IMG/VR virus record: IMGVR_UViG_3300021420_000014
Length of the DNA stretch: 64,000 nucleotides
Strand: one strand, 5' to 3'
Source of the DNA: a virus
In this document: one piece after another, positions 1 through 64,000 of the stretch
How the letters are laid out: every line of letters starts with the position of its first letter
How positions within the stretch are numbered: position 1 is the first letter of the stretch
Notes under the pieces: model-generated
Databases searched by the model: none
What the model was told of the DNA's origin: nothing
Seen by the model: the letters and a program-made list of their open reading frames with translations, nothing else
Made by a program: the position numbers and the translations under genes

Positions 1-621
1 GTTAATCAGCTCAGCTTAACTGAAGGTGCGACCGCAGGCGGTGTGGCTGATGGTACGGCTTTCGTTCCGGTCGCTTCCACGAACTACAACGTAGGCCCAG
101 GAGCGAACGTAATCGGCACGCCTGGCGGCACGATCACAGGCACCGGCAAGGGTTGGATTTATGACACGCAACCACTGACGACTTTTCTGGCCGGTACGTG
201 GACCATAGACTTTGAGAATATTCGGGCTTCCGGTGGTGCCCACACTGGCCACGCAATCTGCGAAGTCTACGTTGTCACGGCGAGCACTACCACTGTCACA
301 AAGGTTTCACTGATCGGCACGGCAGATTCTGGACTCATCACACTGGGGACGGTAGCCACCAGATTTCAGGCGACATTCGCCGGATCCCAGATCACACTGA
401 CGGCTAATCAATATCTTTATATTCAGTTTTTTTGGGAATGCACGACGGTCGGAACGGGCACATTTTCTAACCTTGTTGATGACAGCTCTGGAACGACTGC
501 TTCGCAGATCATCACGCCAGCAACCGGCTTGGCAGTAGATGTGATTGATAGCCAAGCACCAGGCCGAGAGTCGCCGCCTATTCCGTTGGCTCATTGGAAT
601 CCTGAAATCGTAGGTTACTGA
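1..621 (+). CDS. virion structural protein, 5'-truncated by window edge
   Basis: Frame is open from base 1; Thr/Gly/Ser-rich beta-type composition; Pro-rich C-terminus ending NPEIVGY; lies in structural module. Confidence 0.55.
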   Translation, partial: VNQLSLTEGATAGGVADGTAFVPVASTNYNVGPGANVIGTPGGTITGTGKGWIYDTQPLTTFLAGTWTIDFENIRASGGAHTGHAICEVYVVTASTTTVTKVSLIGTADSGLITLGTVATRFQATFAGSQITLTANQYLYIQFFWECTTVGTGTFSNLVDDSSGTTASQIITPATGLAVDVIDSQAPGRESPPIPLAHWNPEIVGY

Positions 622-622
622 C

Positions 623-3600
623 ATGCCGAGACGCTGGCAATATCAAGAGAAAGTCCAGCCGGTCGTAACCCCTCCGAATACTGCCGAAACAGTTCACCCT
701 GAAGCGTGGATGCAGCCTCCTACACCGCCGCAACGTAATTGGGCTTTACGTGCTGCGGCCTTCGCTATTGTCCTTGCGGCAGCTTCGTCCGGTAGCCAGC
801 GCAATTTCGACGTTAAAGATTACCCAGGTAACGGCAATTGGCGGCCGGCTTACACGGATATCGTTCCGCGGACCTCGCAGTGGAATTACTACGCAACCCT
901 CTCGGCATCTTCGGGACAAGCTCCATCGGATCCAGAACAGGCAACCGAACCGGAAGAACCGTTTGTAGATAAGTTCGGCCAGCCACCGCCTTCGATTCAT
1001 TTGCGGCGTCGCAATTACGGTGTGTGTTCCGGCAGTACGTTCGTTCCCCCTGTACCGCTATTTTTGGATAAGTGGTTTGAGCCTCCCTCGCAGCCAACTT
1101 ATTCGAAGCGCGCAGTTGATCTGACCCAGACTATTGCTCCCGTTACTGTGCCAGTGGCAGAGACGGTCACCATCGACAAATGGTTCGAACCGCCGTCACA
1201 GCCACTCAAGCAACCGTATCCCTTTGACCTCTTCACAGTTCCTGGCCATCAACAGGCGTTCGCATATATCCACGGCTACGAAGATCATTGGCATCCGAAT
1301 TACCCAGCTTGGCTCGCGCGCGTTCGCAGGGGCCTTAGCTCCGGAAGTGCCTATGTTGGCCTGATCAGCGAGAGCGTCACTCTTGATAAGTGGTACGCAG
1401 CGCCTTCTCAACCAACCTATTTGCCGAAGAGAACTGGCGCAGAGCAGGGTCAGTCGGTCACTGATACGAAACTGCTCACCCAACAAGAGCAGGTCACGAT
1501 TAGTAGATTCAAGGCAACGTATCCGGATTGGTTGCCGCGACCATATTCAGAAGCGACATATGTCGCATCGGGCTATACGGGACCGGTTGTCGTTAGCGAA
1601 GTTGTAACCATCGATAAGTGGTGGCAGCCGTCAAGTCAGCCAATCTACCTGAAGAGATCGCCGGTACTGGATCAGGACGTCACTGATTCACGCCTGCTCA
1701 CGCAGCAAGAATCGGTTTCTATAAGCAAATGGGGTCAACCGGCACCAGAAGTTGCGCGGCGTCGTCGCTATGGCGTCAATTCTGGCAGCGCATTCGTCGG
1801 CCTGATCAGTGAAACGGTCACGCTGGATAAATGGTTCTCGCCTGCGTCTCAGCCATTATTCCAGCCAAGCCGTATTCCCTCGCTTGTACCTGAACCGGCA
1901 TTCGTCCAAGTCGTAGCTGCTGGCGCTGAAGTCGTCACGCTCGACAAGTGGTGGCACGAGCAGCCGGATCCCGTACGGCCTCCGTATCCATACGATCTCT
2001 TCACCGTTCCCGGGCATCAGCAGGCATTCGCAACACTGCACGGCGCCTATTCGCCGATGTATGCGGATTATCCGGGCGCTTTCCCGAAGCCGTTCCCTGC
2101 GCAGCTTTACGTGTCTGCGACTTCTTTCGTTCCTCTGGTGCCGACCGAAGTCGTGCTGGCCGACAAATGGTTGCCGGATTATCCGGTTTGGCTAGCGCGC
2201 ACCTACGTACAACCGGCGTCCGGTGCCGTCACCGTCGTCTCGACAGCAAAAGAATCTGTAAGCGTTGAGAAATTTAAGGCTGATTATGCAGATGCTGTTC
2301 CTCGCCTGGCGCAACGGTCTCCAGTTCTTGACCAGCAAGTAATCGACCCCACGGTCTTACTAAAATCAGGCGAGATTGTCCTGCTCGATAAGTGGTTCGA
2401 ACCGGCTAGTCAGCCAACATATTTAGCGAAGCGGTCTGCTGATCTCAGGCAAGTATTAATTGATCCTAAGGTTCTGACGCAGCAAGAAACGGTTAGCATT
2501 GACCGTTTCGGCCCGAGCTATGTTGATCGCGTAACGCGGTTGTCGCCAATTGCCGCACAAGTATCCTCAAACTGGACAGGGCCAGTCTTCGCTGGCGAAA
2601 TCGTCACCGTCGACAAATGGTTTGAGCCAACTTCACAACCAACCTATCTACCAAAGAGAACTTCGGAATTAATTCAAATCGTTCAGCCGGCCATATCCCT
2701 AACTGAATTCCAACCTGTCTATCCAGATCTGTTGCCGCGTGCGATACCACAACCAACTTCTGGAGCTGCCACGGTTGTTTCGACCGCACAAGAAACTGTT
2801 TTTGTTGAAAAGTTCCAGGCTGATTATGCAGACATCGCACCGCGGTTAGCTGCGCGTTGCATCGTCCTCTATCAAAACGTCATTGATCCGACTGTTCTGC
2901 TCAAGTCTGGCGAAGTTGTCACCATCGACAAATGGTGGCAGCCAGCCTCGCAACCCACATATCTACCGAAGCGGTCGGCAGTTCTAGATCAAGCGGTAAT
3001 TGATTCTAAACTCCTCACGCAAAAAGAAGCGGTCCACGTCGATGCGTGGATGGAACAGCCTGAATACCCGGCCGCCAATCTTTCGCTCAAACTGAAGGTC
3101 TACGCCGCCCAAGCCGCTTCTGGCATGGCGGCAATCGATGCGAAGCAGCTAACTTTGCAAGAAGCAGTTCGCATCGATAAATTCAATCCAGATTATCCGA
3201 GCCGCGTACCAGGAGCATTCAATTCCGCAGTTCAGCAGGCATCGGGCGGCATTTATATGCCTCAGCCGCCCATCGAAACCATCACGCTCGACAAGTGGTG
3301 GGAACCAGCTTCGCAGCCGACATATTTGCCGATCCGCTCGGCTGATCTCACTCAGACCGTAATACCGCCGCCAGAGAAGATCCTGGTCGACAAGTGGTGG
3401 CAGCCGACTTCACAACCAACGTACCTGCCAAAGCGTTCTGCGGAGCTACAGCAGTTCATTATTGATCCGAAGCCGGAGACGATCAGGATCGACAAGTGGG
3501 GGCCTGATTATCAGGCATGGATCAACAGGCCATTCAATTCCGCTATACAGGCAGCTTCCGGCGAAACACTTGTCTTAACGGAAATCGTTAGCTTCGATAA

Positions 3601-3913
3601 GTGGTGGCAACCGGTTTCGCAGCCGACGTATTTAGCGAAGAGAACCGCCGAATTAGGCCAAAGCATTATCGACGCTGGCGCACTGCTGAAACCTGAAACG
3701 GTCAGCATCGACAAATTCGGACCAACTTATCAGAATTGGATCAATCGAATTCCGAACATGGCCGTGCCGGCGAGCTCTGGGGCTGTCTTCCTTGAGTTGC
3801 AGCCGCCGAACATTGGGTTCATTTTTGCTTCAATTTCGGTTACGCCGCTGGTACAGGGAACGCCTTCAGTGAATAGCCTTGTAATTGCAGCTAACATAAA
3901 AGTGGCGAGTTAG
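623..3913 (+). CDS. 1096-aa Pro/Trp-rich repeat protein (DKW repeats), probably virion-associated
   Basis: About 24 copies of V(T/S)(I/L)DK(W/F)xxP at roughly 40-aa spacing; long uninterrupted ORF coupled to upstream gene. Confidence 0.7.
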   Translation: MPRRWQYQEKVQPVVTPPNTAETVHPEAWMQPPTPPQRNWALRAAAFAIVLAAASSGSQRNFDVKDYPGNGNWRPAYTDIVPRTSQWNYYATLSASSGQAPSDPEQATEPEEPFVDKFGQPPPSIHLRRRNYGVCSGSTFVPPVPLFLDKWFEPPSQPTYSKRAVDLTQTIAPVTVPVAETVTIDKWFEPPSQPLKQPYPFDLFTVPGHQQAFAYIHGYEDHWHPNYPAWLARVRRGLSSGSAYVGLISESVTLDKWYAAPSQPTYLPKRTGAEQGQSVTDTKLLTQQEQVTISRFKATYPDWLPRPYSEATYVASGYTGPVVVSEVVTIDKWWQPSSQPIYLKRSPVLDQDVTDSRLLTQQESVSISKWGQPAPEVARRRRYGVNSGSAFVGLISETVTLDKWFSPASQPLFQPSRIPSLVPEPAFVQVVAAGAEVVTLDKWWHEQPDPVRPPYPYDLFTVPGHQQAFATLHGAYSPMYADYPGAFPKPFPAQLYVSATSFVPLVPTEVVLADKWLPDYPVWLARTYVQPASGAVTVVSTAKESVSVEKFKADYADAVPRLAQRSPVLDQQVIDPTVLLKSGEIVLLDKWFEPASQPTYLAKRSADLRQVLIDPKVLTQQETVSIDRFGPSYVDRVTRLSPIAAQVSSNWTGPVFAGEIVTVDKWFEPTSQPTYLPKRTSELIQIVQPAISLTEFQPVYPDLLPRAIPQPTSGAATVVSTAQETVFVEKFQADYADIAPRLAARCIVLYQNVIDPTVLLKSGEVVTIDKWWQPASQPTYLPKRSAVLDQAVIDSKLLTQKEAVHVDAWMEQPEYPAANLSLKLKVYAAQAASGMAAIDAKQLTLQEAVRIDKFNPDYPSRVPGAFNSAVQQASGGIYMPQPPIETITLDKWWEPASQPTYLPIRSADLTQTVIPPPEKILVDKWWQPTSQPTYLPKRSAELQQFIIDPKPETIRIDKWGPDYQAWINRPFNSAIQAASGETLVLTEIVSFDKWWQPVSQPTYLAKRTAELGQSIIDAGALLKPETVSIDKFGPTYQNWINRIPNMAVPASSGAVFLELQPPNIGFIFASISVTPLVQGTPSVNSLVIAANIKVAS

Positions 3914-3971
3914 AGCAGCCCAATTTTCTAGTATTAAAAACAAAGCCCTTATATACTTGCACCGTCGTCCC

Positions 3972-4295
3972 ATGATCATAAGTCCACAAATTTTCTATCC
4001 ACTTAATTCGACGGTCATTACCGTCACTGGCCTGCAGGATTTCTTGTCGCTAGTCTATTTGGATTCGGCGACGGTGACAGCCACCCTGTTCGATGAAAGA
4101 GGAAATAAGGATTCAACGATCAATGGGTTGCCCTTAAATTACATCCCGGCTTCTAACGGTAATTATCAAGGAATCGTCCCCGATACTTTCAATGCCGCGA
4201 TCGGCAGCCGGTATCAACTTCAAATCACCGCGCTACAAGGCATCGAACAAGCGGTCTGGACCTTGGACGCAGCAGTGCGGTATCGTACGCAGTAA
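3972..4295 (+). CDS. small beta-rich structural protein
   Basis: ATG 3972; overlaps next gene (TAATG); beta-strand pattern. Confidence 0.5.
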   Translation: MIISPQIFYPLNSTVITVTGLQDFLSLVYLDSATVTATLFDERGNKDSTINGLPLNYIPASNGNYQGIVPDTFNAAIGSRYQLQITALQGIEQAVWTLDAAVRYRTQ

Positions 4296-4777
4296 TGAAG
4301 TCTGCTCGCGAAGACATTTCCGTCGCACTTTTCAATTTGCTCAGCGGCTATCAGCCTCTCGTCAATCTTTGCAAAAACATCACACGCGTTCCTAGAATTT
4401 GGACTGAAGTGAATGAAGCCGAAAAACCATTCCTGGTTCTGTTCAAGGGCGGACCTGGCACCGAAGATTTCGTTCAGCCACAACAGGCACACATCGGCCT
4501 TACCAAGTACAGAATCAATTACAACCTTTGGCTTTATGTGACGGCCGATCCAACCCACCAGACTGTCGCGGAGACTTTGATCAATCAAATATCCGACCAG
4601 ATCGATGCTGCCATGCAACAGGGTGCCATTCCTAATGCCAGTGGCTTTGCTGAACGGCAAACGCTAGGAAGCCTGGTGAATAATGCCTGGCTTGAGGGTG
4701 GCTCAGAATGGGGTCGCGAATTTGAAGACACCAACGTCGTGGTCTTTTGGCGCATTGCCGTAGAGCTGGGAATCTGA
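4295..4777 (+). CDS. tail completion/terminator-like protein
   Basis: 160 aa directly upstream of tail tube; QTLGSLVNNAW motif typical of this position. Confidence 0.6.
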   Translation: MKSAREDISVALFNLLSGYQPLVNLCKNITRVPRIWTEVNEAEKPFLVLFKGGPGTEDFVQPQQAHIGLTKYRINYNLWLYVTADPTHQTVAETLINQISDQIDAAMQQGAIPNASGFAERQTLGSLVNNAWLEGGSEWGREFEDTNVVVFWRIAVELGI

Positions 4778-4840
4778 TTCTTTCCTTGTTGCTGTTGCTT
4801 TTTTGGTCTAGGCTCTCTCCGTAGCGAAGAGGGTAACCAT

Positions 4841-5611
4841 ACGAGATTAGCCTTCGGCTCGGGGCAATTGTTCGCATTGCCAGGACCATTTTTTGGTGGC
4901 GTCTTCAACGCCTCTCCTGTTTGGTTTGCCACACTGCAAGATGTCGATATCACCATCGACGCCACGATCAAAGAACTCCGCGGCCAGCTTCAATTTCCAG
5001 ATGATACGGCAATCTCGGACAAGAAAATAACCTGGAAAGCCGGCTACGGTCGCTTCTCGATCGATACCTGGAACAACATTTATTTCGGCGATACGATTAG
5101 TGCTGGATCCAACTCCGGTGGCATAGGAGCAGGCGGCGGCGTTCCGCAAGTTCAGGAATCGACCACGCTCGTTTCGACTACTTATACAGTTACCCACTCG
5201 GCCACATTCACACAAGACATGGGCGTCATTTACGGTTCGAACCTTCAACTCTTCCAGAAAGTTACCGGAGCTCCTGCACTGGGCCAATACAACGTTAGCG
5301 CGGGCTTATATACATTCAATGCTTCCGACAACAATAAAGCGATCCTGGTCAGCTATCGCTATCAGATCACCACTGGCCGCGTGCTCGTCGTTCAGAATCA
5401 CGTCCAAGGCTGGGGCCCGCAGTTCGAAATGCTTTTGTCGCAACCTTATCAGGAATTGACGACCGGCATTCCCAATTATCTCGACCTCTACGCTTGCAAG
5501 GCCGGCAAGCTCACCGCTCCGCTCAAGCGCGCCGATTACTTGATCTCCGACATCGAGGGACAAGCGTTCGCAAATTCGGCTGGTTTCCTCGGCGAATTTT
5601 ACGAAGATTGA
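4841..5611 (+). CDS. major tail tube protein (proposed ACG start at 4841; first canonical start is TTG 4868)
   Basis: AFGSGQLF...LQDVDITIDATIKELRGQLQFP tail-tube-type N-terminus; GAGGG SD upstream of ACG; in-frame stop at 4775 with no ATG/GTG/TTG before 4868. Confidence 0.75.
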   Translation, partial: TRLAFGSGQLFALPGPFFGGVFNASPVWFATLQDVDITIDATIKELRGQLQFPDDTAISDKKITWKAGYGRFSIDTWNNIYFGDTISAGSNSGGIGAGGGVPQVQESTTLVSTTYTVTHSATFTQDMGVIYGSNLQLFQKVTGAPALGQYNVSAGLYTFNASDNNKAILVSYRYQITTGRVLVVQNHVQGWGPQFEMLLSQPYQELTTGIPNYLDLYACKAGKLTAPLKRADYLISDIEGQAFANSAGFLGEFYED

Positions 5612-5625
5612 ACGTTATCAACAAG

Positions 5626-6120
5626 TTACGTGCGCCATCGTTTCCGATTCACGATCTTGGATATCGTATTAGGTTTCCTATTGAATCGCTTGGCTAGTTC
5701 AGTTTGCGGAACTCCGGATTCCCACAGCTTTCTAATTTCGCACACTTGCTCGAATTTTAAGCGCGTAGGATAGTGTTCGTCGCCTGCTGGAAAATGCTGC
5801 CTTCCCTTTTTAAGCATATCTTGCATGTTGTCCTGGCGCGTTCCAGTGAATAGGTGAGTAGGTCGAATACAATTAGGTTGGTCGCAATGATGAAACAGCT
5901 CATGGCCCTCTGGTATTGTATTGCCGTGCAGTTCCCATGATACGCGATGGACTACGCGTAATCCTTTGCTCGTTCCAATTTGTCCATAACCATCCTGATT
6001 TTTAGATCCGGTCCAAATCCAGCACGGCCCTAACTCCGGGCACGACGCAGGGATAGGCCCATTCTTGTCGACATGCTTCCAGAATCGTTCTTTGAGAGTA
6101 TTATCTGTAGGACAGGGCAT
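5626..6120 (-). CDS. HNH homing endonuclease with C-terminal HTH
   Basis: RFW..V.K, CWIWTG, HRVSWEL, HHCDQPNCIRPTHLFTGTRQDN; AGGAGG SD. Confidence 0.9.
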   Translation of the reverse strand: MPCPTDNTLKERFWKHVDKNGPIPASCPELGPCWIWTGSKNQDGYGQIGTSKGLRVVHRVSWELHGNTIPEGHELFHHCDQPNCIRPTHLFTGTRQDNMQDMLKKGRQHFPAGDEHYPTRLKFEQVCEIRKLWESGVPQTELAKRFNRKPNTISKIVNRKRWRT

Positions 6121-6188
6121 CGCGCCTCCTGTCAGGTGCGGTGTTCTTCGGGGTCTGCGTGTCCAGCGCAGGCCCTTTTATTTTATCA
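6118..6188. promoter_or_regulatory. extended -10 promoter (TGATAAAAT, - strand) plus two-hairpin element of HNH gene 1
   Basis: Same architecture at 10981-11054 and 18488-18563. Confidence 0.7.
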
Positions 6189-6247
6189 TTTGACAGTGTT
6201 GCTTTTCACGCATATGAAGGGACAGGATGTAGCTCTTCAGAGGGTAT

Positions 6248-6460
6248 CTGCCAGACATAACCTACGAATGCCTCGAATGCGGACATCAGATCACTGAATT
6301 TATTGCTTGTCAATCTTCCATGAAGAAGGGCATCTGCGGTCCTTGCGCAGTTAAGCTGATTCGGATTGCCTTTCCTCCGCGGTTTTCCAAAATTGAATGG
6401 TTCTTTGTTCGGATCAAGCGGCGTCTACTAAAAGAGAAACCAGTTGCAATCGCTGCTTGA
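6248..6460 (+). CDS. FmdB-like zinc-ribbon protein, CTG start (absent from ORF track)
   Basis: (M)PDITYECLECGH...ICGPC, 70 aa; in-frame TAG at 6230; AGAGGG just upstream. Confidence 0.6.
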   Translation: MPDITYECLECGHQITEFIACQSSMKKGICGPCAVKLIRIAFPPRFSKIEWFFVRIKRRLLKEKPVAIAA

Positions 6461-6541
6461 CGGATTGCCTTGACGGTTTTATCATCTGGTCCAGAATCAG
6501 ACTGCCTCGCAATCCTGCCGAGACTATTTGATTCTCCCTTG

Positions 6542-6567
6542 GGGCCTAGCCCTTGCTGGGCCCTTTA
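6542..6567 (+). terminator. possible intrinsic terminator hairpin
   Basis: GGGCCTAGC-CCTT-GCTGGGCCC followed by a short T run. Confidence 0.4.
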
Positions 6568-6710
6568 ATCTGGAGACGCTCTCGTTGAAAATATTGAGCT
6601 ACTCCTAAAATCCGCAAAAGCTGTTCAGGAATACCGCGGCTAACCCAAGCGAGGACGCTCGCAAGCCGCTCAGCAGTTAAAATCCAAACTGAATCCAAGA
6701 GCAAGAGTAA

Positions 6711-7388
6711 ATGCGCGTACACGAAGTCTACATGGATGGGATCTCCGTTCGTATCGCGCCGCTGACCTTCGATGAAACCGAGCAGTACATCGAGGAAAAT
6801 CGCGCGTCGGCGAAACATACCCACCGAGAATGGACAGAGCGCAGTTTGGAGACGGTATGCCGAGCATTAAATAAGGCGGCTGGCCGAGAGGCATGGACGA
6901 TCGAGCGAATCAAGTCAGAGTTGGATCTTGCCTTCTTCCTTTATTTGCACGAACAGATTCTGAACAAGAGTGGGCTCATTACTGTCGCACCGGAAGAGGA
7001 CCATGATGTCGATTTTGCCTTCATTCGCTGCCGCATCGTTACCGAACTTGGCATGACGCCAAATGAAGTAGGAGCAATGGATTTCCCGTTCGTGCAAGAG
7101 TTGCTTGAGTACTGGCTCGATTATCCGCCAGCGCACGTGCTTTTGCGCGCACAAGTTGGATATGACCCGAAGAAGCAAAACTGGCGAGAGCATCGCGCTA
7201 ATGAAGTTGGCGATGAAAGCTATGCACCGGAGCGTAAATCTATAGCTTCACGGCATTCATCGTCTGCTGAAGAAGTCCGTATGGCCATGAATTCCTTTAC
7301 AGGAGCACGACATCTCGATTGTGCTCCAGGCCACATTCAAGAAGCAGTCGCCCGCGCTAAACGCGGCGATCATCTTAACGTTCCGTAA
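6711..7388 (+). CDS. tail assembly chaperone, long (G+T-like) form
   Basis: Between tail tube and tape measure; N-half paralogous to 7402-7734; C-half LGMTPNEVGAMDF..LLEYW resembles gpT-type segments. Confidence 0.6.
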   Translation: MRVHEVYMDGISVRIAPLTFDETEQYIEENRASAKHTHREWTERSLETVCRALNKAAGREAWTIERIKSELDLAFFLYLHEQILNKSGLITVAPEEDHDVDFAFIRCRIVTELGMTPNEVGAMDFPFVQELLEYWLDYPPAHVLLRAQVGYDPKKQNWREHRANEVGDESYAPERKSIASRHSSSAEEVRMAMNSFTGARHLDCAPGHIQEAVARAKRGDHLNVP

Positions 7389-7401
7389 CCGAGGTGAAAC
7401 G

Positions 7402-7734
7402 ATGGTTCGTGTAGTTGATTTCAAGATCGATGAATTCGTTAGTGTAAGGCTTGCGGCAATGAGTTGGGCCGAGGCTGAGAAGTTTCAGGAAGAGACAGCG
7501 CAACTGCTCGCTAACAAAGAAGCAACAAAATCGGAAGATTGGATGGGTCTTACGCAACGCACCGTCATTGAATCGATCAAAAAGGCAACAACGATTAGGC
7601 CCATAGATGGTCAGCCAACAAATGGAGATTTCACCTTAGAGGTTTTGAAGAGGGATTTTGATTTGCCAGCCATCAATGCGATGTACTTTAAGGTGCTCGA
7701 AATCTCCGGTCTCAAGACAGAGGTTAAATCTTAA
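7402..7734 (+). CDS. tail assembly chaperone, short (G-like) paralog
   Basis: GAGGTG SD; aligns with N-half of 6711-7388. Confidence 0.6.
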   Translation: MVRVVDFKIDEFVSVRLAAMSWAEAEKFQEETAQLLANKEATKSEDWMGLTQRTVIESIKKATTIRPIDGQPTNGDFTLEVLKRDFDLPAINAMYFKVLEISGLKTEVKS

Positions 7735-10088
7735 TGGCAGACGATAACCTTCGAATTTCTGCATCTATGGATGTGGGCCCGATCGTCAGCGGTACCAATG
7801 CTGCTGGCGCGGCCGTACAAAGTCTGGCTGACAAGTTCAAACAAGTTGCTGCCGATGCCCAAAGGGCCGGAGATGCTGTCTTAGCTCAAGCGGCTCGCTT
7901 TCAAGCTCAAGGATTGACGGCAGAACAAGCTGCTCAAGCCCTAATGCATTTTGGCAGCAGCGCAACGGAAGCAGCTACAGCAGCAGCGGCGGCAGCAAGT
8001 GCCGCAGGCGTGGAAGCCGCAGCTCTCACAACGGTCGCCGAGGCCGCAACCGGGGCTGGCGTGAGCATGCAAGCGAGTGCCATGGCCGGTGCTAAGGTTA
8101 GAGAAGAATTAGGCGCACTCACCGGAAGCATCGGTGGCATTGAATACGGCTTGGCGCGCGTCGCTTCCCGCATACCAAGTTTGATTCCGATCATCAGCGA
8201 TGTTTTCCCTCTCTTCCTAGCTATCGGTTTCGTGGAAATGCTCGGCGCGATGATTAGCAAGATAGGCGAAGTTGTGTCTGCGTATGAAGGGTGGGACGCG
8301 GTAACTCAAAGACTTTATGCCGATGCCCTCAAGGCAAACGCAGAGGAGATGAAGTACACCACCGATCTAAAGATCCAGCAGATGGAATTGAACGAGATTG
8401 GCCTCAAAGGATCCGAGCTCGAAGCAGTATCGGCAAAAGATGCTCACGCTGCAGCACTATTGAAGACCGCAGATGCCGCGGCAGAACTTGCCGTACAACG
8501 AGATCTTTTGGCCCAGCGTGACAAGACCGCAGCGCAATCCATGCGGGAACAAGGAGTACCAGAAACTGCGATTCGCCCATGGATGGAACAGCAAGCTCTC
8601 GTCAGAGAAGGCAGCAAAGAATGGGACGATCTTACCAAGCGTGCGGCTGAAGCCGGAGAAAAAGCAAGAGACTATGCAAAGGAAGGACAGAACCTAGAGC
8701 TCGTCAAGCTTCCAACCGACAAGCTAAAGGAAACGGCGGATCTAGCCAAAGAGGTGGCAGAGCAAGAGAAAAAATTGCGAGAGATCTGGGATCAGACGGG
8801 CAAGGACGCTGTGAAGGCCTACGATTTGCAGATCGCCGCCACCAAAAATAGGACTAAGGCGGAAGAAGAGATGGGCTTGGCTGTTTCCTCATCAAGCGAT
8901 AGAGAGGTGCGAGCTGCATCAGAAGCCGCAGTAGAAAAAGTCAAGTTTGAAAACGATTATCTGGCCGCTCTTCGGAGCGGTGAAGAACAAGCCGCACTGA
9001 TATCGATAGGAGCTCAGGAGATTGCCGCAAAGCAGCATGCTGAGATGCAGAAGGAAAAGCTTCGCGTATCTCTAGAATCGGCTCCTCACAAATCTAAAGA
9101 CCTAGGAAAGCTACAAACCGATGAGCTAGAAACGCAGAAGCGGCTAGAACAGGAAAAGGCCGACGCTGTTGTCAAAAGCCTAGAGGCACAGCGCGACGCC
9201 ATGGGTTCGCATGCTGCGGAGCTGGGGTCTATTAGCGGTATAGGCGTGGGGACAGCACCGCGGGCAGTGCCGGAAAATGCCGCCGACGCAGCACTGCTAG
9301 CGAAATGGCAAGAGTTACAAAACAAAATCGTCGATGCCAAGAAACAAGCTGCTGCAAAGATGCAAGAGATCGACGGCCAGATCAAGCTCTCCAATCAGCA
9401 AACGGCTAATCAGATCCAGCAATACTGGGCGTCCACCATGATGCGGTTCATGCAGCCGTTCGAGACTGCCTTCGACGGTGTGATCAAAGGAACTGAGTCC
9501 GTAAAGTTCGCCTTCATTAAGTTGGGCGGCGAACTAGTCATGAACATGGTTCATTCCCTAGAACAAATGCTTATGAAATGGATTACCACGCATGTTGCCA
9601 TGACGATTGTGCATGCTCTGATGGGCCAGCAGCAGGTGATTCAGGATACTACTACAGCTGCGGAAAAGCAGGCAATTCAGGCGGCATCGGCCACTGCGAC
9701 CATTACGCAATATGCTGGCGTGGCTGCCGCCGAAGCTTATGCCGCCGAAGCTGCGGTTCCTGTAGTGGGTCCGGGCTTGGCGGCAGGCGCGGCGGCCACA
9801 GCCTTCTCTGAAGTTATGGCCTTCAACGCATTCGCTGCCGCGCAGAAAGGCGCGATCGTGCCACGGAACATGCCCCTCAATGTGCACGAAGGGGAAATGG
9901 TGCTCCCTGCTGGGATTTCTAGACCATTACAGCAAGCGTTAAGTCCTGGCGGCGGTGGGATAGGCGCTAATCCGACGAATGTTCATATCCACGCAATGGA
10001 CAGTGAAAGTATGCGTAGTTTTCTATATCGCAACCAACGCACTTTTGTCTCTTTAGCGCGCGGAGCCATCCGAAACGGGAGATTCTAG
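7734..10088 (+). CDS. tape measure protein
   Basis: 784 aa, Ala-rich helical; C-terminal GAIVP..VHEGEMVLP motif; position after chaperones. Confidence 0.85.
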   Translation: MADDNLRISASMDVGPIVSGTNAAGAAVQSLADKFKQVAADAQRAGDAVLAQAARFQAQGLTAEQAAQALMHFGSSATEAATAAAAAASAAGVEAAALTTVAEAATGAGVSMQASAMAGAKVREELGALTGSIGGIEYGLARVASRIPSLIPIISDVFPLFLAIGFVEMLGAMISKIGEVVSAYEGWDAVTQRLYADALKANAEEMKYTTDLKIQQMELNEIGLKGSELEAVSAKDAHAAALLKTADAAAELAVQRDLLAQRDKTAAQSMREQGVPETAIRPWMEQQALVREGSKEWDDLTKRAAEAGEKARDYAKEGQNLELVKLPTDKLKETADLAKEVAEQEKKLREIWDQTGKDAVKAYDLQIAATKNRTKAEEEMGLAVSSSSDREVRAASEAAVEKVKFENDYLAALRSGEEQAALISIGAQEIAAKQHAEMQKEKLRVSLESAPHKSKDLGKLQTDELETQKRLEQEKADAVVKSLEAQRDAMGSHAAELGSISGIGVGTAPRAVPENAADAALLAKWQELQNKIVDAKKQAAAKMQEIDGQIKLSNQQTANQIQQYWASTMMRFMQPFETAFDGVIKGTESVKFAFIKLGGELVMNMVHSLEQMLMKWITTHVAMTIVHALMGQQQVIQDTTTAAEKQAIQAASATATITQYAGVAAAEAYAAEAAVPVVGPGLAAGAAATAFSEVMAFNAFAAAQKGAIVPRNMPLNVHEGEMVLPAGISRPLQQALSPGGGGIGANPTNVHIHAMDSESMRSFLYRNQRTFVSLARGAIRNGRF

Positions 10089-10983
10089 AGGACATGTTTC
10101 CAACTTCGCCTGTGAACTATACCCCAAATTGTTGCAATATGGACCTTAAAGCTTCGCGCGATATCTGCCAGTCTTTCCGTTCGTGCTCTCCATCTTATCT
10201 CTCTAACTTGATCCTCATTAAGTATAGAATTTTTGTTTTGCGAGCCTGGGAAGGATTTATTTCTTCCTTTTGCCATCATGTCATCAGCATTCTCTTTATG
10301 GTTGCCAAGGAAAAGATGCGAAAGACGTACACATGGCGGATTGTCACACTTGTGCAGAACGCTAATGTCTCCGGATCTTCTCCTGTTTGTATAAGCCACG
10401 CCACTCTATTAACTCTACTGATTCTGCCGTCGATGCTCATATGCCCATAGCCTTGGCGCTGACGGTATCCAGTCCAAATCCAGCATGGCCCCAATTCAGG
10501 GCAATCTTCTGGCATAGGTCCCTTTTTGTTAACCTTAGCCCAAAAGCGTTCTTCCAACGTCGGAGGTGGTTTGCGTTCTTGCGTCCGGATACGTCTAATC
10601 CAATAATCTATCCCACTTGGATGGTAAGATCTATTTCTGGCGATCATTTCAGCGATATTCTCCGCTTGAGTACCCACCCTCAGATGATCTGGATTGGGAC
10701 AGCCCATGTTGTCGCAATGATGGAGCACACAATAACCGTCAGGTACCGGCCCATTGTGCAATTCCCAAGAGACCTTGTGCGCATGCTGAGTCCCCTTGCT
10801 CGTACCAATTTGGCCGCGGCCATCCTCTTTTTTATAACCAAGCCAAATCCAGCATGGGCCAAGTTCTGGGCAATGCTTTGGAACCTGGCCGTTCTTATCT
10901 ATCTTTTGCCAGAATCTTTCGGCAAGAGTGGAATCAAGGCACTGGTTCTTGACGTGTTTGGCAGTAGAATCGAGAGAAAGCAT
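10085..10983 (-). pseudogene. tandem double-HNH endonuclease with frameshift in second domain
   Basis: ORF 10983-10276 has complete HNH1 and start of HNH2 (..TGEDP); continuation (GDISVLHKCDNPPCV..) is in ORF 10399-10085; one base missing near 10370. Confidence 0.75.
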
Positions 10984-11054
10984 CGCGCCTCCTTAGTAGG
11001 CGTGGTGTTCAGCGCGGGGGCGTTTACGCGTCCTCGCGCTTTCGCATTCTAACA
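10981..11054. promoter_or_regulatory. extended -10 promoter (TGTTAGAAT, - strand) plus two-hairpin element of HNH gene 2
   Basis: Homologous layout to 6118-6188. Confidence 0.7.
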
Positions 11055-11251
11055 TGGCTGTCGAACGTCAGATTCTGACGGTTGTTTCAAAAGACGGCAA
11101 CGTTTTGCAATTAGAAACCGAAGCTGGTGAGAAATGGTCGCTCGATTTAGATACGGCGGTTGAATTCGAAGTTGGCGATCAGTTTACGTGGGATGGCACA
11201 ACATTACACATCCTACAGGCAAAAAGAGTCAAAGAGGATTTTGTTAACTGA
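11054..11251 (+). CDS. small hypothetical protein
   Basis: 65-aa ORF, beta-strand pattern. Confidence 0.45.
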   Translation: MAVERQILTVVSKDGNVLQLETEAGEKWSLDLDTAVEFEVGDQFTWDGTTLHILQAKRVKEDFVN

Positions 11252-11289
11252 CATGATCCGTGGCGCGATAAGGAATGGGAGGTTCTGAC

Positions 11290-11658
11290 GTGAAGAGAAT
11301 CGCACTTTGCCTGCTGTGTGTGCTCGCGTTCTTCATTGGACGAGGTTATTCACAGACCGTTTACACTACCGTGACAATCGCCAATGGTACTGCAGCTCTT
11401 GGAACCGGTGCCATTAACTCCGGAACGTGCGCCAGTGTGGTCACCATCTCAGCACCGGGCACACTGAGTACCGACAACATCATTGCTGATTTCAATACCG
11501 ATCCGACCGGAGTTACCGGCTATAGCCCCACATCAGGAGGTATTCTAACGATCATCAAGTATCCAGGTCTGAATACTGTCTCGTTCAAGGTATGTAACAG
11601 CACCACTTTGCCAATTACACCGGGGCCCATAACCTTGAACTGGAGGGTGCCACGTTGA
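11290..11658 (+). CDS. signal-peptide protein with Thr/Gly-rich beta domain
   Basis: GGAGG SD + GTG; MKRIALCLLCVLAFFIGRGYS-Q Sec-type leader. Confidence 0.7.
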   Translation: MKRIALCLLCVLAFFIGRGYSQTVYTTVTIANGTAALGTGAINSGTCASVVTISAPGTLSTDNIIADFNTDPTGVTGYSPTSGGILTIIKYPGLNTVSFKVCNSTTLPITPGPITLNWRVPR

Positions 11659-13886
11659 AGCTCTTCGTTATAGCTGCGGCCATCTTGCTTTTAGCCATTC
11701 CGGCGCACGCGCAACTCTGGTCTGGAGTCATCTCCGCAGGCCGCGCTATAGATTGGTCATCTGCTGGCGTCGTCGGTGGAATTCCAGACGCAGCTTGGAC
11801 TCAATGCGGTTCAACCATCGCGGCCTACGGGACGGTGGGCACTCCTGGTGCTCCAACTACGATCAACAGCGCCATCGCAGCTTGTGGCGTAAACCAATAC
11901 GTGCTGCTAGGGATTGGCACCTTCGTTCTAAATGCCAAGATAGATTTTGCTTCAAAGTCGAATGTTGTCCTGCGCGGTGCCGGAGCAGACCAGACAATTA
12001 TTAAGTTTACAGCAGGACCGGGGACCGGATGTTTTGGGCTCGGCGGTGCTGTTTGTATTACAGGCCAAGATAATTTTGACATTCGGGATAACGTTCAAAA
12101 CTCTGCGAACTGGACGGCTGGATACGCCCAAGGTGCAACATCGATCACTTTGAGCAATACCACAAACTTGCAAATCGGTGCTCTTTTAGTGCTTTGGCAA
12201 GCAGATCAGGCAACCGATCCGGGCACGATTTGGAATTGTCAGAATACTGGAGCGTTAGGAGATTGTTCGGAGCAAGGAGGCCAAAACGGTCCTTCTGGCA
12301 ACAGTCAAACGCAAACTGTCACTGTAACTTCTATCCCCGGAGGAGGCGCAGGAGGCGCAGTTGGCATTTCTCCTGGTCTGTATTCGCCGATCTGGTCGGG
12401 AACTTTCTCGCCTGCGGCAGGCTGGAATACCCATCTGCCAGTTCAGAACGATGGCGTTGAAAACCTTACGCTTGATGGTTCTCTCACGACTGATAGCCCA
12501 GGTAGTGCGGGGTCATTCATCTTTTTTGGTTGGGCTAAAAACTGCTGGGTAACAGGCGTTCGCACGATCAACAATGGCTCACCGCCGGACAGAAATAATA
12601 TCTGGAGCTATTTGTCGTCGCATTTGACGATCCAGAATAACTATTCTTACGGGTCGAACGGTTCTAATCTGAGTTATGGGCACGAAGTATCTTTCATGTC
12701 TGACGACATTCTGGACGCAAACAATATATTTCAACACGTTGCCGGTGCTGAAATAATGAATGGCGGAGCGGGAAACGTCTTTGCGTACAACTTCTCGGTG
12801 GACAATTACTACACTGCGGGCGGCACGGCCCCCAATTTCGAGCAATCAGATTCCTACCCTTCTCACCAAGACGGTTCCTATTTCAATCTGTTTGAAGGCA
12901 ATGTTGGAGCAAAAATTGCTTCCGACGATATTCACGGCACGAGTTGGATGGTAACTGCATTTCGGAACCGCTGGACCGGGAGGGACGGTCCATTCAAGGT
13001 CGCGAGCACGATGGTCGCGGACATTGAAGCCTATTCACGCTATTACAACCTGATTGGTAATGTGATGGGTGAGTCCGGCTACCATACGACGTACAAAGAC
13101 ATCCCCTCTTCGAATGTCGATAATACTGGCTGCACGACTACAGGGAATGTCTCGATCTATGCACTAGGATGGGCGGGCGGACAGGCTTGCAACTACAGCA
13201 TTGTTTACAACGACACCAATGTCGCTCCTTTCTCTTATTTTTGGGGCAATTACGATGTCGTTACCGCAGCAGTCAGGTGGTGCGGGAATTCTGGCGATCC
13301 AGGCTGGTCGACGACGTGTAGCAGCACTTCGGAAGTCCCGACTGGTTTGGGCTCTTATGCTCAGACCGTTCCGTCCAGTACTGCGCTTCCTACATCGTTT
13401 TATTATTCGTCCAAGCCCTCGTGGTACAACGACGGAATCGGACACTCCGCACTTCACTATCCTGCGATTGGCCCCGATCTTTCTGGTGGCCCTGATCCGG
13501 GCGGCTTCGGCTATGCGATCCCCGCGCAGTTGTGTTTCAACAATACAAGCTACGATACAAATTATTCCGTTTCGGATTCCATAACCTCAATCAGTGAGGC
13601 GGGAACCACGGCGACCGCTACGCTTAGTTCAAGTGCGCCGGCGAGCTTCACGCAATATCAATCGTTTTGGATCACGGGCTCTTCGGTCGCTGGCTACAAC
13701 CGTCTCTGGCAGATAGCGACGGTAGCAGGAACCACGCTGACGTTCACTGCGACTTCCGGCCTAGGGTCGGCCACAGGAGGAAGCGCCGCGGTAAATGCAG
13801 TTCATTCTTTCAACGCCAACACCTGCTATAGCGGTGCTCTACCTGCACCTCCTACGCAAGTATCGGCAATCACGATTGGACCTTAA
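11655..13886 (+). CDS. secreted pectate-lyase-like right-handed beta-helix protein (depolymerase/adhesin-like)
   Basis: Signal peptide ending AHA-Q; TINSAIAAC, VVLRGAGADQT, GVENLTLD, NLFEGN beta-helix signatures. Confidence 0.75.
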   Translation: MKLFVIAAAILLLAIPAHAQLWSGVISAGRAIDWSSAGVVGGIPDAAWTQCGSTIAAYGTVGTPGAPTTINSAIAACGVNQYVLLGIGTFVLNAKIDFASKSNVVLRGAGADQTIIKFTAGPGTGCFGLGGAVCITGQDNFDIRDNVQNSANWTAGYAQGATSITLSNTTNLQIGALLVLWQADQATDPGTIWNCQNTGALGDCSEQGGQNGPSGNSQTQTVTVTSIPGGGAGGAVGISPGLYSPIWSGTFSPAAGWNTHLPVQNDGVENLTLDGSLTTDSPGSAGSFIFFGWAKNCWVTGVRTINNGSPPDRNNIWSYLSSHLTIQNNYSYGSNGSNLSYGHEVSFMSDDILDANNIFQHVAGAEIMNGGAGNVFAYNFSVDNYYTAGGTAPNFEQSDSYPSHQDGSYFNLFEGNVGAKIASDDIHGTSWMVTAFRNRWTGRDGPFKVASTMVADIEAYSRYYNLIGNVMGESGYHTTYKDIPSSNVDNTGCTTTGNVSIYALGWAGGQACNYSIVYNDTNVAPFSYFWGNYDVVTAAVRWCGNSGDPGWSTTCSSTSEVPTGLGSYAQTVPSSTALPTSFYYSSKPSWYNDGIGHSALHYPAIGPDLSGGPDPGGFGYAIPAQLCFNNTSYDTNYSVSDSITSISEAGTTATATLSSSAPASFTQYQSFWITGSSVAGYNRLWQIATVAGTTLTFTATSGLGSATGGSAAVNAVHSFNANTCYSGALPAPPTQVSAITIGP

Positions 13887-13907
13887 TGCACGCTGATGGA
13901 CTAACTA

Positions 13908-14906
13908 ATGTTCAATCTCAGAGATTCATCGGGCTACCTATGGTCAGTAAACGTTCTCGACAACGGCGATTTGACACAAACCAAGGGCTCTCTAGGCTCT
14001 ACGCCAAACGTCTACTTGAACGATCCAACAAATTCCGCATCGTTTCAGATCGGCATCACAATAGTCGGAGGGTTGACCCAGACTTCGGTAACTTTCAATG
14101 CTTTGTATCCAGAATCAATTACTCTGATTTCTCCATCCGGCCTGACGTATGGTTTGTTCATTACGCTGGCTGGCGATTTATTTACAGTTGCTTTCGTGGG
14201 GTTTCCTGTGGCCTTTCCCGTTTATCCGACAATTCGCGGTAAAGCTTGGCCGGTGACTCGTACACAGATGTGGGAGAACCAGGTTCAACGGATGAGCTCT
14301 GGAGCTGAAGTGAGAATTGCTTACTGGGCAAATCCGCTGAAGAGCTGGGAGATTCGCTACGGCGGCGGGGCTAACGACGCTGGCTATATTAAAGATAATC
14401 CAGGCGACATCATGATTGGCGCGACTGAAACGGATATGCGTGTGATCGAAGGTTTCTATAATCAGATGCAAGGCCGCTTTGGTGTTTTCCTTTTTGATGA
14501 TGTGACTCCAGGTTATGCGCAAGGCCAAGGTCCATGGGATTCGGTCGGGATCGTTGGCATGGGTGGCAATCCACCTGTTCAGCAATCGATAGGTACTGGC
14601 GATGGTTCGACGACGACATTTCAGTTGGTCCGTACGATAGGCGGATTCACCGAGGCGATTCAAACTCCATTCACGACGCCGGCACCCAATATTTATTTGA
14701 ATGCTGTCCTGCAGGTTTCTGGCTACTCAATCAATCAAATCGGCCAGTTAATTTTTACCAGCCCTCCTGGCAGTGGTGTGGCGATAACTGGAACTTATGG
14801 CTATTACTGGCCGTGCCGATTTTCAGATGATTCGATTCCATTTGACAATAATTTGCTTTATCTCTGGGCAGCTAAGTCAATCAAAATCGAACAATGCCGT
14901 CTCTAA
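13908..14906 (+). CDS. DUF2460-type distal tail protein with N-terminal extension
   Basis: IGTGDGSTTTFQLVRT and YYWPCRFSDD motifs; three N-terminal LxSPxG-type repeats. Confidence 0.8.
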   Translation: MFNLRDSSGYLWSVNVLDNGDLTQTKGSLGSTPNVYLNDPTNSASFQIGITIVGGLTQTSVTFNALYPESITLISPSGLTYGLFITLAGDLFTVAFVGFPVAFPVYPTIRGKAWPVTRTQMWENQVQRMSSGAEVRIAYWANPLKSWEIRYGGGANDAGYIKDNPGDIMIGATETDMRVIEGFYNQMQGRFGVFLFDDVTPGYAQGQGPWDSVGIVGMGGNPPVQQSIGTGDGSTTTFQLVRTIGGFTEAIQTPFTTPAPNIYLNAVLQVSGYSINQIGQLIFTSPPGSGVAITGTYGYYWPCRFSDDSIPFDNNLLYLWAAKSIKIEQCRL

Positions 14907-14975
14907 AATATGTTTCCACGTCTTCGGGGTGTTCACGCGTTCTGGCCGCTTCCAATTTTACGTCGGGGGTGGCCA

Positions 14976-15869
14976 ATTAAACCAGCGTCCTCGGCTTTCA
15001 AGAACTTGCTTTTTCAAGACTACAGTTACTGGGTCGGCAATCTGTTCACGATTACGCTCTTCGATGGCACGATCTTCACGTGGACAGACTTCGAATATGA
15101 TGTCGTACTCTCCGGCACGCGCTTTTCTTCCCGCGGCCCCTACCCGTTATGGTCTGGCTTCACACAAAAGATCGGCGTAGAAGTAGATGAAGGTAAGCTC
15201 CAGCTTTGGGCACTTCTTACTAACCTCGTTGAGAGCCAGGCCGTCCTCCAAGCGATCGGCACCGGCTTGTTTGATAACGCGGACATCGTGATTCAACGCG
15301 TGATGATGGGAAGCACTGGAGCTCAACCGGCACGGCCGATCAACTTCGATACTTCAGCGGGCGCAGTTACGCTCTTCCATGGCAATGTGTCAGACATCAC
15401 AGAGGTTGATCGAAGTCACGCTGAAATAGACATCAAAAGCAAGAAGGAATTGCTCAATCGACCGTTCCCGGCTCACGTCTATCAGCCGGCGTGCCGTTGG
15501 GATCTTTATGGAGCAGGTTGTACGCTGAACATTAACAATTTCTACATCAATGGCAGCATAGTCGGAAGTGGCTCTCTTAATCTGCTTTTCAATACAACGA
15601 TGACTAATATCGACCACTACTTTGATGAAGGCTTAATCACTTTTACCAGCGGAGCGAATGTTGGTGTTACCAGGACCGTGCGCCTATATCTGAATGCCAG
15701 CGGCCAGACTCTTCTTTTTGTGCCGCTACCTGCGGCTCCCGCTAATGGAGACCAGTTCAAAATGGCACCTGGGTGCGATAAGCAATTGGCTACCTGCCGC
15801 GATAAATTTAACAACTTAATTAACCTGGGTTCGATGCCCTTCGTACCGGTCGCAGAAAGTGCTATCTAG
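14976..15869 (+). CDS. DUF2163/BR0599-type tail hub protein (proposed ATT start; ORF-track start 14910)
   Basis: CRWDLYGAGC and GCDKQLATCRDKFNNLINLG Cys motifs; GGGGG SD 6 nt before ATT-AAA-CCA. Confidence 0.8.
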   Translation: MKPASSAFKNLLFQDYSYWVGNLFTITLFDGTIFTWTDFEYDVVLSGTRFSSRGPYPLWSGFTQKIGVEVDEGKLQLWALLTNLVESQAVLQAIGTGLFDNADIVIQRVMMGSTGAQPARPINFDTSAGAVTLFHGNVSDITEVDRSHAEIDIKSKKELLNRPFPAHVYQPACRWDLYGAGCTLNINNFYINGSIVGSGSLNLLFNTTMTNIDHYFDEGLITFTSGANVGVTRTVRLYLNASGQTLLFVPLPAAPANGDQFKMAPGCDKQLATCRDKFNNLINLGSMPFVPVAESAI

Positions 15870-16857
15870 GTTATACTTATGGTATGCATACAAAGGACGC
15901 TGGTTCATATACGCACTCTCCATCAACAAACGTGTCATTTACATTGGTCGGACGAAACATCCGTCTCTGCGACTGGCACAGCATCGCAAGCGCTTCGGCA
16001 TCAAGGTCCAAATGCGTATTTTGGAACAAGGAATGCGCGGAGGAGCAAAGGAAGCCGAACTGAAATGGTTGAAACGCTACCTCAAAAAGACTCGACTCAA
16101 GAACCTTATGATAACTGCTGGCGGCGCGTTTGTGTCGTCACCGGCAACGTTACGCAAATTACGGCGTGCTACGAGGCAGCTGTGGAAAGACATGCAATAT
16201 CGGGCAAAACAAAACGCAGCCCTTCTTGCTGCCGTTCGAGCACCGGAATATCGGAAGCGGCGCAGCAAAATGTCGAAGGCGATGTGGCGAAACCCTCGTT
16301 ATGCAGCAAAGATGCGACCATATATCGTTGCCGCAGGCAAACGACCGCGCAGCAAGAAGTACCGCCAGTACATGAGCGAAACGCTCAAAGCTCGCGGCAA
16401 GCCAAAGTGGAGCAAGGCTGGCGAGAAGCGCGTGCGGGCTACGCAGTTCCAGAAAGGCCGCAAGAATACACCAGAAGAATCACGCAAGCAGTCAGCAGCA
16501 TTGCGGCGTCGTTGGAAGAAGGTTCCGAAAGCCAAGCGATCCCAAATGCTCACGGAGTTAAACCTAAAAGTTTGGCGGAAGCGCAGCAAGAGCAAGCGAT
16601 GTCAGATCGGCCGCAATATCAGCAAAGCACTTCGCGCTTTGCCGGAACGAACGAAAAAGCGCATAGGACGTGTTGGATACAAAGCGGCCCTGAAAAAAGA
16701 TCCAAACTTCCACAAAAAAGCACGTGCAGGAGTCAAAGCCTTTTGGGCATCAATGACCCCGAGCGCTCGCAGTGCGCTCATGCTGAAACGAATGGCGAAA
16801 GCTGTGAGGAAGCGGCATGAGCGAAAAACTAAAAGAGAAGTTCCAAAGCCTACCTGA
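15859..16857 (+). CDS. GIY-YIG homing endonuclease with long basic DNA-binding tail
   Basis: FIYALS..IYIGRT..RLAQH..E motif; start codon uncertain. Confidence 0.75.
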   Translation: MLSRLYLWYAYKGRWFIYALSINKRVIYIGRTKHPSLRLAQHRKRFGIKVQMRILEQGMRGGAKEAELKWLKRYLKKTRLKNLMITAGGAFVSSPATLRKLRRATRQLWKDMQYRAKQNAALLAAVRAPEYRKRRSKMSKAMWRNPRYAAKMRPYIVAAGKRPRSKKYRQYMSETLKARGKPKWSKAGEKRVRATQFQKGRKNTPEESRKQSAALRRRWKKVPKAKRSQMLTELNLKVWRKRSKSKRCQIGRNISKALRALPERTKKRIGRVGYKAALKKDPNFHKKARAGVKAFWASMTPSARSALMLKRMAKAVRKRHERKTKREVPKPT

Positions 16858-17350
16858 TTTTTATCATCCACCATTTATTCCTGGCGAAGAATCCACTAAA
16901 CGTGCTGCTGTCATTGCCGAAGCCAGGACTTGGCTTTCGACACCGTTCCATCCAAACGCGTGCGTGAAGGGCCATGGCGTAGACTGTGGCCGCTTTCTGA
17001 TAGCCGTATATTCATCTGTCGGTCTTATGCCAGAATACGAACCTGGATATTGGAGCCCGCAATTCCATCTTCACTCTGGCGAGCCTAGCTATATGGCCGA
17101 AATGCTGAAGTTTGCGCATGAGATTCAAGTGCCGCCGGAACCAGCCGACATCGTGATGATTCATCTCGGACGTCAATACGCTCATAGTGGCATCGTCATA
17201 GAGTGGCCGAATCAAGTGATTCATGCGCCAGCCGCAGATATGCAAGGGGTAGTGCAAATTAGCGATGCCAGCAAAGACGCCTTATTTCTGCATGGCGGTA
17301 TGAGATTCCCTCCAAAATTCTTCTCGCCATTCAACCGGGAGACGCAATGA
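16817..17350 (+). CDS. NlpC/P60 tail-associated peptidase
   Basis: EARTWLSTPFH..GVDCG..HSGI..VIHA catalytic pattern; position after DUF2163 gene. Confidence 0.85.
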   Translation: MSEKLKEKFQSLPDFYHPPFIPGEESTKRAAVIAEARTWLSTPFHPNACVKGHGVDCGRFLIAVYSSVGLMPEYEPGYWSPQFHLHSGEPSYMAEMLKFAHEIQVPPEPADIVMIHLGRQYAHSGIVIEWPNQVIHAPAADMQGVVQISDASKDALFLHGGMRFPPKFFSPFNRETQ

Positions 17351-17979
17351 AAAAACTAGCACCAATTATTATAGTGTGCGTCGGATTGCTTGCTGGTTTA
17401 TTCGTCGGAATACCTAGGTTAAGAGTAGCGGCACAGAACACATTTGCGGCGCTTAATCTGGCGCAGAATTTTACTGCATTGCAACAATTCAGTGCTGGCA
17501 TCAGCGCAGACGGCACACATGTGGAGACAATTCCAGCCGTTACTGGCGGAACTCTAGCCGTGCTTCCTACATCATCTTTGGTTCCTGGTCTAACAGCTCC
17601 AAACATCGTAGCGGATGTTAACCTCACCGCTCAAACAGGCAATATCGGTACGCTCCTTTATGCTGTGCCAGTTGGCGGAACGGGGCAATATTACGTAACC
17701 TGTTACGTGGTACTCACACAAGCTGCAACTAGCTCATCCACTATGCCTGCCTGTAGTCTATCGTGGAATGAAGGGGATACTAATGTCTCTGCAAACCTAA
17801 CGTTTTTTTCAGGGGGTAGTGCCTCTAATACCGTAGGTGCTAACGAGACAGCATTTCCGAATGTCATCAGTGCGCGTGCAAGCACAAACATATTTTACAG
17901 CACGACAGGATATGGAAGTGTTGGTGCGACTCCGATGCAATATGCGATCCACCTTCGGCTTATCTATCTCGGTACGTGA
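17347..17979 (+). CDS. signal-peptide protein with fibre-like beta-sandwich domain
   Basis: MKKLAPIIIVCVGLLAGLFVG..VAA-Q; ALNLAQNFTALQQFS fibre-type motif. Confidence 0.6.
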   Translation: MKKLAPIIIVCVGLLAGLFVGIPRLRVAAQNTFAALNLAQNFTALQQFSAGISADGTHVETIPAVTGGTLAVLPTSSLVPGLTAPNIVADVNLTAQTGNIGTLLYAVPVGGTGQYYVTCYVVLTQAATSSSTMPACSLSWNEGDTNVSANLTFFSGGSASNTVGANETAFPNVISARASTNIFYSTTGYGSVGATPMQYAIHLRLIYLGT

Positions 17980-17992
17980 CCGCCACTGCGGT

Positions 17993-18490
17993 TTAAATAT
18001 GCTTCCAGCGTTTGCGAGTAACGATCAGTTGGACGCACTGCTGAATCACGCCAAATTTGTCGGCGATGGCCTGTTGTGTCATGCCATTGGCGGCGAGAGC
18101 GCGGATCTCCAACACTTCCTTTTCGCTAAGCTTGCTATTGGGCTGGTCTTCACCACGAAGCATATTCGCTCGGCCTTTAGCAAACTTATCCCGCATGTTA
18201 TCGAGTTGAGTGCCTTCAAAAAGATGGGATGGTCGTACGCATTTGCGATTATCGCATTTATGCAGGATGCGCTTCCCTTCTGGTATTGGCCCAACGAACA
18301 ACCTCCAAGAGACGCGGTGGGCCATCTCGCGTTCTGTGCTGCTGATCCAGATGCAGCCATAACCGAAACCTCGAAGCTCGCCGGTCCATTCCCAACACGG
18401 TCCGAGCTCAGGGCAATGTGGTTGGGTTGGGCCGTTTTTATTGACGTGGGACCAAAAGATTTCTTCCGTGGTACGCTTGCGCCTAGGCAT
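17993..18490 (-). CDS. HNH homing endonuclease with C-terminal HTH
   Basis: CWEWTG, AHRVSW, LHKCDNRKCVRPSHLFEGTQLDN; paralog of 5626-6120. Confidence 0.9.
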   Translation of the reverse strand: MPRRKRTTEEIFWSHVNKNGPTQPHCPELGPCWEWTGELRGFGYGCIWISSTEREMAHRVSWRLFVGPIPEGKRILHKCDNRKCVRPSHLFEGTQLDNMRDKFAKGRANMLRGEDQPNSKLSEKEVLEIRALAANGMTQQAIADKFGVIQQCVQLIVTRKRWKHI

Positions 18491-18563
18491 CGATTCCTCC
18501 CAATTAGGATCGGTGTTAGAACCGCAGGAGATTCACAGTCTCTTGCGGTTCGTCATTTTAACA
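18488..18563. promoter_or_regulatory. extended -10 promoter (TGTTAAAAT, - strand) plus two-hairpin element of HNH gene 3
   Basis: Homologous layout to 6118-6188 and 10981-11054. Confidence 0.7.
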
Positions 18564-18576
18564 CTTGCGGTGCCAT

Positions 18577-21500
18577 GTGACTAGTATACTCCGTGGCTCT
18601 GGTTATATTTATCCGAACAATCGTCTCGGTGGGATCCGCATCCAGACGTCCCTCTTTGGAATGCCAATACCTATCGTCGGCGGCCGTAATCGCATTGCGC
18701 CCAATATCCTCTGGTATGGCGATTTCGTTGCGCAGCATGTGGCTGGCGGTAAAAAGGGAGCATCGAGCGGCGGCTCGAGCGGCAAGAAGGGACAAGCTGA
18801 ATACGATTATGGAGCCGCTGTCATTCTCGGCCTTTGCCAAGGCCCAATCCAACGTGTTGGAAATATCTGGGCCAATTCCGGCTATCTGCCAGTAAATCTT
18901 ACGCAAGAAACTTTCACTGTTCCAAGCGGTGGCGGCCAGTACGTGGTTACTCAAGTCAACACGTTTTTGCAGGACATGGGTGTGCAACGCGCGGACTTCT
19001 TTAGCGTGCCGTCGAACGATTTTGCATCGCCCTATGGTGCGATCACGCTTACTGGCACGCAGCAGACTCCAATGTCGTATGGGGCAGGAACTGGCCACTA
19101 TTCCCAAAGTGGCGGCACATACACTTTCTACGGTGGCGACGCAGGAAAGATCGTTACGATCAGCTATACCTATGCGCCGCCGATCACGACCGGTGGCGTA
19201 GCGCAGGATCCGATCACGACGATTGGCTTCTCATTTTTCAATGGCGCGCAAGGTCAAGCTCCTTGGGGCTATATGAGCTCGCGTCATCCAACGCAAGCTC
19301 TTGGCTACACGACGATTGCTTATGCAGCAACGCCACGGCTAGATCTTGGAGTTTCAGGAACGCTGCCGAATTTCAATTTTGAAATCTATGGCCTCGATCA
19401 TTTCGGCCGCGGCGTTTGGGATTGCGATCCTTCTGTGTGGATTCAGGACATGCTTACGAATGCAATCTGGGGTGTGGGATTTTCTGTTAACGATATTGGT
19501 TCGATGAATCAGATGTCCAATTATTGCGTTGATCCGAAGACACGGATCTTGACCGCTGATCTTAGGTGGATTCCCGCTAGCGAGATAAAAGTTGGCTGCA
19601 GTGTTCTAGCGTTCGATGAAGAATCAACAGTAAAACGCAGCGGACGCGGCACGTGGAAGGGACGCCAATGGAAAGTCTCGGAGATCCAGGAAAAACGGAT
19701 CATTAAAAGGCCGTGCTACAAAATCCATCTAAGCGATGGCACCACGCTTATATCGTCTGCGGAGCATCTATGGTTGGCATCAAGAGGGGAGGAGCATCAC
19801 TATCACTGGATCCGAACCGATCAGTTAATGACTAATCGCTTTTCCTGGGGCCGTAAATGGTGCCTCTTCAAAGCAATAGCTACTTGGAGCGAGCGTCAGG
19901 AATATCAAGCAGGCTATTTGGCTGCTGCTTTTGACGGAGAAGGCTCATTCAGCCAAGGTCGAAGATACTGGGCTCATGAAGAAGGCCTGAAAAAGGGCTG
20001 CGGTACAACCTCGTTGTCATTCGCTCAAAAACCTAATGCAATGCTCCATGCAACTAAGGAATATCTGCATGACTTTGGCTTCATGTTCAGCGAAAGGCCG
20101 CGGAAGGATCACGATCTTGTAGATATACAAATCCTAGGTGGCATCACTGACTATTTACGATTCGTAGGAACTGTTCGTCCGCATCGACTTCTAGAAAACT
20201 TTGATCCGGCGAAGCTTGGCAAGTTTGCACGCAAGGAAGCGATAGCTGTAATAGGTTTGGAGTACATTGGCGAACAGGAAGTAGTAGCGCTACAGACATC
20301 AGAACATACGTTTATTGCCGAGGGCTTCGCAAGCCACAACTGCGTGGCCAACGGGCTCTTTATTTCTCCAGTATGCGATGAGCAGCGGACCGCCGGCGAC
20401 TATATCAAGGACTGGCTCGAGGCCACCAATACTGAAATCGTGGAATCCGGCGGAGTGCTGACTTTCATCCCACGCGGAGATACGACCACCGTTGGTAACG
20501 GGGTGACTTTCACACCGCAAACCGCGCCAATCTATGGTCTCGACGATAGTGCGTTCATCCGAGATGGCCAGGCACCGCCCGTCAAAGTACGCCGCCCTTC
20601 AATTCAGGATGCCTACAACTCGATCAAGATCGAATATGTGGATGTCTTCAATAATTACAATCCATCGGTTGTTGAAGCTCAGGATCTCGGAGCAATTCAA
20701 CGATATCGCTATCGTCCTGAAGGCCAGCGCAACTGGCATTTTTTTACGCAACAGACACCAGCCGCATTAGCAGCTCAAACGCTTCTCGTCCGTAAGGTCT
20801 ATATCCGCAATACCTACGAATTCAAATTGAGCATGCGGTATCTACTGCTCGATCCAATGGATATCGTAACGATTCCGGCGCACCTGATTTACGGGACCGG
20901 CTTAAACCAACTGGTATGGTCACAAAACTTCGAAAACGTTTGGACGATCCATCAAATTGTGACGCCAAGCCCAGGAATAGTTGCTCCGGATGGAACCTTG
21001 ACCGCAGAAGCTTTTGTTGCGACGGCTGGAGCCACTGATTCTTATGCTTTGCAGGTGGTGGGGAATATTACAGCAGGAGCACCTTATATATTCTCCGTTT
21101 GGCTGAAGGTTCCTAGCGGCACCAAATCCACTAACATCTATCTCTATGCGGTAACAGGGGCGACTCTCGTACCGGTCACCGTAACATCTGCTTGGAAGCG
21201 TTTCCTCATTACGGGAATTTCTAGTGGCACCAGTCTGACAGTGCAAATAGGCGGCGGCGGTACGTTTACTTCTGGCGAAATCGATGCGTGGGGGACTCAA
21301 CTGGAACCAGATTCTGGCTCCCACATTCCTAGCATATATTCACCGACCCAGGGTAAACCAGCCTATACGCCAGATGTAGCGGTTCGCCTCATCTCTGTCA
21401 CTGAAAATTCAGATAACACATTATCGTTCGAGGCCGAAGATTTTCCGTGGGGCTGCTCTGGACCAACGCTTTATCCGAAACAGATTCCTAATCCTGGCGG

Positions 21501-22080
21501 GCCCAATCCTTATGCATCTCCTGGCAGCGTCAATATACCGATTATCTTTGAGGCACTCGAACGACTCAATAATCAAATTGGCCATGCGATCTGGTTCGGT
21601 CTTTCTGGGTCCAATTCCAATTGGGGCGGCTGCCAGATTTGGGTGTCGCTTGACGGTGGGTCTACCTATCAACATATCACGACAGCCGTATCGCCAACTA
21701 AGATGGGCGTGCTCACTTCGCAGCTTGTATCACACACCGATCCAGACACAGTGGATTCTTTCGGCGTGGACCTTACCGAATCGTTCGGCCAGTTAGCAAG
21801 CGTGACTCAAGTAGAGTGCGATGCAAATGCCACGCTTTCATTTATTAGCTCGCCAGAAAACGCGCAGGATACGTTTGCTCCTGTTATTACCGCTTTCTAT
21901 CTACAGGATCCAGCAGGACAGATATGGCAGCTTTCAGTAACCGATGCAGGTGTGCTTCAAACGATTCCTGCATCGGTTACTGGAACTATTCCTAAAAGTA
22001 TTGTGCTAAATGCTGCTGACGGCGGTTCGTGGTCGATCAGCGTGGATACGTCTGGAGTTCTGACCGCGATAAGGATTTGA
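18577..22080 (+). CDS. tail tip/central fibre protein, N-terminal part, intein-containing
   Basis: IQTSLFGMPIPIVGGRNRI, LGLCQGPI, LPNFNFEI tail-tip motifs; CBM-like insert; start GTG 18577 or TTG 18565. Confidence 0.8.
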   Translation: MTSILRGSGYIYPNNRLGGIRIQTSLFGMPIPIVGGRNRIAPNILWYGDFVAQHVAGGKKGASSGGSSGKKGQAEYDYGAAVILGLCQGPIQRVGNIWANSGYLPVNLTQETFTVPSGGGQYVVTQVNTFLQDMGVQRADFFSVPSNDFASPYGAITLTGTQQTPMSYGAGTGHYSQSGGTYTFYGGDAGKIVTISYTYAPPITTGGVAQDPITTIGFSFFNGAQGQAPWGYMSSRHPTQALGYTTIAYAATPRLDLGVSGTLPNFNFEIYGLDHFGRGVWDCDPSVWIQDMLTNAIWGVGFSVNDIGSMNQMSNYCVDPKTRILTADLRWIPASEIKVGCSVLAFDEESTVKRSGRGTWKGRQWKVSEIQEKRIIKRPCYKIHLSDGTTLISSAEHLWLASRGEEHHYHWIRTDQLMTNRFSWGRKWCLFKAIATWSERQEYQAGYLAAAFDGEGSFSQGRRYWAHEEGLKKGCGTTSLSFAQKPNAMLHATKEYLHDFGFMFSERPRKDHDLVDIQILGGITDYLRFVGTVRPHRLLENFDPAKLGKFARKEAIAVIGLEYIGEQEVVALQTSEHTFIAEGFASHNCVANGLFISPVCDEQRTAGDYIKDWLEATNTEIVESGGVLTFIPRGDTTTVGNGVTFTPQTAPIYGLDDSAFIRDGQAPPVKVRRPSIQDAYNSIKIEYVDVFNNYNPSVVEAQDLGAIQRYRYRPEGQRNWHFFTQQTPAALAAQTLLVRKVYIRNTYEFKLSMRYLLLDPMDIVTIPAHLIYGTGLNQLVWSQNFENVWTIHQIVTPSPGIVAPDGTLTAEAFVATAGATDSYALQVVGNITAGAPYIFSVWLKVPSGTKSTNIYLYAVTGATLVPVTVTSAWKRFLITGISSGTSLTVQIGGGGTFTSGEIDAWGTQLEPDSGSHIPSIYSPTQGKPAYTPDVAVRLISVTENSDNTLSFEAEDFPWGCSGPTLYPKQIPNPGGPNPYASPGSVNIPIIFEALERLNNQIGHAIWFGLSGSNSNWGGCQIWVSLDGGSTYQHITTAVSPTKMGVLTSQLVSHTDPDTVDSFGVDLTESFGQLASVTQVECDANATLSFISSPENAQDTFAPVITAFYLQDPAGQIWQLSVTDAGVLQTIPASVTGTIPKSIVLNAADGGSWSISVDTSGVLTAIRI
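19525..20340 (+). mobile_element. intein (272 aa) with LAGLIDADG endonuclease
   Basis: Starts CVDPKTRILTAD; block B SAEHLWL; YLAAAFDGEGSF; ends FIAEGFASHN followed by Cys+1. Confidence 0.92.
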
Positions 22081-22081
22081 A

Positions 22082-24412
22082 ATGCCTTGGGATCCATCAC
22101 AAGGGCCATGGCCAATCTACCCGGAGTCGATACGACGCAGACTCCAGGCACTTCTATCCGATCTTGTAGAGCCTGTAAAGGTTCCTATCGGTGGAATTCC
22201 ATCAATACTTAATCTCGTCAGTCCGAGTGGAATTGCCTACAATTTATCCATCACGTCTGCTGGAGCTTTGCAGACCACCCAGGTTCAAACATCGTTTTAC
22301 CATCCGGGCAGCACTATAGCCTCAGATAATTTCAATCGGGCATTACTTGGTGCAAATTGGGGTACAAACGACAACGCGATGGTGATCAACAACTCCACAG
22401 ACATCGAACCGCGGAATATCGTCGATTATTCAACGGCTCGTTGGTTGCCGACTACTTTTCCACCAGATCAATCATCGCAAGCCACAATTACAGCTCTAGG
22501 GTCCGGAGACGCTATTGGTGTGGCAGTACGGATGGATCCAGCAGGTGCACGAATTTACTATGCCTTTTTCTTATCATCCAATACGGCCACGCTGATCATA
22601 TATGACTCAATCATCACAGTTCTCGCTATCAGGTCGTATGCCGCCAACGTTGGCGACGTTATATTACTGCAGGTAATCGGTAATAAGCTGAATTGTATGG
22701 TTAACGGCGTCTCTATTTTGACTGCCACGGATAATACCCTTACATCTGGTCAGCCTGGTATCGAAGGACTCGCAGCTCATTCGCCAGCACTCAGTCGCGT
22801 CGATAATTGGAGTGCTGTAAGCATCATTTCTAATTGGACAGTGACTGTTGATAGTTTGGCACTTCTCGGCGACGGCGTTTACGAATCAGGTACTTCTGGC
22901 ACGTCTGGCCTGATGTACTGGAATGTGAGCTCTTTTCCGGCCGATCAGCAAGCCAACTTGCGAATCGATGGGTTATTCGGCGACACCATTTCTTTCATCG
23001 GTCCAGCTGTGCGTGTAGCTGCTAGCGGAAATACACGTTATGCCGCGCTAGTTCGCGGCGATGGCCAGTTGATCTTGCAGAAGATGGTTGCTGGCACTCC
23101 CACGATCTTAGGAACGTTGCCAGCCGGGACGGTGCACGTCGAAGACGTTGTGGCAATTTCCGCAGTCCAGTCGACGATAACCGTATATCTCAATGGTAAT
23201 GCGGTTCTGTCTGCTATTGACTCGGCTATTGCAGGCGGGCAACCGGGCATCGCCGGCGTTGGCGGTCAATCCGGCACAAATGGCACGGATTGGGCGGCGA
23301 TCTCACTTGGCACTAATCTTGGCGAGCTCATCTCCTATCAAGCCGCCACACTTACTTCGAGCAATAAATATGCGATTGACACGCGTATTCGCCGTGGAGT
23401 CTATAACTCGTTGATCAGCACACATCCACTTGGATCAGCTTACATGCTTTTGGATGATTCAGTTGAAGCCTGGAATTATGATCCTATTTTGATCGGGAAG
23501 ACGGTTTTCTTCAAATTTACGTCCTTCAACCAATCTGGGTTATTGCAAGAACTTTTGGCTAACGTGATTGCCTACCCCTTTACAATTACTGGGCAAAGCA
23601 TCGGCCTTCTGACCCCGGCGCACATTACCTATCGTCCGACCTCGAATCCTTTGACTGCCCATGATGCTGGCTCGAGTGCAACTATTTTCATAGCCTCATT
23701 TAGCATGCGCGTGCCAGGAATAGCAGATATCGTAGAAAATTCAGGATCGATCACAGGTCTTGTCTACAACACGCTCTATTACGTCTATTTTGATGACCCA
23801 GGATTTGTTGGCGGAGCTGTGATTTATTTAGCTACCACGGTCAAAGAAACAGCCTTAAGTGGTGCTGGACGGTTTTTCGTGGGTTCGATTCTAGCACCTA
23901 TAGCGGGTGCTCAGGATACAGTTGGAAATGGCGATGGTGGATCAGGGGCGCAATCCGGAAATGTATATAGAGTAAGCTTTATCAACGCGCAAGCAGTTAC
24001 GATTATAGGATCGTTCGCGATCATTAACCCCTATGGTGCGATCGATGGTGATACGACCACGTTCGCGACAATTGGCTGCGCTGGGGGTAATGATTCTCAG
24101 ACGCTCGAATTGCTTAATGCCCCATCTATTATTCAAAGACCGTCAAGTATTGCAATCAAGTATTGGCGTCAGATAACTGTTTCTTCTGGGGCAGTAGCCT
24201 GGACTGCATCGCTTTATGATCCTACAGGTTCTTCTCAAACGGTTCTTTTGGAATCACTTACTAACCCAGGTGTCGATGCAGCACCAGTGTTAATTACTAT
24301 TCCTCTTGCACTTAATGTAAACATAAACAACTATCAGTTCAGGGGTGAAGTAAGTGGAACAGGCTCGATGACTCTTAAACTATTCGAAACATGGTTTGAA
24401 TATACTTCTTGA
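22082..24412 (+). CDS. tail tip protein, C-terminal part, with two lectin-like domains
   Basis: Two repeats ending GQPGI, then GELISYQAATL..RRGVY..KFTSFN; AAGGA SD. Confidence 0.7.
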   Translation: MPWDPSQGPWPIYPESIRRRLQALLSDLVEPVKVPIGGIPSILNLVSPSGIAYNLSITSAGALQTTQVQTSFYHPGSTIASDNFNRALLGANWGTNDNAMVINNSTDIEPRNIVDYSTARWLPTTFPPDQSSQATITALGSGDAIGVAVRMDPAGARIYYAFFLSSNTATLIIYDSIITVLAIRSYAANVGDVILLQVIGNKLNCMVNGVSILTATDNTLTSGQPGIEGLAAHSPALSRVDNWSAVSIISNWTVTVDSLALLGDGVYESGTSGTSGLMYWNVSSFPADQQANLRIDGLFGDTISFIGPAVRVAASGNTRYAALVRGDGQLILQKMVAGTPTILGTLPAGTVHVEDVVAISAVQSTITVYLNGNAVLSAIDSAIAGGQPGIAGVGGQSGTNGTDWAAISLGTNLGELISYQAATLTSSNKYAIDTRIRRGVYNSLISTHPLGSAYMLLDDSVEAWNYDPILIGKTVFFKFTSFNQSGLLQELLANVIAYPFTITGQSIGLLTPAHITYRPTSNPLTAHDAGSSATIFIASFSMRVPGIADIVENSGSITGLVYNTLYYVYFDDPGFVGGAVIYLATTVKETALSGAGRFFVGSILAPIAGAQDTVGNGDGGSGAQSGNVYRVSFINAQAVTIIGSFAIINPYGAIDGDTTTFATIGCAGGNDSQTLELLNAPSIIQRPSSIAIKYWRQITVSSGAVAWTASLYDPTGSSQTVLLESLTNPGVDAAPVLITIPLALNVNINNYQFRGEVSGTGSMTLKLFETWFEYTS

Positions 24413-24422
24413 AGGGCGGCAA

Positions 24423-24686
24423 ATGAAAAAACTGAATCCAATTACAGTTGGTACTCATACTATTCAAATTATCGTCTCCGAGAATGCTGCTTATTCGCAC
24501 GTGCTTTTTTTTGAGGCAACGTGCTGCGGAAAGACGCGCATAGAAAATCGCATGACGCACCAAGGTCCAGCCGATCATCCTGTTGATTTATTTGCCAAGG
24601 ATGTCGCAGCCCATGCCCGGAAGCTAGCAGAAGAAGTTGCCGGCCGTTGCCAAAGTGCTGATTTGGTCAAGCGGTTCACCTCTTAG
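24423..24686 (+). CDS. hypothetical protein
   Basis: ORF after tail tip gene; GAAGGG SD. Confidence 0.45.
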   Translation: MKKLNPITVGTHTIQIIVSENAAYSHVLFFEATCCGKTRIENRMTHQGPADHPVDLFAKDVAAHARKLAEEVAGRCQSADLVKRFTS

Positions 24687-24727
24687 CACTTCACCGAATA
24701 ATAAAGGTAGGAATGGTTAACTGGCGA

Positions 24728-24736
24728 TGGTATGAT
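24728..24736 (+). promoter_or_regulatory. possible extended -10 promoter (TGGTATGAT) upstream of lysis genes
   Basis: TGn-TATGAT about 20 nt before holin ATG. Confidence 0.35.
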
Positions 24737-24755
24737 CCGCCCGTAAAGGAGCAGC

Positions 24756-24986
24756 ATGAACGGCTATAAATCGATTCTCACCTCTAAGACGTTTTGGGGA
24801 GCGGTCGTCGCCGTCTATGCGGCAGTGTTCCCCTCGCACGTTGCTTATTTATTGTCGTTGTTCGGCGTTACCGACCAGATGATGCTTGCGGCTAAGATCG
24901 TCTCGGTCCTCGGCGGAGTTTTCTCTATTTATGGCCGCATTGCAGCCAAGAAGCTCGTCACCCTCACGGGAAAGCCCCCAGCCTGA
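24756..24986 (+). CDS. holin
   Basis: 76 aa, two TM segments, KSILTSKTFWG N-terminus, basic tail; AAGGAG SD. Confidence 0.7.
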   Translation: MNGYKSILTSKTFWGAVVAVYAAVFPSHVAYLLSLFGVTDQMMLAAKIVSVLGGVFSIYGRIAAKKLVTLTGKPPA

Positions 24987-25018
24987 TTACCGCTGGGTAG
25001 CAACTTAACGGAGGCTAA

Positions 25019-25621
25019 ATGAAAGCAATAACTCGCAGGAACTTCGGCAAGCTCTGGGGCACCTGTCTGCTCGCACTCTCGGTCGGTCCCTCTCTGCTTT
25101 CGACAGGCTGCGGCACGTCATTCGCCACAATTCTCTCCTGGATCGATACGGGTCTCGCTGCATTTCAAGCTGTGGTCGACTTGCTCGTTGGCCAAGGGAT
25201 TCTTATGGTTACCGCTGGATCGGCCATCGATCTCGTTATCAAAGCCGTAAAGGCGGCGATAGCCGACATCGGCACAGCAGTGAGCAACTACAACGCTGCT
25301 CCAGCCGCTAGCAAGGCCAGCTTGGTAGGCAAGATTTCTACAGCACTGGTCGTTGCCCAAAACTTGATCGCGCAATTCTGGAATGACCTCAGCATACCCG
25401 ACACTAAGCTTGCTTCGACTGTCGCCGGATTGCTTGGGCTGATCGTCTCGACACTCGCCGGCTTTATGAGTCTGTTGCCGCCAACACCTGCACCGGCAGC
25501 GTTGAGGACGTTCCCGAAGACCCTAACAGTGACTCCGCAGAAGCGTTCGGTTCCTCAATTTAAGAGCGCGTTCAATGGCATCCTGGACGCTAATGGTTTC
25601 AGCCAGTACAAAAAATTCTAG
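25019..25621 (+). CDS. Tat-exported lipoprotein
   Basis: TRRNFGK twin-arginine motif, hydrophobic stretch, lipobox-like LSTG-C. Confidence 0.6.
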   Translation: MKAITRRNFGKLWGTCLLALSVGPSLLSTGCGTSFATILSWIDTGLAAFQAVVDLLVGQGILMVTAGSAIDLVIKAVKAAIADIGTAVSNYNAAPAASKASLVGKISTALVVAQNLIAQFWNDLSIPDTKLASTVAGLLGLIVSTLAGFMSLLPPTPAPAALRTFPKTLTVTPQKRSVPQFKSAFNGILDANGFSQYKKF

Positions 25622-26116
25622 GTGAGAAGGTTGGCCATCATCGTGCTCTCGTTGGCACTTTTTACACCAACGAGAGCACATTCAAAGCCGCGTAAACTGG
25701 CACGTGCTGCACATTCCAGCGGCAAGTTCTTAAGCAGAAAAGTTGGACAAGCCGGAGACGCGGTTACCAACGCTGTGGCCGATTGCTTCAAGAGCAAACT
25801 GATGGCTGTAGAGTGCGCGGTCATTGTCGGATCTACCGTTTGGGATGCTAAATCCACTTTATCCTGCGCAAGCCACGCTACGCTGCCTTGTTACGGAGCC
25901 AACCTTGCTTTGTCGCCGCGGCCGTCTCTTGTGCAGACTGTATCTGTTGGGGTGTCCGAAGATCTCGCGTTGCTGGCATCCGCGGACGCTGTTCGTAGAA
26001 CATCTCCAGTGTCTTCTGTTCTAGTGTTGGTAACTCCCGTCGCCCTTCATATAGAGAGTATTATGGATAACGATGGGGAAGTTAGAGACCTAAGGAATCA
26101 GGGAGTCCTTAAGTAA
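25622..26116 (+). CDS. signal-peptide/membrane protein
   Basis: MRRLAIIVLSLALFTPTRAHS leader. Confidence 0.45.
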   Translation: MRRLAIIVLSLALFTPTRAHSKPRKLARAAHSSGKFLSRKVGQAGDAVTNAVADCFKSKLMAVECAVIVGSTVWDAKSTLSCASHATLPCYGANLALSPRPSLVQTVSVGVSEDLALLASADAVRRTSPVSSVLVLVTPVALHIESIMDNDGEVRDLRNQGVLK

Positions 26117-26117
26117 A

Positions 26118-26375
26118 ATGCTCTCACCCAATGCTTCGCAGATCGAGACTGCCGTAGACACACTCATGTCGGTCAGCAACTTCGTTCGTGAATCTCAGCA
26201 GAAAGAACTCACGTCCGCGATGGGTGCGCCCACGCTTGAAAAGATAGGATCCACATACCCGCTCACCCATGATTTCCGGCTCGGCTACGAACTCGGTCTG
26301 CAGACGGCGCGCATCGTAATCGCAGAATCAGTCGCGTTGATCTTGAAACATGTAAATCCTGACGAGGTGCTGTAG
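26118..26375 (+). CDS. hypothetical protein
   Basis: 85-aa ORF in operon. Confidence 0.45.
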   Translation: MLSPNASQIETAVDTLMSVSNFVRESQQKELTSAMGAPTLEKIGSTYPLTHDFRLGYELGLQTARIVIAESVALILKHVNPDEVL

Positions 26376-26460
26376 GTGAAGTGGCGCGGTACACGTTTAA
26401 TGGGTTGCAATCGTAAGGTGAGATGCCGCGCCGACCGCCATTATAGATGAGGTGACTAAA

Positions 26461-27285
26461 ATGCCAGAACTTATTCTTTCTCCTGGTGGACGCCGTTACG
26501 GATACATTCGCAAGCCGCATAGCCATCGTGCATTCGGACTCGCATCGGTCCCGAATCTGAAACTGATCGCACTGCCGCCAGTCGATGAGCATCTCGCGCA
26601 GTGGATGCCTCCGGTCAAGGATCAAGGAAACCTAGGGGCCTGCACTGCATTTGCCGGCACCGAAGATCGCGAAGCGATCGCTCGGCAGTTTGAGAACGCC
26701 TCACCAATTCTGGCTCCGCTTTTTCTCTATTACCTCGAACGCCAGATAGATGGCTCCGTCGATCAGGGCGATACCGGTTCGACAGGAGAAACCTCCTGCA
26801 AGGCGCAGATCCAGTTCGGGATTTGCGAAGAGACGGTCGATCCCTACGACACTTTCAACTTTAATCGCACGCCAACCGCAGCGCAGCTTGCCGCTGCTCT
26901 GAAGTGGAAGAATGGCGCCTACCACTCGATCTTCATCGTTGAGGACATCAAGACTTGCATTATTTCTGGCTATCGCGTTCGCATTGGTTTCAACGTTTAT
27001 GATTCTTTTGAGAACGACATCAAGTCAGACGGCCTCATGCCGATGCCGAATCCGAACAAGGAACAACTGCTCGGCGGGCACGAAGTGCTTGCTTACGCCT
27101 ATGATGATACTGTGCGTTGCCCGAACACCAACTCTCCTGGCGCAATCTGGATCCGCAACTCTTGGGGCTCATGGGGTCGCGGCGGCGACTTCGCTATGCC
27201 GTACGAGGCCTTCGCATCTCCGATATTAGCTGCCGATGCGAAAATACAGCACCTCGGCCCAAGATGGGTTCCTAAGGCTGCATGA
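26461..27285 (+). CDS. papain-like C1 cysteine peptidase
   Basis: DQGNLGACTAF (Cys), GGHEVL (His), IRNSWG (Asn). Confidence 0.9.
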   Translation: MPELILSPGGRRYGYIRKPHSHRAFGLASVPNLKLIALPPVDEHLAQWMPPVKDQGNLGACTAFAGTEDREAIARQFENASPILAPLFLYYLERQIDGSVDQGDTGSTGETSCKAQIQFGICEETVDPYDTFNFNRTPTAAQLAAALKWKNGAYHSIFIVEDIKTCIISGYRVRIGFNVYDSFENDIKSDGLMPMPNPNKEQLLGGHEVLAYAYDDTVRCPNTNSPGAIWIRNSWGSWGRGGDFAMPYEAFASPILAADAKIQHLGPRWVPKAA

Positions 27286-27322
27286 TGCGCTTGGTAGAAC
27301 AAACACACAATCGAAGGACCGA

Positions 27323-27916
27323 ATGAAAACTCTCATCATTATCGTGCTCGCGGCTTTGTCCGCGAACGCACAAGAATCGGTTAAGCAGGTGGCTCACTAC
27401 AAATCGGAAACAATCGCTGGATTCACTGCACAGTTACCTGATCCGAACTACAGCCCCGGCGCCGAGAATCCGGACATCACCCAAGCGACCATCGGCGACA
27501 CGACCTGCAATCCACACTGGAGCACGAAAAGTATTCGGCCGCCAGCCTCTTACACCAACAAGCTCAAGCGCGAGCAGATGATTGCATATGGCGATACAGT
27601 TCCACAGATCCCGCCGCTAGGAAATCCGCCAGACGTCTCTAAGTGCATCGCGCATTCAAACGATCCCCATTGTTATGAAGAGGATCACATAATTTCTCTG
27701 GAGGGCGGGGGCCATCCACGTGATCCGAAGAATCTGATGCCGCAGCCGTATTATCCAAGGCCAGGCGCACACGAAAAAGATGCGGTCGAAAATCTTCTCT
27801 TTGGAAAGCCGCGAGGGCTCGTGTGTTCTGGCAAGATGTCGCTTGTAGATGCGCAGAAGGCCATAAAGACCGATTGGCTTGCGGTTTGGGTGAAGCACAT
27901 TGGTCCGACAAAATGA
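27323..27916 (+). CDS. secreted HNH-like nuclease-fold protein
   Basis: Signal peptide ending ANA-Q; YEEDHIISLEGGG..NLMPQ..KDAVEN. Confidence 0.65.
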   Translation: MKTLIIIVLAALSANAQESVKQVAHYKSETIAGFTAQLPDPNYSPGAENPDITQATIGDTTCNPHWSTKSIRPPASYTNKLKREQMIAYGDTVPQIPPLGNPPDVSKCIAHSNDPHCYEEDHIISLEGGGHPRDPKNLMPQPYYPRPGAHEKDAVENLLFGKPRGLVCSGKMSLVDAQKAIKTDWLAVWVKHIGPTK

Positions 27917-28116
27917 GAACCGACCCGCCTCTCATCGGCCCTGATCCTGAGTGGAAATTCTTACTGAGCGGGAAGGATCATGTTTTCTATGCACTCGCCG
28001 GTATAGCAGTGCTCGCCATCTTTATTGCACCTAAGGCTCCGCGCGCAGCGGCCCTCACGGTTGGTCTTGCTTTGGGCTGCATAGCTGACTTGTGGGCTCA
28101 CGAGTACGGCCACTGA
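27913..28116 (+). CDS. small two-TM membrane protein
   Basis: Two hydrophobic segments; between lysis genes. Confidence 0.45.
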   Translation: MRTDPPLIGPDPEWKFLLSGKDHVFYALAGIAVLAIFIAPKAPRAAALTVGLALGCIADLWAHEYGH

Positions 28117-28117
28117 A

Positions 28118-28636
28118 ATGACAGATCCGATCTCGATAGAAAGATTAAAGCCGGTGCATCCGGAACTCGCGCGGCGAGTGACCGGCTTGATCGATGAGCT
28201 AGCGGCCGATCCGGATCCCGTCAACATTCGCGTCACGCGCGGAATTGCTACAGTCGAGCAGCAGAATGCGCTATGGCAAATTGGGCGCGATGCCGATGGC
28301 AACAAGATTGGTGTGACTGTAACGAATGCTAAGGGCACGCAAAGTAATCATGTCCTTGGATTCGCCGCGGACGTCGTGCCGATGGATATCGATACGGGCC
28401 AGCCGGACTGGAATCTTAGCCACAAAGATTGGCAGCGCATTATCGCCTTGGCACCTAAATATGGTTTACGCGATGGCCAGTGTTTTCACGATGCGCCGCA
28501 TTTGGAGCTGATCGAAGTTCCTGAAGTGCCGACCGAAGAGATGCAACAAACCTACCTTCAGGCCGGCGTTACGTCCCTGTGGGCCGAGACTACAATCCCG
28601 ACTGCGGTTTGGGATAGTCCTGGTATTTCCGCTTAG
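28118..28636 (+). CDS. endolysin, M15 family (L-Ala-D-Glu peptidase type)
   Basis: VTNAKGTQSNH..AADVVP..DAPHLEL zinc-peptidase motifs. Confidence 0.85.
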   Translation: MTDPISIERLKPVHPELARRVTGLIDELAADPDPVNIRVTRGIATVEQQNALWQIGRDADGNKIGVTVTNAKGTQSNHVLGFAADVVPMDIDTGQPDWNLSHKDWQRIIALAPKYGLRDGQCFHDAPHLELIEVPEVPTEEMQQTYLQAGVTSLWAETTIPTAVWDSPGISA

Positions 28637-28660
28637 CGTCCGGTTTTCCACAACCGCTGC

Positions 28661-28690
28661 TTGACAGCATACCTGCTATTGGTTGATGAT
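28661..28690 (+). promoter_or_regulatory. sigma70-type promoter (TTGACA-N18-GATGAT) of RHH gene
   Basis: Perfect -35; weak -10; 8 nt before ATG 28699. Confidence 0.45.
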
Positions 28691-28698
28691 GCCGATCC

Positions 28699-28842
28699 AT
28701 GGCAACGGCCAAGATCGTTTTAACCGTCAGAATAACTCCAGATCAGCACGGACCGCTGAAACGTATCGCTAACCGCCGTAAGGTCTCGGTTAATCAATTT
28801 ATCCTGCGCCTGATAGAGAAGGAGCTTAAACGAAATGCCTAA
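28699..28842 (+). CDS. ribbon-helix-helix (Arc/CopG-like) regulator, 47 aa (absent from ORF track)
   Basis: MATAKIVLTVRITPDQHGPLKRIANRRKVSVNQFILRLIEKELKRNA. Confidence 0.75.
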   Translation: MATAKIVLTVRITPDQHGPLKRIANRRKVSVNQFILRLIEKELKRNA

Positions 28843-29893
28843 CGACGAAATCATTAAGGAAGATGCGAATTCTTACGAAGTCATAGACCTCCAGGGCAAA
28901 TCAACTGCCTTGGCCCAAGTCACGAAGGCTGAAATAGATTTGCAAATCAGCACAGCTCATAGCTATCCGCGGAGCTTGACGACCTTCAACAAGAAGGCCA
29001 TGACCATGTTGATGATGAACAAAGAAATCGCCGAGGAATGTTTCTATGTAATTCCCCGCGGCGGCAAGACAGTCGAGGGCCCGAGCGTCAGGTTGGCCGA
29101 AATCGTGGCAGCCAGCTATGGCAATCTTCGTTCCGGAGCTCGTGTCGTTGCTGAAGAAGGTGACTTCATCGTGGCTCAAGGCGTTTGTCACGATCTTGAA
29201 AACAATCTAGCCATTACGTTTGAGGTGAAGCGGCGAATCGTCGACTCCCGAGGACAGCGTTTTAATTCAGACATGATCGGTGTGACCGGCAACGCTGCGT
29301 CGGCGATCGCATTCCGCAATACTGTGTTCCGCGTGGTTCCGAAAGTATTGTGGCTTCCACTTTACGAGCAGGCACGGCGCGTGGCCAAGGGAGATGAAAA
29401 GACTTTCGAGGTTAAGCGCGAAGCTACGCTGATTGCCTTCGAAAAGTTGAACGTAAAGCGCAAAAAGATCTTCGAATATCTGGGCATCGAAGGCATTCAG
29501 GACATGAATTCCGATCATCTGGTTACGCTGATCGGAATCGGTAACGCAATTAAAAATGGGGAAGCAAGCATATCTGATTTAGATGCCAATTCTGAACCGA
29601 CTCCACCACAACGAAAGACGGCTGGCCCAAAAGAGGAGAACGGCCAAACGCAGAAGACTGGGCCTGGCTCACCCGCTGAAAAGTCAGAACCAAAAACGCA
29701 GCCGCAGCAGGAAACTGATCCTCTACTGACCAGCGAAGAACAAAACGAAATCTGGAAGTTCGCATTCAACCGCAGCTGGTCAAAGGTCAACGCAAAGCAG
29801 CTCATCAAGAAAGAGTTTGGCGTTGACGATCTGAAAGATTTGCGTCGATCACAACGGGCCAAGCTCGAAGAATTGTTGGAGGCAAGAAAGTAA
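28835..29893 (+). CDS. putative ssDNA-annealing/recombination protein
   Basis: QISTAHSYPRS..VEGPSVRLAE conserved phage motif; directly upstream of exonuclease. Confidence 0.5.
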   Translation: MPNDEIIKEDANSYEVIDLQGKSTALAQVTKAEIDLQISTAHSYPRSLTTFNKKAMTMLMMNKEIAEECFYVIPRGGKTVEGPSVRLAEIVAASYGNLRSGARVVAEEGDFIVAQGVCHDLENNLAITFEVKRRIVDSRGQRFNSDMIGVTGNAASAIAFRNTVFRVVPKVLWLPLYEQARRVAKGDEKTFEVKREATLIAFEKLNVKRKKIFEYLGIEGIQDMNSDHLVTLIGIGNAIKNGEASISDLDANSEPTPPQRKTAGPKEENGQTQKTGPGSPAEKSEPKTQPQQETDPLLTSEEQNEIWKFAFNRSWSKVNAKQLIKKEFGVDDLKDLRRSQRAKLEELLEARK

Positions 29894-29935
29894 CCACTTT
29901 CAATTTAAAAACCACCACTGGAATGGCGCGGATCA

Positions 29936-30589
29936 ATGGCCTTTGCGTTCGACGCAATAACTCATTCCTATACGCTGAACGGGATCGTCGTACCAAGCTG
30001 TACGCGGTGTCTCGATCATGCAGGGCTAGTTTCCTACGACATGGTGCGAAGAGAAATTCTAGAGCGAAAGAGCAGGATTGGAGTCCTCGTACATCAAGCA
30101 ACCAACTACTACGACGAAGATCAACTGGATCCTAATTCGGTCCACGAGAAAATTAAGGGCTACGTTGATGCTTGGGCGATGTTTCGACAAGATACCGGTT
30201 TTGTTCCCAGGCGTATCGAGAAATCATTCTGCGCCAGCATAAATGGCATGCCTGTTGGCTTAACGCCTGATCGAGAGGGAATGTTTCTGAAGCAGGAAGC
30301 TATCGTGGATCTCAAGACTTCAGTGGCAGAGCAACCATGGTGGAGCATTCAACTCGCCGGCTACGCCCTGGGAGTTCCGGACTTTTATGGCGTGGCCAGC
30401 GGACTTCTCAGCTCTCCTTTAGCCTTATTCGTACGCAGGCGGCGGATCGCCGTGCAGCTCAGAGACGATGGGAAGTACAAAAAGTTCGACTATACCGAGC
30501 GGGAAGATGCAAACGTATTCATCTCGGCTCTGCACGTTACGCATTGGAAAATTAAACAGGGAATTAAATTGAGAGCGATAGCAGCATGA
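29936..30589 (+). CDS. PD-(D/E)XK exonuclease (Cas4/RecB-like)
   Basis: TPDREG..IVDLKT..IQLAGYA. Confidence 0.75.
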   Translation: MAFAFDAITHSYTLNGIVVPSCTRCLDHAGLVSYDMVRREILERKSRIGVLVHQATNYYDEDQLDPNSVHEKIKGYVDAWAMFRQDTGFVPRRIEKSFCASINGMPVGLTPDREGMFLKQEAIVDLKTSVAEQPWWSIQLAGYALGVPDFYGVASGLLSSPLALFVRRRRIAVQLRDDGKYKKFDYTEREDANVFISALHVTHWKIKQGIKLRAIAA

Positions 30590-30804
30590 CCAAAAACGAA
30601 TTGATGGTCGAAAACTGGAACCTAAAAACTAATAGCCAACCCATTGAAGTGCGCTTTTGGACTGGTGCACGCGAAGGCGAGGGGCGATTAGGGAAAACTT
30701 GGACTCCAGCGCAAATGATGAGCGGCACTGCCGTTGTCTATATCCGTGATTCACAAGGTAAGAACGTCGGTGCTGTTGCACTCTCCCATGTTGAGGCCAT
30801 ATGA
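30586..30804 (+). CDS. hypothetical protein
   Basis: ATGA overlaps on both sides. Confidence 0.55.
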   Translation: MTKNELMVENWNLKTNSQPIEVRFWTGAREGEGRLGKTWTPAQMMSGTAVVYIRDSQGKNVGAVALSHVEAI

Positions 30805-31532
30805 GCGAACCAGCAACGCAACCGAATCTTACGGTAACACCGCTTGATCAGAAGGAGCTCGCCAAGATGCAAGAGGCGGCTCCGAAGGTTTTGCTCCAGG
30901 CTCAGGAACTTGAAATAAATACAACCGAAGATTACGAAGCGAGCGGCGCGTTTCTCGATGTGGTTGCCGAGCGGCAAAGGAAAGTTGAAGAGTTTTTCGA
31001 AAGGCCGGTCAAAGAGGCCAATAGCGTTCATAAATTCCTTACCAGCCTGAGAGGCATGCTCACAAGCCCTTACAGTCAAGCCGAAGAACTTATCAAGAGG
31101 CGTCGACGTGATTGGCGTATGGAAGAGGAACGAAAACGCCAAGCTGCGGAAGAAGAAGCGCGTAAACGAGCCAAAGCCGAACAAGAAGCACAGGCACTCG
31201 AGGAAGCCAGCCAATTAACCGAAATAGGCGAGCATGAAGCGGCAGCAGTAGTGATCGATCGCGCGGTGACTGCGCCGCCGCCACCTGTCATTGTGCCTAG
31301 CATAGTTCCCAAGCAGGCTGGCCATTCGATCCGTAAGGTTTGGAAATTCAGAATTAAAAATCCTGCGCTGATCAAGCGTGAATTCCTGATGCCCAAGAAT
31401 GCGTTTGATCCTAAGGAATACAAGAAGATTGACGCTCTAGTTTCTGATCTAGGGCCTGATGCAGGACCACTAGTAGGTCCTGGGGCGATAGAAATATACG
31501 AAGATGAAATTGAGAGCTCGCGCAGGAAATGA
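30801..31532 (+). CDS. coiled-coil protein of recombination module
   Basis: Long charged helix, KVWKFRI..IKREFL C-terminal motif. Confidence 0.55.
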   Translation: MSEPATQPNLTVTPLDQKELAKMQEAAPKVLLQAQELEINTTEDYEASGAFLDVVAERQRKVEEFFERPVKEANSVHKFLTSLRGMLTSPYSQAEELIKRRRRDWRMEEERKRQAAEEEARKRAKAEQEAQALEEASQLTEIGEHEAAAVVIDRAVTAPPPPVIVPSIVPKQAGHSIRKVWKFRIKNPALIKREFLMPKNAFDPKEYKKIDALVSDLGPDAGPLVGPGAIEIYEDEIESSRRK

Positions 31533-31601
31533 ACTGAATCATCCAGATTTTGGAAACCATATCAGTAATGGTTCATTTCCTGCGTGTTGTAATCGAGAGA
31601 A

Positions 31602-31790
31602 ATGATGGACACCATCAAGATTGGCGATATCCGTTATCTGAATGCGGACGAGCTGCGAAACATGACGAATCCAATGGCGATTACCTGCAAGGGAGAACCT
31701 GTGGCCGTTCTGGTACCATACAAACTTTTCTTGGAATGGCAGGAGGCTGCCCGTGGACTCACCGAAGACATTCGGCTTGAAACTCAGTGA
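31602..31790 (+). CDS. Phd/YefM-like antitoxin N-terminal domain protein
   Basis: PMAITCKGEPVAVLVPYKLF matches Phd PxxITxxGxPxAVLV pattern. Confidence 0.55.
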   Translation: MMDTIKIGDIRYLNADELRNMTNPMAITCKGEPVAVLVPYKLFLEWQEAARGLTEDIRLETQ

Positions 31791-32118
31791 ACTGCGTCCG
31801 TGTGATGCTTGCGGAGGCCAAATCACACCGTTTTTTCAGCATATTCAGATTCGGCATGCCATCTTCAATGCAAGAAATGTGAACGCTACGATCGGCATCA
31901 TGCACGGATGGGGTAGGACGCTGGCGGATCGTGATGCTATGCAGGCTTTGAACGTAGCCGAAGCCCTTTCGCCTGGAGCGGATGCGGCCGTTGAGGTTCT
32001 GGACGAGCCTGATGCCACGACAACTTTGTTCATTTGCAACGAATGCTACCTGAACAAGCCGCTGGATTTGGCAATGATCGCGGAACGCCGCGGGCACGCG
32101 ACGCAGGCGAAGCCATGA
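31753..32118 (+). CDS. zinc-binding hypothetical protein
   Basis: CDAC...CNEC; GGAGG SD + GTG. Confidence 0.55.
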   Translation: MDSPKTFGLKLSELRPCDACGGQITPFFQHIQIRHAIFNARNVNATIGIMHGWGRTLADRDAMQALNVAEALSPGADAAVEVLDEPDATTTLFICNECYLNKPLDLAMIAERRGHATQAKP

Positions 32119-32368
32119 ACAGCGAAACGGAACGAAAAGGCCTACGCATCCAGCACGGTTTTGACAAAGGCTACTATTCGCTCCTTCCCGACCATAAACC
32201 GCATCCTGTGGTTTGGTGCATGTGCGGATGGACGCCAGCCGATATCTCCGACAGTTGGGAAGAAGCTGGCAAGAAACTAGATGAGCATATCGCGGGAGCA
32301 TTGAAGAAAGAGGATATCGTTTATCACGACAGCATCAAGGAACACAGCAAGGCGGTGGCGGCGCGGCG

Positions 32369-32710
32369 ATGACCTGCACAAAAGTACAAATCGGTGATTT
32401 TTCAGCGATTGTCGATATGGCAGGCCCAATACTGCGAATCTGTTCCGGCGGAAAGGAATTCTTCTTTGAATTCCATGAGTACATGGGCCCAATGATGGTT
32501 GGCAAACGCGGGCAGCCGATCCAAAGTTTACCAACTAAGTGCAGTCCATTCTGGGACGCCCTCTATTGGTGGATTAGGCAGGGGAAGCGGATCGACGCAA
32601 ATAGGAATTGCGTTTTCGACCACGAAATGAAGTTGGTTGATATCGTGAAACAGATCGGGCCGCGCACCTGGAAGATCCTCGGCGTTCGACCGAAGGGCTA
32701 TATCCTATGA
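32369..32710 (+). CDS. hypothetical protein
   Basis: ATGA-coupled ORF. Confidence 0.5.
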   Translation: MTCTKVQIGDFSAIVDMAGPILRICSGGKEFFFEFHEYMGPMMVGKRGQPIQSLPTKCSPFWDALYWWIRQGKRIDANRNCVFDHEMKLVDIVKQIGPRTWKILGVRPKGYIL

Positions 32711-34659
32711 CCAATCTTCATATCGCACCAGGCCTCAGTCTGCCCAAAGATGTCGTCACATCGACCATCGTTGTGTACGGTGGTAAAGGCACAGGAAAAA
32801 CAAATTATGGCAGCGTTCTTGTCGAAGAATGCTCCAAAGTTGGCTTGCGATGGACTTACATCGATCCGTTGGGTGTTGCCTGGGGTTTGCGTCACTCTGC
32901 AGATGGCAAGGGCAAGGGTATCGAATGCATCATCCTTGGCGGCGTTCATGGTGATATTCCAATTGAACCGACCGCTGGTTCTGTGGTTGCGGATTTGGTT
33001 GTAGATGAGATTGGGACAAACGCCATTATCGATATCTCGCGCCGGCCAAACGGTGAGACTTGGGGCACTGGCGAAAAAATCAGATTCATCACAGAGTACG
33101 GCAGACGGCTGTTTCAATACCAAGGGAAACTAGTTGCAGGCCGCAGACGTGAACCAATTCTGCAAGTTTTTGATGAAGCTGCGCGGTACATCCCGCAGAC
33201 CATTCCACACGGCGCAGAACAGCTTGCGGCTTGCGTCGGTGTTTGGGAGCAGATTGCTGAAGAAGGTCGCAATTTTGGAATCGGCATTGTTTTTTTGACG
33301 CAGCGCAGCGCACGCTTGAATAAGAGTGTTTCAGAACTGGCCGATGCAATGTTCTCATTCCGCATCGTCGGGCCCAATTCGGTTGCCGCTGTAATGGATT
33401 GGATGGGCGATCACGTTCCCAAGGATCGAATCAAAACGCTCATTGAAAGTCTGCGGTCACTAAATGTCGGACAATGTTTGGTTGTCTCTCCCGGCTGGCT
33501 GAAGTTCGAGAAAATCGTGCAAATACGCCTGCGGGAAACATTCGACTCTAGCGCGACCCCGAAACCCGGGGAGCGGCCGCGGAAAGTAACCGGTGAGGCA
33601 GCCAAGCCGGATCTAGCCAAGTACGCGGCGCGCATGAAAGAGACCATCGAGCGTGCTAAAGCCGAGGACCCTAAAGAGTTACGCGCACGGATTCGGGAAC
33701 TCGAGAAACAAGCCAAGGCTCAACCCGTAAAACAAAATTCACAGAGCGTAAATAAAAATTTACAGCCGGACCCTGCGGTCATGCAGCGGGCAATTGATCG
33801 GGCTGTGCGGCAGGTAGAGCAAGCACATGCGCCGATGCGCATATTGCTGGAGAAGTCCATGAAGATCATCGTGAAATTAAACGCCATAGGCTTTGAGGGA
33901 GCTGACGTCAGGCCTGAAGATATAGACCGGCTAATAAAGGCAACAACGAACGAACTGCGCAAATTGGCCAAAGCCAGCCTATCCGCTAAGGCGGCTGAGC
34001 TTGAGGGCTTGAAACGAGAAGCTACGGCGTTATTAAAATCAATTGAGCGGGTTATGTCGAAGGAGCCTATATCGGTCAATGTAGATGTCCACAAACTGTC
34101 TGCAGATACCAGCCATATCGCACCAGCGGTCCCAGTGCAAGACGCCAACACGCGAGCCAATTTTCAAGAACGCTCAAAGTTGTTGATACCACCGTCCAAC
34201 GGAGATTTGCCAGTTGGCGAACTGGCGTGCTTAAAGGCTATAGCGCAATATAACGAAGGAACCGAACGTGATCAACTTTCCGTGCTTACTGGATATAAGC
34301 GGTCCTCACGCGACGCTTATGTTGCGCGGCTCCGCGGTAAGGGATTTATAGATGATCGAAACGGACGGCTTATAGTTACTGACGATGGCATCGCAGCCCT
34401 TGGCAGCGATTATGAGAGGTTGCCCACTGGTTCAGAGTTGCAGGAATATTGGCGACGAAAATTGCCACAGGGCGAAAAGGCACTATTCGAATTAATCATT
34501 TCCAATAGCGGTGAACCCGTAGATCGTGAATGGCTCGGCGAGCAGACTGGTTACAAAAGATCAAGCAGAGATGCCTACTTAAGCAGAATGATGTCGCGCC
34601 GAATTATTGAGGAAGCTGGTCGTGGAATGGTCAGGGCCGCGACAATACTTTTCGATTAA
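32707..34659 (+). CDS. HerA/FtsK-superfamily ATPase with two C-terminal winged-helix repeats
   Basis: GGKGTGKT, VFDEAA, EGRNFGIG..TQRSA; TGYKRSSRDAY occurs twice. Confidence 0.8.
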   Translation: MTNLHIAPGLSLPKDVVTSTIVVYGGKGTGKTNYGSVLVEECSKVGLRWTYIDPLGVAWGLRHSADGKGKGIECIILGGVHGDIPIEPTAGSVVADLVVDEIGTNAIIDISRRPNGETWGTGEKIRFITEYGRRLFQYQGKLVAGRRREPILQVFDEAARYIPQTIPHGAEQLAACVGVWEQIAEEGRNFGIGIVFLTQRSARLNKSVSELADAMFSFRIVGPNSVAAVMDWMGDHVPKDRIKTLIESLRSLNVGQCLVVSPGWLKFEKIVQIRLRETFDSSATPKPGERPRKVTGEAAKPDLAKYAARMKETIERAKAEDPKELRARIRELEKQAKAQPVKQNSQSVNKNLQPDPAVMQRAIDRAVRQVEQAHAPMRILLEKSMKIIVKLNAIGFEGADVRPEDIDRLIKATTNELRKLAKASLSAKAAELEGLKREATALLKSIERVMSKEPISVNVDVHKLSADTSHIAPAVPVQDANTRANFQERSKLLIPPSNGDLPVGELACLKAIAQYNEGTERDQLSVLTGYKRSSRDAYVARLRGKGFIDDRNGRLIVTDDGIAALGSDYERLPTGSELQEYWRRKLPQGEKALFELIISNSGEPVDREWLGEQTGYKRSSRDAYLSRMMSRRIIEEAGRGMVRAATILFD

Positions 34660-34664
34660 ATTGT

Positions 34665-35654
34665 GTGAACACACACGGTACAGCATTGATTAGAAGCGTC
34701 CCGACGCATATACTGGGCGTCATGGACGCTTCTAATGGAGATCGCCATATAGCAATTTATGGCCGCGTTCAACTTCAGCGCGGATATTGTACGACCTGCC
34801 AACGCATCGCCCTGATAACAGATAATGTATTCCAGTGTTGCGGAAGCCAAGCGAATCAACCATCGAAAATTATCCAATATAAACGCATGTCTATTTCGCC
34901 GCAATTTAGGCGGTCTCCTTGCAAGAAGAGGCGCGACGAAATACTGGAACGACAGGAAAATCGGTGCCTCTATTGCGATAGGCTGTTTGGATCTTTTGTA
35001 TTCAGATACGATCGGCTAATTAGGCTGCGCTTACATTGGGACCATCTTGTACCATGGGCTTACGATCAAAACAACGAGCACGTCAATTTTGGTGCTGCTT
35101 GCCACATCTGCAATGGCATTAAGTCGAACCTGATGTTCAGGAGTGTCGAAGATGCCAAAATCTACATCGCTGAAAAATGGAAGTCAAAAGGTTACTCAGA
35201 GTCAGCAGTGGCCAATGATAATTTGTGCCAACTGCGGCAAGGAATTCAGGCAGAGGAGACAAAAACAGAAGTTCTGCAAACTGAAGTGCCGGCGAGCGGC
35301 TTGGTTCAAGAACAACTACGTACGAGTGATGCCTCGGAACGTATAACAACGTCAGAATCAAAGCTAAGGACTGTTAGCCAAAAGGTAAAGCGTATTTGTC
35401 CCTGTCCATGTGGTCGTGAGTTTTTCCCCCGTGCTCGCACACAGATTTATTACAGCCGAAACTGCATGAAGCTCGTTGCTGCTGGACGTCTTAGAGAGAA
35501 GCATGAAGGCGAGAAAAAGCAAGATCGACGACGTTTATATTCTCGATGCAACAAGAGTGTGGATGGCTATCATATTTGGGCCAAAGGGGAAATTGATGAC
35601 CTGAGGCCATGTATTAATTGCGGTGCGACCAAACGTGATGTGCGAGAGTCTTAA
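34665..35654 (+). CDS. HNH endonuclease with additional zinc motifs
   Basis: CLYC..HWDHLVPW..ACHICNGIK. Confidence 0.7.
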   Translation: MNTHGTALIRSVPTHILGVMDASNGDRHIAIYGRVQLQRGYCTTCQRIALITDNVFQCCGSQANQPSKIIQYKRMSISPQFRRSPCKKRRDEILERQENRCLYCDRLFGSFVFRYDRLIRLRLHWDHLVPWAYDQNNEHVNFGAACHICNGIKSNLMFRSVEDAKIYIAEKWKSKGYSESAVANDNLCQLRQGIQAEETKTEVLQTEVPASGLVQEQLRTSDASERITTSESKLRTVSQKVKRICPCPCGREFFPRARTQIYYSRNCMKLVAAGRLREKHEGEKKQDRRRLYSRCNKSVDGYHIWAKGEIDDLRPCINCGATKRDVRES

Positions 35655-35662
35655 GGAGTTCC

Positions 35663-36007
35663 ATGGCACAGGCAAAATGTCCGAACTGTGGCGGTTACAG
35701 AGGCCTCCCGCGAATGCTGCACGACCAGGATGAGCCGCGGGAGTGTTCCAACCCTTTCCACAAAGAGGCCGAGGTCCCACTGGTAATCGAAGAAGACAAT
35801 GTAACCATGACTGCCACGGTCGAGATCGTACCGCCTAAGCTTGGCAACCCGATCTGCCCATATTGCATGACCGAAGGGTTGAGGGGACGCCAGACTCAAC
35901 TGGGACCATTTTTTATAATGGTCGTGCGTTGCGCTAACGAAGAATGCAGAAAGATCCTTGGGATATTTCCAATTGGAACTGTCCAAGCAGGGATGCCGAC
36001 AAACTAA
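35663..36007 (+). CDS. zinc-finger hypothetical protein
   Basis: AAGGAG SD; CPNC, CPYC, CANEEC. Confidence 0.55.
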   Translation: MAQAKCPNCGGYRGLPRMLHDQDEPRECSNPFHKEAEVPLVIEEDNVTMTATVEIVPPKLGNPICPYCMTEGLRGRQTQLGPFFIMVVRCANEECRKILGIFPIGTVQAGMPTN

Positions 36008-36255
36008 TGGGCAAAGGTGTTCGCAAAATATCGAACAATGAAATGGAGGCCATGCACAAGAAACGCTGGCCAGAGCCAGTCGTTTTGGATCATGCTCCGC
36101 GTTTGGCAGAAGCAATTCGCCGCGTACTAGCCGGCGAGCATCTGCTTGGCTGCCGACGACGAGGGAGCTGTCATTGCGATAGAGATATTCTCGAAGCGGC
36201 TTGGCGCGATTATGTTGCCGATAATCCTCAATCATTTTGTTGAAAGGAGAACTGA

Positions 36256-36870
36256 ATGGCACGAGTAAGACAAGTCAGATTGGCTGGACGCGAAACCGCA
36301 AAGAAACGCGCACCACGTAAACTGGATCCCAAGGCCGATTTTAATGAGCCTACGAAAAAGAATCCGGAGGAACCGGAACAATTAGTAGCGGAAGAACTAC
36401 AAACGGAACCGGCAGAAATGCCGAGCCGGATCGTCAACGGCTTCATGGCTGTTAACTTCGTGCGGCCGCATTTTGAAATTGAGAAGGATAATAGAAGCGT
36501 TGCACTGGAATTCTCTCTTGAACTCACCAACGATCACCGCAGTTTGTTGCCGGCGAAGATCCTCAACGAGTGGGAGCATATTGAAGAAGGTACTTGCAGG
36601 TTGAGTGAAGTGATTGGCGTTGGCACGCAACGTTTCGATCTGAGGCTAGCGCCAGATGATGAGGAATCGGACCTTGAGCAGGATTCACCAGTCCAAAAGA
36701 TTCGTTTGCAAGTGATCGAGGATAAGGGCAGTGGAGCTTCAAAAGATATTATTCGCCTATCATTCAGAATGCTGTGTGATTTGACGCCAGTCGTCGAAAA
36801 GTTCGCCTGCCGTAATTTCGGCGGAGTAATCTGGCTAAAAATGGACCAAATTCAAAGTGAATTGCTATAG
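36256..36870 (+). CDS. hypothetical protein
   Basis: AAGGAG SD; 204 aa. Confidence 0.6.
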   Translation: MARVRQVRLAGRETAKKRAPRKLDPKADFNEPTKKNPEEPEQLVAEELQTEPAEMPSRIVNGFMAVNFVRPHFEIEKDNRSVALEFSLELTNDHRSLLPAKILNEWEHIEEGTCRLSEVIGVGTQRFDLRLAPDDEESDLEQDSPVQKIRLQVIEDKGSGASKDIIRLSFRMLCDLTPVVEKFACRNFGGVIWLKMDQIQSELL

Positions 36871-36896
36871 CCAAAGAGTGTACGATTATGCAGATG

Positions 36897-36966
36897 TGGC
36901 GAGCCCGGGCTTGGCGCGGTTGTGCCGGGCAAGGCTAGGCGGGGTTCGGCACGGCATGGTTTGGGT
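36897..36966 (+). repeat. 14-unit NGGYN pentanucleotide array (candidate small RNA)
   Basis: tggcg agccc gggct tggcg cggtt gtgcc gggca aggct aggcg gggtt cggca cggca tggtt tgggt; intergenic. Confidence 0.8.
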
Positions 36967-36967
36967 G

Positions 36968-36998
36968 AGGCGAGAGGATTTCCTCTCGCCTTTTTTTT
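36968..36998 (+). terminator. intrinsic terminator
   Basis: GGCGAGAGG-ATTT-CCTCTCGCC followed by T8. Confidence 0.9.
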
Positions 36999-37184
36999 AA
37001 ATGTTATGAGTCTTGAGCAGATAGCCGAGAACTTGGCGCGAGCTCTAGGCCATGCGCCAGTCTGTAGAATTCTAGATGGTCCTAATTGCAACTGTGGCGC
37101 AGCGAGGCTCCAAGCAAAGGCACTGGCGGATTACGAAGACCACAAACGGAAACAACAGGCGAAAGAGGTCACAGCGGATTCCCA

Positions 37185-37586
37185 ATGAGCGATCAAGGCA
37201 GCTTCGAAGTACTGCAACAAAAAAGCAAGAGGCACGAGTTGGAAGATAATCTATTTGCCGAATTCAAGCTCTACGGCCTTCCGACCCCGGAACGCCAGTA
37301 TATTTTCCATCCTACGCGCAAGTGGCGACTGGATTTTGCTTGGCCAGACCGTAGGATAGCAGTAGAAGTAAACGGCGGAATCTACATGAATAAAAATAAT
37401 CCAACCAACCCGGGAGGCCACAACCGCGGTGCATACATGGAACTAAGCTACGAGAAGATTAATGAGGCGCAGCGACTTGGCTGGAAGGTGTTTATGTTTG
37501 GCCCATCACAATGCCGCGGACGAAAGCGCACGAATGAATCCAGCGCGGCGTTAGCTTTTATGCACAACGTCTTGCTATCAAAGTGA
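37185..37586 (+). CDS. PD-(D/E)XK endonuclease (DUF559/Vsr-like)
   Basis: FHPTRKWRLDFAWPDRRIAVEVNGG..KINEAQRLGW. Confidence 0.75.
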   Translation: MSDQGSFEVLQQKSKRHELEDNLFAEFKLYGLPTPERQYIFHPTRKWRLDFAWPDRRIAVEVNGGIYMNKNNPTNPGGHNRGAYMELSYEKINEAQRLGWKVFMFGPSQCRGRKRTNESSAALAFMHNVLLSK

Positions 37587-37598
37587 AAGGACATTCCA

Positions 37599-37784
37599 AT
37601 GGAGCTAAATGAACTCAAGCCAGGAGATGTCGTGTATCTCAATAGCGGATCTCCCGCACTGACCGTCGAGAAAATAACCGATGAAGGTTTAGTAAAAGTG
37701 ACCTACTTCAATGGTGGTCAGCAGTACGCATTCTTCTGGCCGTCTAATCTTACGGCAAATAAAGCAGCTCACGGGCAACGCTAA
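37599..37784 (+). CDS. YodC/DUF2158-like small protein
   Basis: LKPGDVVYLNSGSPALTV. Confidence 0.65.
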   Translation: MELNELKPGDVVYLNSGSPALTVEKITDEGLVKVTYFNGGQQYAFFWPSNLTANKAAHGQR

Positions 37785-37911
37785 TGAGCCAGGCAAAGTG
37801 CAAATCCATTTCCGGCCAGCACAAGTTCAGCCGTGAGATCATTTTTGATCGCGACGGTAACCGATGGCAGCGATGCATTCACTGCCCGAAGAAAAAGAAG
37901 GCCACTCAAAA

Positions 37912-38883
37912 ATGACGCAGAAACGAATACTTGTTGCCGGTGGTGGTGGTTTCATCGGTCATTGGCTTATAAAGCGTCTTAAAGCTGACGGTCATTGGGT
38001 CGCCGGCGCGGATATCAAGCGGCCAGAGTTCGAAGGTAGCCCAGCCGATTACTTTCACCTGTTCGATTTGCGCGAATATCGCCATTGCGAATTCGTGACT
38101 AAGGGCATGGACGAGGTCTATCAGCTCGCCGCAAATATGGGTGGCATAGCGTGGATCACATCCCATCTTGCTGATGTAGCCCGTGATAACGTCCTCATTA
38201 ATGTGAACATGCTCGAGGCCGCTCGACAAAATAATGTGAAACGGTATCTCTACACCTCATCGGCTTGCGTGTATCCAAAATGGAGACAGACCAAGACCAA
38301 GATCACGCCGCTGCGAGAAACAGATGTTTCTCCGGCTGACCCGGAAGATGGGTACGGGTGGGAAAAATTATTCTCAGAACAGATGGCTGCGTATTACCGG
38401 AAAGACCACGGGCTCAATGTCAGGATCGTGCGCCTTCACAACGTCTACGGACCTTTGGGAACCTATGACGGTGGCCGCGAAAAATCTCCGGCCGCGATCT
38501 GCAGAAAAGTCGCGCTAGCTAAAGACGGCGATGAGATTGAAATTTGGGGAGACGGAAAACAAACTCGGACATACTTATATATCTCCGATGCAATCGAAGG
38601 TCTCGTCCGGATCATGAATGCTGGCTACGTTCATCCGTTGAATCTTGGAACGGCCGAGCTCGTAACGATCGATGGGCTCGTAGATCTTGTGGCAGGCATC
38701 GCGGGCAAGTCCATCCAAAAAATACATGACACATCCAAGCCTGAGGGAGTGCGAGGGAGAAGTAGCGACAATCTGCGATTGCGCCGAGCCATCTGCTGGG
38801 AGCCGCAAGTAAAATTAGTGGATGGGCTCAAAGAGACGTATGCTTGGATTGCATCACAGGTCTCTCAAAGGGTGTCCGCATGA
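37912..38883 (+). CDS. NAD-dependent nucleotide-sugar epimerase, GDP-mannose 3,5-epimerase-like
   Basis: GGGGFIG, LAANMGG, SSACVYP, YGWEK, GGREKSPAAICRK, EGVRGR. Confidence 0.85.
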   Translation: MTQKRILVAGGGGFIGHWLIKRLKADGHWVAGADIKRPEFEGSPADYFHLFDLREYRHCEFVTKGMDEVYQLAANMGGIAWITSHLADVARDNVLINVNMLEAARQNNVKRYLYTSSACVYPKWRQTKTKITPLRETDVSPADPEDGYGWEKLFSEQMAAYYRKDHGLNVRIVRLHNVYGPLGTYDGGREKSPAAICRKVALAKDGDEIEIWGDGKQTRTYLYISDAIEGLVRIMNAGYVHPLNLGTAELVTIDGLVDLVAGIAGKSIQKIHDTSKPEGVRGRSSDNLRLRRAICWEPQVKLVDGLKETYAWIASQVSQRVSA

Positions 38884-39179
38884 ACGTGCCACAACCCGAT
38901 AAAACTTCGTATTTGGTGCGAGTGGCGATAGCTTTTGATGAAGGCGTTAATGTGCTCTGCTTTGGTAACCTCGACGAAACCATATCCGCGAGAGCTGGCC
39001 GCGCCGCGTTACATGGCAAACTGTGGGGCAAGATTCTTGCTGGTGCGCTCGGATTCTTCTTCAAGAATCACTGTCAACTAGCGGAGTTGCATGATGAACA
39101 GCGAGCGGAATACATCGCATGGCTTGAAAAGCAATCTGATCCTGCCGCACACAAAGTTGCAAGGATGTTAATACGTTGA
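38880..39179 (+). CDS. conserved phage hypothetical protein
   Basis: DETISARAG..NHC motif. Confidence 0.55.
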   Translation: MNVPQPDKTSYLVRVAIAFDEGVNVLCFGNLDETISARAGRAALHGKLWGKILAGALGFFFKNHCQLAELHDEQRAEYIAWLEKQSDPAAHKVARMLIR

Positions 39180-39652
39180 GCCGGCACGGTCGTGCCACGA
39201 TTCCCATAGGCCAATACAAAGGCAGTAAGGTAGCTGCACTACCAGACCAATATTTACTTTGGCTTCTTGAATCCGTCTATGCCAGCAGTCCGAAATGGCA
39301 TTGGCTTATAGAAAGTGTCAAAGCAGAACTGCGCCATCGAGGCTTTCATCCAGACAATGTTGTGCCGGAACCGCCACCTACGTTCAGGATACGGTGCACA
39401 AATTGCGCCCAGCTTTTCGAATCAACCTACCAGCGTCCTGTTTGCGACTCATGCAAGGCTATTATCAGAAGCGGACTTACGACGATCGGTGCTACGCAAA
39501 AATGTGTTCACTGCGGTCACTATCTGCATCCGGATGTGGATTGCAGAGCCCTGGATGCAGCCGGCGATGTTTGTAATTGCTCTAATTCTGAGCCGATTGG
39601 CCTGCCCAAAGTGGCAGACTTTGTGAAGCCGCGGCGTGTGATTTTGCTCTAA
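39176..39652 (+). CDS. DUF3820-like domain + zinc ribbons, C-terminal KPRRVIL tag
   Basis: IPIGQYKG..LPDQYLLWL; CxxC pairs. Confidence 0.65.
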   Translation: MSRHGRATIPIGQYKGSKVAALPDQYLLWLLESVYASSPKWHWLIESVKAELRHRGFHPDNVVPEPPPTFRIRCTNCAQLFESTYQRPVCDSCKAIIRSGLTTIGATQKCVHCGHYLHPDVDCRALDAAGDVCNCSNSEPIGLPKVADFVKPRRVILL

Positions 39653-39667
39653 TAACATTGGCATTAT

Positions 39668-39697
39668 TTGACTTATCTTATGGTTTACCCATACACT
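39668..39697 (+). promoter_or_regulatory. sigma70-type promoter (TTGACT-N18-TACACT)
   Basis: 8 nt before ATG 39706, so near-leaderless. Confidence 0.45.
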
Positions 39698-39705
39698 CCA
39701 GTTAC

Positions 39706-39927
39706 ATGTCTGGTAATAACGGCCCCAAGCCGCTTTTCTCTGCGGAAGACCGCAAAAAAATTATCAATCTTTTATTGTCCGAAAGTATCAACGCAGCGGC
39801 GATCGGCAAACGCTTCGGTGTTTCTGCTCAGACCATTCGGCGCATCCACTGGGAATATCTTTTAACCAACGACAAGCGCATTGCAGATAACGGAGATGTT
39901 CGAAATGGCAGCCAAAAACGCAAATGA
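39706..39927 (+). CDS. small HTH protein
   Basis: NAAAIGKRFGVSAQTIRRI. Confidence 0.6.
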   Translation: MSGNNGPKPLFSAEDRKKIINLLLSESINAAAIGKRFGVSAQTIRRIHWEYLLTNDKRIADNGDVRNGSQKRK

Positions 39928-40537
39928 TTCATTGCTCTCTGACATTGATTTTGAGCCCATCGAGGATATTAAGCCGGACAGAAACAATCCCAACAGGCAT
40001 ACGCCGCGCGGCAAAAAACTTTTGAAGTCTTCACTCAAAAAGTTTGGGGCCGGCCGATCGATATTGCTCGATGCTGAGAATCGCGTGATCTCCGGGAATG
40101 CCACCTTTGAGCAGGCCAGACAGTTGGGCTACAAAAAAGTCATGGTGGTGGACTCTGATGGCGATACGCTGGTTGCCGTACGTCGGAAAGATCTCAATCT
40201 TGAAGGTGACGACAAGAAGGCTAGAGAACTGGCAGCCCATGACAACAGAGTTGGGCAGGTTGACCTGGAATGGGACACCGACATCTTGAAGAGTACGGAC
40301 GTCGACCTAACGGAACTATTTGAACCAATCGAGTTGGACAATCTTCTGAACGACGGCAAGGGCAGAAAGCGAATCGACAAAATCGATCTGCAGCCTCCTC
40401 CCAAGATGATTTGGATCCTTTTGGGCGTTCCATTCAATCGTTTCGATGAAATTCAGCCACACTATCAGGCACTCGAAGCTATCAGCGATATCAGTGTTCA
40501 GCAGGCAAGGAACGCAGAGGAAGAAAAGAAATCTTGA
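39905..40537 (+). CDS. ParB/Srx-like N-terminal domain protein
   Basis: IKPDRNNPNRH..SLKKFGAGRSILLD..ISGN..DNRVG. Confidence 0.75.
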   Translation: MAAKNANDSLLSDIDFEPIEDIKPDRNNPNRHTPRGKKLLKSSLKKFGAGRSILLDAENRVISGNATFEQARQLGYKKVMVVDSDGDTLVAVRRKDLNLEGDDKKARELAAHDNRVGQVDLEWDTDILKSTDVDLTELFEPIELDNLLNDGKGRKRIDKIDLQPPPKMIWILLGVPFNRFDEIQPHYQALEAISDISVQQARNAEEEKKS

Positions 40538-40836
40538 GCGTATATGTCGATGCATCGCTTTATCCACTTGGTCGCATGATCATGTGTCATTTGTTTGCTG
40601 ACACTACGGACGAGCTCAATCGGATGGCAGATGCGATCGGCATCGCCCGCAAGTGGATACAGTATCCCGGTACGCCGAAAGAACATTTCGATATTTCTAA
40701 GTCTAAGCGGGCCTTGGCCATCATGAATGGCGCAATCGAATTAACTTCCGCACGCTCATTGATCGCCATTATTCGCAGGAAAGCTAAGGCATACTCCCTT
40801 CCGTCCGAAGTAACCTTGCCAATCAGCGGTTATTAA
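40534..40836 (+). CDS. DUF4031 protein
   Basis: VYVD..MCHLFADTTDEL..HFDISKSKRALAI. Confidence 0.8.
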   Translation: MSVYVDASLYPLGRMIMCHLFADTTDELNRMADAIGIARKWIQYPGTPKEHFDISKSKRALAIMNGAIELTSARSLIAIIRRKAKAYSLPSEVTLPISGY

Positions 40837-40839
40837 TAG

Positions 40840-40868
40840 TTGACATATCGTACCTACTAAGCTATAAT
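40840..40868 (+). promoter_or_regulatory. consensus sigma70 promoter TTGACA-N17-TATAAT
   Basis: Perfect hexamers; spacer TATCGTACCTACTAAGC related to other promoters here. Confidence 0.9.
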
Positions 40869-40923
40869 GTTGCTGTTAGTGCAAGACCGATCTAAGCACT
40901 AACAAAACTGAGAGGGAGTTCTA

Positions 40924-41253
40924 ATGGGCAATCAAACTACGGTGATCATTCGTAACGATGCAATTGGTGATATCCGCAGAAACCCAGAGGAATTCGTCAA
41001 GACGCTCGCAGAAATGATTGAGCACGGAAGAACTGGAGACTTTGCCGTATTCAGTCACGGCAACCCCGCGCAGGTTATCGAAACTCATCATGCTGACTAC
41101 ACTGTGATCGTCGCGGCTGGCGGCAACACCGCGCGTGTGATTGGCCATGTTTACAAGTGGCATTGGCCAGACAAAATCGCGATGGTGAAGGACGTCATTT
41201 CAAGTATTCATGAATGGCTCGCTGGCCAAATGGACAAAAATGCCACAGCATAA
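40924..41253 (+). CDS. hypothetical protein
   Basis: GAGGGAG SD; first gene after promoter. Confidence 0.6.
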   Translation: MGNQTTVIIRNDAIGDIRRNPEEFVKTLAEMIEHGRTGDFAVFSHGNPAQVIETHHADYTVIVAAGGNTARVIGHVYKWHWPDKIAMVKDVISSIHEWLAGQMDKNATA

Positions 41254-41488
41254 GTCAGTACCGTGCCCTGCCTGCTATGGCCGCGGCAACCTTGGATGCT
41301 GGTTATGCAGTGGAAGCGGCCGTCATGTCACGCAAGCGGATCACAAATACGTTAACGGTTGGGCAGTCATCGGTTACGCTCTTGCGCTGCTCATCATCGT
41401 AGCTGCCGTAGTTATTTATTTGCCGCTGATGGGAGATTGGTTGATTCAACGGTAGTGCCGACCGCGAACGGCGCAAGGGAGAATCGAC

Positions 41489-41821
41489 GTGAATCCTGGC
41501 GTGATCATGACTCTGGTGTGGATGCTGCTAGGGTTGCTGTGGGTATGGATGCAAGACCGAAAAGAGATGCGGAAGCACGTTCCTTACGGCAACATGCCGA
41601 GTATCTTCAGCTTGAAACAAATCCGGACCATGCTGTACACAATGGGAATGATGGTCTGTGCGCCGCTCGCAATTATCGGGCCACCATTGCAAATTTATAT
41701 TACGATTCGACGGGCACTCTTGGTCAGAGAACTCAAGAAGCTGCGCCGCGACACCACAAACGGGCGCTGGATGTACGTTAACATGAGGCGCTTTATGCTA
41801 CGGGATAAGAAGGCCAAATAA
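41489..41821 (+). CDS. membrane hypothetical protein
   Basis: GGGGAG SD + GTG; two hydrophobic segments. Confidence 0.45.
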   Translation: MNPGVIMTLVWMLLGLLWVWMQDRKEMRKHVPYGNMPSIFSLKQIRTMLYTMGMMVCAPLAIIGPPLQIYITIRRALLVRELKKLRRDTTNGRWMYVNMRRFMLRDKKAK

Positions 41822-41872
41822 CGGCAGCGATTAGCCGCAAATAAATCGCAAAACCAAAAGGGAGAATCAAAA

Positions 41873-43459
41873 ATGCAAACTTCGTTTTTAGAGCGTTTTC
41901 GTGCTGCTCGTAGAGTTAGTACCCCGCTCATTGCAATTCGCACGGCGGATCCTGCCGCAACGGTCGCCGATATCGCCAGAGATAAGGCTCAGGTTGCGGC
42001 CATGATCCTGTGGGATTCCGTCTCAGGCATAGTGGGCGTCAACGAACCGGACGGTAAAAACGTCGTCCGGCAACTGGTAAAACCAAACCGTGACCGTGAT
42101 AACGATGAAGATCGTCTGGAAGATCCTTTGGCTTTCCTTGTGAAGATAGCTGCGAAGGAAGCAACCCCGAGAGGCACTATAATCTTTGCATACAACCTGA
42201 ATCTCTTCTTTAACGATCATCGCGTCATACAGGCGGTTTGGAACCTTCGCGATAAACTCAAACAGGAAAATAAGACTTTGGTCCTGCTTTGCCCGTCCAT
42301 CACTTTGCCTCCGCAGCTGGCGCAAGATGTATTGATTCTGGACGAACCACTTCCGGACGCGGCTGGCCTGGCAGCTATTGTGGGCGAAATGTATTTGGCA
42401 GGAAATCTTCCATCGCCGAAACAGGAAATCCTTGAACGTGCCGTCGAAGCACTCTCCGGCCTCGCAGCTTTTCCCGCAGAGCAGGTTACGGCCATGAGCA
42501 TCACCGAAAAGGGCCTTGATATTGAAAGCTTATGGGAACGCAAACGCCAGCAAATCGAAATGACGCCTGGCCTGAGCATCTGGCGCGGCAAGGATGACTT
42601 CAAGAGCGTTGTCGGGCTCGATAACGCCAAGGAATTTCATCGCCGTCGCGGCATGGGGCCTTTGCGGCGTCGCACCATCGTATTCATTGACGAGATCGAC
42701 AAGCATATGTCCAATTTTGGCGCGATCGGCACCGGAGATACCACAACCGAAATGGTTGGCACTCTTCTGACAGACATGGAAGAAACCGAAGCAGAAGGGA
42801 GTGCGTTCCTCGGCGTCGCTGGAGCCGGCAAAACATTACTTGCTAAAGCGATTGCCAATGAGTGGGGGGTCCCGTTGATCTTCTTCGATCTGGCCGGCAT
42901 GAAAGCTTCGCACGTCGGCCAATCGGGCGAGAACATTCGCAATGCCCTGAAGGTGGTCCATGCCGTAAGTCAGGATCAGGTGTACTACATCTGTACGTGT
43001 AATAGATTCGATTCGTTGCCGCCGGAGATGCGACGCAGGTTTAGATCTGGCACGTTCTTTTTCGATCTGCCGACCAAACCGGAAAAAGAGGCGGCTTGGA
43101 AAATCTACCAGGAGAAATACAAGATAGAGGGACCGCGGCCAGACGATTTAGGCTGGACCGCTGCAGAAATCCGCAATTGCTGCTATAACGCGCATGTCTT
43201 GGCATGTCCGCTAGTGGACGCGGCCAAGTATATCGTGCCCATTTCCGTTTCCTCTGCGGATAAGATCAAGGATCTTAGACGACAGGCAGATGGAAACTTT
43301 ATTTCTGCCACCTACTCCGGTCTATATCATGCGCCGGAAGGTATCGAACCTGAGCCAGTACCAGATATGGTTGTAGCGATCGGAGTCATTCCAGCCAAGC
43401 CGAGACGCAAGATCATGCCTGAACCTGGTAACGGCGGCAAAAAAGAGCAGGTGAATTAA
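41873..43459 (+). CDS. Ycf46-like AAA+ ATPase with permuted Walker B/Walker A order
   Basis: IVFIDEIDK at 42677 precedes GVAGAGKT at 42812; TCN..LPPEMRRRF..FFFDLP; C-terminal KPRRKI. Confidence 0.85.
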   Translation: MQTSFLERFRAARRVSTPLIAIRTADPAATVADIARDKAQVAAMILWDSVSGIVGVNEPDGKNVVRQLVKPNRDRDNDEDRLEDPLAFLVKIAAKEATPRGTIIFAYNLNLFFNDHRVIQAVWNLRDKLKQENKTLVLLCPSITLPPQLAQDVLILDEPLPDAAGLAAIVGEMYLAGNLPSPKQEILERAVEALSGLAAFPAEQVTAMSITEKGLDIESLWERKRQQIEMTPGLSIWRGKDDFKSVVGLDNAKEFHRRRGMGPLRRRTIVFIDEIDKHMSNFGAIGTGDTTTEMVGTLLTDMEETEAEGSAFLGVAGAGKTLLAKAIANEWGVPLIFFDLAGMKASHVGQSGENIRNALKVVHAVSQDQVYYICTCNRFDSLPPEMRRRFRSGTFFFDLPTKPEKEAAWKIYQEKYKIEGPRPDDLGWTAAEIRNCCYNAHVLACPLVDAAKYIVPISVSSADKIKDLRRQADGNFISATYSGLYHAPEGIEPEPVPDMVVAIGVIPAKPRRKIMPEPGNGGKKEQVN

Positions 43460-43755
43460 TGGCGCGCGCGTTCCTTCATCAATGGGAAGTTCGGAGCCAT
43501 ACAGGTGATGATGTTTATAAGGTGACCGAGTACTTAGACGGCACATGGGCCTGCGCATGTCCACGGTGGAAGTTTTGCAAAGCCCCAAAACTGGATTGTA
43601 AACATATCCTTGGCGTCAAGGCCGAAGAACCACATCAGGCAATGCCGATCACGCAGATGCAGGAACAGGCACGGCGACAGATGATACGGCCACCTGAGCC
43701 TACATCGCATCCCGTGTTTGTTTTGCAAACTCGTCGTGTCATTCAATTGGGTTGA
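43459..43755 (+). CDS. SWIM zinc-finger protein 1
   Basis: YKV..WACACP..CKHI; ends QTRRVIQLG. Confidence 0.8.
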   Translation: MARAFLHQWEVRSHTGDDVYKVTEYLDGTWACACPRWKFCKAPKLDCKHILGVKAEEPHQAMPITQMQEQARRQMIRPPEPTSHPVFVLQTRRVIQLG

Positions 43756-43761
43756 CCAAAA

Positions 43762-44142
43762 ATGATTACAAAAGCGTGGAGGTATCCGAACGGCACGATT
43801 GAATTTGGTATTGTAACTCTTCGTGGCCCAGCCAATTTAGTTCGCGCTAACCAAGATGGTACTTGGCAATGCGATTGCTCAGGCGATCCACCAAAAATCT
43901 GGACACCGACCGCAAAGTTCGGTCCAGGTCATCCTTGGATAAAGCCGGCGTGTGAACACATTGCGGAGGCGTTTGTGCATCACCGGAAAGGAGAAGGCAG
44001 GAGAGAACAACTCACAGCGGAAGCTAAGCACAGCGCGGAAGTAAAGAAACAGTATGACGAGGAAATGAAGATCAGACGTGAAAAAGACGACACACCGATG
44101 GCGGAATTACGGCCAAGAAGAAAAATCACATTCGACAAATGA
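43762..44142 (+). CDS. SWIM zinc-finger protein 2
   Basis: WQCDC..CEHI; ends LRPRRKITFDK. Confidence 0.7.
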   Translation: MITKAWRYPNGTIEFGIVTLRGPANLVRANQDGTWQCDCSGDPPKIWTPTAKFGPGHPWIKPACEHIAEAFVHHRKGEGRREQLTAEAKHSAEVKKQYDEEMKIRREKDDTPMAELRPRRKITFDK

Positions 44143-44158
44143 AAGAGAGGGTAGCTAT

Positions 44159-44563
44159 ACGAGTCACACCTCGGACATAGAATTAGAAGTCACGGACATC
44201 AACTGCCTAGAGGATGCCGTAAAAAGCATCCCTGGGCTGGAATTCCTGCGCGGCCAAAAAACGTTCAAGCAGTTTGGTGGCCAGCAAGGTCGCTGCGATC
44301 ATGCAATTCGCGTAGCAAATAACAGCCGTGCGTTTGAAATAGGGGTCTCCGAGACAGGCAGGCCTGGTCGCCACAGATTGCAAACCGATTTTTATGGTGG
44401 CGGTTACGGGCTCGAAGAACTTGTTGGTCCAAACGCTAACAAACTGAAGCAAGCATACACCGTCGCCTATTCCAAGAAGCAATGGAAGAAGAAAGGCTTC
44501 AAGGTTCGAACAACGGTCGACGCGCAAGGCTTTATCGACGTCATAGCCACGCGACGAACATAA
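44159..44563 (+). CDS. DUF1257/Ycf35-like protein (proposed ACG start)
   Basis: (M)SHTSDIELEVTDINCLEDAV..LKQAY..GF; GAGGG SD before ACG. Confidence 0.75.
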   Translation, partial: TSHTSDIELEVTDINCLEDAVKSIPGLEFLRGQKTFKQFGGQQGRCDHAIRVANNSRAFEIGVSETGRPGRHRLQTDFYGGGYGLEELVGPNANKLKQAYTVAYSKKQWKKKGFKVRTTVDAQGFIDVIATRRT

Positions 44564-44581
44564 GTTGCGAGGTGACTTAAG

Positions 44582-44965
44582 TTGGTCTACACAATTTCTC
44601 CGCTTGAGTTCGGCGAACGCCGCGATATCCGCGGGAGACGCATTCCTATCTATGTAGATGCCGATGGGCAGATAGGATGGACGCTTTGTAGCGGTGGAGC
44701 AGCGTTTCGTGTTTTGCGCACTGCCGATCACATGTGGATTTGCAATTGTCCGAACGGACAGGTGAACGGTCGTCGAATAGTTGGCGATCCAGTATGCGAT
44801 CACATAACGACGGTTCCTCAGAGTCCTGCGTACGCAAATAGTGAATATCTAAATCAGCTCGACGGTCTGATTCGAACTGAACAACAGATCGTCTCTCGAA
44901 ATGAGGCACGAAAGGAACGAGAAGAATACGTTCTACGGCCACGACGAATAATAAATCTCAAATAA
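44582..44965 (+). CDS. SWIM zinc-finger protein 3
   Basis: WICNCP..CDHI; ends LRPRRIINLK; GAGGTG SD + TTG. Confidence 0.7.
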   Translation: MVYTISPLEFGERRDIRGRRIPIYVDADGQIGWTLCSGGAAFRVLRTADHMWICNCPNGQVNGRRIVGDPVCDHITTVPQSPAYANSEYLNQLDGLIRTEQQIVSRNEARKEREEYVLRPRRIINLK

Positions 44966-44974
44966 GGAGATCAC

Positions 44975-45169
44975 ATGGCAGAGGAAATCGTACGAATCCG
45001 CGTTTCGCCCGAAGGCAACGCGACTATCAGCGTCAAGGGCGTGAAGGGAAGATCATGCAAGGAACTCACAAAGACTTTTGAAGAAGGCCTTGGAAAGGTG
45101 GTGAGCAGTGAAAACACAAGCGAAATGTATGAAAAAGAAACAGAGGTTCAGATTAAGAATAGGGCCTGA
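44975..45169 (+). CDS. DUF2997 protein
   Basis: IRVSPEGNATISVKGVKGRSCKELTKTFEEGLG..TSEMY. Confidence 0.85.
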   Translation: MAEEIVRIRVSPEGNATISVKGVKGRSCKELTKTFEEGLGKVVSSENTSEMYEKETEVQIKNRA

Positions 45170-45174
45170 CGCGG

Positions 45175-45508
45175 ATGCCTACTAAGCCAGTATTAGTTTG
45201 TTGACCTTAGACCAAAACGCTGCGACGAACTCATCCAAGGTTACCTAACGGCTGTTGGCCATACCTGCGATACGCCATTGTGCATTCAGCCTGAGCACCT
45301 TATTGAAGGTACTCAGAAGGAAAATATACATGATTGTGTAGTACGCGGGCGGGCCAGGAACGGCAACATTAAATTAACTCCAGAGAAGTGGGACGCAATT
45401 AGAAAATCGACAAAATCTCACACAGCCATAGCCAAAGAATACGGAATCAGTCGTCACCAAGTCGGCAGAATAAAGCGAGGAGAAAGCGGGAGGGTTTATA
45501 ACCCATGA
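45175..45508 (+). pseudogene. truncated/frameshifted HNH endonuclease
   Basis: HTCDTPLCIQPEHLIEGTQKEN + HTH; in-frame TAG at 45194; ATG 45175 is out of frame. Confidence 0.55.
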
Positions 45509-45777
45509 CTACGTATCGTATGCGCATCGCTCCGAATGGAAAGATCTTTGCACTCTACGATGACATCTTGGCCGATCTATTCCCTGACAGCCAAATGACT
45601 ATCAAGCGGGCTAGCTTCGTTGAGCCCACGCCATCCGGCCGATGGATTGCAGACATGTCGCCAGCGGTCAAGCGATTCAACTTGAACGTCGATAACCCGA
45701 TATTAGGACCTTTCACCACTAGATCGGCAGCGCTAGCTGCCGAACATAAGTGGTTGTTAGCCAAGTTGTTTACATGA
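45505..45777 (+). CDS. small conserved protein of AAA/DUF1257/DUF2997 clusters
   Basis: IKRASFVEP..GRWIADMSP..LGPFTTRSAALAAE. Confidence 0.65.
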   Translation: MTTYRMRIAPNGKIFALYDDILADLFPDSQMTIKRASFVEPTPSGRWIADMSPAVKRFNLNVDNPILGPFTTRSAALAAEHKWLLAKLFT

Positions 45778-45874
45778 TTTCGCGTGAGCGAAACGGCGGA
45801 CACAACCAAATCCGATCTGAAGCCCAGGCCCCAAGGTAGTGTCCGCCGATTTGAAGCAAAAGGGAGAATCAAAA

Positions 45875-46957
45875 ATGAGATCAGCACAACGTAGTGCAAT
45901 CCAGAAGTCAGCAGCACAGAAGGCTTGGGAGACTCGCAAGAGGAACCGCAGCAATCCGCCACTGCCGCCAAAAAAGACAATTAAACTGCAACCATTGCCG
46001 GCGATCAAATTGCCGACGAATCCGGAACTTGTTTCGCCCGATCAGATCATGGCGCGCACCTGCGTTATGGTCCTCACTTTCCATGGCATCGGCAATCGCC
46101 GCAAGGTGGACACTGACAACATAGAAGTCAAGTCAAGTGACAAGCGCGCCGCAGCCAAAGAAAGCGAAGTGGACAAGGCGTGGTTACACCTGACGAAGCG
46201 GCTGATCGAAGCGGAAGAACTAGACAAGATCACGTCCAGCTACGGTGAGATGCGCCGGTACGTTGAGAACTTGGCTTTGCCGTCGTACATTAAGCGCGGC
46301 GTATACATCATGCCGACCGCATTCGTGATGCAAGTGGACGCCAAACTCAAGGAAGGCACTGCGACCGTTCAACCATTCATCAAATCGCTCGGCAAACGCT
46401 ACGAAGCCATCAAAGCAGAATCTCAAAAGAGGCTCGGTCCCCAATATAACGAGGCCGACTACATGACCAGAGAACAACTGATGGCTGCCTTTCAAGTGTC
46501 GTGGCGGTTCCTTTACGTGGATAGCGCACCGAACTTGGCCGGTGTATCAAAGGAAATCTACGAAGAGGAACGCCGAAAAGCGCAGCAAGATTGGGCAGAT
46601 CTCGCCCAAGTTCACAGACAGATGCTTCGCAGCCACATGTCGGAGTTCGTCAATCACTTGGCAGATAGGCTTGCGCCCAACGAAGAAGGCCGGCTCAAAA
46701 TGTTCAAAGAAGGCTCTGTCACGAAGTTCCAGCAGTTTTTGGAAAACTTCGAGCCACGCAATATCGGCAACGATCTTCAAATGAAGGTTCTTGTCGATCG
46801 GGCAAAACAGTTGCTCACCGGCAACGACGCCGAGTCTTTGCGAACCAACGACGAACTGCGGGCACATGTAAGGCAAGGTTTTGAAAACATCAAAGCCGCC
46901 CTAGACACGATGGTTGTTTTGAAACCGCGACGGATCATTACATTTGACAGATCGTAG
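45875..46957 (+). CDS. DUF3150-like helical protein with C-terminal KPRRIITF tag
   Basis: CAAAAGGGAGAATCAAAAATG start context; ALP..GVYIMP, YNEADY; cluster context. Confidence 0.65.
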   Translation: MRSAQRSAIQKSAAQKAWETRKRNRSNPPLPPKKTIKLQPLPAIKLPTNPELVSPDQIMARTCVMVLTFHGIGNRRKVDTDNIEVKSSDKRAAAKESEVDKAWLHLTKRLIEAEELDKITSSYGEMRRYVENLALPSYIKRGVYIMPTAFVMQVDAKLKEGTATVQPFIKSLGKRYEAIKAESQKRLGPQYNEADYMTREQLMAAFQVSWRFLYVDSAPNLAGVSKEIYEEERRKAQQDWADLAQVHRQMLRSHMSEFVNHLADRLAPNEEGRLKMFKEGSVTKFQQFLENFEPRNIGNDLQMKVLVDRAKQLLTGNDAESLRTNDELRAHVRQGFENIKAALDTMVVLKPRRIITFDRS

Positions 46958-46972
46958 CAAGTAACATACAAT
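46944..46972 (+). promoter_or_regulatory. sigma70 promoter TTGACA-N17-TACAAT overlapping end of upstream gene
   Basis: TTGACAGATCGTAGC identical to 63000. Confidence 0.75.
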
Positions 46973-46988
46973 AAGAGAGTGTAGAGCC

Positions 46989-47369
46989 ATGAGAAAGCCG
47001 GAGCCATTTGCCAAAGTAAAAGTGGGGCCGGGCCAACCGGCCCCGCGGCGTTTTAAGACACTGGTGGATGGCAGTGAATTGGTTGCTTTGTACAACGAGT
47101 CGAATACGATGTGGGACATTTATCTGGATGGCTATCGAATCGGATATGTCAAACACAGAATGGAGTGGCTGGCACTCCTTCAGTTGGGGGCACGATTTAA
47201 TCATCGCGTGATTGGCAAATTTGTGCGATGGCAGGATGCGGTCAATCACGTAATCACCACATTTCTGGCTCATCGGGCAAATTGGTCGGCCAGTAAGGCT
47301 CACCTATTTTTTAGCAAGGCTGTGAAGTTAGAAGATGTCGAGCAGGAACAGGTACCGCGACGCCGCTAA
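46989..47369 (+). CDS. hypothetical protein
   Basis: First ORF after promoter. Confidence 0.5.
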   Translation: MRKPEPFAKVKVGPGQPAPRRFKTLVDGSELVALYNESNTMWDIYLDGYRIGYVKHRMEWLALLQLGARFNHRVIGKFVRWQDAVNHVITTFLAHRANWSASKAHLFFSKAVKLEDVEQEQVPRRR

Positions 47370-47391
47370 GTTCGCAAAAGGGAGAATCGAA

Positions 47392-48249
47392 ATGGGAGCG
47401 CATACCGTTTGGAAGGGACATTTGTCTTTCGGCTTGTTGAATATCCCGGTACGGTTGTACGTAGGAGCCCGGGACAAACGCGTTGAACTGCATACCTATC
47501 ACACCAAATGCAATGGTCCGGTCAAAGAACCGAAGTATTGCAACGCCTGCCAAGAGATGCTGGCTCCGGAACAAATCTACAAGGGCTATGCAATCGACGG
47601 GAAGATCGTTCAGATTACCAAAGAAGAGATCGAACAGCTTACGCCAAGCAGCGGAAAAGTGTTGGAGATTACAGAATGCGTCAAGTGGGCCGACGTCGAC
47701 CCACTCTATCTGGCCGAATCCTTTTATTTACTGCCAGAAGATGTCGGCCGCAAAGCCTACGGTCTCCTCGTCAAGACGCTCACCGATACTGGCCGTGTCG
47801 CCATTGCTCAACTAGCCAAGTCAGGCAGGGAGAACGTAATTCTCTTGCGGCCCAAAGGCAATGGGCTGATCGTTCATTACATTTGGTATCCGACAGAGAT
47901 TGCAAGACTCGCTGAATTCGAAGATCTGGAAGCGGTCGCGTTCACAGCGTCCGAACTGAAATTGGCACGACAACTGGCCGAAAGTTTCGATTCCGAATTC
48001 AATCCCGAGATATTCGAAGATGGCTACTACATGCGCTTAACTCAATTGATCGAATCCAAGCTGGACAAGTCGGTCCAGGCACCGCAAGCGGTCAATGTTG
48101 CAGTCGCTCCTCCGGCCCAAGATCTCATGGCCGCGCTGTCTGCTTCACTCGCTACTCCCAAGCCGCGTCGGTCGATCAAGTTGAATGCTGAGCCAGAGCC
48201 GGCGAAAGTTGCTGAAAAAACCAAGGGCAAGAAAGGCAAGGCGGCCTAA
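47392..48249 (+). CDS. ku: Ku DNA end-binding protein
   Basis: WKGHLSFGLLNIPVRLY..KGY..YLLP..DLMAALSASL. Confidence 0.92.
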   Translation: MGAHTVWKGHLSFGLLNIPVRLYVGARDKRVELHTYHTKCNGPVKEPKYCNACQEMLAPEQIYKGYAIDGKIVQITKEEIEQLTPSSGKVLEITECVKWADVDPLYLAESFYLLPEDVGRKAYGLLVKTLTDTGRVAIAQLAKSGRENVILLRPKGNGLIVHYIWYPTEIARLAEFEDLEAVAFTASELKLARQLAESFDSEFNPEIFEDGYYMRLTQLIESKLDKSVQAPQAVNVAVAPPAQDLMAALSASLATPKPRRSIKLNAEPEPAKVAEKTKGKKGKAA

Positions 48250-49433
48250 TGAGTCATTATGCGGTCCTAGTTATAGGTGACGATCCTGAAGGGCAGTTGG
48301 CTCCATTCCATAAGTTTGAGAGTACTGGCGACGATAACCAGTACGTTCAAAACATAGATCAAACCGAAGAGGCTCGCGCTCAATACACTGAGCACACCAC
48401 CACGCGATACCGTGATCCAGAGGGAATACTTCACAATCCTTATACAGAAGAAGGTAATGCCAAGCCACAGTTTTGGCGCGATCCAACGCCAGAAGAGATA
48501 GCGGAGCACGGCAAAATGTTTGGCTCTGGCTTTGGCGGTGGTATCCGCTGGCTTTCAACAGATTGGAACGACGGCCTGGGCTACCGTGCCAAAGTTTTCC
48601 AATTGCCGGAGGGCTGGAATGAAGTTGAGGTTCCGACTCCCGAAGCAGAGACACTCGCCAAGTTTGTTGAAGGCTGGTATGGCCATAAAGTTGTTCCCTT
48701 TGGCGAACAGCCTGACCTGGTTGGCAAACACAAATACGGCTACACGCTGGTAGATTCGGGCGGCACAGTCGTGAAAGTTGTTGATCGCACAAACCCAAAC
48801 AAAAAATGGGATTGGTATTCGGTAGGTGGCCGCTGGACCGGCTATTTCAAATTGAAAGCGGTTGGCGTTGGCGTCCTGGGCAAACCAGGAATCCAAGCAA
48901 TAGCTTCAGATTACAAAGCACCTGAGAGAGACCGCGCCGATCTGTGCCGGAAATGCGACATAGACATCGAGGGAATGCGCAATGAAGCAGAAGAAAAGGC
49001 AGCAAGAAAATACGATCTAGTGTGGTCGATCATAGGAGCACACCAGCGTCCTCTAACCTGGGAGGAAGTAAAAAAACTTCATCAAAACGGTGTCGATGGG
49101 AAAGGTAGACCTAACGTCGATTTTGACGCCGCTAGAAAATACTACAATCAGCAACCTGCGGTAGTCGCGCTTCGTGAAAACGAAACGGCAACATGGTATG
49201 AGGTGGACGACTTTCTGGTAGCGCGTGAAGAGTATTTGCGCCGAGCACGCGCCGGGGCTCTGACGACGTTTGCAGTCATCAAAGATGGCCAGTGGTACGA
49301 GCGAGGCAGCATGGGCTGGTGGGGAGTCGTCTCGAACGAGGAAGACCACGACGAATGGAATATCAAGTTCGCGTCTCTGATCGATGGACTGCCAGACGAT
49401 ACGATTCTAACGATTATTGATTGCCATATCTAA
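48249..49433 (+). CDS. conserved phage hypothetical protein
   Basis: MSHYAVLVI..NPNKKWDWYSVGGRW..IDCHI. Confidence 0.7.
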   Translation: MSHYAVLVIGDDPEGQLAPFHKFESTGDDNQYVQNIDQTEEARAQYTEHTTTRYRDPEGILHNPYTEEGNAKPQFWRDPTPEEIAEHGKMFGSGFGGGIRWLSTDWNDGLGYRAKVFQLPEGWNEVEVPTPEAETLAKFVEGWYGHKVVPFGEQPDLVGKHKYGYTLVDSGGTVVKVVDRTNPNKKWDWYSVGGRWTGYFKLKAVGVGVLGKPGIQAIASDYKAPERDRADLCRKCDIDIEGMRNEAEEKAARKYDLVWSIIGAHQRPLTWEEVKKLHQNGVDGKGRPNVDFDAARKYYNQQPAVVALRENETATWYEVDDFLVAREEYLRRARAGALTTFAVIKDGQWYERGSMGWWGVVSNEEDHDEWNIKFASLIDGLPDDTILTIIDCHI

Positions 49434-49457
49434 ACGTCTGAAGGAGCCGTCGTTTTT

Positions 49458-49820
49458 ATGAGCCGTGAGCTAATGATTAGGTTGGCTGACGTCTGGGCCA
49501 GCCTTGCCACAAGACCATTCATATGCACACAGGCCGCTGACGAATCTCGCGCAATTGTTGGCGGCATCATTTATGGCTATTACGCCGAAGATAATCCTAC
49601 TGCTTTCCTTGGGCATGACGAAGGCGGACACGATTTCTTAGTCGTCGACGACCGTTGGATTCTTGATTTTTGGGCCGCAGCCTACTATGGGGAAATGCCC
49701 GTTTGGGATCTGCATGAGCCAAGTGATGCCGCGGATATCGCTAGGCTCTATGGCCCACGCGACAAGTGGACCAATATCGACACTCGGCCGAAGGAACCTA
49801 GATTCTTGGAGGATAACTAA
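49458..49820 (+). CDS. hypothetical protein
   Basis: AAGGAG SD. Confidence 0.5.
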   Translation: MSRELMIRLADVWASLATRPFICTQAADESRAIVGGIIYGYYAEDNPTAFLGHDEGGHDFLVVDDRWILDFWAAAYYGEMPVWDLHEPSDAADIARLYGPRDKWTNIDTRPKEPRFLEDN

Positions 49821-50188
49821 TGAATAACGAAGCAATAAGTAAAGCATTGGCGGATCTCAAGGCGATGTTGCCGGATCTGAAAGCTGCGCACATTATTATC
49901 GTTTCTATGGCGTACAGCGGCAGCGGCGACGAAGGTACTACGGAACCGGCTAAATTCTTTGCCAAGTTCTCTGATGAACCCGAAGTCGAAATAATCCCAT
50001 CCGGCGAACTCAGCAAAAAGATCAACAGTATTTTCGAGACCATCTTGTTGGAAGAATTGGGCGGTTGGGACCAAAACGAGGGCTCGACCGGGACGTTCCA
50101 GCTCCACGTTGAAGCTGGCGAGCTCGACATCAATCATAACTGGTACGTGCAATCAACCGAGGAAGATCCACGGAAGTTCACACTCTAA
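49820..50188 (+). CDS. DUF6878-like protein
   Basis: YSGSGDEG..GWDQNEGSTG. Confidence 0.6.
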   Translation: MNNEAISKALADLKAMLPDLKAAHIIIVSMAYSGSGDEGTTEPAKFFAKFSDEPEVEIIPSGELSKKINSIFETILLEELGGWDQNEGSTGTFQLHVEAGELDINHNWYVQSTEEDPRKFTL

Positions 50189-50535
50189 TGCACCCACTTC
50201 ATCATGCTCAGTCGTCTGTCAAAAAGTACGGTGGCCAGGTAGAGGATTATCTGCCTATTCACAATTGGTTCGACGAATCAAAAAGTTTTCACGCCACATT
50301 TCGCCATAGAGCACTGCGGCATCATTCCGAAGGCATCTTCATGGCCGAGCGCATCTTTGGCGTTTCGATTCGCAACTCAGACGGCAAAGAGATTCCCACC
50401 CGATTCATCGGGGAACAACACGTCCTCGAAGACTGCGGCTTTATCCCATCGGTCTCTGACTGGCTGAAGAATATCAAGCCAGAGTCCTGGATGTTGCGCG
50501 TAGGCAAGAAGTCATTGGAATTGGAGAAACTATGA
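50188..50535 (+). CDS. DUF6915-like protein
   Basis: HPLHHAQSS..YLPIHNWFDESK..HRALRHH..EQHVLED. Confidence 0.7.
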   Translation: MHPLHHAQSSVKKYGGQVEDYLPIHNWFDESKSFHATFRHRALRHHSEGIFMAERIFGVSIRNSDGKEIPTRFIGEQHVLEDCGFIPSVSDWLKNIKPESWMLRVGKKSLELEKL

Positions 50536-51268
50536 ACTGCTATGGATGTGGAGAACCGATTACAACCGTTCACTGCTTGGTATTTCAGGAAAGCCATGTT
50601 CCGCAAGGACAACGCGGCTGTGAAATCTCATTCAAATTCATGGCTACCGAAGAAGCCGAACAGCGTGGCCGAGCCGCCTTTGGCGGAATGGGCTGCGCGA
50701 CAAGCCACTTCAATATTTGGATGATAAAGCATACAACTCCGGAAGGGCAGGTGGCTCATTCATGAATCAAGACGCAATGGCAGCAGCGAAGCGTGCTACA
50801 GCACGCCGGCTCGTCTCAAAACATATCGCTTCGTTAAAAAGTTTATTGGCAGACGCCAAGCGAAAATCGGCCAACCAAACACCAGCCTGGAACGCCAGTC
50901 AGGAAATAGTTGACGCTCTCGAATTGGTCCTGAATCTGAGCCTTCCCACAGAGACTCCGAACGAGAAGCTTTTGTACGCAGCCAAAGCGGTCCGAGATGG
51001 ATGGGGCACAACCTGACCGAACCGATGGGTCGCTTAAACGAGGCTATCGATGAATGCGAGGCCAAATGAATCCAGATGAGCCAGTTGGATTTCCGCGAGA
51101 GCTCATGGTCAAGCAATTCGTTGGCAAGGTTCGCGGCAACTATTGCGATTTCCTTGTATTCACAACCGGTGATCCGAAGTATTTGCTGTTCTGTCCTTTG
51201 GATCGATATGGCTGCCAGGGAACATTGCAATTTCCAATCAAGAAAACCGATCTTTGCCGTGATTGGAA

Positions 51269-51637
51269 GAAAAGGATGATCGTGTGACTACGAAATGGAA
51301 AGTTCCATTGTGGATGAAGCCGTACCTAACCTTCGTCACCGTTCCTCATGGTCTTGAGGTTGAAGACGTGATGAACGGCAGTTCTTTGATGATTCCAACA
51401 CTCGTGGAAAATACCGTGAAAGGCCAAGTCGCGTTGCTTATGACAATGCACGAACACGGTTGCCTTCCAGAACAGCCTAATAAATATGCGCTAGGCACAA
51501 AGGTTATCGATATCAATGGGCGCACCGGCCAAGTCAGAGAAGTCTTATGGTCAGTTGGCTATCTCTTAGACGATCAGGATTGCACCGAATTGAACCAAGA
51601 GGACGAAATAAAACTAGGACTGGTGAAACAACATTGA
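51269..51637 (+). CDS. hypothetical protein (start uncertain)
   Basis: ORF in dense early operon. Confidence 0.35.
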   Translation, partial: EKDDRVTTKWKVPLWMKPYLTFVTVPHGLEVEDVMNGSSLMIPTLVENTVKGQVALLMTMHEHGCLPEQPNKYALGTKVIDINGRTGQVREVLWSVGYLLDDQDCTELNQEDEIKLGLVKQH

Positions 51638-51835
51638 ATCACTATCCTGTACTCAGCCAGCGGAACGCACTGAAAAGCCGCTGTCCTCGCGGTCACGTCT
51701 ACAACAAACGCAATACGCGCATCGATTCACGCGGCTGGCGGCGATGTAAACCATGCGAACGCATTCAAAACCGAGAAGCCAAACGCAGGCTGTATAAGTT
51801 TGGTTCCAGAAAAAGTGTGAGCCAACAGGAGCTAT

Positions 51836-52114
51836 ATGAGTTGGAGGGTTCCAAAAAAGTGTTCAAACTGCCCCTTCCGTACTAGTGGCATAGGCCTTCA
51901 TTTGCGCCGTTCGCTTCGCCCGGGCCGGTGGCGCGGGATCCTTGACGGACTTAGGCGCGGAGAAGCTTTTGAATGCCACAAGACCGTAGCGCACAACGAA
52001 GATGGCGATTCAGTTGCCGGCACAGGCTTGATGTGCGCTGGTGCGATCGAATGGCTCGACCGCCATAGCATATCGAATCAATTTGTGCGGATCATGGAGC
52101 GGATTCATGGATGA
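51836..52114 (+). CDS. DUF6283-like Cys/His protein
   Basis: CSNCPFR..FECHKT..MCAG. Confidence 0.6.
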   Translation: MSWRVPKKCSNCPFRTSGIGLHLRRSLRPGRWRGILDGLRRGEAFECHKTVAHNEDGDSVAGTGLMCAGAIEWLDRHSISNQFVRIMERIHG

Positions 52115-53795
52115 ACTAATCCTCAAGAAGATCCTGTCCGAGCATGAGTTCAAGCTGTATTTGGAAGCCGTAACTGGTCACACAACCGATGCCATTAAGG
52201 GCACGGCGGCCTACGACTACATTCACGAAAAAGCTGACCTTCATAAAGTGGAAGAGGACCCGCGCTATCTAGGTGCGCATCGAGAGCCTGACGGCGCGTT
52301 GCTGCTCTTCACCGATGGTTCTAGTTCGTTGATAAAAACGCATCATCACATTGAATTCAAGCCTTCCGGTCGTGGGAAAGCAAGGATTCCGCCGAATCCT
52401 GATTATCCAAACGGTCGAAGGCTAGATGTTACTGAAGGACAAGAAGCTAGTTGCTATGTGAATCTGCCTTATCCGGCTCCAGAGTGTGGCATATGGATAG
52501 TCGAATGCGGCAAATGCAGAACCAATGCTGCGGTCACTGCCGCAGGTCGGCCTGACGATCCGATCAGCATTAAGATTCCGTGTAAAAAAGATAGTCATAG
52601 TCAAGGTACGTATCGTAGAGCCGATGGTGTGTTGGGCGAACGATTGGTCTTCAAAGCAGGATTCGACGTGCCTGACGACGATCATGCTGCCTTGGTTCCG
52701 AAAGCAGTAGCATACGACAAAAAAGGAAAAGGAATGATTATCGACCGACTCATCTACGACTACCGATACGATGCCGTACTGACAATCAAGCTGATGCAGA
52801 CCATGGATGACAAGGCATCGCAACAGGAAGCAGCCGTTAAGGCGCACATGCAGCACAAATATGCGGATTCCTTGGAATCGTCGGTGCGATATTGGCTCGA
52901 CGTGCGTGAAATAGAAAAGTTCAGGACCGTGAAGATTCGGTGGAAACACTTTCCGCCTTGCATCCACGATCAAATGTTCATTGAATTCAACGGAGAGCTG
53001 AAGTTTGATTTTCGACCATGGAAACGCCCAGATATTTTTGTGTCGGAGACCGAACAAAATCTAAAGCCTGCACCGCTAGTATTGGCTCCCTATAGTCTGC
53101 CAGATACGACTTATCGTGCCGTGCATATCCAAAGGAACTTACCACCGCATAAATTTTTTGGATGGCCTGAAGACAAACCGGTAATTCGCGCCACATGGTA
53201 TGAAAAACCGATGTGGATTAAGCATCCTGAACTTGGCGATATACCCGCTATAGACAACTATGTCGTCACGCTTTGCGAGTCCGTCTGGCCTAAAAGGTTG
53301 GACGTTTTCAAAGTTGGCGATCCAGATGAGATTGCCCACCCAGGCGAAAGAGCACACGCGGATCGGCTGATGTTTATGACAGCCAATCTCATGTACTTCT
53401 TGGCCGCTGAGAATATCGTCAAGGTTCGGATTCGGCCAGAACATCACGAACGCTGCGGACGCGAGCTCTCCGGGCTTCCAAAATCCGACAAGCCATACTA
53501 TGTTCTGCCGTTTCAGTTGCCGCGCTATAGGTACCTACACCGTGACGATGAGAAGCCAAATGGAACCACCGGCCGGCATGTGAGCGTTTGCTTTGATGTC
53601 CGCGGCCACTTCCGACATTTAGATGCCCAACGATTCGAGCGTGACGCCAACGGCAATGTGCGCGTAATTTGGATCGGCGGTCACCAGCGCGGCTTAGGCC
53701 ACGTTTACCGGCCGACTGTCCGGCGAGGATTGATAAGCCATTTATTTCTAGATTATGACAAATTTATCGCTCAGGAGACAAAGCGTGCTAGGTAA
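52107..53795 (+). CDS. large multidomain hypothetical protein
   Basis: C-terminal VRGHFRHL..IWIGGHQRG motif. Confidence 0.6.
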   Translation: MDELILKKILSEHEFKLYLEAVTGHTTDAIKGTAAYDYIHEKADLHKVEEDPRYLGAHREPDGALLLFTDGSSSLIKTHHHIEFKPSGRGKARIPPNPDYPNGRRLDVTEGQEASCYVNLPYPAPECGIWIVECGKCRTNAAVTAAGRPDDPISIKIPCKKDSHSQGTYRRADGVLGERLVFKAGFDVPDDDHAALVPKAVAYDKKGKGMIIDRLIYDYRYDAVLTIKLMQTMDDKASQQEAAVKAHMQHKYADSLESSVRYWLDVREIEKFRTVKIRWKHFPPCIHDQMFIEFNGELKFDFRPWKRPDIFVSETEQNLKPAPLVLAPYSLPDTTYRAVHIQRNLPPHKFFGWPEDKPVIRATWYEKPMWIKHPELGDIPAIDNYVVTLCESVWPKRLDVFKVGDPDEIAHPGERAHADRLMFMTANLMYFLAAENIVKVRIRPEHHERCGRELSGLPKSDKPYYVLPFQLPRYRYLHRDDEKPNGTTGRHVSVCFDVRGHFRHLDAQRFERDANGNVRVIWIGGHQRGLGHVYRPTVRRGLISHLFLDYDKFIAQETKRAR

Positions 53796-54009
53796 GCACG
53801 AATATCTGAAACGGCGCAAAGAACTAAAGCGAGAATTGCGCGCGGCTAAAAAAGAACAGCGTCGTCTTAATAAAGAGCTCCAAAGGTTGGATGCTGAATT
53901 AGACGCAGCGGCAGCAAAATTGGGCGATGCCATTGTAGACGAAGGCAAAGTCGTACTGCTTGACGGTGGATCGTCGCTCGTTGCCAGACATAAACCTGTC
54001 AAACCGTAG

Positions 54010-54038
54010 TTGACATACCGTACCTACCACGATATAAT
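54010..54038 (+). promoter_or_regulatory. consensus sigma70 promoter TTGACA-N17-TATAAT
   Basis: Spacer TACCGTACCTACCACGA related to 40840. Confidence 0.9.
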
Positions 54039-54076
54039 AATAGAACTAGCAGTCAATTCTCAAAAGGGAGAATCTT

Positions 54077-54823
54077 ATGCTCAAAAAGTTTAAGCCGTTG
54101 GCGCATTCCGATGAATTTGGCTATGCCTACGATTCTCAGGCCATGGATTTCAATGCTCCGTTTTTAGATCACTTCCGTATCTACCACACCTACGGTCACG
54201 ATCTGGTTCAGCATTCACCGGACTGGTCTGTGACCGTCGATCAGGCAGCTGATTATCTCGCATCACTCGCCGAGGCCATGAAAGACGATCAGGAATTGCT
54301 TGAGGCCGTGCGGTTCCATATTTCGCGCCGGCCAAGCAGGAAAGAGATCGAATTCGCCGCATCGATCAAGTGGAAAGAGGATTCGAAGGTCCGCTATTTC
54401 TCGGTCGCCGAACAGAGAATCTCATCCTCTGACAGCAAACGCCACGACAAGCGGTATCAAGAAATCGGATCTCAGTGCGACGGCACTGCCCAATCGATCT
54501 TTCGCATTTTGGTCCGAGAATACGCCGCTGGCTTAGAGCGTTATTGTTATGCCCACGCCATACGTGAATGGTGCCTTGAAAACGGCAGCAATGATGATCG
54601 GCCATACATGCAGTTGCCTGGCCTATTCATGAATTGGTTCAAATCACCTGCCGGTCGTGACAAACGCGAGGAAGCGCAGCGGATTAATGATGGCTACGAA
54701 GCGTGCTGGTATTTAGTCCAGGCTTCCTACAATCGTGCGGCAGCGGAAGCTGCCATAAGAAACTACCAAAATAAACTGCACAAGACGGAACCTACACCGG
54801 AATCGTCATGCTCCGCAGAGTGA
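54077..54823 (+). CDS. hypothetical early protein
   Basis: CAAAAGGGAGAATC SD context after promoter. Confidence 0.65.
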   Translation: MLKKFKPLAHSDEFGYAYDSQAMDFNAPFLDHFRIYHTYGHDLVQHSPDWSVTVDQAADYLASLAEAMKDDQELLEAVRFHISRRPSRKEIEFAASIKWKEDSKVRYFSVAEQRISSSDSKRHDKRYQEIGSQCDGTAQSIFRILVREYAAGLERYCYAHAIREWCLENGSNDDRPYMQLPGLFMNWFKSPAGRDKREEAQRINDGYEACWYLVQASYNRAAAEAAIRNYQNKLHKTEPTPESSCSAE

Positions 54824-54990
54824 TCGGGCAGGTGATTTGGTACTTTGTGGCTGACCGCGTTGAACAATTGGCTTGCGCTTGCAATCGCGATCTAATTGAC
54901 GAGGATGACTTGCAAAGTGAGCTTCGGGATGTTCGGCACGATATACGGCTAGTTGATCGCCGCGTCGATGAACTTGAGGGCGAAGTATAG

Positions 54991-55530
54991 ATGGTCCAAA
55001 CGCTGTTCGGCACAATTGAGAACAAGGCCGAGGCCCGGGAGCGCGCCCAAAAGATGGCCGAGCTATATGACGCGCTGCGTGAGGCTCCGGAAGCACTCGA
55101 TTGCCGACGGGTACAGATTGGGGACCTGACTTACTTCATCGAACGCAGCAACGCTTGCAAGCTGGACTTAAACGACCATGATGGCCTGCATCGCCTGATT
55201 GGAGATCCAGAAGAATTAATAACGGCTCGCGACTGCGCCTTCATGCGCCGACACAAACGCTGGTGGCGTAAAACACCAAAAGGCTACCTGGGATATTCAG
55301 CTGCGATCTATTGCGCGACACTTCACCCAAAGGAAATCAAGTATCTCGAAGATCAACGGATATGGATTCAGGACGAGATTGACTCAATCGAAACAAATGT
55401 CCCGATCATTCGCGAACAGGTAAAAGCTTTGAAGGCTGTAGCACCACTGCCGGAAGATATTGCCAAACGGCACGGCCTGACTGTAGATGGCGATCCACTG
55501 AAACCAATCGAGGAGAAAGCAAAATGTTAA
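54991..55530 (+). CDS. hypothetical protein
   Basis: GAGGG SD; 179 aa. Confidence 0.5.
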   Translation: MVQTLFGTIENKAEARERAQKMAELYDALREAPEALDCRRVQIGDLTYFIERSNACKLDLNDHDGLHRLIGDPEELITARDCAFMRRHKRWWRKTPKGYLGYSAAIYCATLHPKEIKYLEDQRIWIQDEIDSIETNVPIIREQVKALKAVAPLPEDIAKRHGLTVDGDPLKPIEEKAKC

Positions 55531-55850
55531 GATTTGGGACCCAATCAATCGACATAGGAAAGCTGACCGAAGATGAAACCGCGGACCTGTTCATAGCTGC
55601 GGCTAAATCCCTTAGAGAAGAAAGGCTGTTGGAGTCGTTCGATCTGATTCTGACCACAAAGCAAAAAGAAGAGTTGGGCGAGACATGGTTCAACATCGAT
55701 TCTGGACCACGATGAAGCGCCAATGCCGATTCTGTAAAGAACGGACTGGCGCGATCACTTGTTTTCGTATTCCGACAAGAAATAGCAATCCTTTTATTTA
55801 TGCTCACGAAAAATGCTTCCGGCAATGGCTTGAGGCTTGCTTAGCCAAAC

Positions 55851-56672
55851 TTGAACAACGGTAGCCTGCCGAGAAAAGGCAAAGGGAGAATAAAAATACG
55901 CCGAATCATTAAAAATCGATGCCCACACTGCGGCCGTATTCGCGGCACTGGCCATACATGTCCCACATTCAACTGGCGATTCAAAGACCTAACAGGCAGG
56001 AGATTCTCTAGGCTTACCGTAATATCTTTAGCCAAAGAGAAAAGGCGCAATCAATTAACGTGGGTATGCGTGTGCACGTGCGGCAACAAGATCATCGTTA
56101 CCACTGGAGATCTAAAAACTGGCAACACTAGAAGCTGTGGATGCATAAGGCATAAAAACATAGCTGGCGAACGCTTCGGATTATTGATTGCGATAAAACG
56201 CGATGGTTACATCCGGAGGCACAAGGCTTGGTTGTGCAAATGCGACTGTGGCAACGAAACGCGTGTTCCATACGGCCGTCTTACTGCCAGAGCGGTAATT
56301 AGCTGTGGCTGTCAGAGAGGTGGCCACAATAGACTTCCTAATCATCTAGCACGCAGGCGAAGAATTTTTTACCACTATCATAGATGGAGTGCACGGCTAG
56401 GAAGGCCGTTCCGCCTTAGCTTTAGGCAAGTAGACCGCCTTATTAAAAAGTCTTGCTATTACTGCGGCCACAAAACCGATGTTTCATCCGGACACTTTAA
56501 TGGCATAGATCGAGTAGATAACACCATCGGATACGTTGCTGCAAATGTGGTGCCATGTTGTTGGCAATGCAATCGAATGAAAGGCAAGTTGTCACACGAC
56601 GACTTCATCGCGCGGTGTATTCAGATAAATAAATTACACAAGGGAGAATTAAATGAAATCAATAATACTTGA
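55851..56672 (+). CDS. HNH endonuclease with CxCxCG/SCGC repeats (start TTG 55851 or ATA 55896)
   Basis: DLTGRRFSRL..WVCVCTCG..SCGC twice; CYYCG..GIDRVDN..PCCWQCN. Confidence 0.75.
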   Translation: MNNGSLPRKGKGRIKIRRIIKNRCPHCGRIRGTGHTCPTFNWRFKDLTGRRFSRLTVISLAKEKRRNQLTWVCVCTCGNKIIVTTGDLKTGNTRSCGCIRHKNIAGERFGLLIAIKRDGYIRRHKAWLCKCDCGNETRVPYGRLTARAVISCGCQRGGHNRLPNHLARRRRIFYHYHRWSARLGRPFRLSFRQVDRLIKKSCYYCGHKTDVSSGHFNGIDRVDNTIGYVAANVVPCCWQCNRMKGKLSHDDFIARCIQINKLHKGELNEINNT

Positions 56673-57747
56673 GTATTCAGATTTAGGCGTTGGTGGATCA
56701 AGTCATAAAGAATATAGGATCCACCTGCAGAAGGCACAAGACGGCTACTCGATAACATTTGAATTCGGCAGACTTGGTTCAACACTTCAGACAGGTAGTA
56801 AAGCCCAATCGGTCCCTCTTGATGAAGCGGAACATATTTTCGACCGTCTGGTTGCCGACAAGATGCGCAATGGCTATCAGCCAGTCAAGAACGGCTCGGC
56901 CCAGGCCCCAGTGCCGGTGCCTATCGCCGCGCTTGGTGCGCGCACGCCCTTTCCAGCTGAACTGCTCGAAGAGATCACCGAAGAACAACTTGCCACCTAC
57001 ATGGAAAGAGAAGATTACTGGATAGAACTCAAGGCAAACGGGCAGCGCCGCCAAGTCCAAAAACTCGGTCCAGGCAAGTACACTGGCTTCAACAAATTGG
57101 GCACGTCTGTCGCGCTCCCTGCTCCATTGGTCAACGATCTGGAGAGGTTCGACGCCAAGACGTTCTTTATCGACGGCGAGCTCATCGGGGACGACCTGAT
57201 CGTTTACGACCTACTGGAGATCAACGGCAAAAATATCTCTATGCTTCCCTATCGGGACCGCTGCGAACATCGCGCCAAACTTATTCCACGCAAACAGCAG
57301 CGGTCGCACGTGGAAATTATCTCTACATGGAAAACGAAGATGCAAAAACGCATCGGCTTCCGTAGCGTCCAAGAAGCCAGAGCGGAAGGCATCGTGGCGA
57401 AATTCATTCATGCCGTTTACCAAGGCGGCCGACGAGGAGATCACAAAAAATTCAAATTCACCAAGATGGCTACCTTCAAAGTGATTCGCGTCGGAGACAA
57501 GGGCCACAACAGTGCGACCGTCGCGTTACTCGACAATGGCAAATGGCGCGAGATGGGCCGTGCCAGCTTAATTGGAAAGGATAAGAGAATCTGTACCGGC
57601 TCATTGGTTGAAATTCGTTTCCTTTACGTGCAGGGCGAGAACGGCCGGCTTTACCAGCCGCGAATCATCGGGCTACGAACGGACGTCAATGAAAGCGAGT
57701 GTACGATGGCGCAATTAAAAGTAGCCTACAAAGGTGCTGTGTCCTGA
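56653..57747 (+). CDS. ATP-dependent DNA ligase with N-terminal WGR domain
   Basis: FGRLG (WGR); ELKANG, IDGEL, YDLL, EGIVAK, KFK ligase motifs; C-terminal OB-like region. Confidence 0.85.
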   Translation: MKSIILEYSDLGVGGSSHKEYRIHLQKAQDGYSITFEFGRLGSTLQTGSKAQSVPLDEAEHIFDRLVADKMRNGYQPVKNGSAQAPVPVPIAALGARTPFPAELLEEITEEQLATYMEREDYWIELKANGQRRQVQKLGPGKYTGFNKLGTSVALPAPLVNDLERFDAKTFFIDGELIGDDLIVYDLLEINGKNISMLPYRDRCEHRAKLIPRKQQRSHVEIISTWKTKMQKRIGFRSVQEARAEGIVAKFIHAVYQGGRRGDHKKFKFTKMATFKVIRVGDKGHNSATVALLDNGKWREMGRASLIGKDKRICTGSLVEIRFLYVQGENGRLYQPRIIGLRTDVNESECTMAQLKVAYKGAVS

Positions 57748-58171
57748 TGCTCGTTATTTTCACAAACGGCAACATCGAATACTACTTCGAGCGGCGTCGC
57801 TACGGCAGCCGAGCCTTCTTCACTTGGCTGAACTATCGGGTGAAGCCTAACACGGCCTGGAAGAGCTTCGGCGATCCGTGGCCCAAACAACATCTAAGCC
57901 GAGCGGAGTTACAGTCCGCATTGGCTGAGATCTCAAAGAAGGCGGAGGCAAAAGCGAATGATATCTGACAAGAAGTACATTGCGGCAGCACGTAGGCTGT
58001 ACAACGAGGAAGGGACCATCGAAGTGGACGAAGACAGCGGACAACTGCCCAAGGGCAGAGTGAGCCGCGGAGAAGATGCCGGTGCCTATGTCATGGCCTG
58101 GGTTTGGGTGCCAGCACACGAGGCCAAAAAAGAAGTGGCCAAGAAAACGCTAGTAAGACGCTAGGCCGAAC

Positions 58172-58411
58172 ATGGAGACGGCCAAACGCAAACGCAAACT
58201 GGTTGAGGCTCAGGAGATGGTCAAGGCCACGCTCAAGCGTATCCGTCGCCTGAATACGTCGCTCAAGAATTGGGAGCGGCGCGCCAAGATGCATGAGAAG
58301 GCACTGGCAGCAGAGGAAATTGCAGCATTGCACCGTAGGATCGCGGAGCTAGAACTGCGGCCACGGCGAATCATACAATTCGAGAAAACGGAGACTAAAA
58401 ATGATGGGTGA
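58172..58411 (+). CDS. small coiled-coil protein with RPRRIIQF tag
   Basis: Heptad-rich helix then ELRPRRIIQFE. Confidence 0.6.
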   Translation: METAKRKRKLVEAQEMVKATLKRIRRLNTSLKNWERRAKMHEKALAAEEIAALHRRIAELELRPRRIIQFEKTETKNDG

Positions 58412-58799
58412 AAAATGATCTGCCAATTCAATTGTGAGAATGAAGCTGTTGGCGAAGTAACTGCAAGGCCTCTCAGTACAGACCAAACTTACTACGCTTG
58501 TCAGCATCATCTAGAAGAAATTCGCAAGGCTGGCAAATTCAAAGTATCACTTGGTGAAGGTAGTAGCTTGGAACTCATCGTTTCCGAAATGCATCTTTGG
58601 ACCAAAACATGACCGAACCCATTCGCATCATCTTGGAAGGCGGTCTCATTCAGGAAATCCGCAACATTCCTGACGGCGTAACGATTGAGGTATTCGATTA
58701 CGACGTCGAGGGCTCAGGCCGTGACCATCCAAATGTAATCAAGGATGAGCAAGGTGAGTATGTCTTTCACAACATTTACGACAGGAGCGGCCAGATCAA

Positions 58800-59753
58800 A
58801 TGAGCCAATCCAAAATAGATTTTCCTCAACCCTTGACGGAACGGTACAGGCCCAAGCGAGTTGCAGACTTTATCGGCCTCATCAAACCCAAAAAGATCAT
58901 GGAAGCATTCGTACATAGGCCATTCGATGCTGCTTTCTTATTTGTTGGGCAGTCGGGCGTAGGGAAAACCACGTTCGCCATGGCCGTCGCCAACCAAATT
59001 CAGGCGGAAACACATTTAATCCCGTCACGATCTTGCGATCTAGAAATGGTCGAGACTGTCACGAGGATGTGCTATTTCGCCGCATTTAATTTTACAACAG
59101 GCAAACCAGCGGCTTGGCACGCAGTAATCTGTGATGAAGCAGATCAAATCACTAATGCCGCTCAACAGGCCTTCCTGTCAAAGCTGGATGCAACAGCCAA
59201 ACCACCTAGCACGGTGTTCTTTTTTACTTGCAATAGCACGGCAACTTTAGAAGATCGGTTCCTCTCTCGCTGCCGCATATTGCCATTTGAGCGCGACACA
59301 CTTGAAGGTGAAATAGAGCATTATCTACGGCGAATTTACAAGAAGGAAGGTGGACGACATCCACTAGATTTTGAGGCCATAGCAAAGGCTTCATCTTACA
59401 ATGTGCGCGACGCACTAAATAAGATAGAAATGGAACTGATGATTGGTACTGATCGAGACGATCTGCCTTCGGAGGATATTAAGATCGTCGAAAATCATAC
59501 TCATTCATGCCCGAAATGCCACCAGGGATACAAGCATAACGACCCACTTTGTGAATTGCCTTTTAGGCATATTTGCGAGCCGTGCGGTGGAGCAAAGACG
59601 ATCGGAACTCTTAGGGCACAAAAGGCCTGGACGACAATTAGGAAGAACATAGCTGAAGAAATTGAGCGTGAGAAAGGGGCCAAGCCATGCCGTACCTTGC
59701 CCAACCGCTCCTTGCCGCGCCGCACCCGGGCACGCCTGACCCCAACAAGCTAA
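58800..59753 (+). CDS. clamp-loader-clade AAA+ ATPase (RFC/DnaX/RarA-like) with C-terminal zinc finger
   Basis: LTERYRPK, GQSGVGKT, ICDEAD, SRC motif, VRDAL. Confidence 0.85.
   Translation: MSQSKIDFPQPLTERYRPKRVADFIGLIKPKKIMEAFVHRPFDAAFLFVGQSGVGKTTFAMAVANQIQAETHLIPSRSCDLEMVETVTRMCYFAAFNFTTGKPAAWHAVICDEADQITNAAQQAFLSKLDATAKPPSTVFFFTCNSTATLEDRFLSRCRILPFERDTLEGEIEHYLRRIYKKEGGRHPLDFEAIAKASSYNVRDALNKIEMELMIGTDRDDLPSEDIKIVENHTHSCPKCHQGYKHNDPLCELPFRHICEPCGGAKTIGTLRAQKAWTTIRKNIAEEIEREKGAKPCRTLPNRSLPRRTRARLTPTS
59678..59742 (-). repeat. 13-unit NGGYN pentanucleotide array (candidate small RNA)
   Basis: - strand: gggtc aggcg tgccc gggtg cggcg cggca aggag cggtt gggca aggta cggca tggct tggcc. Confidence 0.75.
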
Positions 59754-59968
59754 GGATATCACATACCTTGGGAGGCATGATATAGTTATGGCAATGACTC
59801 TATCGATCACTGCATATAAAAAATGGGAAGTGGACACAGTCGTTAAGTTCAACGACAGCCCGCGGCATCTTGCGCTGATGGCCTTCGCTATGACCCTTTC
59901 CCCTTCGCAGAGGATCTGGTTCGCGATATGGCTCGCCGAACTGAATATCAAAATGATCAAGCGGGCAC

Positions 59969-61597
59969 ATGAGTAAAGCTGAAGTATTGGCAGCCGATTT
60001 ATTTTGCGGCGGTGGAGGCACGTCTACCGGACTTGCCCAGGCATGTCTTTTGCTGAATCGCAAACTGAAACTGTTGGCAATCAACCATTGGGACGTCGCC
60101 ATCGACACCCATTCGACCAATCATCCATTAGCCAAGCACCTGTGCCAATCCATAGATAACGTAGAACCACGCAAAGCAGTCCCTGGTGGGCGGCTCCATA
60201 TTTTGGTGGCCTCGCCAGAATGCACCCATCACAGTAACGCCCGTGGCGGCAAGCCAATGTCAGAACAAAGCCGTGCCTCGGCTTGGCACATTTTGCGTTG
60301 GGCTGAAGCACTCTATATTGAGAACATCATCATCGAGAACGTCCGCGAATTCCGTACATGGGGGCCGATTGGCGCAAATGGGCGTCCGATCAAGCGGCTC
60401 CGCGGTCATCTCTATATCCAATTCCTGAATAGCCTTAGGGCTCTAGGTTATAACGTCGAGGATCGCATCCTAAATGCGGCCGACTTCGGAGATCCGACGA
60501 CACGTGAACGTCTCTTCATTATTTGCCGGCGAGGCAAACCAGTTTATTGGCCGGAGCCATGTTATGGCCCTCCGAATAAGGTAGCTGGCGGCAGTTTGAT
60601 CGATAGCAAACTGCAACCCTGGCGGACGGCACGCGGAGTCATTGACTGGTCGATCCCAGGCCAAAGCATCTTCACGCGCAAGCGGCCACTGGCCACAAAG
60701 ACGATTGCTCGAATCGCAGCTGGCCTTAGACGATTTGGCGGTGCGAATGCCGAACCGTTCCTAGTCGTGCTCAGAAATCATCAGCATTCCAGGTCGATTG
60801 ATCAACCACTTCCCACAGTAACTGGGAGCGGAGCGCATTTCGGACTATGCCAGCCATTCGTGATTGGCCAGCAATCGGGAGCCACGCCGCGTAGCGTAGA
60901 CGCGCCACTGCCGACTATAGCCGCAAAAGGTGCTATTGCGATGGTCGATCCTTTCCTTGTGGCTGTGAATCACGACGGGGAAAAGCGACGCTCGAAGAGC
61001 GTGGATGAGCCATTGCCGACAGTCACGACCAAGCGCAGCATGGGATTGGTGGAGCCGTTCATCCTTCCGCAATCATCAGAAGGGACGCCGCGATCGGTAG
61101 ATCGGCCGCTTCAGACGTTAACAACGACGAGCCGCGGAGTCGCATTGGTCGAGCCATTTCTTCTAAATATCGATCATCAAGGTGCCGATTCACCTTCGGT
61201 TAGGCCACTCGATGCTCCGGTCCCAACGCAGACAAGCAAGGCCAGGACCTGTCTTGTCGAGCCGTTTATCGCTAAGTTTAACGGCACGGCCAAAGCCAAT
61301 AGCGTTGATGAACCGCTCGATACCGTCACCACCAAAGACCGGTTCGCCTTGGTCACAACCGAGGCTGGCCAGTTCTATGTCGATATTCGTTTCCGGATGT
61401 TGCAGCCACATGAGCTAGCTCGGGCTCAAGGATTTGGCGATTCTTATACGTTTAAGGGCACGCGGGAAGATGTCGTACGGCAGATTGGCAATGCTGTTCC
61501 AGTAGCAACCGCTGCCGCCCTCTGTTCCGCGGTGCTTCAGGATCGCGCCGAGACAAAAGAGAGAAGGAGAGTACTATGTCGAACAAGAATCGCTTGA
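59969..61597 (+). CDS. dcm: DNA (cytosine-5) methyltransferase with internal repeats
   Basis: DLFCGGGG, SPECTHHS, ENV, RERLF, QIGNAVP; six SxDxPLPT-like repeats. Confidence 0.92.
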   Translation: MSKAEVLAADLFCGGGGTSTGLAQACLLLNRKLKLLAINHWDVAIDTHSTNHPLAKHLCQSIDNVEPRKAVPGGRLHILVASPECTHHSNARGGKPMSEQSRASAWHILRWAEALYIENIIIENVREFRTWGPIGANGRPIKRLRGHLYIQFLNSLRALGYNVEDRILNAADFGDPTTRERLFIICRRGKPVYWPEPCYGPPNKVAGGSLIDSKLQPWRTARGVIDWSIPGQSIFTRKRPLATKTIARIAAGLRRFGGANAEPFLVVLRNHQHSRSIDQPLPTVTGSGAHFGLCQPFVIGQQSGATPRSVDAPLPTIAAKGAIAMVDPFLVAVNHDGEKRRSKSVDEPLPTVTTKRSMGLVEPFILPQSSEGTPRSVDRPLQTLTTTSRGVALVEPFLLNIDHQGADSPSVRPLDAPVPTQTSKARTCLVEPFIAKFNGTAKANSVDEPLDTVTTKDRFALVTTEAGQFYVDIRFRMLQPHELARAQGFGDSYTFKGTREDVVRQIGNAVPVATAAALCSAVLQDRAETKERRRVLCRTRIA

Positions 61598-61959
61598 AGG
61601 CGGCGTCGCCGGCACAGATAAAGGAATACTACAAAAAAATTGGTGCCAAAGGCGGCAAGGCGCGCGCCAAGAAATATGACAGTGAGCAAAGATCGAAATG
61701 GTCCAGACACGCCATGAAGTCCGCGCCGCAATGTCTGAATGCTGTTCCCAAGCGTAAACGCCACTTAATTCGAGAGGCCCTTCTCGAACGCAAGGGCGAT
61801 CGCACAATTGGGGAATTGGCTAAAGAGATTGGTTGCAGTCTTTCCTATCTCTCTTATGTGCTTAAAGGCAAACGGCCGCCGGGACCGAAAATTCAACGTT
61901 ATCTCGGCGCGGAAACGCTCAAAGCATTAGGACTTGAGCCTCCAGGGAAGGCTGCATGA
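61576..61959 (+). CDS. XRE-type HTH regulator
   Basis: TIGELAKEIGCSLSYLSYVLKGKRPP; AAGGAG SD. Confidence 0.7.
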   Translation: MSNKNRLKAASPAQIKEYYKKIGAKGGKARAKKYDSEQRSKWSRHAMKSAPQCLNAVPKRKRHLIREALLERKGDRTIGELAKEIGCSLSYLSYVLKGKRPPGPKIQRYLGAETLKALGLEPPGKAA

Positions 61960-62140
61960 AGCGCAAGATTCCAAAGTATGTGGAGAATGCAATCCTTTGG
62001 CTCTCAGATGATGGCGAGCGGCCTCGCGCTCTTTACAAATTGATGCCACACGCTGCCTATCGTGTCGGCGCAGGATTCCTGAATGCCGAAGCAGATAGGT
62101 TGCACGCCACGAATAAGGCGTTGCCAAAACAGAGGAACAA

Positions 62141-62791
62141 ATGACACTGCTACCATCACCGAAACTGAAACTGAAGACGGACAATCAATCGCTCGGCGAT
62201 AAAACAGCACTGCGGCGCAAACTCATCAAGCAGGCAGGGCTTGAGCCGTTGCGCGTTTTAGACCTCTTCGCGGGAGAAGGAACAATTTGGGGATCTTTGC
62301 GACAGCCGGCACGCTTAAAAAATGCGCCGGAAGCTCTGAACGTCGAAAGCTATACACCAATTGATTCTGTGGCTCGACAGCCAGGACAGATACGATTCAA
62401 GATCACGCCGCGATTGATCGCCGCGCTTGACGAAGGCGGTGGTTTGAGTAGATACAATTGCGTGGACGTCGACTGCTTTGGCGATCCTTTCGCGATCTGG
62501 CAAGCACTGTTATTTAGGATTCGAGTGCCAACAGCGGTGTTTCTGACGAGAGGCCGCGTAACCTACGGAGCCGGCAGGATGCCGATCTCCAAACTTGCAA
62601 AGAAGGTGATGGGCATCCCTGAAGAGTGGGACGTTCCAGGCAAGGTAGAGCTCATGGAGTATGGCGATCGGTGTCAATTATTGCAGCCATGTCCGACTGC
62701 GAAGATTGCCTTCGGTTACAAGATCACTTTGCGGCGCGTCGATTATTACGCTTTGCTGGTTAAACCAACGGAGGCACATGCCACCACTTGA
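62141..62791 (+). CDS. putative SAM-dependent methyltransferase
   Basis: VLDLFAGEG motif I; VDVDCFGDPF. Confidence 0.6.
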   Translation: MTLLPSPKLKLKTDNQSLGDKTALRRKLIKQAGLEPLRVLDLFAGEGTIWGSLRQPARLKNAPEALNVESYTPIDSVARQPGQIRFKITPRLIAALDEGGGLSRYNCVDVDCFGDPFAIWQALLFRIRVPTAVFLTRGRVTYGAGRMPISKLAKKVMGIPEEWDVPGKVELMEYGDRCQLLQPCPTAKIAFGYKITLRRVDYYALLVKPTEAHATT

Positions 62792-62999
62792 TTGTCCGGT
62801 ATGGCAGAGGATGCTGCGTCAATTTCTGATTGGCGAAGGCGGAATGTTGAGCATGGTTGTTTTAGAGCCATTTCAAAAACCATCGCTTCAGGATCGGTGG
62901 ATACGCACAGGCGACTCCATTTATCGTGCGAAGCTGACTCCGAAATTGCAGTATTTTCCAGTCGCAAAGCCATGAACACACACGCGCTGGTCAAAGTTG

Positions 63000-63029
63000 T
63001 TGACAGATCGTAGCTACTAACGCTAACAT
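63000..63029 (+). promoter_or_regulatory. sigma70-type promoter TTGACA-N18-TAACAT
   Basis: Shares TTGACAGATCGTAGC with 46944. Confidence 0.6.
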
Positions 63030-63064
63030 TAAACATCGCTAAATAAGTTGTGAAGGAGTGTGCC

Positions 63065-63844
63065 TTGGGAGAAACCACACGCATAAGCTGGGCTTTTAGG
63101 ACTTGGAATCCATTCGTGGGTTGTAGGCACGTAAATTCTGCCTGCGACCATTGCTACGCAGAAGTGATGATTAACCGCACACGTGGCAAGGGAGCATTCG
63201 ATACAGTGGTGCGCACCAAGACCTGGAATGACCCTATACGTTGGCAGAAGCAAGCTGAACGAGATGGGCTTTGTGATCTTGTATTTACTTGCAGTCTGTC
63301 TGATTTTTTCATTCAGCAAGCCGACGAATGGCGTCCGGAAATTTGGAGCATCATTCGCCGCACTCCAAACATGATCTATCAAATCTTGACGAAGAGGCCA
63401 GAGCTGATCGCCAAAAGACTCCCACCTGATTGGGGATCTGGTTACCGCAATGTTTGGCTCGGAACTAGCATAGGCATGAAGAAGCACCTCCGGGCATTGG
63501 ACGCTTTGCGTGACGTTCCAGCCTATGTCCGATTCATTTCAGCGGAGCCGCTTCTCGAAAATCTGATGCCCGAATTTGATCAGTCTCTAACAGGCTACTC
63601 TTGGTGCATCATCGGTGGCGAGTCCGGCAACAACACGAAGAATTTCCGGCCCATGGATCATCAGTGGGTGCGAGAAATGTTCGCAGCCTGTAAACGACGT
63701 AAGGTAGCTCGCTTTTTCAAGCAGAGTGCGGCTGTCCGAACCGAGATGGGAGTCGAGCTGGATGGCAGATTGGTACGCGAATATCCGAAACAGTATGACG
63801 ATTATCGCGACTTGATACGGAAAAGTACGCTGTCCTTCACATAG
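63065..63844 (+). CDS. DUF5131 (Gp37/Gp68) three-Cys radical-SAM-like protein
   Basis: TWNPFVGC..CDHCYAE, SLSDFF, LTKRPE, SAEPLL, GGESG; AAGGAG SD + TTG. Confidence 0.88.
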   Translation: MGETTRISWAFRTWNPFVGCRHVNSACDHCYAEVMINRTRGKGAFDTVVRTKTWNDPIRWQKQAERDGLCDLVFTCSLSDFFIQQADEWRPEIWSIIRRTPNMIYQILTKRPELIAKRLPPDWGSGYRNVWLGTSIGMKKHLRALDALRDVPAYVRFISAEPLLENLMPEFDQSLTGYSWCIIGGESGNNTKNFRPMDHQWVREMFAACKRRKVARFFKQSAAVRTEMGVELDGRLVREYPKQYDDYRDLIRKSTLSFT

Positions 63845-64000
63845 AAAACATGGCGCGCAAAATCATCTGGATATATGAATACTGGCGACATCACTGCGGT
63901 TATTGCGGTCGCACTTGTCCTGTGGCTAGCGATGGCCGCAATCTGTTTTGCTCCAATTGCAAGAGGTGGTAGCGATAAATGCAACTCTTCATTCACGTCC

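Follow-up and report, generated by a model that had tools for sequence, protein, structure and literature searches.

Near-cognate codons at probable gene starts of a soil phage, and a 12-nucleotide leader tied to ACG in unrelated phages

The window analysed here is a stretch of 64,000 nucleotides (IMG/VR record IMGVR_UViG_3300021420_000014) from a soil phage whose genome comprises 165 kb and about 195 genes. An earlier note on this DNA had proposed that five of its reading frames begin with near-cognate codons, namely ACG (twice), CTG, ATT and possibly ATA, and the sequences and coordinates it gave for the five sites all match. Since every single-base change in ATG gives a so-called near-cognate codon, codon identity by itself proves nothing. 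The features concerned are the following.

4829-4840, + strand: leader GAGGGTAACCAT, read from the sequence, with a GAGG Shine-Dalgarno (SD) core and an 8-nt spacer
4841-5611, + strand: tail tube (major tail) protein gene of 256 codons, start almost certainly ACG 4841
4868-4879, + strand: in-frame canonical alternatives TTG 4868 and TTG 4877 (tail tube codons 10 and 13)
6233-6460, + strand: orphan open frame with a CxxC...CxxC pattern, proposed start CTG 6248, unsupported as a gene
14965-14975, + strand: G-rich, SD-like leader GGGGGTGGCCA, directly before ATT
14976-15869, + strand: baseplate hub protein gene (PF09931 and PF09356), with ATT 14976 at the family's start position
44147-44158, + strand: second leader copy GAGGGTAGCTAT, read from the sequence
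44159-44563, + strand: gene of 134 codons, function unassigned, start almost certainly ACG 44159
55882-55895, + strand: recurrent phage leader AAGGGAGA plus 6 nt, upstream of ATA 55896
55896-56672, + strand: HNH endonuclease gene, possible start ATA 55896

The tail tube gene lies upstream of an open reading frame of 784 aa (7734-10088) and of the baseplate hub gene. Its label is backed by fold, as the best Foldseek matches of the predicted model are tail tube proteins (8xkn_B, 9jgi, 9jgh and 6xgr, with E down to 9e-6 and TM of about 0.5). The leader and start codon, GAGGGTAACCAT-ACG, span 4829-4843; an in-frame TGA lies at 4775, and no canonical in-frame start is found between this stop and the ACG. 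Counted from 4841 the protein has 256 aa, a length shared by more than 100 homologs, and the alignment to PHROG 8234 begins at residue 2. The start codon of related loci is ATG, GTG or TTG, apart from the closest relative (G001), which keeps the ACG, and locus L025, which has ATC. Stop codons stand close upstream in both, a TAA four codons before the ACG in G001 and a TGA two codons before the ATC in L025. In the window and in G001 the tail tube gene is closely followed by an HNH gene, and L025 has a GIY-YIG gene that overlaps its ATC start.

Gene callers instead picked TTG 4868 as the start (P0003, 247 aa), and the near-cognate codons could be regarded as mutated former starts, with translation proceeding from TTG 4868 or 4877, GTG 44078, ATG 14910 and TTG 55851 to give shortened or extended proteins. 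In-frame canonical codons are indeed present at all four sites, many genes of the phage open without a good SD, and TTG 4877 is conserved at codon 13 in each of the three tail-tube lineages with a non-canonical start (the window, G001 and L025), where it could thus still serve as a back-up start. The codons that would be lost are nevertheless under selection at the protein level. The tail tube genes of G001 and the window share 79% nucleotide identity with 46% divergence at third positions, and differ over their whole length by 103 synonymous and 27 non-synonymous codons; codons 2-12 show three synonymous and two conservative changes, a small sample. TTG 4868 is not conserved, being replaced in G001 by CTT, a synonymous change that deletes this alternative start. 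In locus L025 many codons have changed synonymously, yet R2, F5, G6, G8, Q9, L10 and F11 are retained; R2 and G6 are invariant and F5 and G8 nearly invariant in the family, and residues 2-13 are predicted to make up the first beta strand of the tube (pLDDT 67, moderate confidence). Judged from these substitution patterns, codons 2-12 are evolving as protein in the ACG and ATC lineages, and former starts that have merely decayed are a rather unlikely explanation, on which other sites bear as well.

At the gene of 134 codons GAGGGTAGCTAT-ACG spans 44147-44161, and the 18-mers around the two ACG codons match at 16 of 18 positions, as had been noted; no further match with four or fewer mismatches occurs elsewhere in the 165-kb genome. 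Three relatives (G001, G002 and G003) carry ATG-AGY-CAC (Met-Ser-His) at the position of ACG 44159, with in-frame stops close upstream. The canonical alternative, GTG 44078, overlaps the upstream gene. The DUF1257 label previously attached to the 134-aa protein has to be withdrawn, as Pfam gives no DUF1257 match even at E=5; among the PHROGs there is one marginal match, to an unknown family. On the comparisons with relatives, it is near-certain that both ACG sites are genuine start codons.

The baseplate hub protein matches PF09931 (88.4 bits) and PF09356 (78.6 bits), both above the Pfam cut-off, in agreement with its earlier assignment to DUF2163 (DUF2163 / Phage_BR0599). Twelve homologs begin with MK[PSAQ]AS, aligned on I-K-P-A-S of the window. 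The leader GGGGGTGGCCA, which shares 9 of 11 positions with GAGGGTAGCCA, has a duplex energy of -11.9 kcal/mol with the anti-SD. In-frame ATG 14910, which would add 22 residues, follows the upstream stop by 4 nt, as is typical of coupled genes, and prediction places the SD of the ATT site within an 11-bp hairpin (14943-14975) that would sequester it; both points favour translation from the canonical codon. Homolog alignments extend over 93% of the long form. ATT 14976 probably serves as the start codon.

For the HNH gene, AAGGGAGAATAAAA-ATA 55896 is present as described, and the product of 55896-56672 matches PHROG 374 and other HNH families. Its leader had been called close to the phage's usual one, and this holds: 12 of the 15 genome copies of AAGGGAGA on this strand are followed at 4-8 nt by an ATG, GTG or TTG that opens a long reading frame, and the copy at 55882 has ATA in the ATG slot, 6 nt downstream. 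The N-termini of HNH homologs begin further downstream than ATA 55896 and so give no information on this site, and the canonical alternative, TTG 55851, overlaps the end of the upstream gene. ATA 55896 is thus a plausible, possible start.

TAG 6230 and CTG 6248 are likewise present as described; the zinc ribbon proposed to begin at CTG 6248 scores below the cut-off in Pfam zinc-ribbon families. A search of 1.84 billion representatives gave no real homolog of the frame at 6233-6460, the stretch is without counterpart in G001 and without match in five relatives, and its coding score is under the threshold used. CTG 6248 as a gene start is unsupported. Elsewhere in the same genome, outside the window, a further gene has an ATC that sits on the ATG of G001, with an in-frame stop eight codons upstream and an SD, GAGAGGAGA, 6 nt before it; that this gene truly starts at ATC appears near-certain.

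Alignment of homolog N-termini, which the earlier note had proposed as a check together with inspection of start codons in related phages, places the canonical family start exactly on ACG 4841, ACG 44159 and ATT 14976, and also on the ATC of the gene outside the window. Canonical in-frame alternatives are available at GTG 44078, ATG 14910 and TTG 55851; none occurs in the interval from the upstream stop to the codon at ACG 4841, at the ATC gene, or in G001, L025, L035, L036 and L289. An SD stands at working distance, with GAGG 8 nt before both ACG codons and GGGGG(T)G before ATT. Weak non-standard codons would therefore occupy the normal start position of relatives at the two ACG sites, and probably also at the ATT and ATA sites. 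Of the near-cognate starts originally proposed, both ACG codons are thus well supported, ATT is probable and ATA possible, and CTG is left unsupported. The accompanying remark that TTG and GTG starts are frequent amounts to ordinary usage, with 49 ATG, 11 GTG and 2 TTG among the 62 starts that are also conserved in the closest relative.

Since the record is a metagenome assembly, and a single run, probably its source, contains the phage, errors in sequencing or assembly at true ATG codons have to be considered. An independent assembler gave an identical sequence over 44000-56100 at about 73x depth, G001 comes from an independent metagenome and has the tail-tube ACG in a gene that is 21% diverged at the DNA level, and further independent contigs carry leader and ACG. 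By this agreement the near-cognate codons are not sequencing errors, and the chance that they are is negligible.

The leader and its ACG also occur in other phages. A 17-mer was searched that consists of the 12-nt leader, ACG and AG (GAGGGTA-R-C-Y-AT ACG AG); exact matches were found in five IMG/VR contigs, four of them at gene starts. These are the tail tube gene of G001, whose leader is that of the window with one transition, the major tail protein gene in L034 and L035 (two contigs of one phage), where the 17-mer is identical to GAGGGTAGCTAT-ACG-AG, and a tail-fibre-like gene. Among chance matches, by comparison, 3 of 119 were start-like. A one-base variant of the leader heads a head-tail adaptor gene, the ACG of which aligns on the GTG start of Pontimonas phage phiPsal1, a start that has GGAGG. 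Larger scans of metagenomes and genomes gave about 4 start-like matches per 100, which is near background, and few convincing additions. Three independent lineages only carry leader and ACG, with two copies in this phage, one in G001 and none in G002-G005. The same 12-mer nonetheless precedes five unrelated gene families, four of which are virion parts, in phages with a G+C content of 51-66%; conservation is limited to the 12 nt 5' of the ACG and has sharp edges with unrelated flanks. The ATG version of the leader, found in six contigs only, is no commoner than the ACG version.

An identical 12-nt leader before ACG in unrelated phages is left unexplained if these codons are former starts altered by mutation, and the canonical alternatives in L035 and L036 would drop 61 and 21 residues, respectively, that align to family profiles. 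The recurrence before virion genes of unrelated phages speaks for a dedicated ACG initiation region instead of a decayed ATG site, and suggests that leader and ACG together act as a dedicated start signal. The earlier note had left the choice between relaxed initiation fidelity and a dedicated control. The second is favoured by the leader tied to ACG in unrelated phages, and the first is disfavoured as only 4-5 of the about 195 genes are affected; a gene for IF3 was looked for in the phage genome and none was found.

The recurrence could also be historical, with leader and ACG forming a mobile cassette that spread by recombination at gene boundaries, possibly together with homing endonuclease genes, and with no functional link to ACG. 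Such genes adjoin several cases (HNH in L036, the window and G001, GIY-YIG in L025), and in L036 the leader follows the end of the HNH gene at a distance of 0 nt. A cassette is still highly unlikely, given that similarity ends exactly at the edges of the leader with unrelated flanks, that L035 has no protein in common with the phage of the window, and that no endonuclease gene adjoins the leader at site 44159 or in L035; if the ACG of essential virion genes were neutral and hitch-hiking, ATG would, moreover, be expected to replace it quickly.

As to mechanism, the account judged likely is that these are real genes translated from one-base variants of ATG by ordinary initiation, the ACG leader being a dedicated region. 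The ordinary initiator fMet-tRNA would start on the near-cognate codon, positioned by the SD core. The GAGG core of the ACG leader is a weaker SD than AGGAGG, which relatives with ATG carry, so a strong SD is not what compensates for ACG. Help may come from the context, that is GAGG, the 8-nt spacer GTA-R-C-Y-AT, U at -1 and AG at +4/+5, of which the U and the AG could extend pairing with A37, U33 and C32 of the anticodon loop. A special initiator tRNA might be invoked instead, as the phage has 37 tRNA genes including tRNA-Thr(CGU), which G001 also has, and UACGAG is fully complementary to anticodon loop positions 32-37 of this tRNA. That tRNA-Thr(CGU) acts as an initiator reading ACG is a very remote prospect: with a paired G1-C72 and without three G-C pairs at the base of the anticodon stem it lacks bacterial initiator features, no initiator-like tRNA occurs among the phage tRNAs (neither CAU tRNA resembles one), and small leader-bearing contigs, which are fragments, show no tRNA genes.

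In plant organelles, C-to-U RNA editing turns ACG into an AUG start codon, and there, too, a genomic ACG stands at the start position and a short conserved upstream element could specify the site. The 12-nt leader might similarly be the recognition element of a sequence-specific factor, either such editing or a licensing protein or RNA that switches on virion genes. The sharp-edged conservation across unrelated genes and phages of different G+C content, the similar frequency of ACG and ATG versions, the weak SD core and the predominance of virion parts would all fit. Neither editing machinery of the plant-organelle kind nor such a licensing factor is known to us from bacteria or phages, and phages of very different hosts would need a universal host component; a specific factor is quite unlikely. 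ACG also starts AAV VP2 and Sendai C', virion or accessory proteins of eukaryotic viruses. Those are minor products of scanning ribosomes in a Kozak context, whereas the phage case is bacterial, SD-dependent and concerns a major virion protein.

Among bacterial systems, the AUU starts of infC (IF3) and pcnB are cited as the only confirmed non-canonical starts of E. coli (bioRxiv 10.1101/063800). They resemble the phage sites as near-cognate true starts policed by IF3, where a weak start sets or regulates output. They differ from them in that the phage uses ACG, a weaker class in E. coli, on high-copy virion genes and on several genes per phage, with a specific conserved leader and no evident autoregulatory logic. 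Conserved AUU/AUA starts with an extended SD have been described for infC, cvfC1, ccpN and citZ of Staphylococcus aureus (PMC13009471). Like the phage starts these are conserved in relatives, missed by annotation and preceded by a characteristic leader, but the helper there is a long, strong SD-anti-SD duplex, while the phage has a core of only GAGG and a conserved 8-nt spacer without obvious pairing to the 16S 3' end. Another parallel is offered by the Start-Associated Sequences (SAS, GGGATAGGAGCCC) of Cluster K mycobacteriophages, which are numerous in each genome, precede starts at 93 sites in the tabulated genomes (80 of them before ATG), occur in a single phage cluster and only with non-structural genes, and have no known function (PMC3203893). 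Both are short, asymmetric, SD-containing motifs lying a few nucleotides upstream of start codons in unrelated genes, with conserved positions unable to pair with 16S rRNA; the phage leader differs in sequence, is rare (two copies here), recurs in phages that are unrelated, stands preferentially before virion genes and is linked to ACG.

An ACG-started GFP carried N-terminal Met in E. coli, where ACG belongs to a codon class that yields 0.1-1% of AUG (bioRxiv 10.1101/063800). Such a yield would be hard to reconcile with a protein required in hundreds of copies. What is new is a 12-nt leader tied to ACG at virion gene starts of unrelated phages; this leader may make ACG efficient, or it may let the translation of late genes depend on conditions such as the activity of IF3 late in infection.

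Five near-cognate start sites had been proposed in the earlier note, and re-reading of the sequence returned their bases and coordinates exactly as they had been reported:

4841, plus strand: ACG of the tail tube gene (canonical in-frame alternatives TTG 4868 and TTG 4877)
6248, plus strand: CTG of a 70-75-codon CxxC frame (zinc-ribbon ORF)
14976, plus strand: ATT of the baseplate hub gene (alternative ATG 14910)
44159, plus strand: ACG of the gene for a 134-aa protein (alternative GTG 44078)
55896, plus strand: ATA of an HNH gene (alternative TTG 55851)

The observation proved to be largely real: four of the five sites are credible, two to three of them strongly so, and CTG 6248 is unsupported. 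The interpretation offered with it, relaxed initiation fidelity or a dedicated control, was right in part.

The window corresponds to bases 32760-96759, read on the reverse strand, of an IMG/VR phage record that is 164,879 bp long and has direct terminal repeats; G+C content is 51.7%, and the plus strand of the window carries nearly all genes. A simple codon-usage gene finder recognizes about 195 genes in the genome, among which near-cognate starts number about 4-5 in total. The usage of ordinary starts is unremarkable; those conserved with the closest relative, G001 (IMGVR_UViG_3300021420_000018), comprise 49 ATG, 11 GTG and 2 TTG, and the SD-like pentamers GGGAG, GGAGG and AGGAG are enriched 11- to 14-fold before first ATGs. 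A good SD is missing from many structural-gene starts, which are often placed right behind the preceding stop. Outside the window, ARAGORN detects 37 tRNA genes and a tmRNA that form a single array. The other strand encodes a tRNA with a CUA anticodon (amber suppressor) and, next after it, one whose four-base anticodon loop reads (tcta). Together these features occupy positions 19650-19863 and 123136-131043 of the full record, G000:C1; TAG still terminates 17 of 88 long ORFs.

The sole plausible start of the tail tube gene is ACG 4841, and the N-terminal peptide that it opens is almost certainly translated. Positions 3-247 of the PHROG 8234 profile align with residues 2-249 of the protein, and most of 155 homologs are exactly 256 aa long, which is the length counted from this ACG. 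The database copy of the gene has 247 aa because the gene caller chose TTG 4868, a codon that is CTT in G001 by a synonymous change; a secondary start at the TTG of codon 13 is possible. Of 12 related viral loci, nine have ATG at the homologous codon and one each has TTG, GTG and ACG; the ACG locus is G001, where the leader is the same (AAGAGGGTAGCCAT-ACG-AGA) and an in-frame TAA is located four codons upstream of the ACG. The gene is 79% identical between the two phages at the DNA level, with 46% of third positions changed and codon differences that are synonymous in 103 cases and non-synonymous in 27; codons 2-12, with three synonymous and two conservative changes, resemble the remainder of the gene. 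In the predicted structure (pLDDT 67) residues 2-13 form the first beta strand, and the model matches the solved tail tube proteins 8xkn_B, 9jgi, 9jgh and 6xgr (E down to 9e-6). In L025, a third lineage with 84% identity, the codon at this place is ATC and lies two codons past an in-frame TGA. There a GIY-YIG endonuclease gene (L025 713-1474) is inserted directly 5′ of the tail tube gene and overlaps it by 10 nt at the ATC (1465); the SD serving the ATC sits within the endonuclease gene.

The upstream gene and the tail tube gene are separated by 63-65 nt in the ACG lineages, and an ATG lineage has 62 nt there; nothing has therefore been inserted before the gene. A group I intron or split gene before the ACG sites was rejected on this equality of gaps, and at ACG 44159 it was rejected on a gap of merely 16 nt. 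Read-through of the in-frame upstream stop was likewise rejected, as the frame relation is kept neither in G001 nor at ACG 44159. Within the gap, a 30-nt stretch at 4786-4815 (a T-run, then GG-CTAG) is partially conserved in G001 and recurs with 97% identity at G000:C1:123038-123067, immediately beyond the array's final tRNA gene. A role as terminator or promoter element is possible; simple scans recognized it as neither. The tail tube gene is followed directly by a 164-aa HNH endonuclease gene in opposite orientation (5626-6120, minus strand), which is conserved in G001.

The 134-aa protein started by ACG 44159 had been labelled DUF1257, which is not borne out by Pfam. Relatives are encoded by G001 and by the further relatives G002 and G003 (70-38% identity), and each of these genes opens with ATG-AGY-CAC, with stops just upstream, at the place where the window reads ACG-AGT-CAC. 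In Logan, the probable source run was assembled independently, and 44000-56100 is identical there at a depth of about 73; this DNA run is the only one listed for the phage, and no RNA run is listed. A search of IMG/VR gave no relative of this gene close enough for use. The in-frame alternative GTG 44078 is located within the upstream gene, which ends in ELRPRRKITFDK (window 44100-44142); the alternative frame overlaps this constrained stretch.

The contexts of the two ACG codons are indeed alike at 16 of 18 bases, as had been claimed, and the 18-mer has no other match at up to four mismatches on either strand of the whole genome. Only four coding-strand copies of GAGGGTA exist genome-wide, and the 13-mer AGAGGGTARCYAT precedes only the two ACG codons there and only the tail-tube ACG in G001. 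An exact IMG/VR scan for GAGGGTARCYATACGAG returned five contigs, including G001. In L034 and L035, two versions of one 66%-G+C phage, the ACG opens a frame of 132 codons, in which the alignment to PHROG 10528 (major tail protein) runs from residue 5, at profile position 6; the nine open codons upstream of the ACG include no canonical start. In L036 (58% G+C) an HNH gene is followed directly by leader and ACG, and the 92-codon frame that this ACG opens matches PHROG 12296 (tail fibre protein); the fifth contig is a chance match within a giant-virus ORF. Allowing any base at both degenerate positions adds L289 (60% G+C), in which a gp6-like head-tail adaptor gene begins at the ACG; in the alignment this codon coincides exactly with the GTG start, GGAGG present, of the homolog in Pontimonas phage phiPsal1. 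The neck protein of that phage (MG835450.1; locus L299, 298-334) is annotated from a GTG at record position 9409. Because of the homology with L289 and a GGAGG six bases upstream, the annotated start is probably 12 codons too far downstream, and the GTG at 9373 is indicated.

L035 shares zero proteins with this phage, L036 shares only HNH homologs, and the sequences flanking the leader are unrelated between phages; for the L035 protein no relative was found in cultured phages. Leader conservation across these contigs is imposed by the search pattern, and the independent lineages number three. In a background scan, in which the leader could be followed by any codon, 3 of 119 matches were scored as gene starts; scored in the same way and with G001 excluded, 5 of about 15 distinct ACG matches lie at gene starts (binomial p about 3e-5). 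Chance probably accounts for L280 and L281 among the five, which leaves three verified lineages. The leader with ATG occurs in six contigs only (five distinct), mostly at gene starts and never before a recognised virion gene. If a generic leader had come to stand before ACG by rare accident, one would expect the ATG form to be commoner by orders of magnitude, which it is not. When the 17-mer of leader, ACG and AG was searched for in far larger metagenome and genome collections, most matches were chance ones within genes and about 4% were start-like. Near-cognate starts, such as those of infC and pcnB, and start-associated leader motifs, such as the SAS of Cluster K mycobacteriophages (PMC3203893), are each already known. 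The new point is the ACG-linked leader; no description was found in the literature of an ACG-specific leader common to unrelated phages on high-copy virion genes.

Homologs of the baseplate hub protein (PF09931 and PF09356) extend over 93% of its long form; twelve start MK[PSAQ]AS, exactly at the I-K-P-A-S of the window. A search of IMG/VR gave no relative of the hub gene close enough for use. ATG 14910 sits 4 nt past the upstream stop, and a predicted 11-bp hairpin at 14943-14975 (GGCCGCTTCC ... GGGGGTGGCC; about -21 kcal/mol, z -1.6) contains the G-rich SD of ATT 14976, which it would mask unless opened by ribosomes coming from ATG 14910. The position behind the stop and the predicted hairpin favour ATG 14910. 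The leader of the ATT, GGGGGTGGCCA, agrees with that of the ACG codons at 9 of 11 positions, and partly because of this resemblance we give the ATT roughly even odds or slightly better as the start.

The recurrent leader of this phage is AAGGGAGA followed by AT(C)AAAA, and 12 of 15 same-strand copies have ATG, GTG or TTG 4-8 nt on as the first codon of a long frame. At 55882, just past the stop of the upstream gene, a copy is followed 6 nt on by ATA, in frame with the HNH gene. ATA 55896 is a plausible candidate start; HNH homologs begin further downstream, and their N-termini do not discriminate between ATA 55896 and TTG 55851. Another copy of the leader, AAGGGAGAATCAA, lies on the minus strand at about 6515-6540, with ATA 5 nt on (a 36-codon frame) and TAG where a paralogous leader has TTG; it may be decayed or a second ATA-type start. 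CTG 6248 and its zinc-ribbon ORF were rejected: a search of 1.84 billion representatives gave the frame no real homolog, relatives gave no counterpart, and its coding score is poor. It lies in a stretch of about 340 nt (6186-6526) that is absent from G001 and adjoins the 164-aa HNH gene. Starts were also compared with G001 gene by gene over 90 pairs of predicted genes, a comparison of stop-to-stop ORFs being too noisy, as DNA similarity continues through non-coding frames. One further gene was flagged, for a 316-aa PHROG 2971 protein outside the window (L033:504-1451, minus strand), which reads GAGAGGAGAACTACC-ATC in this phage versus ATG in G001. This ATC has a TAA 8 codons before it and its nearest downstream canonical codon 18 codons after it; the genome-wide screen gave no other strong candidates.

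The start positions, their persistence and the leader-codon link are established; initiation on the ACG by normal initiator tRNA is inferred. In E. coli, ACG-started GFP has an N-terminal Met, and ACG belongs to a codon class yielding 0.1-1% of AUG (bioRxiv 10.1101/063800). ATG-lineage relatives have AGGAGG, a stronger SD than the core in the leader (GAGG, 8-nt spacer), and therefore rescue by an extended SD, as for the AUU/AUA starts of S. aureus (PMC13009471), does not fit. Comparison by hand of the leader spacer with the 16S 3′ end gave no convincing duplex beyond GAGG. Local RNA folds at the starts are ordinary (z -1.6 to +1.5), with a notable hairpin at the ATT site only. Positions -1 and +4 have roles in extended codon-anticodon pairing, and here U at -1 and AG at +4/+5 would lengthen the pairing to the anticodon-loop bases A37, U33 and C32. 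At 4831-4843 the leader, GGGTAACCATACG, appears similar, when read in the same sense, to the 16S rRNA stretch GGUAACCGUAGG, which we take to be universally conserved and which is situated between helices 44 and 45, near the IF3 site. ACG use may reflect a shift in IF3 stringency late in infection; no phage-encoded IF3 was found with PF00707 or PF05198. The route may also depend on a factor, an editing or licensing protein. TadA-type A-to-I editing at UACGA was rejected, the flanks being without an anticodon-arm-like stem and ICG being no better start. An initiator-like phage tRNA was rejected on structure, and tRNA-Thr(CGU) is an ordinary elongator.

We put forward, as a tentative and rather doubtful possibility, that GAGGGTA-N-C-Y-AT with ACG-AG is an undescribed dedicated bacterial initiation element. 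It would make the ACG a working, perhaps conditionally efficient, start of virion genes across phages whose hosts differ greatly, and would act through a specific ribosome or initiator-tRNA contact or a factor such as an editing enzyme and not through strong SD pairing.

Gene callers take only ATG, GTG and TTG, and the tail tube gene is shortened by 9 codons here and by 12 in a relative; phage annotation misses near-cognate starts systematically. If the proposal is true, a context enabling ACG for abundant proteins would alter the supposed limits of bacterial start-codon choice, and the leader would provide a new handle on IF3-dependent fidelity and a compact non-AUG initiation part for synthetic biology. 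For the phages themselves, a translational switch for late genes would be possible.

Follow-up and report, generated by a model that had tools for sequence, protein, structure and literature searches.

VIPR systems, introduced in a series of 2026 bioRxiv preprints, are CRISPR-like DNA silencers of phages. According to the accessible text of these preprints, the guide, or vrRNA, is about 100 nt long and consists of 9–16 YNNGG repeats, in which a constant GGY alternates with a hypervariable dinucleotide (NN), with a 3' tail behind them; it is the dinucleotides that determine which double-stranded DNA is recognised, one base being skipped per unit, usually the codon wobble, and targeting is PAM-free and can be directed at either strand (10.64898/2026.04.26.720920). 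A natural target is there one matched at 80% or more of the NN positions, and native guides have no match at that level in their own contig (10.64898/2026.04.26.720920). The effector, Vipr, is described as a small Cas7-like RAMP that forms helical filaments, each repeat being covered by one protomer; in the protein of Escherichia phage SUSP1, H17 and D177 read G1, R138 and W178 read G2, and Y3 is read by a pocket containing R179 (10.64898/2026.04.26.720927). In the accessible parts of the VIPR preprints, binding takes place by triplex or R-loop and is followed by transcriptional silencing. A further preprint, also accessible in part, defines solo vrRNAs as guides with no Vipr on the contig or with the nearest more than 20 kb away; they occur in satellites and phages, use the Vipr of another element, are directed at the genes of competitors, and match their own genome less well than those of relatives (10.64898/2026.10.15.759431).

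We analyzed a window of 64,000 nucleotides (the whole stretch of DNA under study, whose numbering is used here) from the virus record IMGVR_UViG_3300021420_000014, together with the genome of the carrier phage, which is complete at 164,879 bp in one contig with direct terminal repeats. An intergenic repeat tract in this window, A1, is very probably a solo vrRNA of a VIPR system, judging from its sequence, and would thus belong to a class already published in the 2026 preprints; a second solo tract, A2, lies in the same window (Table 1).

Table 1. Coordinates of the two solo tracts, their neighbors and the resident VIPR locus. Positions are those of the window, except where L001 is given (L001 = G000:C1:1-12000, G000 being the carrier genome).
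Feature	Position	Strand	Remarks
P0003 gene, 204 aa, conserved phage protein	36256..36870	+	
Carrier's own mismatched A1 site, 3' end of P0003 gene	36796..36836	+	18/28
Putative A1 promoter, TTGCTA-16-GATTAT	36862..36889	+	read from the sequence, inferred
A1 guide tract (probable solo vrRNA)	36898..36967	+	14 GGY-NN units
A1 3' tail, 11-bp hairpin and U8 intrinsic terminator	36967..36998	+	
Clamp-loader-like AAA+ gene	58800..59753	+	
Carrier's own mismatched proposed A2 site, codons (G)TLRAQKAWTTIR	59604..59641	+	~15/26, hand count
A2, second solo tract	59677..59746	-	13 units in register and a partial one, 12 starting with GG
A2 promoter-like region	59755..59806	-	TCGATA-18-TATCAT (scan tool); GATATC -10-like, homologous to that of A1
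Resident VIPR locus	L001:4240-6640	-	~26 kb beyond the window end
Resident vipr gene, 241 aa	L001:5910-6635	-	outside the window

The units at 36897-36966 read TGGCG AGCCC GGGCT TGGCG CGGTT GTGCC GGGCA AGGCT AGGCG GGGTT CGGCA CGGCA TGGTT TGGGT, with a strict 5-nt periodicity and GG at unit positions 2-3 in 12 of the 14, as an initial annotation of this DNA had described for a 14-unit NGGYN array. Shifted by one base into the GGYNN register, 12 of the 14 units start with GG and 11 carry the complete GGY, and the remaining positions form the NN string GA CG TT GC TG CG AA TA GG TC AC AT TT TG. The tract is intergenic, between the stop of the upstream 204-aa gene and the next ATG, at 37006. Its periodicity is far beyond chance; outside the two tracts the in-phase GG count over 14 units is at most 5 in the rest of the window, and in the whole genome only A1 and A2 scored at least 7/10 in an in-phase GG scan. 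A caller modelled on the published one called 13 units in each of the tracts (36898-36962 in A1), and Tandem Repeats Finder missed A1 because its units are degenerate. Scans with Rfam and ARAGORN (tRNA) returned nothing relevant at A1, the only Rfam match being CsrC, which scored 14.8 bits where the gathering threshold is 61 and covered the terminator only.

Directly 3' of the tract is a hairpin, GAGGCGAGAGG-ATTT-CCTCTCGCCTT, followed by T8, which folds at -20.7 kcal/mol (z = -4.75 versus shuffles). The terminator had been noted before as a 9-bp hairpin with T8; its placement stands, and the stem extends to 11 bp when an A-U and a G-U pair are added to the nine G-C/A-T core pairs. Upstream, the TACGAT that had been reported at 36881 is present (36881-36886), and a -10-like GAT[T/A][A/T][T/C] ends 8-10 nt ahead of the first unit, in the same place as in A2. 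The putative A1 promoter agrees with the sigma-70 consensus at 8 of 12 positions, which is under the threshold of the scan tool, and both promoter and transcript ends are predictions from sequence.

The variable dinucleotides of A1 proved to be the informative part of the tract. Decoded with a 1-nt skip, they match 25 of 28 positions (89%) at G001:90182-90222, where G001 is a related 123.7-kb phage (IMGVR_UViG_3300021420_000018, 81% complete) that was reached via homologs of P0003, the protein encoded immediately upstream of A1. This is the unique top match in 123.7 kb; the next best site scored 18, shuffled guides gave 18.3 ± 0.7, and 0 of 500 shuffles reached 25. The matched site lies close to the C-terminal end of the P0003 ortholog. 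It reads GAA CGG TTT GCT TGC CGC CAT TAT GGT TCG ACG ATC TGG TTG (E R F A C R H Y G S T I W L), and the match is in frame, with the skipped base at the wobble position. Among 20 decodings (5 dinucleotide positions by skips of 0-3), only the published one, positions 4-5 with a skip of 1, gives 25/28, and the others give 17-20/28. The guide thus spells E-R-F-A-C-R-(N/K)-Y-G-S-T-I..., a conserved C-terminal motif of the P0003 family.

The allele of the carrier itself, E K F A C R N F G G V I W L, which lies 60 nt upstream of the guide, has three amino-acid changes within this footprint and matches the guide at only 18 of 28 positions. A third allele of P0003, in L004, matches at 21/28, and a level of 80% or more is reached in one sequenced phage only. 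From the sequence of a further P0003 homolog, P0007 (ERFACRNYGSTVWL), an A1 match of about 25/28 is predicted. Within the carrier genome A1 scores at most 18/28, the null being 18.4 ± 0.7, and regulation of the phage's own genes was rejected, there being no own-genome match over the null.

P0003 belongs to a small homolog family, and its relatives were not easily found: blastn against phages and locus searches with single proteins returned none, and they surfaced only with alignments. The G001 and carrier proteins are 63% identical for P0003 and 72% identical for the clamp loader. No PDB sequence matched P0003, and its beta-rich fold matched uncharacterised phage proteins only, with no RAMP among them. 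A role for P0003 as a dedicated partner of the tract, or as a Vipr, was also considered and was rejected, since homologs occur in five relatives without a tract downstream.

These results bear on the function proposed in the initial annotation, a protein-binding small RNA ending at the terminator and acting as a decoy or scaffold for an oligomeric protein, by analogy with TRAP and CsrB. The first part remains the best reading of the tract, as an RNA of about 100 nt with Vipr gripping the GG(Y) of each unit; titration by a decoy does not, because the variable dinucleotides spell a 25/28 in-frame match to the gene of a rival. Like the trp leader bound by TRAP and the CsrB-type RNAs, A1 has short conserved motifs at regular spacing and is suited to an oligomeric protein. 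However, the motif in A1 is GGY, in place of the NAG triplets with 2-3-nt spacers bound by TRAP or the GGA in hairpin loops of Csr-Rsm RNAs, its variable positions carry a sequence code, and it matched no Rfam family. That the tract acts as DNA instead, as a G-quadruplex, an R-loop-prone element or an array of protein sites for replication or packaging, is very improbable: two-tetrad quadruplexes could form from the twelve GG runs and their 3-nt loops, and there are two inverted copies, but such a role leaves unexplained both a codon-phased 25/28 match under exactly one decoding and a terminator directly after the tract.

The second tract, A2, has the NN string CA GT CG GC GC AA GC TG AA AC AT TT CC and lies antisense within the last ~25 codons of the clamp-loader open reading frame. 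It lengthens that frame by this amount, the tail ..AKPCRTLPNRSLPRRTRARLTPTS being the antisense reading of the tract, and the orthologs in G001 and in G002, a more distant 179-kb relative, stop soon after ..IAAELK. A terminator scan and folding found no terminator at A2. The two tracts are inverted relative to each other and lie 22.7 kb apart. Their alignment shows 73% column identity, including about 35 nt upstream, and they have in common the blocks GGCG[A/T]-GCCCG-GG..-GGCGC and ACGGCATGG[T/C]TTGG, indicating that A1 and A2 are diverged duplicates of one cassette. The idea of a template and variable repeat of a diversity-generating retroelement (DGR) was dropped, given the opposite orientation of the copies and the 5-nt periodicity. 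Just downstream of the A2 cassette is a gene for a C-5 cytosine DNA methylase (59969-61597, + strand; PF00145, E = 2.8e-31).

In G001 the top match of A2 is 19/26 (73%), in frame on QHRAQKAWKTIRR, a C-terminal motif of the clamp-loader ortholog, and the same motif in G002 also scores 19/26. This is not significant by score alone, since a score of 19 is also attained by 45 of 500 shuffles and by other decodings; in the carrier genome the best A2 score is 17/26, equal to the shuffled-guide null. The support for A2 is positional: of all sites in 124 kb, the one that scores best belongs to the ortholog of the very gene that A2 abuts. A2 is probably aimed at the clamp-loader gene of relatives. The exact A2 core had 0 matches in IMG/VR, and a relaxed core had 25, none of them at 80% or more. 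Both guides end in ..AC AT TT, and in each the AC-AT units fall on a Thr-Ile pair, the two target genes being unrelated. This suggests that one guide arose from the other by a change of target, the new site resembling the old one (x-R-x-A ... T-I).

The carrier also has a VIPR locus of its own. The resident Vipr showed weak similarity to PDB 36pp_D, 'SUSP1 Vipr protein' (E = 0.019 over 50 residues), with the thumb arginine (IYRP) aligned to R138 of SUSP1 and the G-loop GVGSWRP to D177-W178-R179; R138, W178 and R179 are conserved, and a serine stands where SUSP1 has D177. In an AlphaFold model of the protein (pLDDT 64), the best 16 Foldseek matches were all Cas7-type RAMPs, among them type VII Cas7, Csm3 and Cmr4, with E values down to 5.6e-5. 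By sequence and by this model, the genome carries one Vipr effector, with the Cas7 fold. The vipr gene is flanked by long 5-nt-periodic arrays, with a 178-aa gene without a Pfam hit between them. The triplets in these arrays are AGC (49), TGC (25), GGC (13), CGC (9) and AGT (8), so that GGY makes up about 11% and the scaffold is N-G-Y with a relaxed position 1. An ATC[A/G]AAC motif recurs between the resident tracts and is missing from A1 and A2, and a 12-bp promoter box of the resident arrays is absent near both. The resident guides had no match over the null in G001 or in their own genome.

Compared with the published definitions, A1 and A2 have the expected repeat pattern, GGY with hypervariable NN over 9–16 units (14 in A1, 13 in A2), and neither has a self-target of 80% or more. 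Under the 1-nt-skip rule A1 has a natural target above 80% (89%), whereas A2 does not (73%). The resident vipr is about 53 kb from A1 and 30 kb from A2, well outside the 20 kb that separates a solo guide from its nearest Vipr. As for a structured 3' tail, A1 has the hairpin and U8 directly after the tract and A2 has none, and neither has the resident ATC[A/G]AAC motif.

The closest precedents are the solo vrRNAs of F5 satellites and VIPR-null SUSP1-like phages (10.64898/2026.10.15.759431). As far as the accessible text describes them, they resemble the present guides in lacking a vipr within 20 kb of their GGY-NN tract, and in having a guide that is in codon phase at a competitor's gene and matches self less well than relatives. 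They differ in that the present carrier keeps a vipr locus, with other triplets (AGC/TGC) and tails, that the tail here is a plain hairpin terminator and not the pseudoknot of SUSP1, and that the target is the ortholog of the adjoining gene, not vipr, another vrRNA, a satellite or a REP. The type II VIPR system of SUSP1 (10.64898/2026.04.26.720920, 10.64898/2026.04.26.720927; PDB 36pp), again from the parts of the sources that are accessible, is similar in its GGY-NN tract of 13-14 units within an RNA of about 100 nt, and in a 1-nt-skip code that gives a wobble-aligned natural target. Its Vipr shares with the resident protein the Cas7-like character, the thumb arginine and the W-R of the G-loop, although similarity in sequence is slight and D177 is replaced, as noted above. 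In contrast to SUSP1, the guide here lies outside the vipr locus and has no pseudoknot tail. Relative to the accessible text of the preprints, four features would be new: a VIPR-positive phage carries a solo guide on a scaffold different from that of its own arrays; the vrRNA ends in a plain terminator; the ortholog of the gene adjoining the guide supplies a named natural target; and the guide is linked to a resistant self-allele. We found no mention in that text of a guide placed beside a resistant self-allele.

We propose that the region 36890-36998 gives rise to a stand-alone vrRNA of about 100 nt, probably transcribed from the weak sigma-70-like promoter and ended by the hairpin-U8 terminator. 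By analogy with the SUSP1 Vipr preprints, Vipr would polymerise along this RNA with one protomer per pentamer, burying each GGY and presenting each NN. The 14 dinucleotides would then pair with DNA with every third base skipped, so that codon positions 1-2 are read and the wobble is ignored, and the complex would settle on the C-terminal motif of the P0003 family in rival phages. If the SUSP1 work is a guide, binding by Vipr and A1 may block transcription of the rival's gene and its operon in a co-infection. The carrier would be self-immune because its own allele, at 18/28, is below the published 80% threshold. A2, as a diverged duplicate cassette, would probably serve the same aim against the clamp-loader gene of relatives.

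The resident Vipr acting in trans is the simplest and most parsimonious candidate for the effector of A1. GGY should fit this protein because the resident arrays tolerate A, T, G or C at position 1, and a relaxed position 1 would fit the serine found in place of D177. Its loading of A1 and A2 is only putative, because both the triplets and the tail motif differ from those of the resident arrays. No second Vipr-like gene was found in the carrier genome or in the 81% of G001 that is available, and no GGY-type Vipr was detected in either. In G001 a short GGT-rich run lies just after a terminator (G001:C1:44102-44138 = L020:1501-1537, - strand; GGTGC GGTGT CGCAT GGTGC GGTTC GGTTA). It could be a short vrRNA, but a control with the reversed pattern gave as many matches.

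It is conceivable, if somewhat unlikely, that A1 and A2 instead depend on a Vipr of the GGY type from outside, brought in by a co-infecting rival phage or a prophage or belonging to a VIPR defence of the host, and either turn that machinery on the genes of the rival itself ('guns for hire') or titrate it as decoys. The scaffold triplet and 3' tail of the two tracts differ from those of all resident arrays, the promoter box of the resident arrays is missing at both, the resident protein has a serine in place of the residue that reads G1 in SUSP1, and solo vrRNAs that use another element's Vipr have a precedent in the accessible part of the published work. However, the targeted relative G001 (81% complete) yielded no GGY-type Vipr, and GGC and GGT units occur in the resident arrays, which makes a G at position 1 probably acceptable to the resident Vipr. 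A pure decoy, moreover, needs no 89% in-frame match to a rival's gene.

The position of the guides invites comparison with another kind of element. The free-standing homing endonucleases of T-even phages (the Seg and Mob families) are intergenic and lie beside the gene whose allele they attack in relatives, while the allele of the carrier is resistant. Here, by analogy only, a weapon likewise lies beside the resistant allele of the gene that it attacks: 35-60 nt upstream of each guide is the mismatched copy, in the carrier itself, of the site that the guide matches best in a relative. The A1 and A2 cassettes are absent from the corresponding junctions in G001, where the next gene comes directly after the stop codon and the gene order diverges. 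The initial annotation had looked to conservation of the periodicity in related phages, and at these syntenic sites there is none. Formally this speaks against the small-RNA reading; it is not a valid objection in the case of a fast-evolving guide cassette.

In a pilot survey we collected GGY-NN arrays from IMG/VR, where they are abundant among phages (at least 406 called arrays at at least 120 loci). For the 62 arrays with enough flanking DNA, guides matched the adjoining 300 nt better than DNA 1.0-1.3 kb away (means 0.583 near and 0.551 far; Wilcoxon p = 7e-4), with matches of 70% or more in 5 near flanks and 0 far ones. Several solitary arrays have in-frame matches of 73-78% in the adjoining gene, and in-frame near matches include L070:1553-1599 (25/32), L106:2240-2280 (21/28) and L117:1085-1128 (22/30), in none of which was an open reading frame with a Vipr-like G-loop found in the stretch examined. 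This suggests that a guide beside a near-cognate self-site may be a general arrangement, with the provisos that the pilot is small and that composition effects are possible. Among the matches listed for the 120 IMG/VR array loci, none is related to A1 or A2 in promoter or tail sequence. A plain hairpin-U terminator directly after the array is also present at L088:4062-4180 and L104 (- strand, 12699-12810), and a run of at least five T within 60 nt follows 24 of the 406 IMG/VR arrays listed.

We tentatively suggest that solo vrRNA cassettes are RNA-guided, homing-like selfish elements, and perhaps also orthogonal guides for the Vipr of a rival or a host. In such a scheme, which we put forward as a possibility with less than even prospects, the guide is linked to a resistant allele of its target and would disable the sensitive allele of relatives in a mixed infection. 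Recombinants that gain the resistant allele together with the guide might then spread, in a manner akin to the marker exclusion of T-even phages, although we hold this step to be equally doubtful. Consistent with the scheme are the location of both guides just downstream of their own mismatched sites, the lack of both cassettes at the same G001 junctions where synteny breaks, and the excess of near-flank matches in the pilot survey (p = 7e-4 for 62 arrays, with L070 at 25/32 in frame). Against it, type II VIPR is described in the accessible text as silencing without cutting, and the resident locus shows no evident nuclease; complementation in trans can make up for a silenced protein; A2 matches its proposed target weakly; and the survey has the limits given above. 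Unlike a homing endonuclease, the element here would be a guide RNA, dependent on a protein whose gene lies elsewhere, and cleavage and gene conversion enter only as an analogy.

Taken as a solo vrRNA, A1 provides an in-silico confirmation of the 1-nt-skip code of VIPR, far from the Enterobacteriaceae models; for this guide a natural target can be named, and the self-allele has visibly escaped. Since this phage builds its own arrays on another scaffold, the presence of solo guides prompts one to ask which Vipr they serve. The placement of a guide beside a resistant copy of its target suggests that such cassettes could be maintained and spread through linkage of weapon and immunity, as with homing endonucleases. 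If the homing-like reading is true, weapon and immunity would be inherited as one unit, and would spread by recombination in mixed infections.

Follow-up and report, generated by a model that had tools for sequence, protein, structure and literature searches.

Why should nine otherwise unrelated proteins of a 165-kb uncultured phage share one short peptide in their C-terminal tails? Eight of the genes lie in the window, the 64,000-nucleotide stretch of DNA analysed here, and all eight copies of the motif were found where the original prediction had placed them (Table 1). The ninth carrier is the large terminase (tag GRRIIDL; the protein ends in PIGGRRIIDLHKYR), a copy missed by the first reading because the gene lies outside the window. 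With the terminase among the carriers, the tag is not limited to "early" proteins, as had been supposed. No published description of the tag was found.

A peptide shared by unrelated proteins

A search of the whole 164,879-bp genome for [PT]RRxI returned eight copies in real genes, all located at most 30 residues from the C-terminus and all inside 19 kb. The number of C-terminal 30-residue tails with a match (8) compares with a mean of 0.34 and a maximum of 3 in 500 composition-preserving shuffles per tail, and the 44,214 residues of non-tail protein sequence in the phage proteome contain none. No further plausible gene of the genome carries the motif; the nine remaining six-frame matches lie 2-16 codons past a stop. 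The statement that no full copy occurs in the genes at 1-38 kb also holds: SRRIIEE, near the end of a 650-aa protein (32707-34659), was rejected as a copy of the tag, being a conserved family segment (cf. L005).

When the eight tag-coding stretches are aligned, conservation is confined to codon positions 1 and 2, third positions differ, and arginine is encoded by CGN and AGA. The tag is therefore not a DNA repeat, and this codon-level divergence shows that selection acts on the peptide, as originally proposed. In the AlphaFold2 (AF2) models of the AAA+ ATPase and the DUF3150-like protein, the tags are predicted to sit in disordered tails outside the folded domains: the ATPase model has a pLDDT of 92, falling to 48-66 past residue 490, and residues 345-360 of the DUF3150-like protein form a coil after the last helix.

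Table 1. Tagged genes, their tags and the untagged core genes of the module (positions in the window)
Feature	Position	Strand	Remarks
QSregVF_b (former DUF3820)-like, 158 aa, Cys-rich C-terminal half	39176..39652	+	PF12843 E=6e-5, 23.2 bits (cut-off 22)
Tag KPRRVILL of QSregVF_b-like protein	39626-39649	+	FVKPRRVILL, stop directly after
AAA+ ATPase, 528 aa, Cdc48/p97-like tandem	41873..43459	+	Pfam AAA
Tag KPRRKIMP of AAA+ ATPase	43397-43420	+	PAKPRRKIMPE; disordered tail, then Gly-rich end
SWIM-like zinc-finger protein 1 (SWIM1), 98 aa	43459..43755	+	C-x-C...C-x-H signature
Tag QTRRVIQL of SWIM1	43726-43749	+	LQTRRVIQLG, then stop
SWIM-like protein 2 (SWIM2), 126 aa	43762..44142	+	C-x-C-x(n)-C-x-H signature
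Tag RPRRKITF of SWIM2	44110-44133	+	LRPRRKITFDK, then stop
DUF1257-like, ~134 aa	44159..44563	+	Untagged core member, candidate reader; homologous to MSHV... proteins
SWIM-like protein 3 (SWIM3), 127 aa	44582..44965	+	C-x-C-x(n)-C-x-H signature
Tag RPRRIINL of SWIM3	44936-44959	+	LRPRRIINLK, then stop
DUF2997, 64 aa	44975..45169	+	Untagged core member; PF11211 E=1e-15, 57.8 bits (cut-off 24.1)
p90, conserved 90-aa protein without known family	45505..45777	+	Untagged; orthologues in many module loci
DUF3150-like protein, 372 aa	45839..46957	+	Homologues with PF11348
Tag KPRRIITF of DUF3150-like protein	46922-46945	+	LKPRRIITFDRS, then stop
Ku, 304 aa	47335..48249	+	Pfam Ku PF02735 E=5e-35; TIGR02772 E=6e-66
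Tag KPRRSIKL of Ku	48160-48183	+	PKPRRSIKL; 27 aa from end, between conserved C-terminal helix and Lys-rich end
Coiled-coil protein, 79 aa	58172..58411	+	
Tag RPRRIIQF of coiled-coil protein	58358-58381	+	LRPRRIIQFEK

The assignment of several products deserves comment. Although the C-x-C-x(n)-C-x-H signature is seen in all three SWIM-like proteins, the Pfam SWIM profile (PF04434) scores for SWIM1 only, below threshold (15.3 bits, E=0.015; cut-off 19.6). Ku contains the Ku beta-barrel core domain and reaches 222 bits with TIGR02772 against a cut-off of 150. The DUF3150-like protein itself has only a weak match to DUF7181 in Pfam, and PF11348 is found in its homologues P0014 and P0021-24. The DUF1257-like gene has an open frame from a GTG at 44078 and a probable ACG start at 44159, with a Shine-Dalgarno sequence GAGGG 7 nt upstream of the ACG. 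Its product does not match the PF06868 profile; the homologues P0193 and P0220 exceed the cut-off of 22.2 bits (32.8 and 27), which that of L035 misses at 21.2. In a 199-kb plasmid the orthologues of these two proteins are annotated DUF3150 and DUF1257. The p90 protein matches only unnamed viral clusters in the ESM Atlas, and one count of 22 p90 proteins found none with a tag.

The peptide is retained in homologues, as had been expected: orthologues in a 72%-identical phage keep it (the QSregVF_b-like protein there ends in ARPRRAISLD), it persists in DUF3150 homologues at 26-75% identity, and in G001/L003 it is present on the orthologues of all eight proteins and of the terminase. SWIM1 orthologues end in QTRRLIHLD, QTRRRIVFED or KTRRAIRLED, or carry QTRRAICL; those of SWIM2 end in RPKRKITLE, KKRKITLKD, AKRKIRIQEE or KPKRRIKFVD, one of SWIM3 in NPKRKINLEED and those of the coiled-coil protein in VRPRRLIHLE or GRPRRGIRLEP. 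The Ku tag is retained in L003, L037 and L048 and is degenerate in L034 and L041-43. The same motif thus occurs on unrelated folds, is conserved in orthologues and exceeds chance, which is the pattern of a short linear motif (SLiM).

The tag and the ATPase module

The ATPase and the DUF3150-like protein belong to a module composed of a Cdc48/p97-like tandem AAA+ ATPase, a DUF1257-like protein, DUF2997, the 90-aa protein and DUF3150. It is carried by hundreds of phages, by prophages (mainly of Acidobacteriota) and by one plasmid, the 199-kb replicon, where the tags are also present. DUF1257-like and DUF3150 genes each occur in 52 of 54 viral loci with full flanks, and in 44 and 45, respectively, of 48 bacterial loci. 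The ATPase has at least 1,370 relatives, and for the DUF1257-like protein there are 4,955 representative clusters. The proposed link of the motif to the AAA+/DUF1257/DUF2997 cluster is borne out by the tail signature of AAA+ and DUF3150 proteins, which recurs in more than 130 independent module loci.

Nearly all DUF3150 homologues end in KPxRxIx[LF][DE][DE], with the anchor arginine aligned in 138 of 149, and R512 of the ATPase is invariant in an alignment of 109 homologues. An unsupervised EM search of AAA+ tails recovered [GK]-R-x-[FIM]. A looser form, R-x-[IFLVM]-x-[LFVM]-(D/E), marks the C-termini of the AAA+ and DUF3150 core proteins throughout both families. The core of the motif is not (K/R)PRR, as first described, but a single invariant arginine with a hydrophobic residue at each of +2 and +4; acidic residues usually come next, and Lys/Arg-Pro often precedes. 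Protein-level selection, unstructured tails, conservation in homologues and the module link survive from the earlier interpretation, whereas its (K/R)PRR core and exclusively early carriers do not.

Spelling is lineage-specific and common to both tails of an element (RSYGGD with RLYGDD; RKMRD with RKFRDE). Among 97 distinct pairs, the AAA+ and DUF3150 tails agree on whether +3 is basic in 84, a figure confounded by shared ancestry, and at +2 they have the same residue in only 31, against 24 expected. By family, tags are found on 96/124 DUF3150, 15/18 SWIM, 2/61 DUF1257-like, 0/30 DUF2997 and 0/25 p90 proteins. In the present phage the tag has been copied onto the SWIM-like, Ku, QSregVF_b-like and coiled-coil proteins and the large terminase. 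A loose regular expression applied across 160 loci gave 91 tagged non-core proteins against 88 expected, hence no general excess; copying onto clients is therefore lineage-specific, established for a few lineages only, and both spelling and client set differ from one lineage to the next.

The terminase copy raises the question of whether the tag serves to bind the portal or prohead and would direct its carriers to the packaging vertex or the capsid interior. The C-terminus of the large terminase is tagged in this phage and its relative, and terminase C-termini of the model phages lambda, T3 and T7 bind portal or prohead. However, the carriers are encoded in a region of DNA metabolism, the tag is a native feature of the ATPase and DUF3150 families and not of terminases, and in the plasmid bearing a tagged module none of the families Terminase_6C, Terminase_6N, Phage_capsid and Phage_portal was matched. 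A role in packaging is thus scarcely to be expected.

Candidate readers of the tag

As a conserved tail signature of a widespread ATPase module, the peptide most likely addresses all its carriers to one partner, and it is probably a short linear docking tag of this conserved, uncharacterised module. The reading in which clients are brought to the ATPase by way of the tag and of adaptors that the module encodes is given a probability of about one half. The tails would bind one module-encoded reader, probably as an added beta-strand. The likeliest reader, proposed tentatively, would be the DUF1257-like protein and DUF2997, both untagged and perhaps joined by p90, serving as an adaptor platform on which the six tails of an ATPase hexamer and those of the clients would meet. 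Fusions of DUF1257-like and DUF2997 in a single polypeptide (P0251, P0258, P0283) suggest that the two act as one unit. However, where the DUF1257-like protein of a lineage is short, canonical DUF2997 gives way to a His-rich protein and the tags persist. Mycobacteriophage Firecracker also has tag-like tails (one ending in KVRVLDL, and GRAIDFE), although neither DUF1257 nor DUF2997 is recognisable in it, and the ATPase is the sole component in common with it.

This last observation would favour the ATPase ring itself as the reader, the tag being a substrate handle for Ku, terminase, DUF3150 and SWIM proteins, in the manner of ssrA with ClpX or of the MuA C-terminus, and the copy on the ATPase tail a pseudo-substrate or inter-ring contact. 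AAA+ copies are indeed systematically weaker than client copies; the second hydrophobic residue and the acidic ones are often absent from them. The AF2 model and Foldseek indicate a tandem D1-D2 AAA fold (top matches p97/Cdc48/Rix7 D1-D2, E about 1e-12, probability 1.00, ~570-595 alignment columns), with a degenerate D1-like domain at 1-230 and the active domain at about 240-480. The model contains no N-terminal double-psi-barrel cofactor-binding domain, the protein beginning with the D1-like alpha/beta domain, so that this unfoldase needs some means of client recognition. However, its own tail is undocked in cis in the monomer model, and direct reading would assign no role to the DUF1257-like partner, which is untagged and nearly universal. 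Direct reading is considered rather unlikely.

Basic-hydrophobic linear motifs in flexible tails tether adaptors or clients to unfoldases in several systems: the XB tail of SspB (LRVVK) on the ClpX N-domain, VBM/VIM/SHP motifs on the p97 N-domain, and the MuA C-terminus. Unlike these accessory-domain systems, the phage ATPase has no N-domain and is itself tagged. As the ClpX N-domain reads basic-hydrophobic C-terminal peptides such as LRVVK, a host protein (a ClpX N-domain-type adaptor site, the sliding clamp or another hub) could read the tag as a degron or recruitment motif. The carriers act in DNA transactions, and at 58800-59753 there is a gene for a clamp-loader-like AAA protein; no match to a sliding clamp (PF00712, DNA_pol3_beta) was obtained in the phage genome. 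Clamp-binding tails (QL[SD]LF/QLxLxL; T4 gp43, gp33 and gp55 for gp45) likewise show alternate hydrophobics on several DNA-transaction proteins of one phage. However, the tag has an invariant arginine at position 1 in place of their leading glutamine, for which reason it was rejected as a bacterial clamp-binding motif; it is followed by acidic residues and is always linked to the AAA+/DUF1257/DUF3150 module, not to a clamp. Moreover, its spelling is uniform inside each element and varies among related elements of one host phylum, which is more readily explained by a partner encoded in the element than by a conserved protein of the host. A host reader therefore seems doubtful.

The tag on the ATPase itself fits a separate hub and, equally, self-recognition. 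The tails might dispense with a reader and pair with one another as complementary beta-strands, arginine facing the acidic end and Ile and Leu packed together, zipping the carriers into one assembly. Such pairing would agree with an identical peptide on every partner, the ATPase included, with its alternating residues, basic start and acidic end, and with the co-variation of spellings inside an element. It is nevertheless most improbable: an 8-residue strand broken by proline would bind with little affinity, the acidic end is missing from many AAA+ copies, and there is no repeat or amyloid-like composition.

Docking tails and a possible removal of DNA-end proteins

Docking through a module-encoded partner has parallels. 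In the HbYX tails of PAN/Rpt/Cdc48 and the GQYL tails of mycobacterial Mpa and Bpa, an AAA+ unfoldase and unrelated proteins also share a C-terminal peptide, and all carriers dock onto one partner ring. The phage tag differs in having no penultimate tyrosine, in not being confined to the extreme C-terminus and in being copied onto a changing client set, with no 20S-like partner known. It was rejected as a proteasome-docking tail of this type: none of the nine tags contains tyrosine, and their distance from the C-terminal end varies (6 to 27 residues).

The Ycf46 (AAA+)/Ycf35 (DUF1257)/DUF2997 set of cyanobacteria and plastids, for which we know of no function, resembles the module in gene neighbourhood and ATPase size, with DUF2997 and a DUF1257-type gene beside an AAA+ gene of ~500 aa. 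DUF2997 adjoins ycf35 in cyanobacteria (PMC4284462). The mobile elements differ in the addition of DUF3150, SWIM and Ku.

The combination of a Cdc48-type ATPase and Ku recalls, as an analogy only, the extraction of Ku from DNA by eukaryotic p97/VCP. Ku rings on joined DNA need active removal. Recognition by p97/VCP is through ubiquitin and Ufd1-Npl4, and in the phage the place of ubiquitin would be taken by a genetically encoded tail. In the proposed mechanism, Ku, terminase and other such DNA-end proteins would be brought to the unfoldase, which may remodel them or remove them from DNA.

The tag in the phage proteome

The window was taken in reverse complement from a 164,879-bp IMG/VR phage record that has direct terminal repeats, where it spans positions 32760-96759. 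Nearly all of its genes lie on the + strand, with structural genes occupying approximately 1-28 kb and DNA-metabolism genes thereafter. In a six-frame scan, the + strand contains seven PRRxI motifs and one TRRVI, each 6-27 residues upstream of the stop codon of a long ORF. The other nine [PT]RR.I matches lie 2-16 codons downstream of a stop, and no plausible gene beyond these eight carries the pattern across the whole genome. In the comparison with shuffled C-termini that was originally proposed as a check, the motif is found in 8 of the 286 30-residue C-terminal tails, against a mean of 0.34 (maximum 3) in 500 composition-preserving shuffles per tail, and is absent from 44,214 residues of non-tail sequence. 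The eight coding stretches agree at the first and second codon positions only and use both CGN and AGA codons for arginine. Selection therefore acts on the peptide, in agreement with the earlier claim that conservation is at the protein level. The terminase was added by a looser scan, and a 298-aa protein ending in FRRRITLPP is a further, unconfirmed candidate.

Features of the phage and of a related phage (G001)
Feature	Coordinates	Tag	Remarks
QSregVF_b (former DUF3820)-like protein		carrier	exceeds Pfam cut-off
AAA+ ATPase, 528 aa	window 42590-43080 (Walker motifs)	carrier	
Three small SWIM-like proteins		carriers	C-x-C...C-x-H signature; Pfam match for first only, sub-threshold
DUF3150-type protein		carrier	PF11348 found in homologues
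Ku		carrier	
79-aa coiled-coil protein		carrier	
Large terminase, 599 aa	G000:C1:2435-4234 (L210:436-2235), outside window	carrier	Terminase_6C; C-terminal GGRRIIDL
ATPase, 650 aa	window 32707-34659	look-alike	weak TrwB, AAA_10 and terminase-like matches
DUF1257-like protein	window 44078-44563		
phrog_10079 protein	window 48249-49433		
ATP-dependent DNA ligase	window 56653-57747	untagged	N-terminal WGR domain
Clamp-loader-like AAA+ protein	window 58800-59753		DNA_pol3_delta2 match
Large terminase of G001, 967 aa	L213:6149-9052	carrier	C-terminal GGRRAIDLRK-stop

Two candidates were rejected. The 650-aa ATPase ends in ...SRRIIEEAGRGMVRAATILFD, but its RRII is part of a segment conserved in the family (ARKLIISEGRGLVRA in locus L005). 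The phrog_10079 protein, considered as a tag-linked gene, has relatives in 29 other phage loci without tagged neighbours. The WGR-domain ligase is kept near Ku in several relatives, and the two form a phage-encoded end-joining kit. The clamp-loader-like gene is found in a phage genome that has no DNA_pol3_beta match.

Conservation of the tag and its module

In G001, whose ATPase is 72% identical, the tag is kept on every carrier with slightly altered spelling (PRRAISLD-stop, GRRKID, QTRRLIHLD-stop, RPKRKITLE-stop, NPKRKINLEED-stop, QPKRRITFD-stop, KPRRTIKLD and RPRRLIHLE-stop) and two additional proteins are tagged. The length of its terminase is due to an internal intein (Hint_2 and Intein_splicing matches); the ATPase homologues P0077 and P0098 also bear inteins. 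The ATPase family comprises at least 1,370 matches to the N-terminal 300 residues. Arg512 of its tail is invariant in a 109-sequence alignment. When unsupervised EM is applied to the tails beyond the conserved FISAS..G.Y motif, it returns [GK]-R-x-[FIM]. Among DUF3150 homologues, KP-x-R-x-I-x-[LF]-[DE]-[DE] is the C-terminal ending even at 26% identity, and the anchor arginine aligns in 138 of 149 sequences.

The ATPase profile was used to fetch 80 IMG/VR loci and 80 bacterial loci, the latter being the best 80 of 442 bacterial matches and mostly from Acidobacteriota, but also from Nitrospirales, Armatimonadota, Planctomycetota and others. The conserved core consists of the ATPase, the DUF1257-like protein and the DUF3150 protein: among viral loci with full flanks, DUF1257-like and DUF3150 proteins are each present in 52/54, and among bacterial loci in 44/48 and 45/48, respectively. 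DUF2997, a 90-aa protein (p90) and SWIM proteins are frequent extra members. The association of the tag with an AAA+/DUF1257/DUF2997 cluster is supported. Tagging is family-specific: 96/124 DUF3150 and 15/18 SWIM proteins carry the tag, compared with 2/61 DUF1257-like, 0/30 DUF2997 and 0/25 p90 proteins. Moreover, ATPase and DUF3150 tails share a local spelling within one element, for example RSYGGD with RLYGDD, RKMRD with RKFRDE, and RAFRGME or RVMRDL with RKFRFDE. They are concordant for a basic residue at +3 from the anchor arginine in 84 of 97 distinct pairs, a figure inflated by shared ancestry. A generic regular expression gives no excess of tagged non-core proteins over the 160 loci (91 observed, 88 expected); this expression is too loose, and detection of clients, the tagged non-core proteins, needs lineage-specific spellings.

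The module is present in the cultured Tunturiibacter phage Tunturi_3 (PP885686.1), whose gp96 is a DUF3150 homologue with the C-terminal end PDRKFHLEGEEF; its annotation as 'HNH endonuclease' appears to be wrong. Mycobacteriophage Firecracker encodes a distant ATPase ending in KVRVLDL-stop, next to a protein ending in GRAIDFE...YALDFEEVV-stop. AAA, DUF1257, DUF2997 and DUF3150 genes also lie on a 199-kb plasmid of Candidatus Manganitrophus, where the tails read RRLRGG and PKRKIRIL; searches of the plasmid with Terminase_6C, Terminase_6N, Phage_capsid and Phage_portal gave no match. In the acidobacterial MAG MFD05580.bin.1.127, each of four separate contigs (L134, L138, L141, L150) holds a module copy with near-identical tags (ATPase RVMRDL/RVIRDL, DUF3150 RKFRFDEA), pointing to a genome with several related prophages or elements. 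The module matches no known defence or named system in PADLOC and NCBIfam, and a pattern scan of genome contigs with DUF3150 patterns found no match. Together, these observations establish a C-terminal tag that is linked to the module, conserved at the protein level and variable between lineages. Native to both the ATPase and the DUF3150 family, it has been copied onto other proteins, among them Ku and terminase in this phage.

Candidate readers of the tag

The confident ATPase model (pLDDT 92) resembles the D1-D2 domains of p97/Cdc48/Rix7, and on this basis the protein appears to be a tandem-ring unfoldase that has a degenerate first domain and lacks an N-domain. The model tail is disordered past residue 490. 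The family consensus places a Walker-B-like IVFIDEIEK (~268-277) ahead of the Walker A GPPGxAKS (~314-321), and the strand following Walker A resembles sensor 1 (LFIATCN). The DUF3150 model is helical with a small sheet and its final 16 residues are coil; against the PDB, Foldseek gives no match at E <= 0.001 and a wide VIA-align search only generic helical bundles (Z < 8), with no convincing structural relative.

The most economical explanation is that all tails dock onto one element-encoded partner. The favoured reader would be the untagged, near-universal DUF1257-like/DUF2997 unit, acting as an adaptor platform that links clients to the unfoldase. These two proteins are considered a unit because they are sometimes fused (P0251, P0258, P0283). 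The DUF1257-like family comprises 4,955 clusters at 50% identity in an exhaustive profile search, in which the one other case, involving an endonuclease, is probably a gene-call fusion; a word-indexed search of longer proteins found no fusion, and neither search found one with the ATPase or DUF3150. Profile searches of the PDB with DUF1257-like, DUF2997 and p90 alignments gave no significant match. Complex prediction of DUF1257-like, DUF2997 and p90 with the last 40 DUF3150 residues scored 0.00, without a verdict from the tool; each chain had a separate alignment, and this score weighs neither for nor against binding. The main rival is direct recognition of the tag by the ATPase ring; docking of the ATPase's own tail in cis is not seen in its AF2 monomer model. 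Contrast-based coupling analysis of independent sister pairs (7 differing at tag +3, 12 at +2; few and divergent) singles out no column in any candidate reader, as roughly half of all columns differ within the pairs. Three further readings are less likely: that a host hub reads the tag, that tails pair with one another like a zipper, and that they dock to the portal. Co-variation within elements, the make-up of the peptide and its occurrence on a plasmid speak against them.

The start of the DUF1257-like gene is unusual. Its conserved MSHV start has no ATG and reads ...GAGAGGGTAGCTAT-ACG-AGT-CAC, with a GAGGG Shine-Dalgarno sequence 7 nt ahead of the ACG codon; in orthologues, the initial codon is ATG, GTG or one for Ile (ISHV), and YTSHV is read in L096 as well. 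Such weak start codons may keep the protein scarce. In some lineages (L037, L048/L050, L069, L074 and L077) the DUF1257-like protein is reduced to its C-terminal half, of ~60 aa, and canonical DUF2997 gives way to a protein of ~70 aa whose tail is rich in His (HGHVHHHDHDH...); the pair may here be of a metal-binding type.

A possible segregase of DNA ends

With a probability of roughly one in five, the module could be a virus- and plasmid-encoded Cdc48-like segregase in which a portable, genetically encoded tag replaces ubiquitin. Gain of an 8-residue tail would then turn any protein into a client. Those of this phage would be the DNA-end proteins Ku, large terminase and SWIM fingers, which the machine would strip from DNA ends, or load onto them, as the genome is circularised and packaged. 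The likeness of p97 and Ku to the phage ATPase and tagged Ku is suggestive; to our knowledge, eukaryotic p97 and Ku are so far the only case of unfoldase control of DNA ends.

No functional study was found in the literature on DUF3150, DUF2997, DUF1257, Ycf46, Ycf35 or shared phage tails, and no published description of the tag. Cultured phages offer an experimental entry, through Tunturi_3 (gp96 to gp103) and possibly cluster O mycobacteriophages (Firecracker gp99-gp100). Being short, transferable and variable in spelling between lineages, the tag could serve for orthogonal recruitment if its reader is found. For a five-gene module of unknown function, carried by hundreds to thousands of phage, prophage and plasmid lineages, the shared tail provides a directly testable handle that predicts clients genome by genome. 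For this phage, Ku and terminase are among those predicted, which points to unfoldase control of DNA ends.

What the first reader, a model, noticed from the sequence alone, without database searches (positions are those of the whole stretch)
42590..43080. AAA+ ATPase with Walker B placed before Walker A (internal permutation)
Seen order: VVGLDNAKEF, then IVFIDEIDK..GDTTTEMVGTLLTDMEE (Walker B strand plus following helix, 42677), then AFLGVAGAGKTLLAKAIANEWGVPL..SHVGQSGENIRNAL (Walker A and pore loop, 42812), then VYYICTCN..LPPEMRRRF (sensor 1 and Arg fingers). Established: in classical AAA domains, including Ycf46, the hhhhDE segment lies between the pore-loop helix and the sensor-1 strand. Here it is absent from that position and sits upstream of Walker A, in frame, with catalytic residues intact. 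Inference: a beta-alpha unit was transposed while keeping the active site, giving a rewired P-loop topology.
Basis: partly seen in the sequence, partly recalled or inferred. Interest (0 to 1): 0.88.

Follow-up and report, generated by a model that had tools for sequence, protein, structure and literature searches.

The report
AAA+ ATPase with transposed Walker B unit
This phage gene belongs to a large, previously unremarked natural family of AAA+ ATPases in which the strand-plus-helix unit carrying the catalytic Walker B acids has been moved in front of the ATP-binding P-loop, apparently without changing the three-dimensional fold, which makes it a natural experiment in rewiring one of biology's best-studied motor domains.

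Summary
The 528-residue ORF at 41873-43459 (+) has the order helix a0, Walker B strand + helix a3, Walker A/P-loop, pore loop, sensor 1, Arg fingers. It is not a mis-assembly. All 266 aligned homologues keep this order, including 146 representatives of 50%-identity clusters, as do 67 of 79 bacterial-genome loci and 74 of 80 IMG/VR loci by motif scan. These include the finished Nitrospira moscoviensis chromosome and the isolated phage Tunturi_3. E274, K320 and N377 are invariant. Phage relatives with the same N-terminal domain, lid and partner genes (Rhizobium phage L338C gp050, mycobacteriophage Corndog gp96) have the canonical order. The roughly 40-residue Walker B block aligns to theirs and leaves a 39-residue gap at the canonical site. 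One tree branch separates the two forms. AlphaFold2 models are confident (pLDDT 91 and 96) and match classical AAA domains with about 200 of 263 residues aligned. Independent covariation places the moved strand beside sensor-1 strand b4, and its start next to the end of helix a2, as in the canonical fold. The Asp/Glu-to-Lys distance could not be measured because no coordinates were available. I found no description in the searchable literature. The scan's first readers noted the same feature on three other genomes, none followed up. Verdict: new topological variant of a known fold; function of its AAA-DUF1257-DUF2997 cassette unknown.

The parts
41873..43459 (+). Whole gene: 528-aa AAA+ ATPase with a degenerate N-terminal AAA-like domain, a permuted AAA core, a lid and a disordered tail
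   Evidence: ORF and translation. Pfam AAA 63.1 bits. The whole model aligns to p97/Cdc48 D1+D2 with Z 18.9 and 397 residues.
41873..42559 (+). N-terminal domain (residues 1-229): alpha/beta plus helical, AAA-like (D1-like), no Walker motifs
   Evidence: AF2 secondary structure. VIA aligns model 2-486 to the p97 D1-D2 range 209-764. It is homologous to the N-domain of canonical relatives.
42608..42637 (+). Helix a0 region (residues 246-255), which now leads into the Walker B strand instead of the P-loop strand
   Evidence: Covaries with P-loop position 319 and with helix a1.
42659..42793 (+). Transposed unit (residues 263-307): strand b3 with Walker B D273/E274, a loop equivalent to pore loop 2, and helix a3
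   Evidence: Aligns to the Walker B block of canonical L338C gp050 (358-395, E 3e-6) and of Cdc48. D273 is D in 262 and E in 4 of 266; E274 is kept in 266/266. DCA contacts go to b4, a2, pore loop 1 and a4.
42677..42700 (+). Walker B motif proper (residues 269-276)
   Evidence: Direct reading of the sequence. Conservation.
42794..42973 (+). Walker A unit (residues 308-367): b1, P-loop 314-321, a1, b2, pore loop 1 (344-349) and a2
   Evidence: Aligns to canonical 297-356 and to Cdc48 524-577. K320 and G349 are kept in 266/266.
42812..42835 (+). Walker A / P-loop motif (residues 314-321)
42980..43039 (+). Strand b4 with sensor 1 N377, followed by helix a4 with Arg fingers R387-R389
   Evidence: N377 266/266, R389 265/266, R388 247/266. 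Follows helix a2 directly, with no Walker B between them.
43070..43330 (+). Helical lid subdomain (residues 400-486) with the classical-clade G-W-T-G/A-A-E-I motif
   Evidence: AF2 helices 402-472. Near-invariant W428, T429, G430, A431, E432 and I433.
43331..43456 (+). Low-confidence C-terminal tail (residues 487-528)
   Evidence: pLDDT 44-66. Poorly conserved.
44159..44563 (+). DUF1257-like partner gene (ORF opens at 44078)
   Evidence: BLASTP to the L007 neighbour, E 1e-22, which is itself a weak DUF1257 hit. A family HMM finds such a gene in 59/79 genome loci and 63/80 viral loci.
44975..45169 (+). DUF2997-like small partner gene (64 aa)
   Evidence: ORF. Aligns with the DUF2997 proteins of Tunturi_3 and L338C.

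Best explanation
The gene encodes a member of a large natural family of classical-clade AAA+ ATPases. In this family the beta3-alpha3 unit (Walker B strand, pore-loop-2-like loop, helix a3) has swapped places in the chain with the beta1-alpha1-beta2-alpha2 unit (P-loop, pore loop 1). The chain therefore runs a0, b3, a3, b1, a1, b2, a2, b4, a4, b5, lid. It is an internal, non-circular permutation, because the protein termini and flanking domains are unchanged.

The three-dimensional fold is most likely the canonical one, with sheet order 5-1-4-3-2. Strands b1, b4 and b3 are neighbours in the sheet, so only three loops at the same edge need re-targeting, each by one or two strand spacings. All crossovers can stay right-handed, with every helix on its usual face.

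The active site would then be built as usual. K320/T321 of the P-loop, D273/E274 from the moved strand and sensor 1 N377 act in cis. R388/R389 come from the neighbouring subunit of a ring. I infer an active, ring-forming ATP-driven remodelling motor with an inactive D1-like N-terminal tier, working with the co-encoded DUF1257 and DUF2997 proteins in phages and other mobile elements.

The rearrangement arose once from a canonical Ycf46/COG0464-like ancestor. The most economical route is tandem duplication of the [b1..a3] segment followed by loss of the first half of copy 1 and the second half of copy 2.

Shown: the order, its conservation, its single origin and the neighbourhood of the moved unit by covariation. 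Inferred: exact geometry, ATPase activity, oligomer, route of origin and biological role.
For: - Order and block homology.
- Family-wide fixation: 1966 hits in the 90% clusters. There are 5786 hits, 1096 of them at E<=1e-30, among 50% representatives, and the best 150 are all single collinear matches. Canonical relatives score at most 92 bits (E 3.5e-21), so the 1e-30 set is probably all permuted.
- All 266 aligned sequences share the order, with E274, K320, N377 and G349 at 100%.
- Independent assemblies: 67/79 genome loci, including the Nitrospira moscoviensis NSP M-1 chromosome, and 74/80 IMG/VR loci. The isolated phage Tunturi_3 also has it.
- Canonical sisters with the same N-domain, lid and DUF1257/DUF2997 partners.
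- Single origin: permuted (61 rows) and canonical (42 rows) are split by one branch with SH-aLRT 100.
- Fold: AF2 pLDDT 91.1 / pTM 0.83 for the full protein and 96.0 / 0.92 for the domain. Best solved matches are spastin, NVL, Vps4, Rix7 and FtsH, at Z 14.5-15.8, rmsd 2.7-3.2 A and 186-207 of 263 residues. That is the number expected if a sequential aligner skips the roughly 44-residue moved unit. An ESM Atlas model of a family member matches at TM 0.96.
- Covariation (pseudo-likelihood DCA, Meff 192): the top pair is T268-S366, the start of b3 with the end of a2, which are adjacent in the canonical chain but 98 residues apart here. Also b3-b4 (V270-Y372, I275-C374), a3-a2, a3-pore loop 1, a3-a4, b3-a1 and b1-b5. 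Thirty pairs exceed the maximum of a column-shuffled control, and 11 of them involve the moved unit.
- Two members carry inteins inside the P-loop and inside sensor 1, sites typical of functional ATPase motifs.
- Canonical strand order is taken from PMC5039278.
Against: - No coordinates were available, so the Asp/Glu-to-Lys distance and the hydrogen-bond register of the moved strand were not measured.
- AF2 and ESMFold may be biased towards the familiar AAA fold.
- DCA depth is low (Meff/L about 1.15), no b3-b2 pair ranks high, and the shuffle control ignores phylogeny.
- Half of the family has Ala rather than Gly before the P-loop Lys, and pore loop 1 lacks the usual aromatic residue (His here, Leu in most). 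Activity or substrate handling may therefore differ.
- No biochemical data exist for any member that I could find.
Confidence: 0.85

Rival explanations
1. Altered fold or domain swap. The moved b3-a3 unit does not occupy the canonical slot in its own chain. It might pack elsewhere, or insert into the sheet of a neighbouring protomer, so that the active site is built differently or in trans.
For: Coordinates could not be inspected. No b3-b2 covariation pair appears among the top pairs. Sequential structure aligners leave about 55-65 residues unaligned.
Against: Covariation links the unit to b4, a2, pore loop 1, a4 and a1, exactly its canonical neighbours. The a3-to-b1 linker is only about 4-5 residues, which forces a3 to end next to b1 of the same chain. 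The monomer models are very confident across the unit, with pLDDT 93-97 except in the loop at 280-288. DCA cannot by itself tell cis from trans contacts.
Confidence: 0.08
2. Inactive relic. The upstream hydrophobic-Asp-Glu segment is a leftover or chance motif, and the protein is a pseudo-ATPase that only binds nucleotide or serves as a scaffold.
For: The P-loop Gly before Lys is Ala in 131 of 266 members. Pore loop 1 is non-aromatic. No assay exists.
Against: The block is homologous to true Walker B blocks over about 40 residues, including helix a3. E274 is kept in 266/266, D273 is D in 262 and E in 4, and K320, N377 and R389 are essentially invariant across sequences down to 35% identity. 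Inteins target the P-loop and sensor 1.
Confidence: 0.05
3. Assembly or gene-calling artefact that scrambled a canonical AAA gene in this contig.
For: The window comes from a metagenome-derived virus record. The read-level check could not be run.
Against: The same order occurs in hundreds of independently assembled sequences from JGI, ENA, NCBI and Logan. It also occurs in a finished isolate chromosome (Nitrospira moscoviensis NSP M-1) and an isolated phage genome (Tunturi_3). The frame is open and uninterrupted.
Confidence: 0.01

Closest known systems
Canonical-order phage and mobile-element 'SpoVK/Ycf46/Vps4 family' AAA ATPases: Rhizobium phage vB_RleS_L338C gp050 (AHC30467.1), mycobacteriophage Corndog gp96 (AAN02028.1); PHROG 8638
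   Same: Same architecture: a degenerate N-terminal AAA-like domain, a classical AAA core and a lid with the G-x-T/S-G-A-E-I motif. Identity is 21-25% over residues about 131-490. L338C gp050 has the same downstream partners, DUF1257 and DUF2997. Both occur in phages, and Corndog also carries a Ku gene nearby, which I recall from the literature rather than tested here.
   Different: These proteins run Walker A, pore loop, Walker B, sensor 1 (103 of 120 by motif scan). The window's protein has the roughly 40-residue Walker B block moved ahead of Walker A. The two forms sit on opposite sides of one fully supported tree branch.
Classical-clade AAA ATPases with solved structures (spastin 6p07, Vps4 6ap1, NVL 9bji, Rix7 7swl, p97/Cdc48 D1-D2, FtsH 4ww0)
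   Same: Best structural matches: Z 14.5-15.8 for the domain and Z 18.9 for the two-tier whole protein against p97. Walker A, Walker B, sensor 1, double Arg finger and lid are all present. There is no sensor-2 Arg motif, as in the classical clade.
   Different: Chain connectivity of the core differs. Pore loop 1 reads His/Leu-Val-Gly instead of aromatic-hydrophobic-Gly. The N-terminal tier has no nucleotide motifs. No structure of this family or of Ycf46 was found by sequence search.
Circularly permuted P-loop NTPases (cpGTPases such as YlqF/RsgA; recalled from the literature, not tested here), and the scan's permuted Sak4-like ATPase (e1-3447200)
   Same: They are precedents showing that P-loop domains tolerate changes in the order of their motifs along the chain while keeping the fold.
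   Different: Those are circular permutations that create new termini. Here the termini and flanking domains are untouched, and two internal segments have exchanged places, which amounts to a circular permutation of an internal sub-segment. I found no such case reported for the AAA+ core.

Membership tests
AAA (Pfam PF00004), classical clade | Score above the Pfam gathering threshold | tested here: met
   63.1 bits against a 21.2 cut-off, but split into 3 stretches.
AAA (Pfam PF00004), classical clade | Walker A GxxxxGK[ST] | tested here: met
   Residues 314-321. K320 is kept in 266/266. Position 319 is Gly here but Ala in 131 of 266 relatives.
AAA (Pfam PF00004), classical clade | Walker B hhhhDE with catalytic Glu | tested here: met
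   Residues 269-274. E274 is kept in 266/266 and D273 is D in 262 and E in 4. Homologous to the Walker B blocks of Cdc48 and L338C gp050.
AAA (Pfam PF00004), classical clade | Collinear order Walker A, then Walker B, then sensor 1 along the chain | tested here: not met
   Walker B (269-276) precedes Walker A (314-321). No Walker B lies between a2 and b4.
AAA (Pfam PF00004), classical clade | Sensor 1 polar residue and second region of homology with Arg fingers | tested here: met
   N377 266/266, R388 247/266, R389 265/266.
AAA (Pfam PF00004), classical clade | alpha-beta-alpha core plus helical lid resembling solved AAA domains | tested here: met
   Z 15.8, rmsd 2.7 A and 197 aligned to spastin. 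Z 15.6, rmsd 3.1 A and 206 aligned to NVL. Model pLDDT 96.
AAA (Pfam PF00004), classical clade | Sheet order b5-b1-b4-b3-b2 with the Walker B strand between b4 and b2 | tested here: inconclusive
   Supported by covariation: b3-b4 pairs, start of b3 with end of a2, and b1-b5. Also supported by elimination from the structure alignments.
AAA (Pfam PF00004), classical clade | Pore loop 1 aromatic-hydrophobic-Gly | tested here: not met
   His347-Val348-Gly349 here. The family consensus is Leu-Val-Gly. G349 is invariant.
Ycf46/COG0464-like phage AAA ATPases (PHROG 8638; L338C gp050, Corndog gp96) | Homologous N-terminal domain and lid | tested here: met
   tblastn covers residues 131-490. Alignment A3. 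PHROG 8638 at E 1.6e-40 in 4 stretches.
Ycf46/COG0464-like phage AAA ATPases (PHROG 8638; L338C gp050, Corndog gp96) | Neighbouring DUF1257 and DUF2997 genes | tested here: met
   Window 44159-44563 and 44975-45169. L338C has DUF1257 at E 4.8e-9 and DUF2997 at E 2.5e-5. Found in 59/79 genome loci and 63/80 viral loci.
Ycf46/COG0464-like phage AAA ATPases (PHROG 8638; L338C gp050, Corndog gp96) | Canonical motif order | tested here: not met
   The two forms are separate sides of one branch.
Circularly permuted P-loop NTPases | Permutation creates new N- and C-termini of the domain | tested here: not met
   Helix a0 and the N-domain precede the core, and b4-b5 and the lid follow it, exactly as in canonical relatives. 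Only two internal blocks are exchanged.
Known anti-phage defence systems (PADLOC) | Full-length match to a system component | tested here: inconclusive
   Only partial P-loop-region hits to IetA (E 3e-7, about 48 residues). The partner genes gave no hits.

The most novel reading that the evidence does not exclude
The rewiring is not neutral. The pore-loop-2/helix-a3 unit is now tied covalently to the P-loop strand instead of the sensor-1 strand. The pore-loop-1 helix a2 is now tied to the sensor-1 strand instead of the Walker B strand. The family may therefore have changed how nucleotide state is transmitted to the substrate-gripping loops. On this reading it is a mechanistically distinct AAA motor, and the AAA-DUF1257-DUF2997 cassette is an uncharacterised machine that phages, plasmids and integrative elements use when establishing themselves in a host.
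Probability: 0.2. Interest if true: 0.85.

Novelty: new variant of a known kind. Interest (0 to 1): 0.72.

Why it matters
The AAA+ core is one of the most intensively studied protein folds, and its motif order is treated as invariant in classification, in HMMs and in reviews (PMC5039278 and PMC7973254 mention no permutation).

This family is large. About a thousand 50%-identity clusters probably belong to it, spread across Acidobacteriota, Nitrospirota, Armatimonadota, Myxococcota, Planctomycetota and their phages. It has swapped two internal beta-alpha units while keeping every catalytic residue. Canonical sister proteins are still attached to the same partner genes.

That combination offers a clean natural system for three questions. 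How can Rossmann-like and P-loop folds be rewired? Is chain connectivity important for allosteric coupling in AAA motors? How do such non-circular permutations arise?

It also has a practical consequence. Profile methods split these proteins into fragments, for example 'AAA (faint)' in precomputed Pfam, so the family is under-annotated.

Tried and rejected
- Complex prediction on three copies of residues 228-490 with ATP gave no verdict (score 0.12, mark 0.42). It says nothing for or against ring formation.
- Model coordinates are not placed in the Python box, so no distances could be measured.
- Mean-field DCA was dominated by gap and indel artefacts and was discarded. A pseudo-likelihood version that treats gaps as missing was used instead.
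- Literature searches for permuted AAA+ or P-loop domains, Walker B before Walker A, Ycf46 with phage, and DUF1257/DUF2997 found no description of this arrangement. The cyanobacterial papers only list DUF2997-DUF1257(ycf35)-fed7 clusters.
- NCBIfam and PADLOC gave only partial P-loop-region hits.
- A motif scan for living intermediates carrying Walker B both before and after Walker A found only three chance matches among 386 sequences.
- I considered that the upstream block might belong to the N-terminal D1-like domain. I rejected this because it follows helix a0 of the second domain and covaries with second-domain elements.
Full report
**1. What is in the sequence**

The finding lies inside a single uninterrupted ORF, 41873-43459 on the + strand, 528 residues. 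The window is part of a complete 164,879-bp virus record with direct terminal repeats, and the gene occurs once in it. Reading the translation, the order is:

- helix a0 motif, residues 246-255
- a hydrophobic strand ending in Asp273-Glu274 (Walker B), residues 269-276
- a Gly-rich loop and a long helix, residues 289-304
- the P-loop, residues 314-321, with Lys320
- strand b2 and the pore-loop-1 segment ending in Gly349
- helix a2
- then, directly, the sensor-1 strand, residues 370-377, with Asn377
- an Arg triplet, residues 387-389

**2. The order is truly non-collinear with canonical AAA**

- phmmer against all PDB chains aligns query 307-360 to Cdc48 524-577, and the upstream query 267-313 to the downstream Cdc48 584-632.
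- Pfam AAA is well above threshold but split into three stretches.
- BLASTP against a canonical-order relative (P0121, Rhizobium phage L338C gp050) is cleaner still. Residues 269-307 match its 358-395 (E 3e-6). Residues 308-364 and 370-415 match its 297-356 and 397-443, with a 39-residue gap exactly where that protein has its Walker B block.
- Alignments A3 and A5 show the same thing for mycobacteriophage Corndog gp96.

**3. It is not an artefact**

- The word-indexed search found 1966 homologues, and 112 of the best 120 passed a strict motif-order scan.
- The exhaustive search of 1.84 billion 50%-identity representatives found 5786 hits, 1096 of them at E<=1e-30. The best 150 all match as a single collinear stretch over essentially the whole protein.
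- Canonical relatives score at most 92 bits (E 3.5e-21 at that library size), so the 1e-30 set is probably all permuted.
- In a 266-sequence alignment every row has the permuted order. Glu274, Lys320, Gly349 and Asn377 are invariant. Asp273 is Asp in 262 rows and Glu in 4. Arg389 is kept in 265 of 266.
- The species-level genome collection gave at least 200 loci. Of the 79 kept, 67 pass the motif-order scan and the rest are mostly truncated. They come mostly from Acidobacteriota (Terriglobia, Bryobacteraceae). Others are from Armatimonadota, Nitrospirota, Myxococcota, Planctomycetota, Dormibacterota, Chloroflexota and Bacillota.
- They include the finished chromosome of Nitrospira moscoviensis NSP M-1.
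- IMG/VR gave at least 124 viral contigs. Of the 80 kept, 74 pass as permuted and none as canonical.
- The isolated Tunturiibacter phage Tunturi_3 gp103 is permuted too.

**4. Relation to canonical proteins**

L338C gp050 and its 1092 relatives (annotated SpoVK/Ycf46/Vps4 family) and Corndog gp96 share the N-terminal domain, the AAA blocks and the lid with the window's protein, but run in canonical order.

I moved the Walker B block of the canonical sequences, in a scratch alignment only, so that homologous blocks align. A maximum-likelihood tree of 61 permuted and 42 canonical sequences then separates the two states by a single branch with SH-aLRT 100, which is one change of state. The canonical order is universal in AAA+ and other ASCE P-loop proteins (PMC5039278), so the permuted state is derived and arose once.

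The junctions are compatible with tandem duplication of the segment [b1-a1-b2-a2][b3-a3], followed by loss of the first half of copy 1 and the second half of copy 2. This is inference. No intermediate was found among 386 sequences.

**5. Fold**

- AlphaFold2 with a 120-row alignment gives pLDDT 91.1 and pTM 0.83 for the whole protein. A 150-row alignment of the domain alone (residues 228-490) gives pLDDT 96.0 and pTM 0.92.
- The element order is strand 268-272, helix 289-304, strand 308-314, helix 320-331, strand 335-338, helix 350-366, strand 370-376, helix 384-389, strand 393-397, then the lid.
- The whole model superposes on the D1-D2 tandem of p97/Cdc48 (Z 18.9, 397 residues). The N-terminal 229 residues are therefore a degenerate, motif-less AAA-like tier.
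- The domain model's best matches among 48,161 PDB representatives are all classical-clade AAA domains: spastin Z 15.8, rmsd 2.7 A, 197 aligned; NVL Z 15.6, 206 aligned; then Vps4, Rix7, Pex1/6 and FtsH.
- About 200 of 263 residues align at under 3.2 A. This is what a sequence-order-dependent aligner should give if every element except the roughly 44-residue moved unit sits in its canonical place. That leaves the slot between b4 and b2 to be filled by the only remaining strand, 268-272.
- An ESM Atlas model of an acidobacterial family member matches at TM 0.96, and a viral, presumably canonical, cluster at TM 0.74.
- I could not read coordinates.

**6. Independent evidence from covariation**

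A pseudo-likelihood coupling analysis of the 266 natural sequences (columns 236-402, Meff 192, gaps treated as missing) gave these results:

- The strongest pair is Thr268-Ser366. This is the residue opening the Walker B strand paired with the end of helix a2. The two positions are covalently adjacent in canonical AAA proteins but 98 residues apart here.
- b3 with b4: 270-372 and 275-374.
- a3 with a2: 293-352, 301-363, 305-363 and 297-355.
- a3 with pore loop 1: 293-341 and 291-344.
- a3 with a4: 295-383.
- b3 with a1: 271-324.
- b1 with b5: 312-397.
- a0 with the P-loop and with a1.

A column-shuffled control has a maximum score of 0.130. Thirty observed pairs exceed it, and 11 of these join the moved unit to b4, a2, pore loop 1 or a4.

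These are the canonical neighbours of b3 and a3 in a 5-1-4-3-2 sheet. By the right-handed-crossover rule the new connections (b3 to b1 via a3, and b2 to b4 via a2) keep each helix on its usual face. There are three caveats. The alignment depth is modest. The shuffle ignores phylogeny. Covariation cannot separate cis from trans contacts, although the 4-5-residue a3-b1 linker makes trans insertion unlikely.

**7. How it most likely works**

All catalytic elements of a classical AAA ATPase are present and under strong purifying selection: P-loop Lys/Thr, Walker B Asp/Glu, sensor 1 Asn, trans-acting Arg fingers, the lid motif, and a pore loop ending in an invariant Gly.

Two relatives carry inteins. 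One is an HNH-type intein inside the P-loop. The other is a LAGLIDADG-type intein inside sensor 1. Inteins characteristically home to functional sites.

I therefore read the protein as an active, ring-forming, two-tier AAA remodelling motor whose upper tier is catalytically dead. ATPase activity and oligomeric state are inferred. The one complex prediction gave no verdict.

There are two deviations. Pore loop 1 is His/Leu-Val-Gly rather than aromatic-hydrophobic-Gly. Half of the family has Ala before the P-loop Lys.

**8. Context and likely role**

- In this phage the gene is followed by small SWIM-like ORFs, a DUF1257-like gene (44159-44563), a DUF2997-like gene (44975-45169), a DUF3150-like gene (45839-46957) and Ku (47335-48249).
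- A DUF1257-like gene lies within 3-4 kb on the same strand in 59 of 79 bacterial loci and 63 of 80 viral loci, usually followed at once by a DUF2997-like gene.
- In one soil contig the trio sits next to a ThiF/E2/ubiquitin-like PRTRC cassette, a GmrSD gene and DUF3150.
- The canonical L338C gp050 has the same two partners. The permuted and canonical ATPases therefore appear to do the same job in a three-gene cassette carried by phages and other mobile elements.
- What that job is remains unknown. PADLOC and NCBIfam give no system-level match, and I found no literature on it.

**9. Novelty**

Full-text searches for permuted AAA+ or P-loop domains, or for Walker B preceding Walker A, returned nothing relevant. 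Two AAA+ structure reviews do not mention permutation. The searchable library excludes much subscription literature, so prior mention cannot be excluded.

Within this scan, first readers noted the same feature on three other genomes (e1-5734839, e1-5736244, e1-3271132). None had been followed up.

I rate it a new topological variant of a known fold. It is real, widespread and easily testable, with an unknown biological role.

Noticed in passing
P0354 and P0256 (homologues): Two family members carry inteins exactly in catalytic motifs. One is a 278-aa HNH-type intein after the residue equivalent to G317, inside the P-loop. The other is a 401-aa LAGLIDADG-type intein after the residue equivalent to T375, inside sensor 1.
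   Followed up: partly
window 43459-45169 and 45839-48249; loci L005, L007, L003, L002: There is a conserved AAA + DUF1257-like + DUF2997-like cassette, here interleaved with three small SWIM-like ORFs and followed by DUF3150-like and Ku genes. The same partners accompany both the permuted and the canonical-order ATPases. Its function is unknown.
   Followed up: partly
L005 64-7716 (JGI soil contig): The permuted ATPase cassette sits beside a PRTRC-type ThiF/E2/ubiquitin-like cassette, Rad52, a GmrSD nuclease, a radical SAM gene and pEK499_p136. This looks like an integrative or plasmid-like element rather than a phage.
   Followed up: no
alignment position 319 of P0001 (window 42827-42829): The Gly preceding the P-loop Lys is Ala in 131 of 266 family members, and Ser, Thr or Cys in a further 22. 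This is an unusual relaxation of the GK[ST] signature in an otherwise invariant site.
   Followed up: no
L011, L016, L055, L074 (one MAG); L022, L030, L034 (another MAG): Several acidobacterial MAGs carry three to five separate copies of the permuted ATPase gene on different contigs. This suggests multiple resident mobile elements or prophages.
   Followed up: no
window 43331-43456 (residues 487-528): The C-terminal tail is predicted disordered (pLDDT 44-66). It contains the Pro-Arg-Arg-type motif that another first-reader note reports at the ends of several neighbouring proteins. I did not test that claim.
   Followed up: no
window 45278-45508: A 76-aa ORF between the DUF2997-like gene and the next conserved gene looks like a fragment of an HNH or helix-turn-helix protein. 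It was not examined.
   Followed up: no
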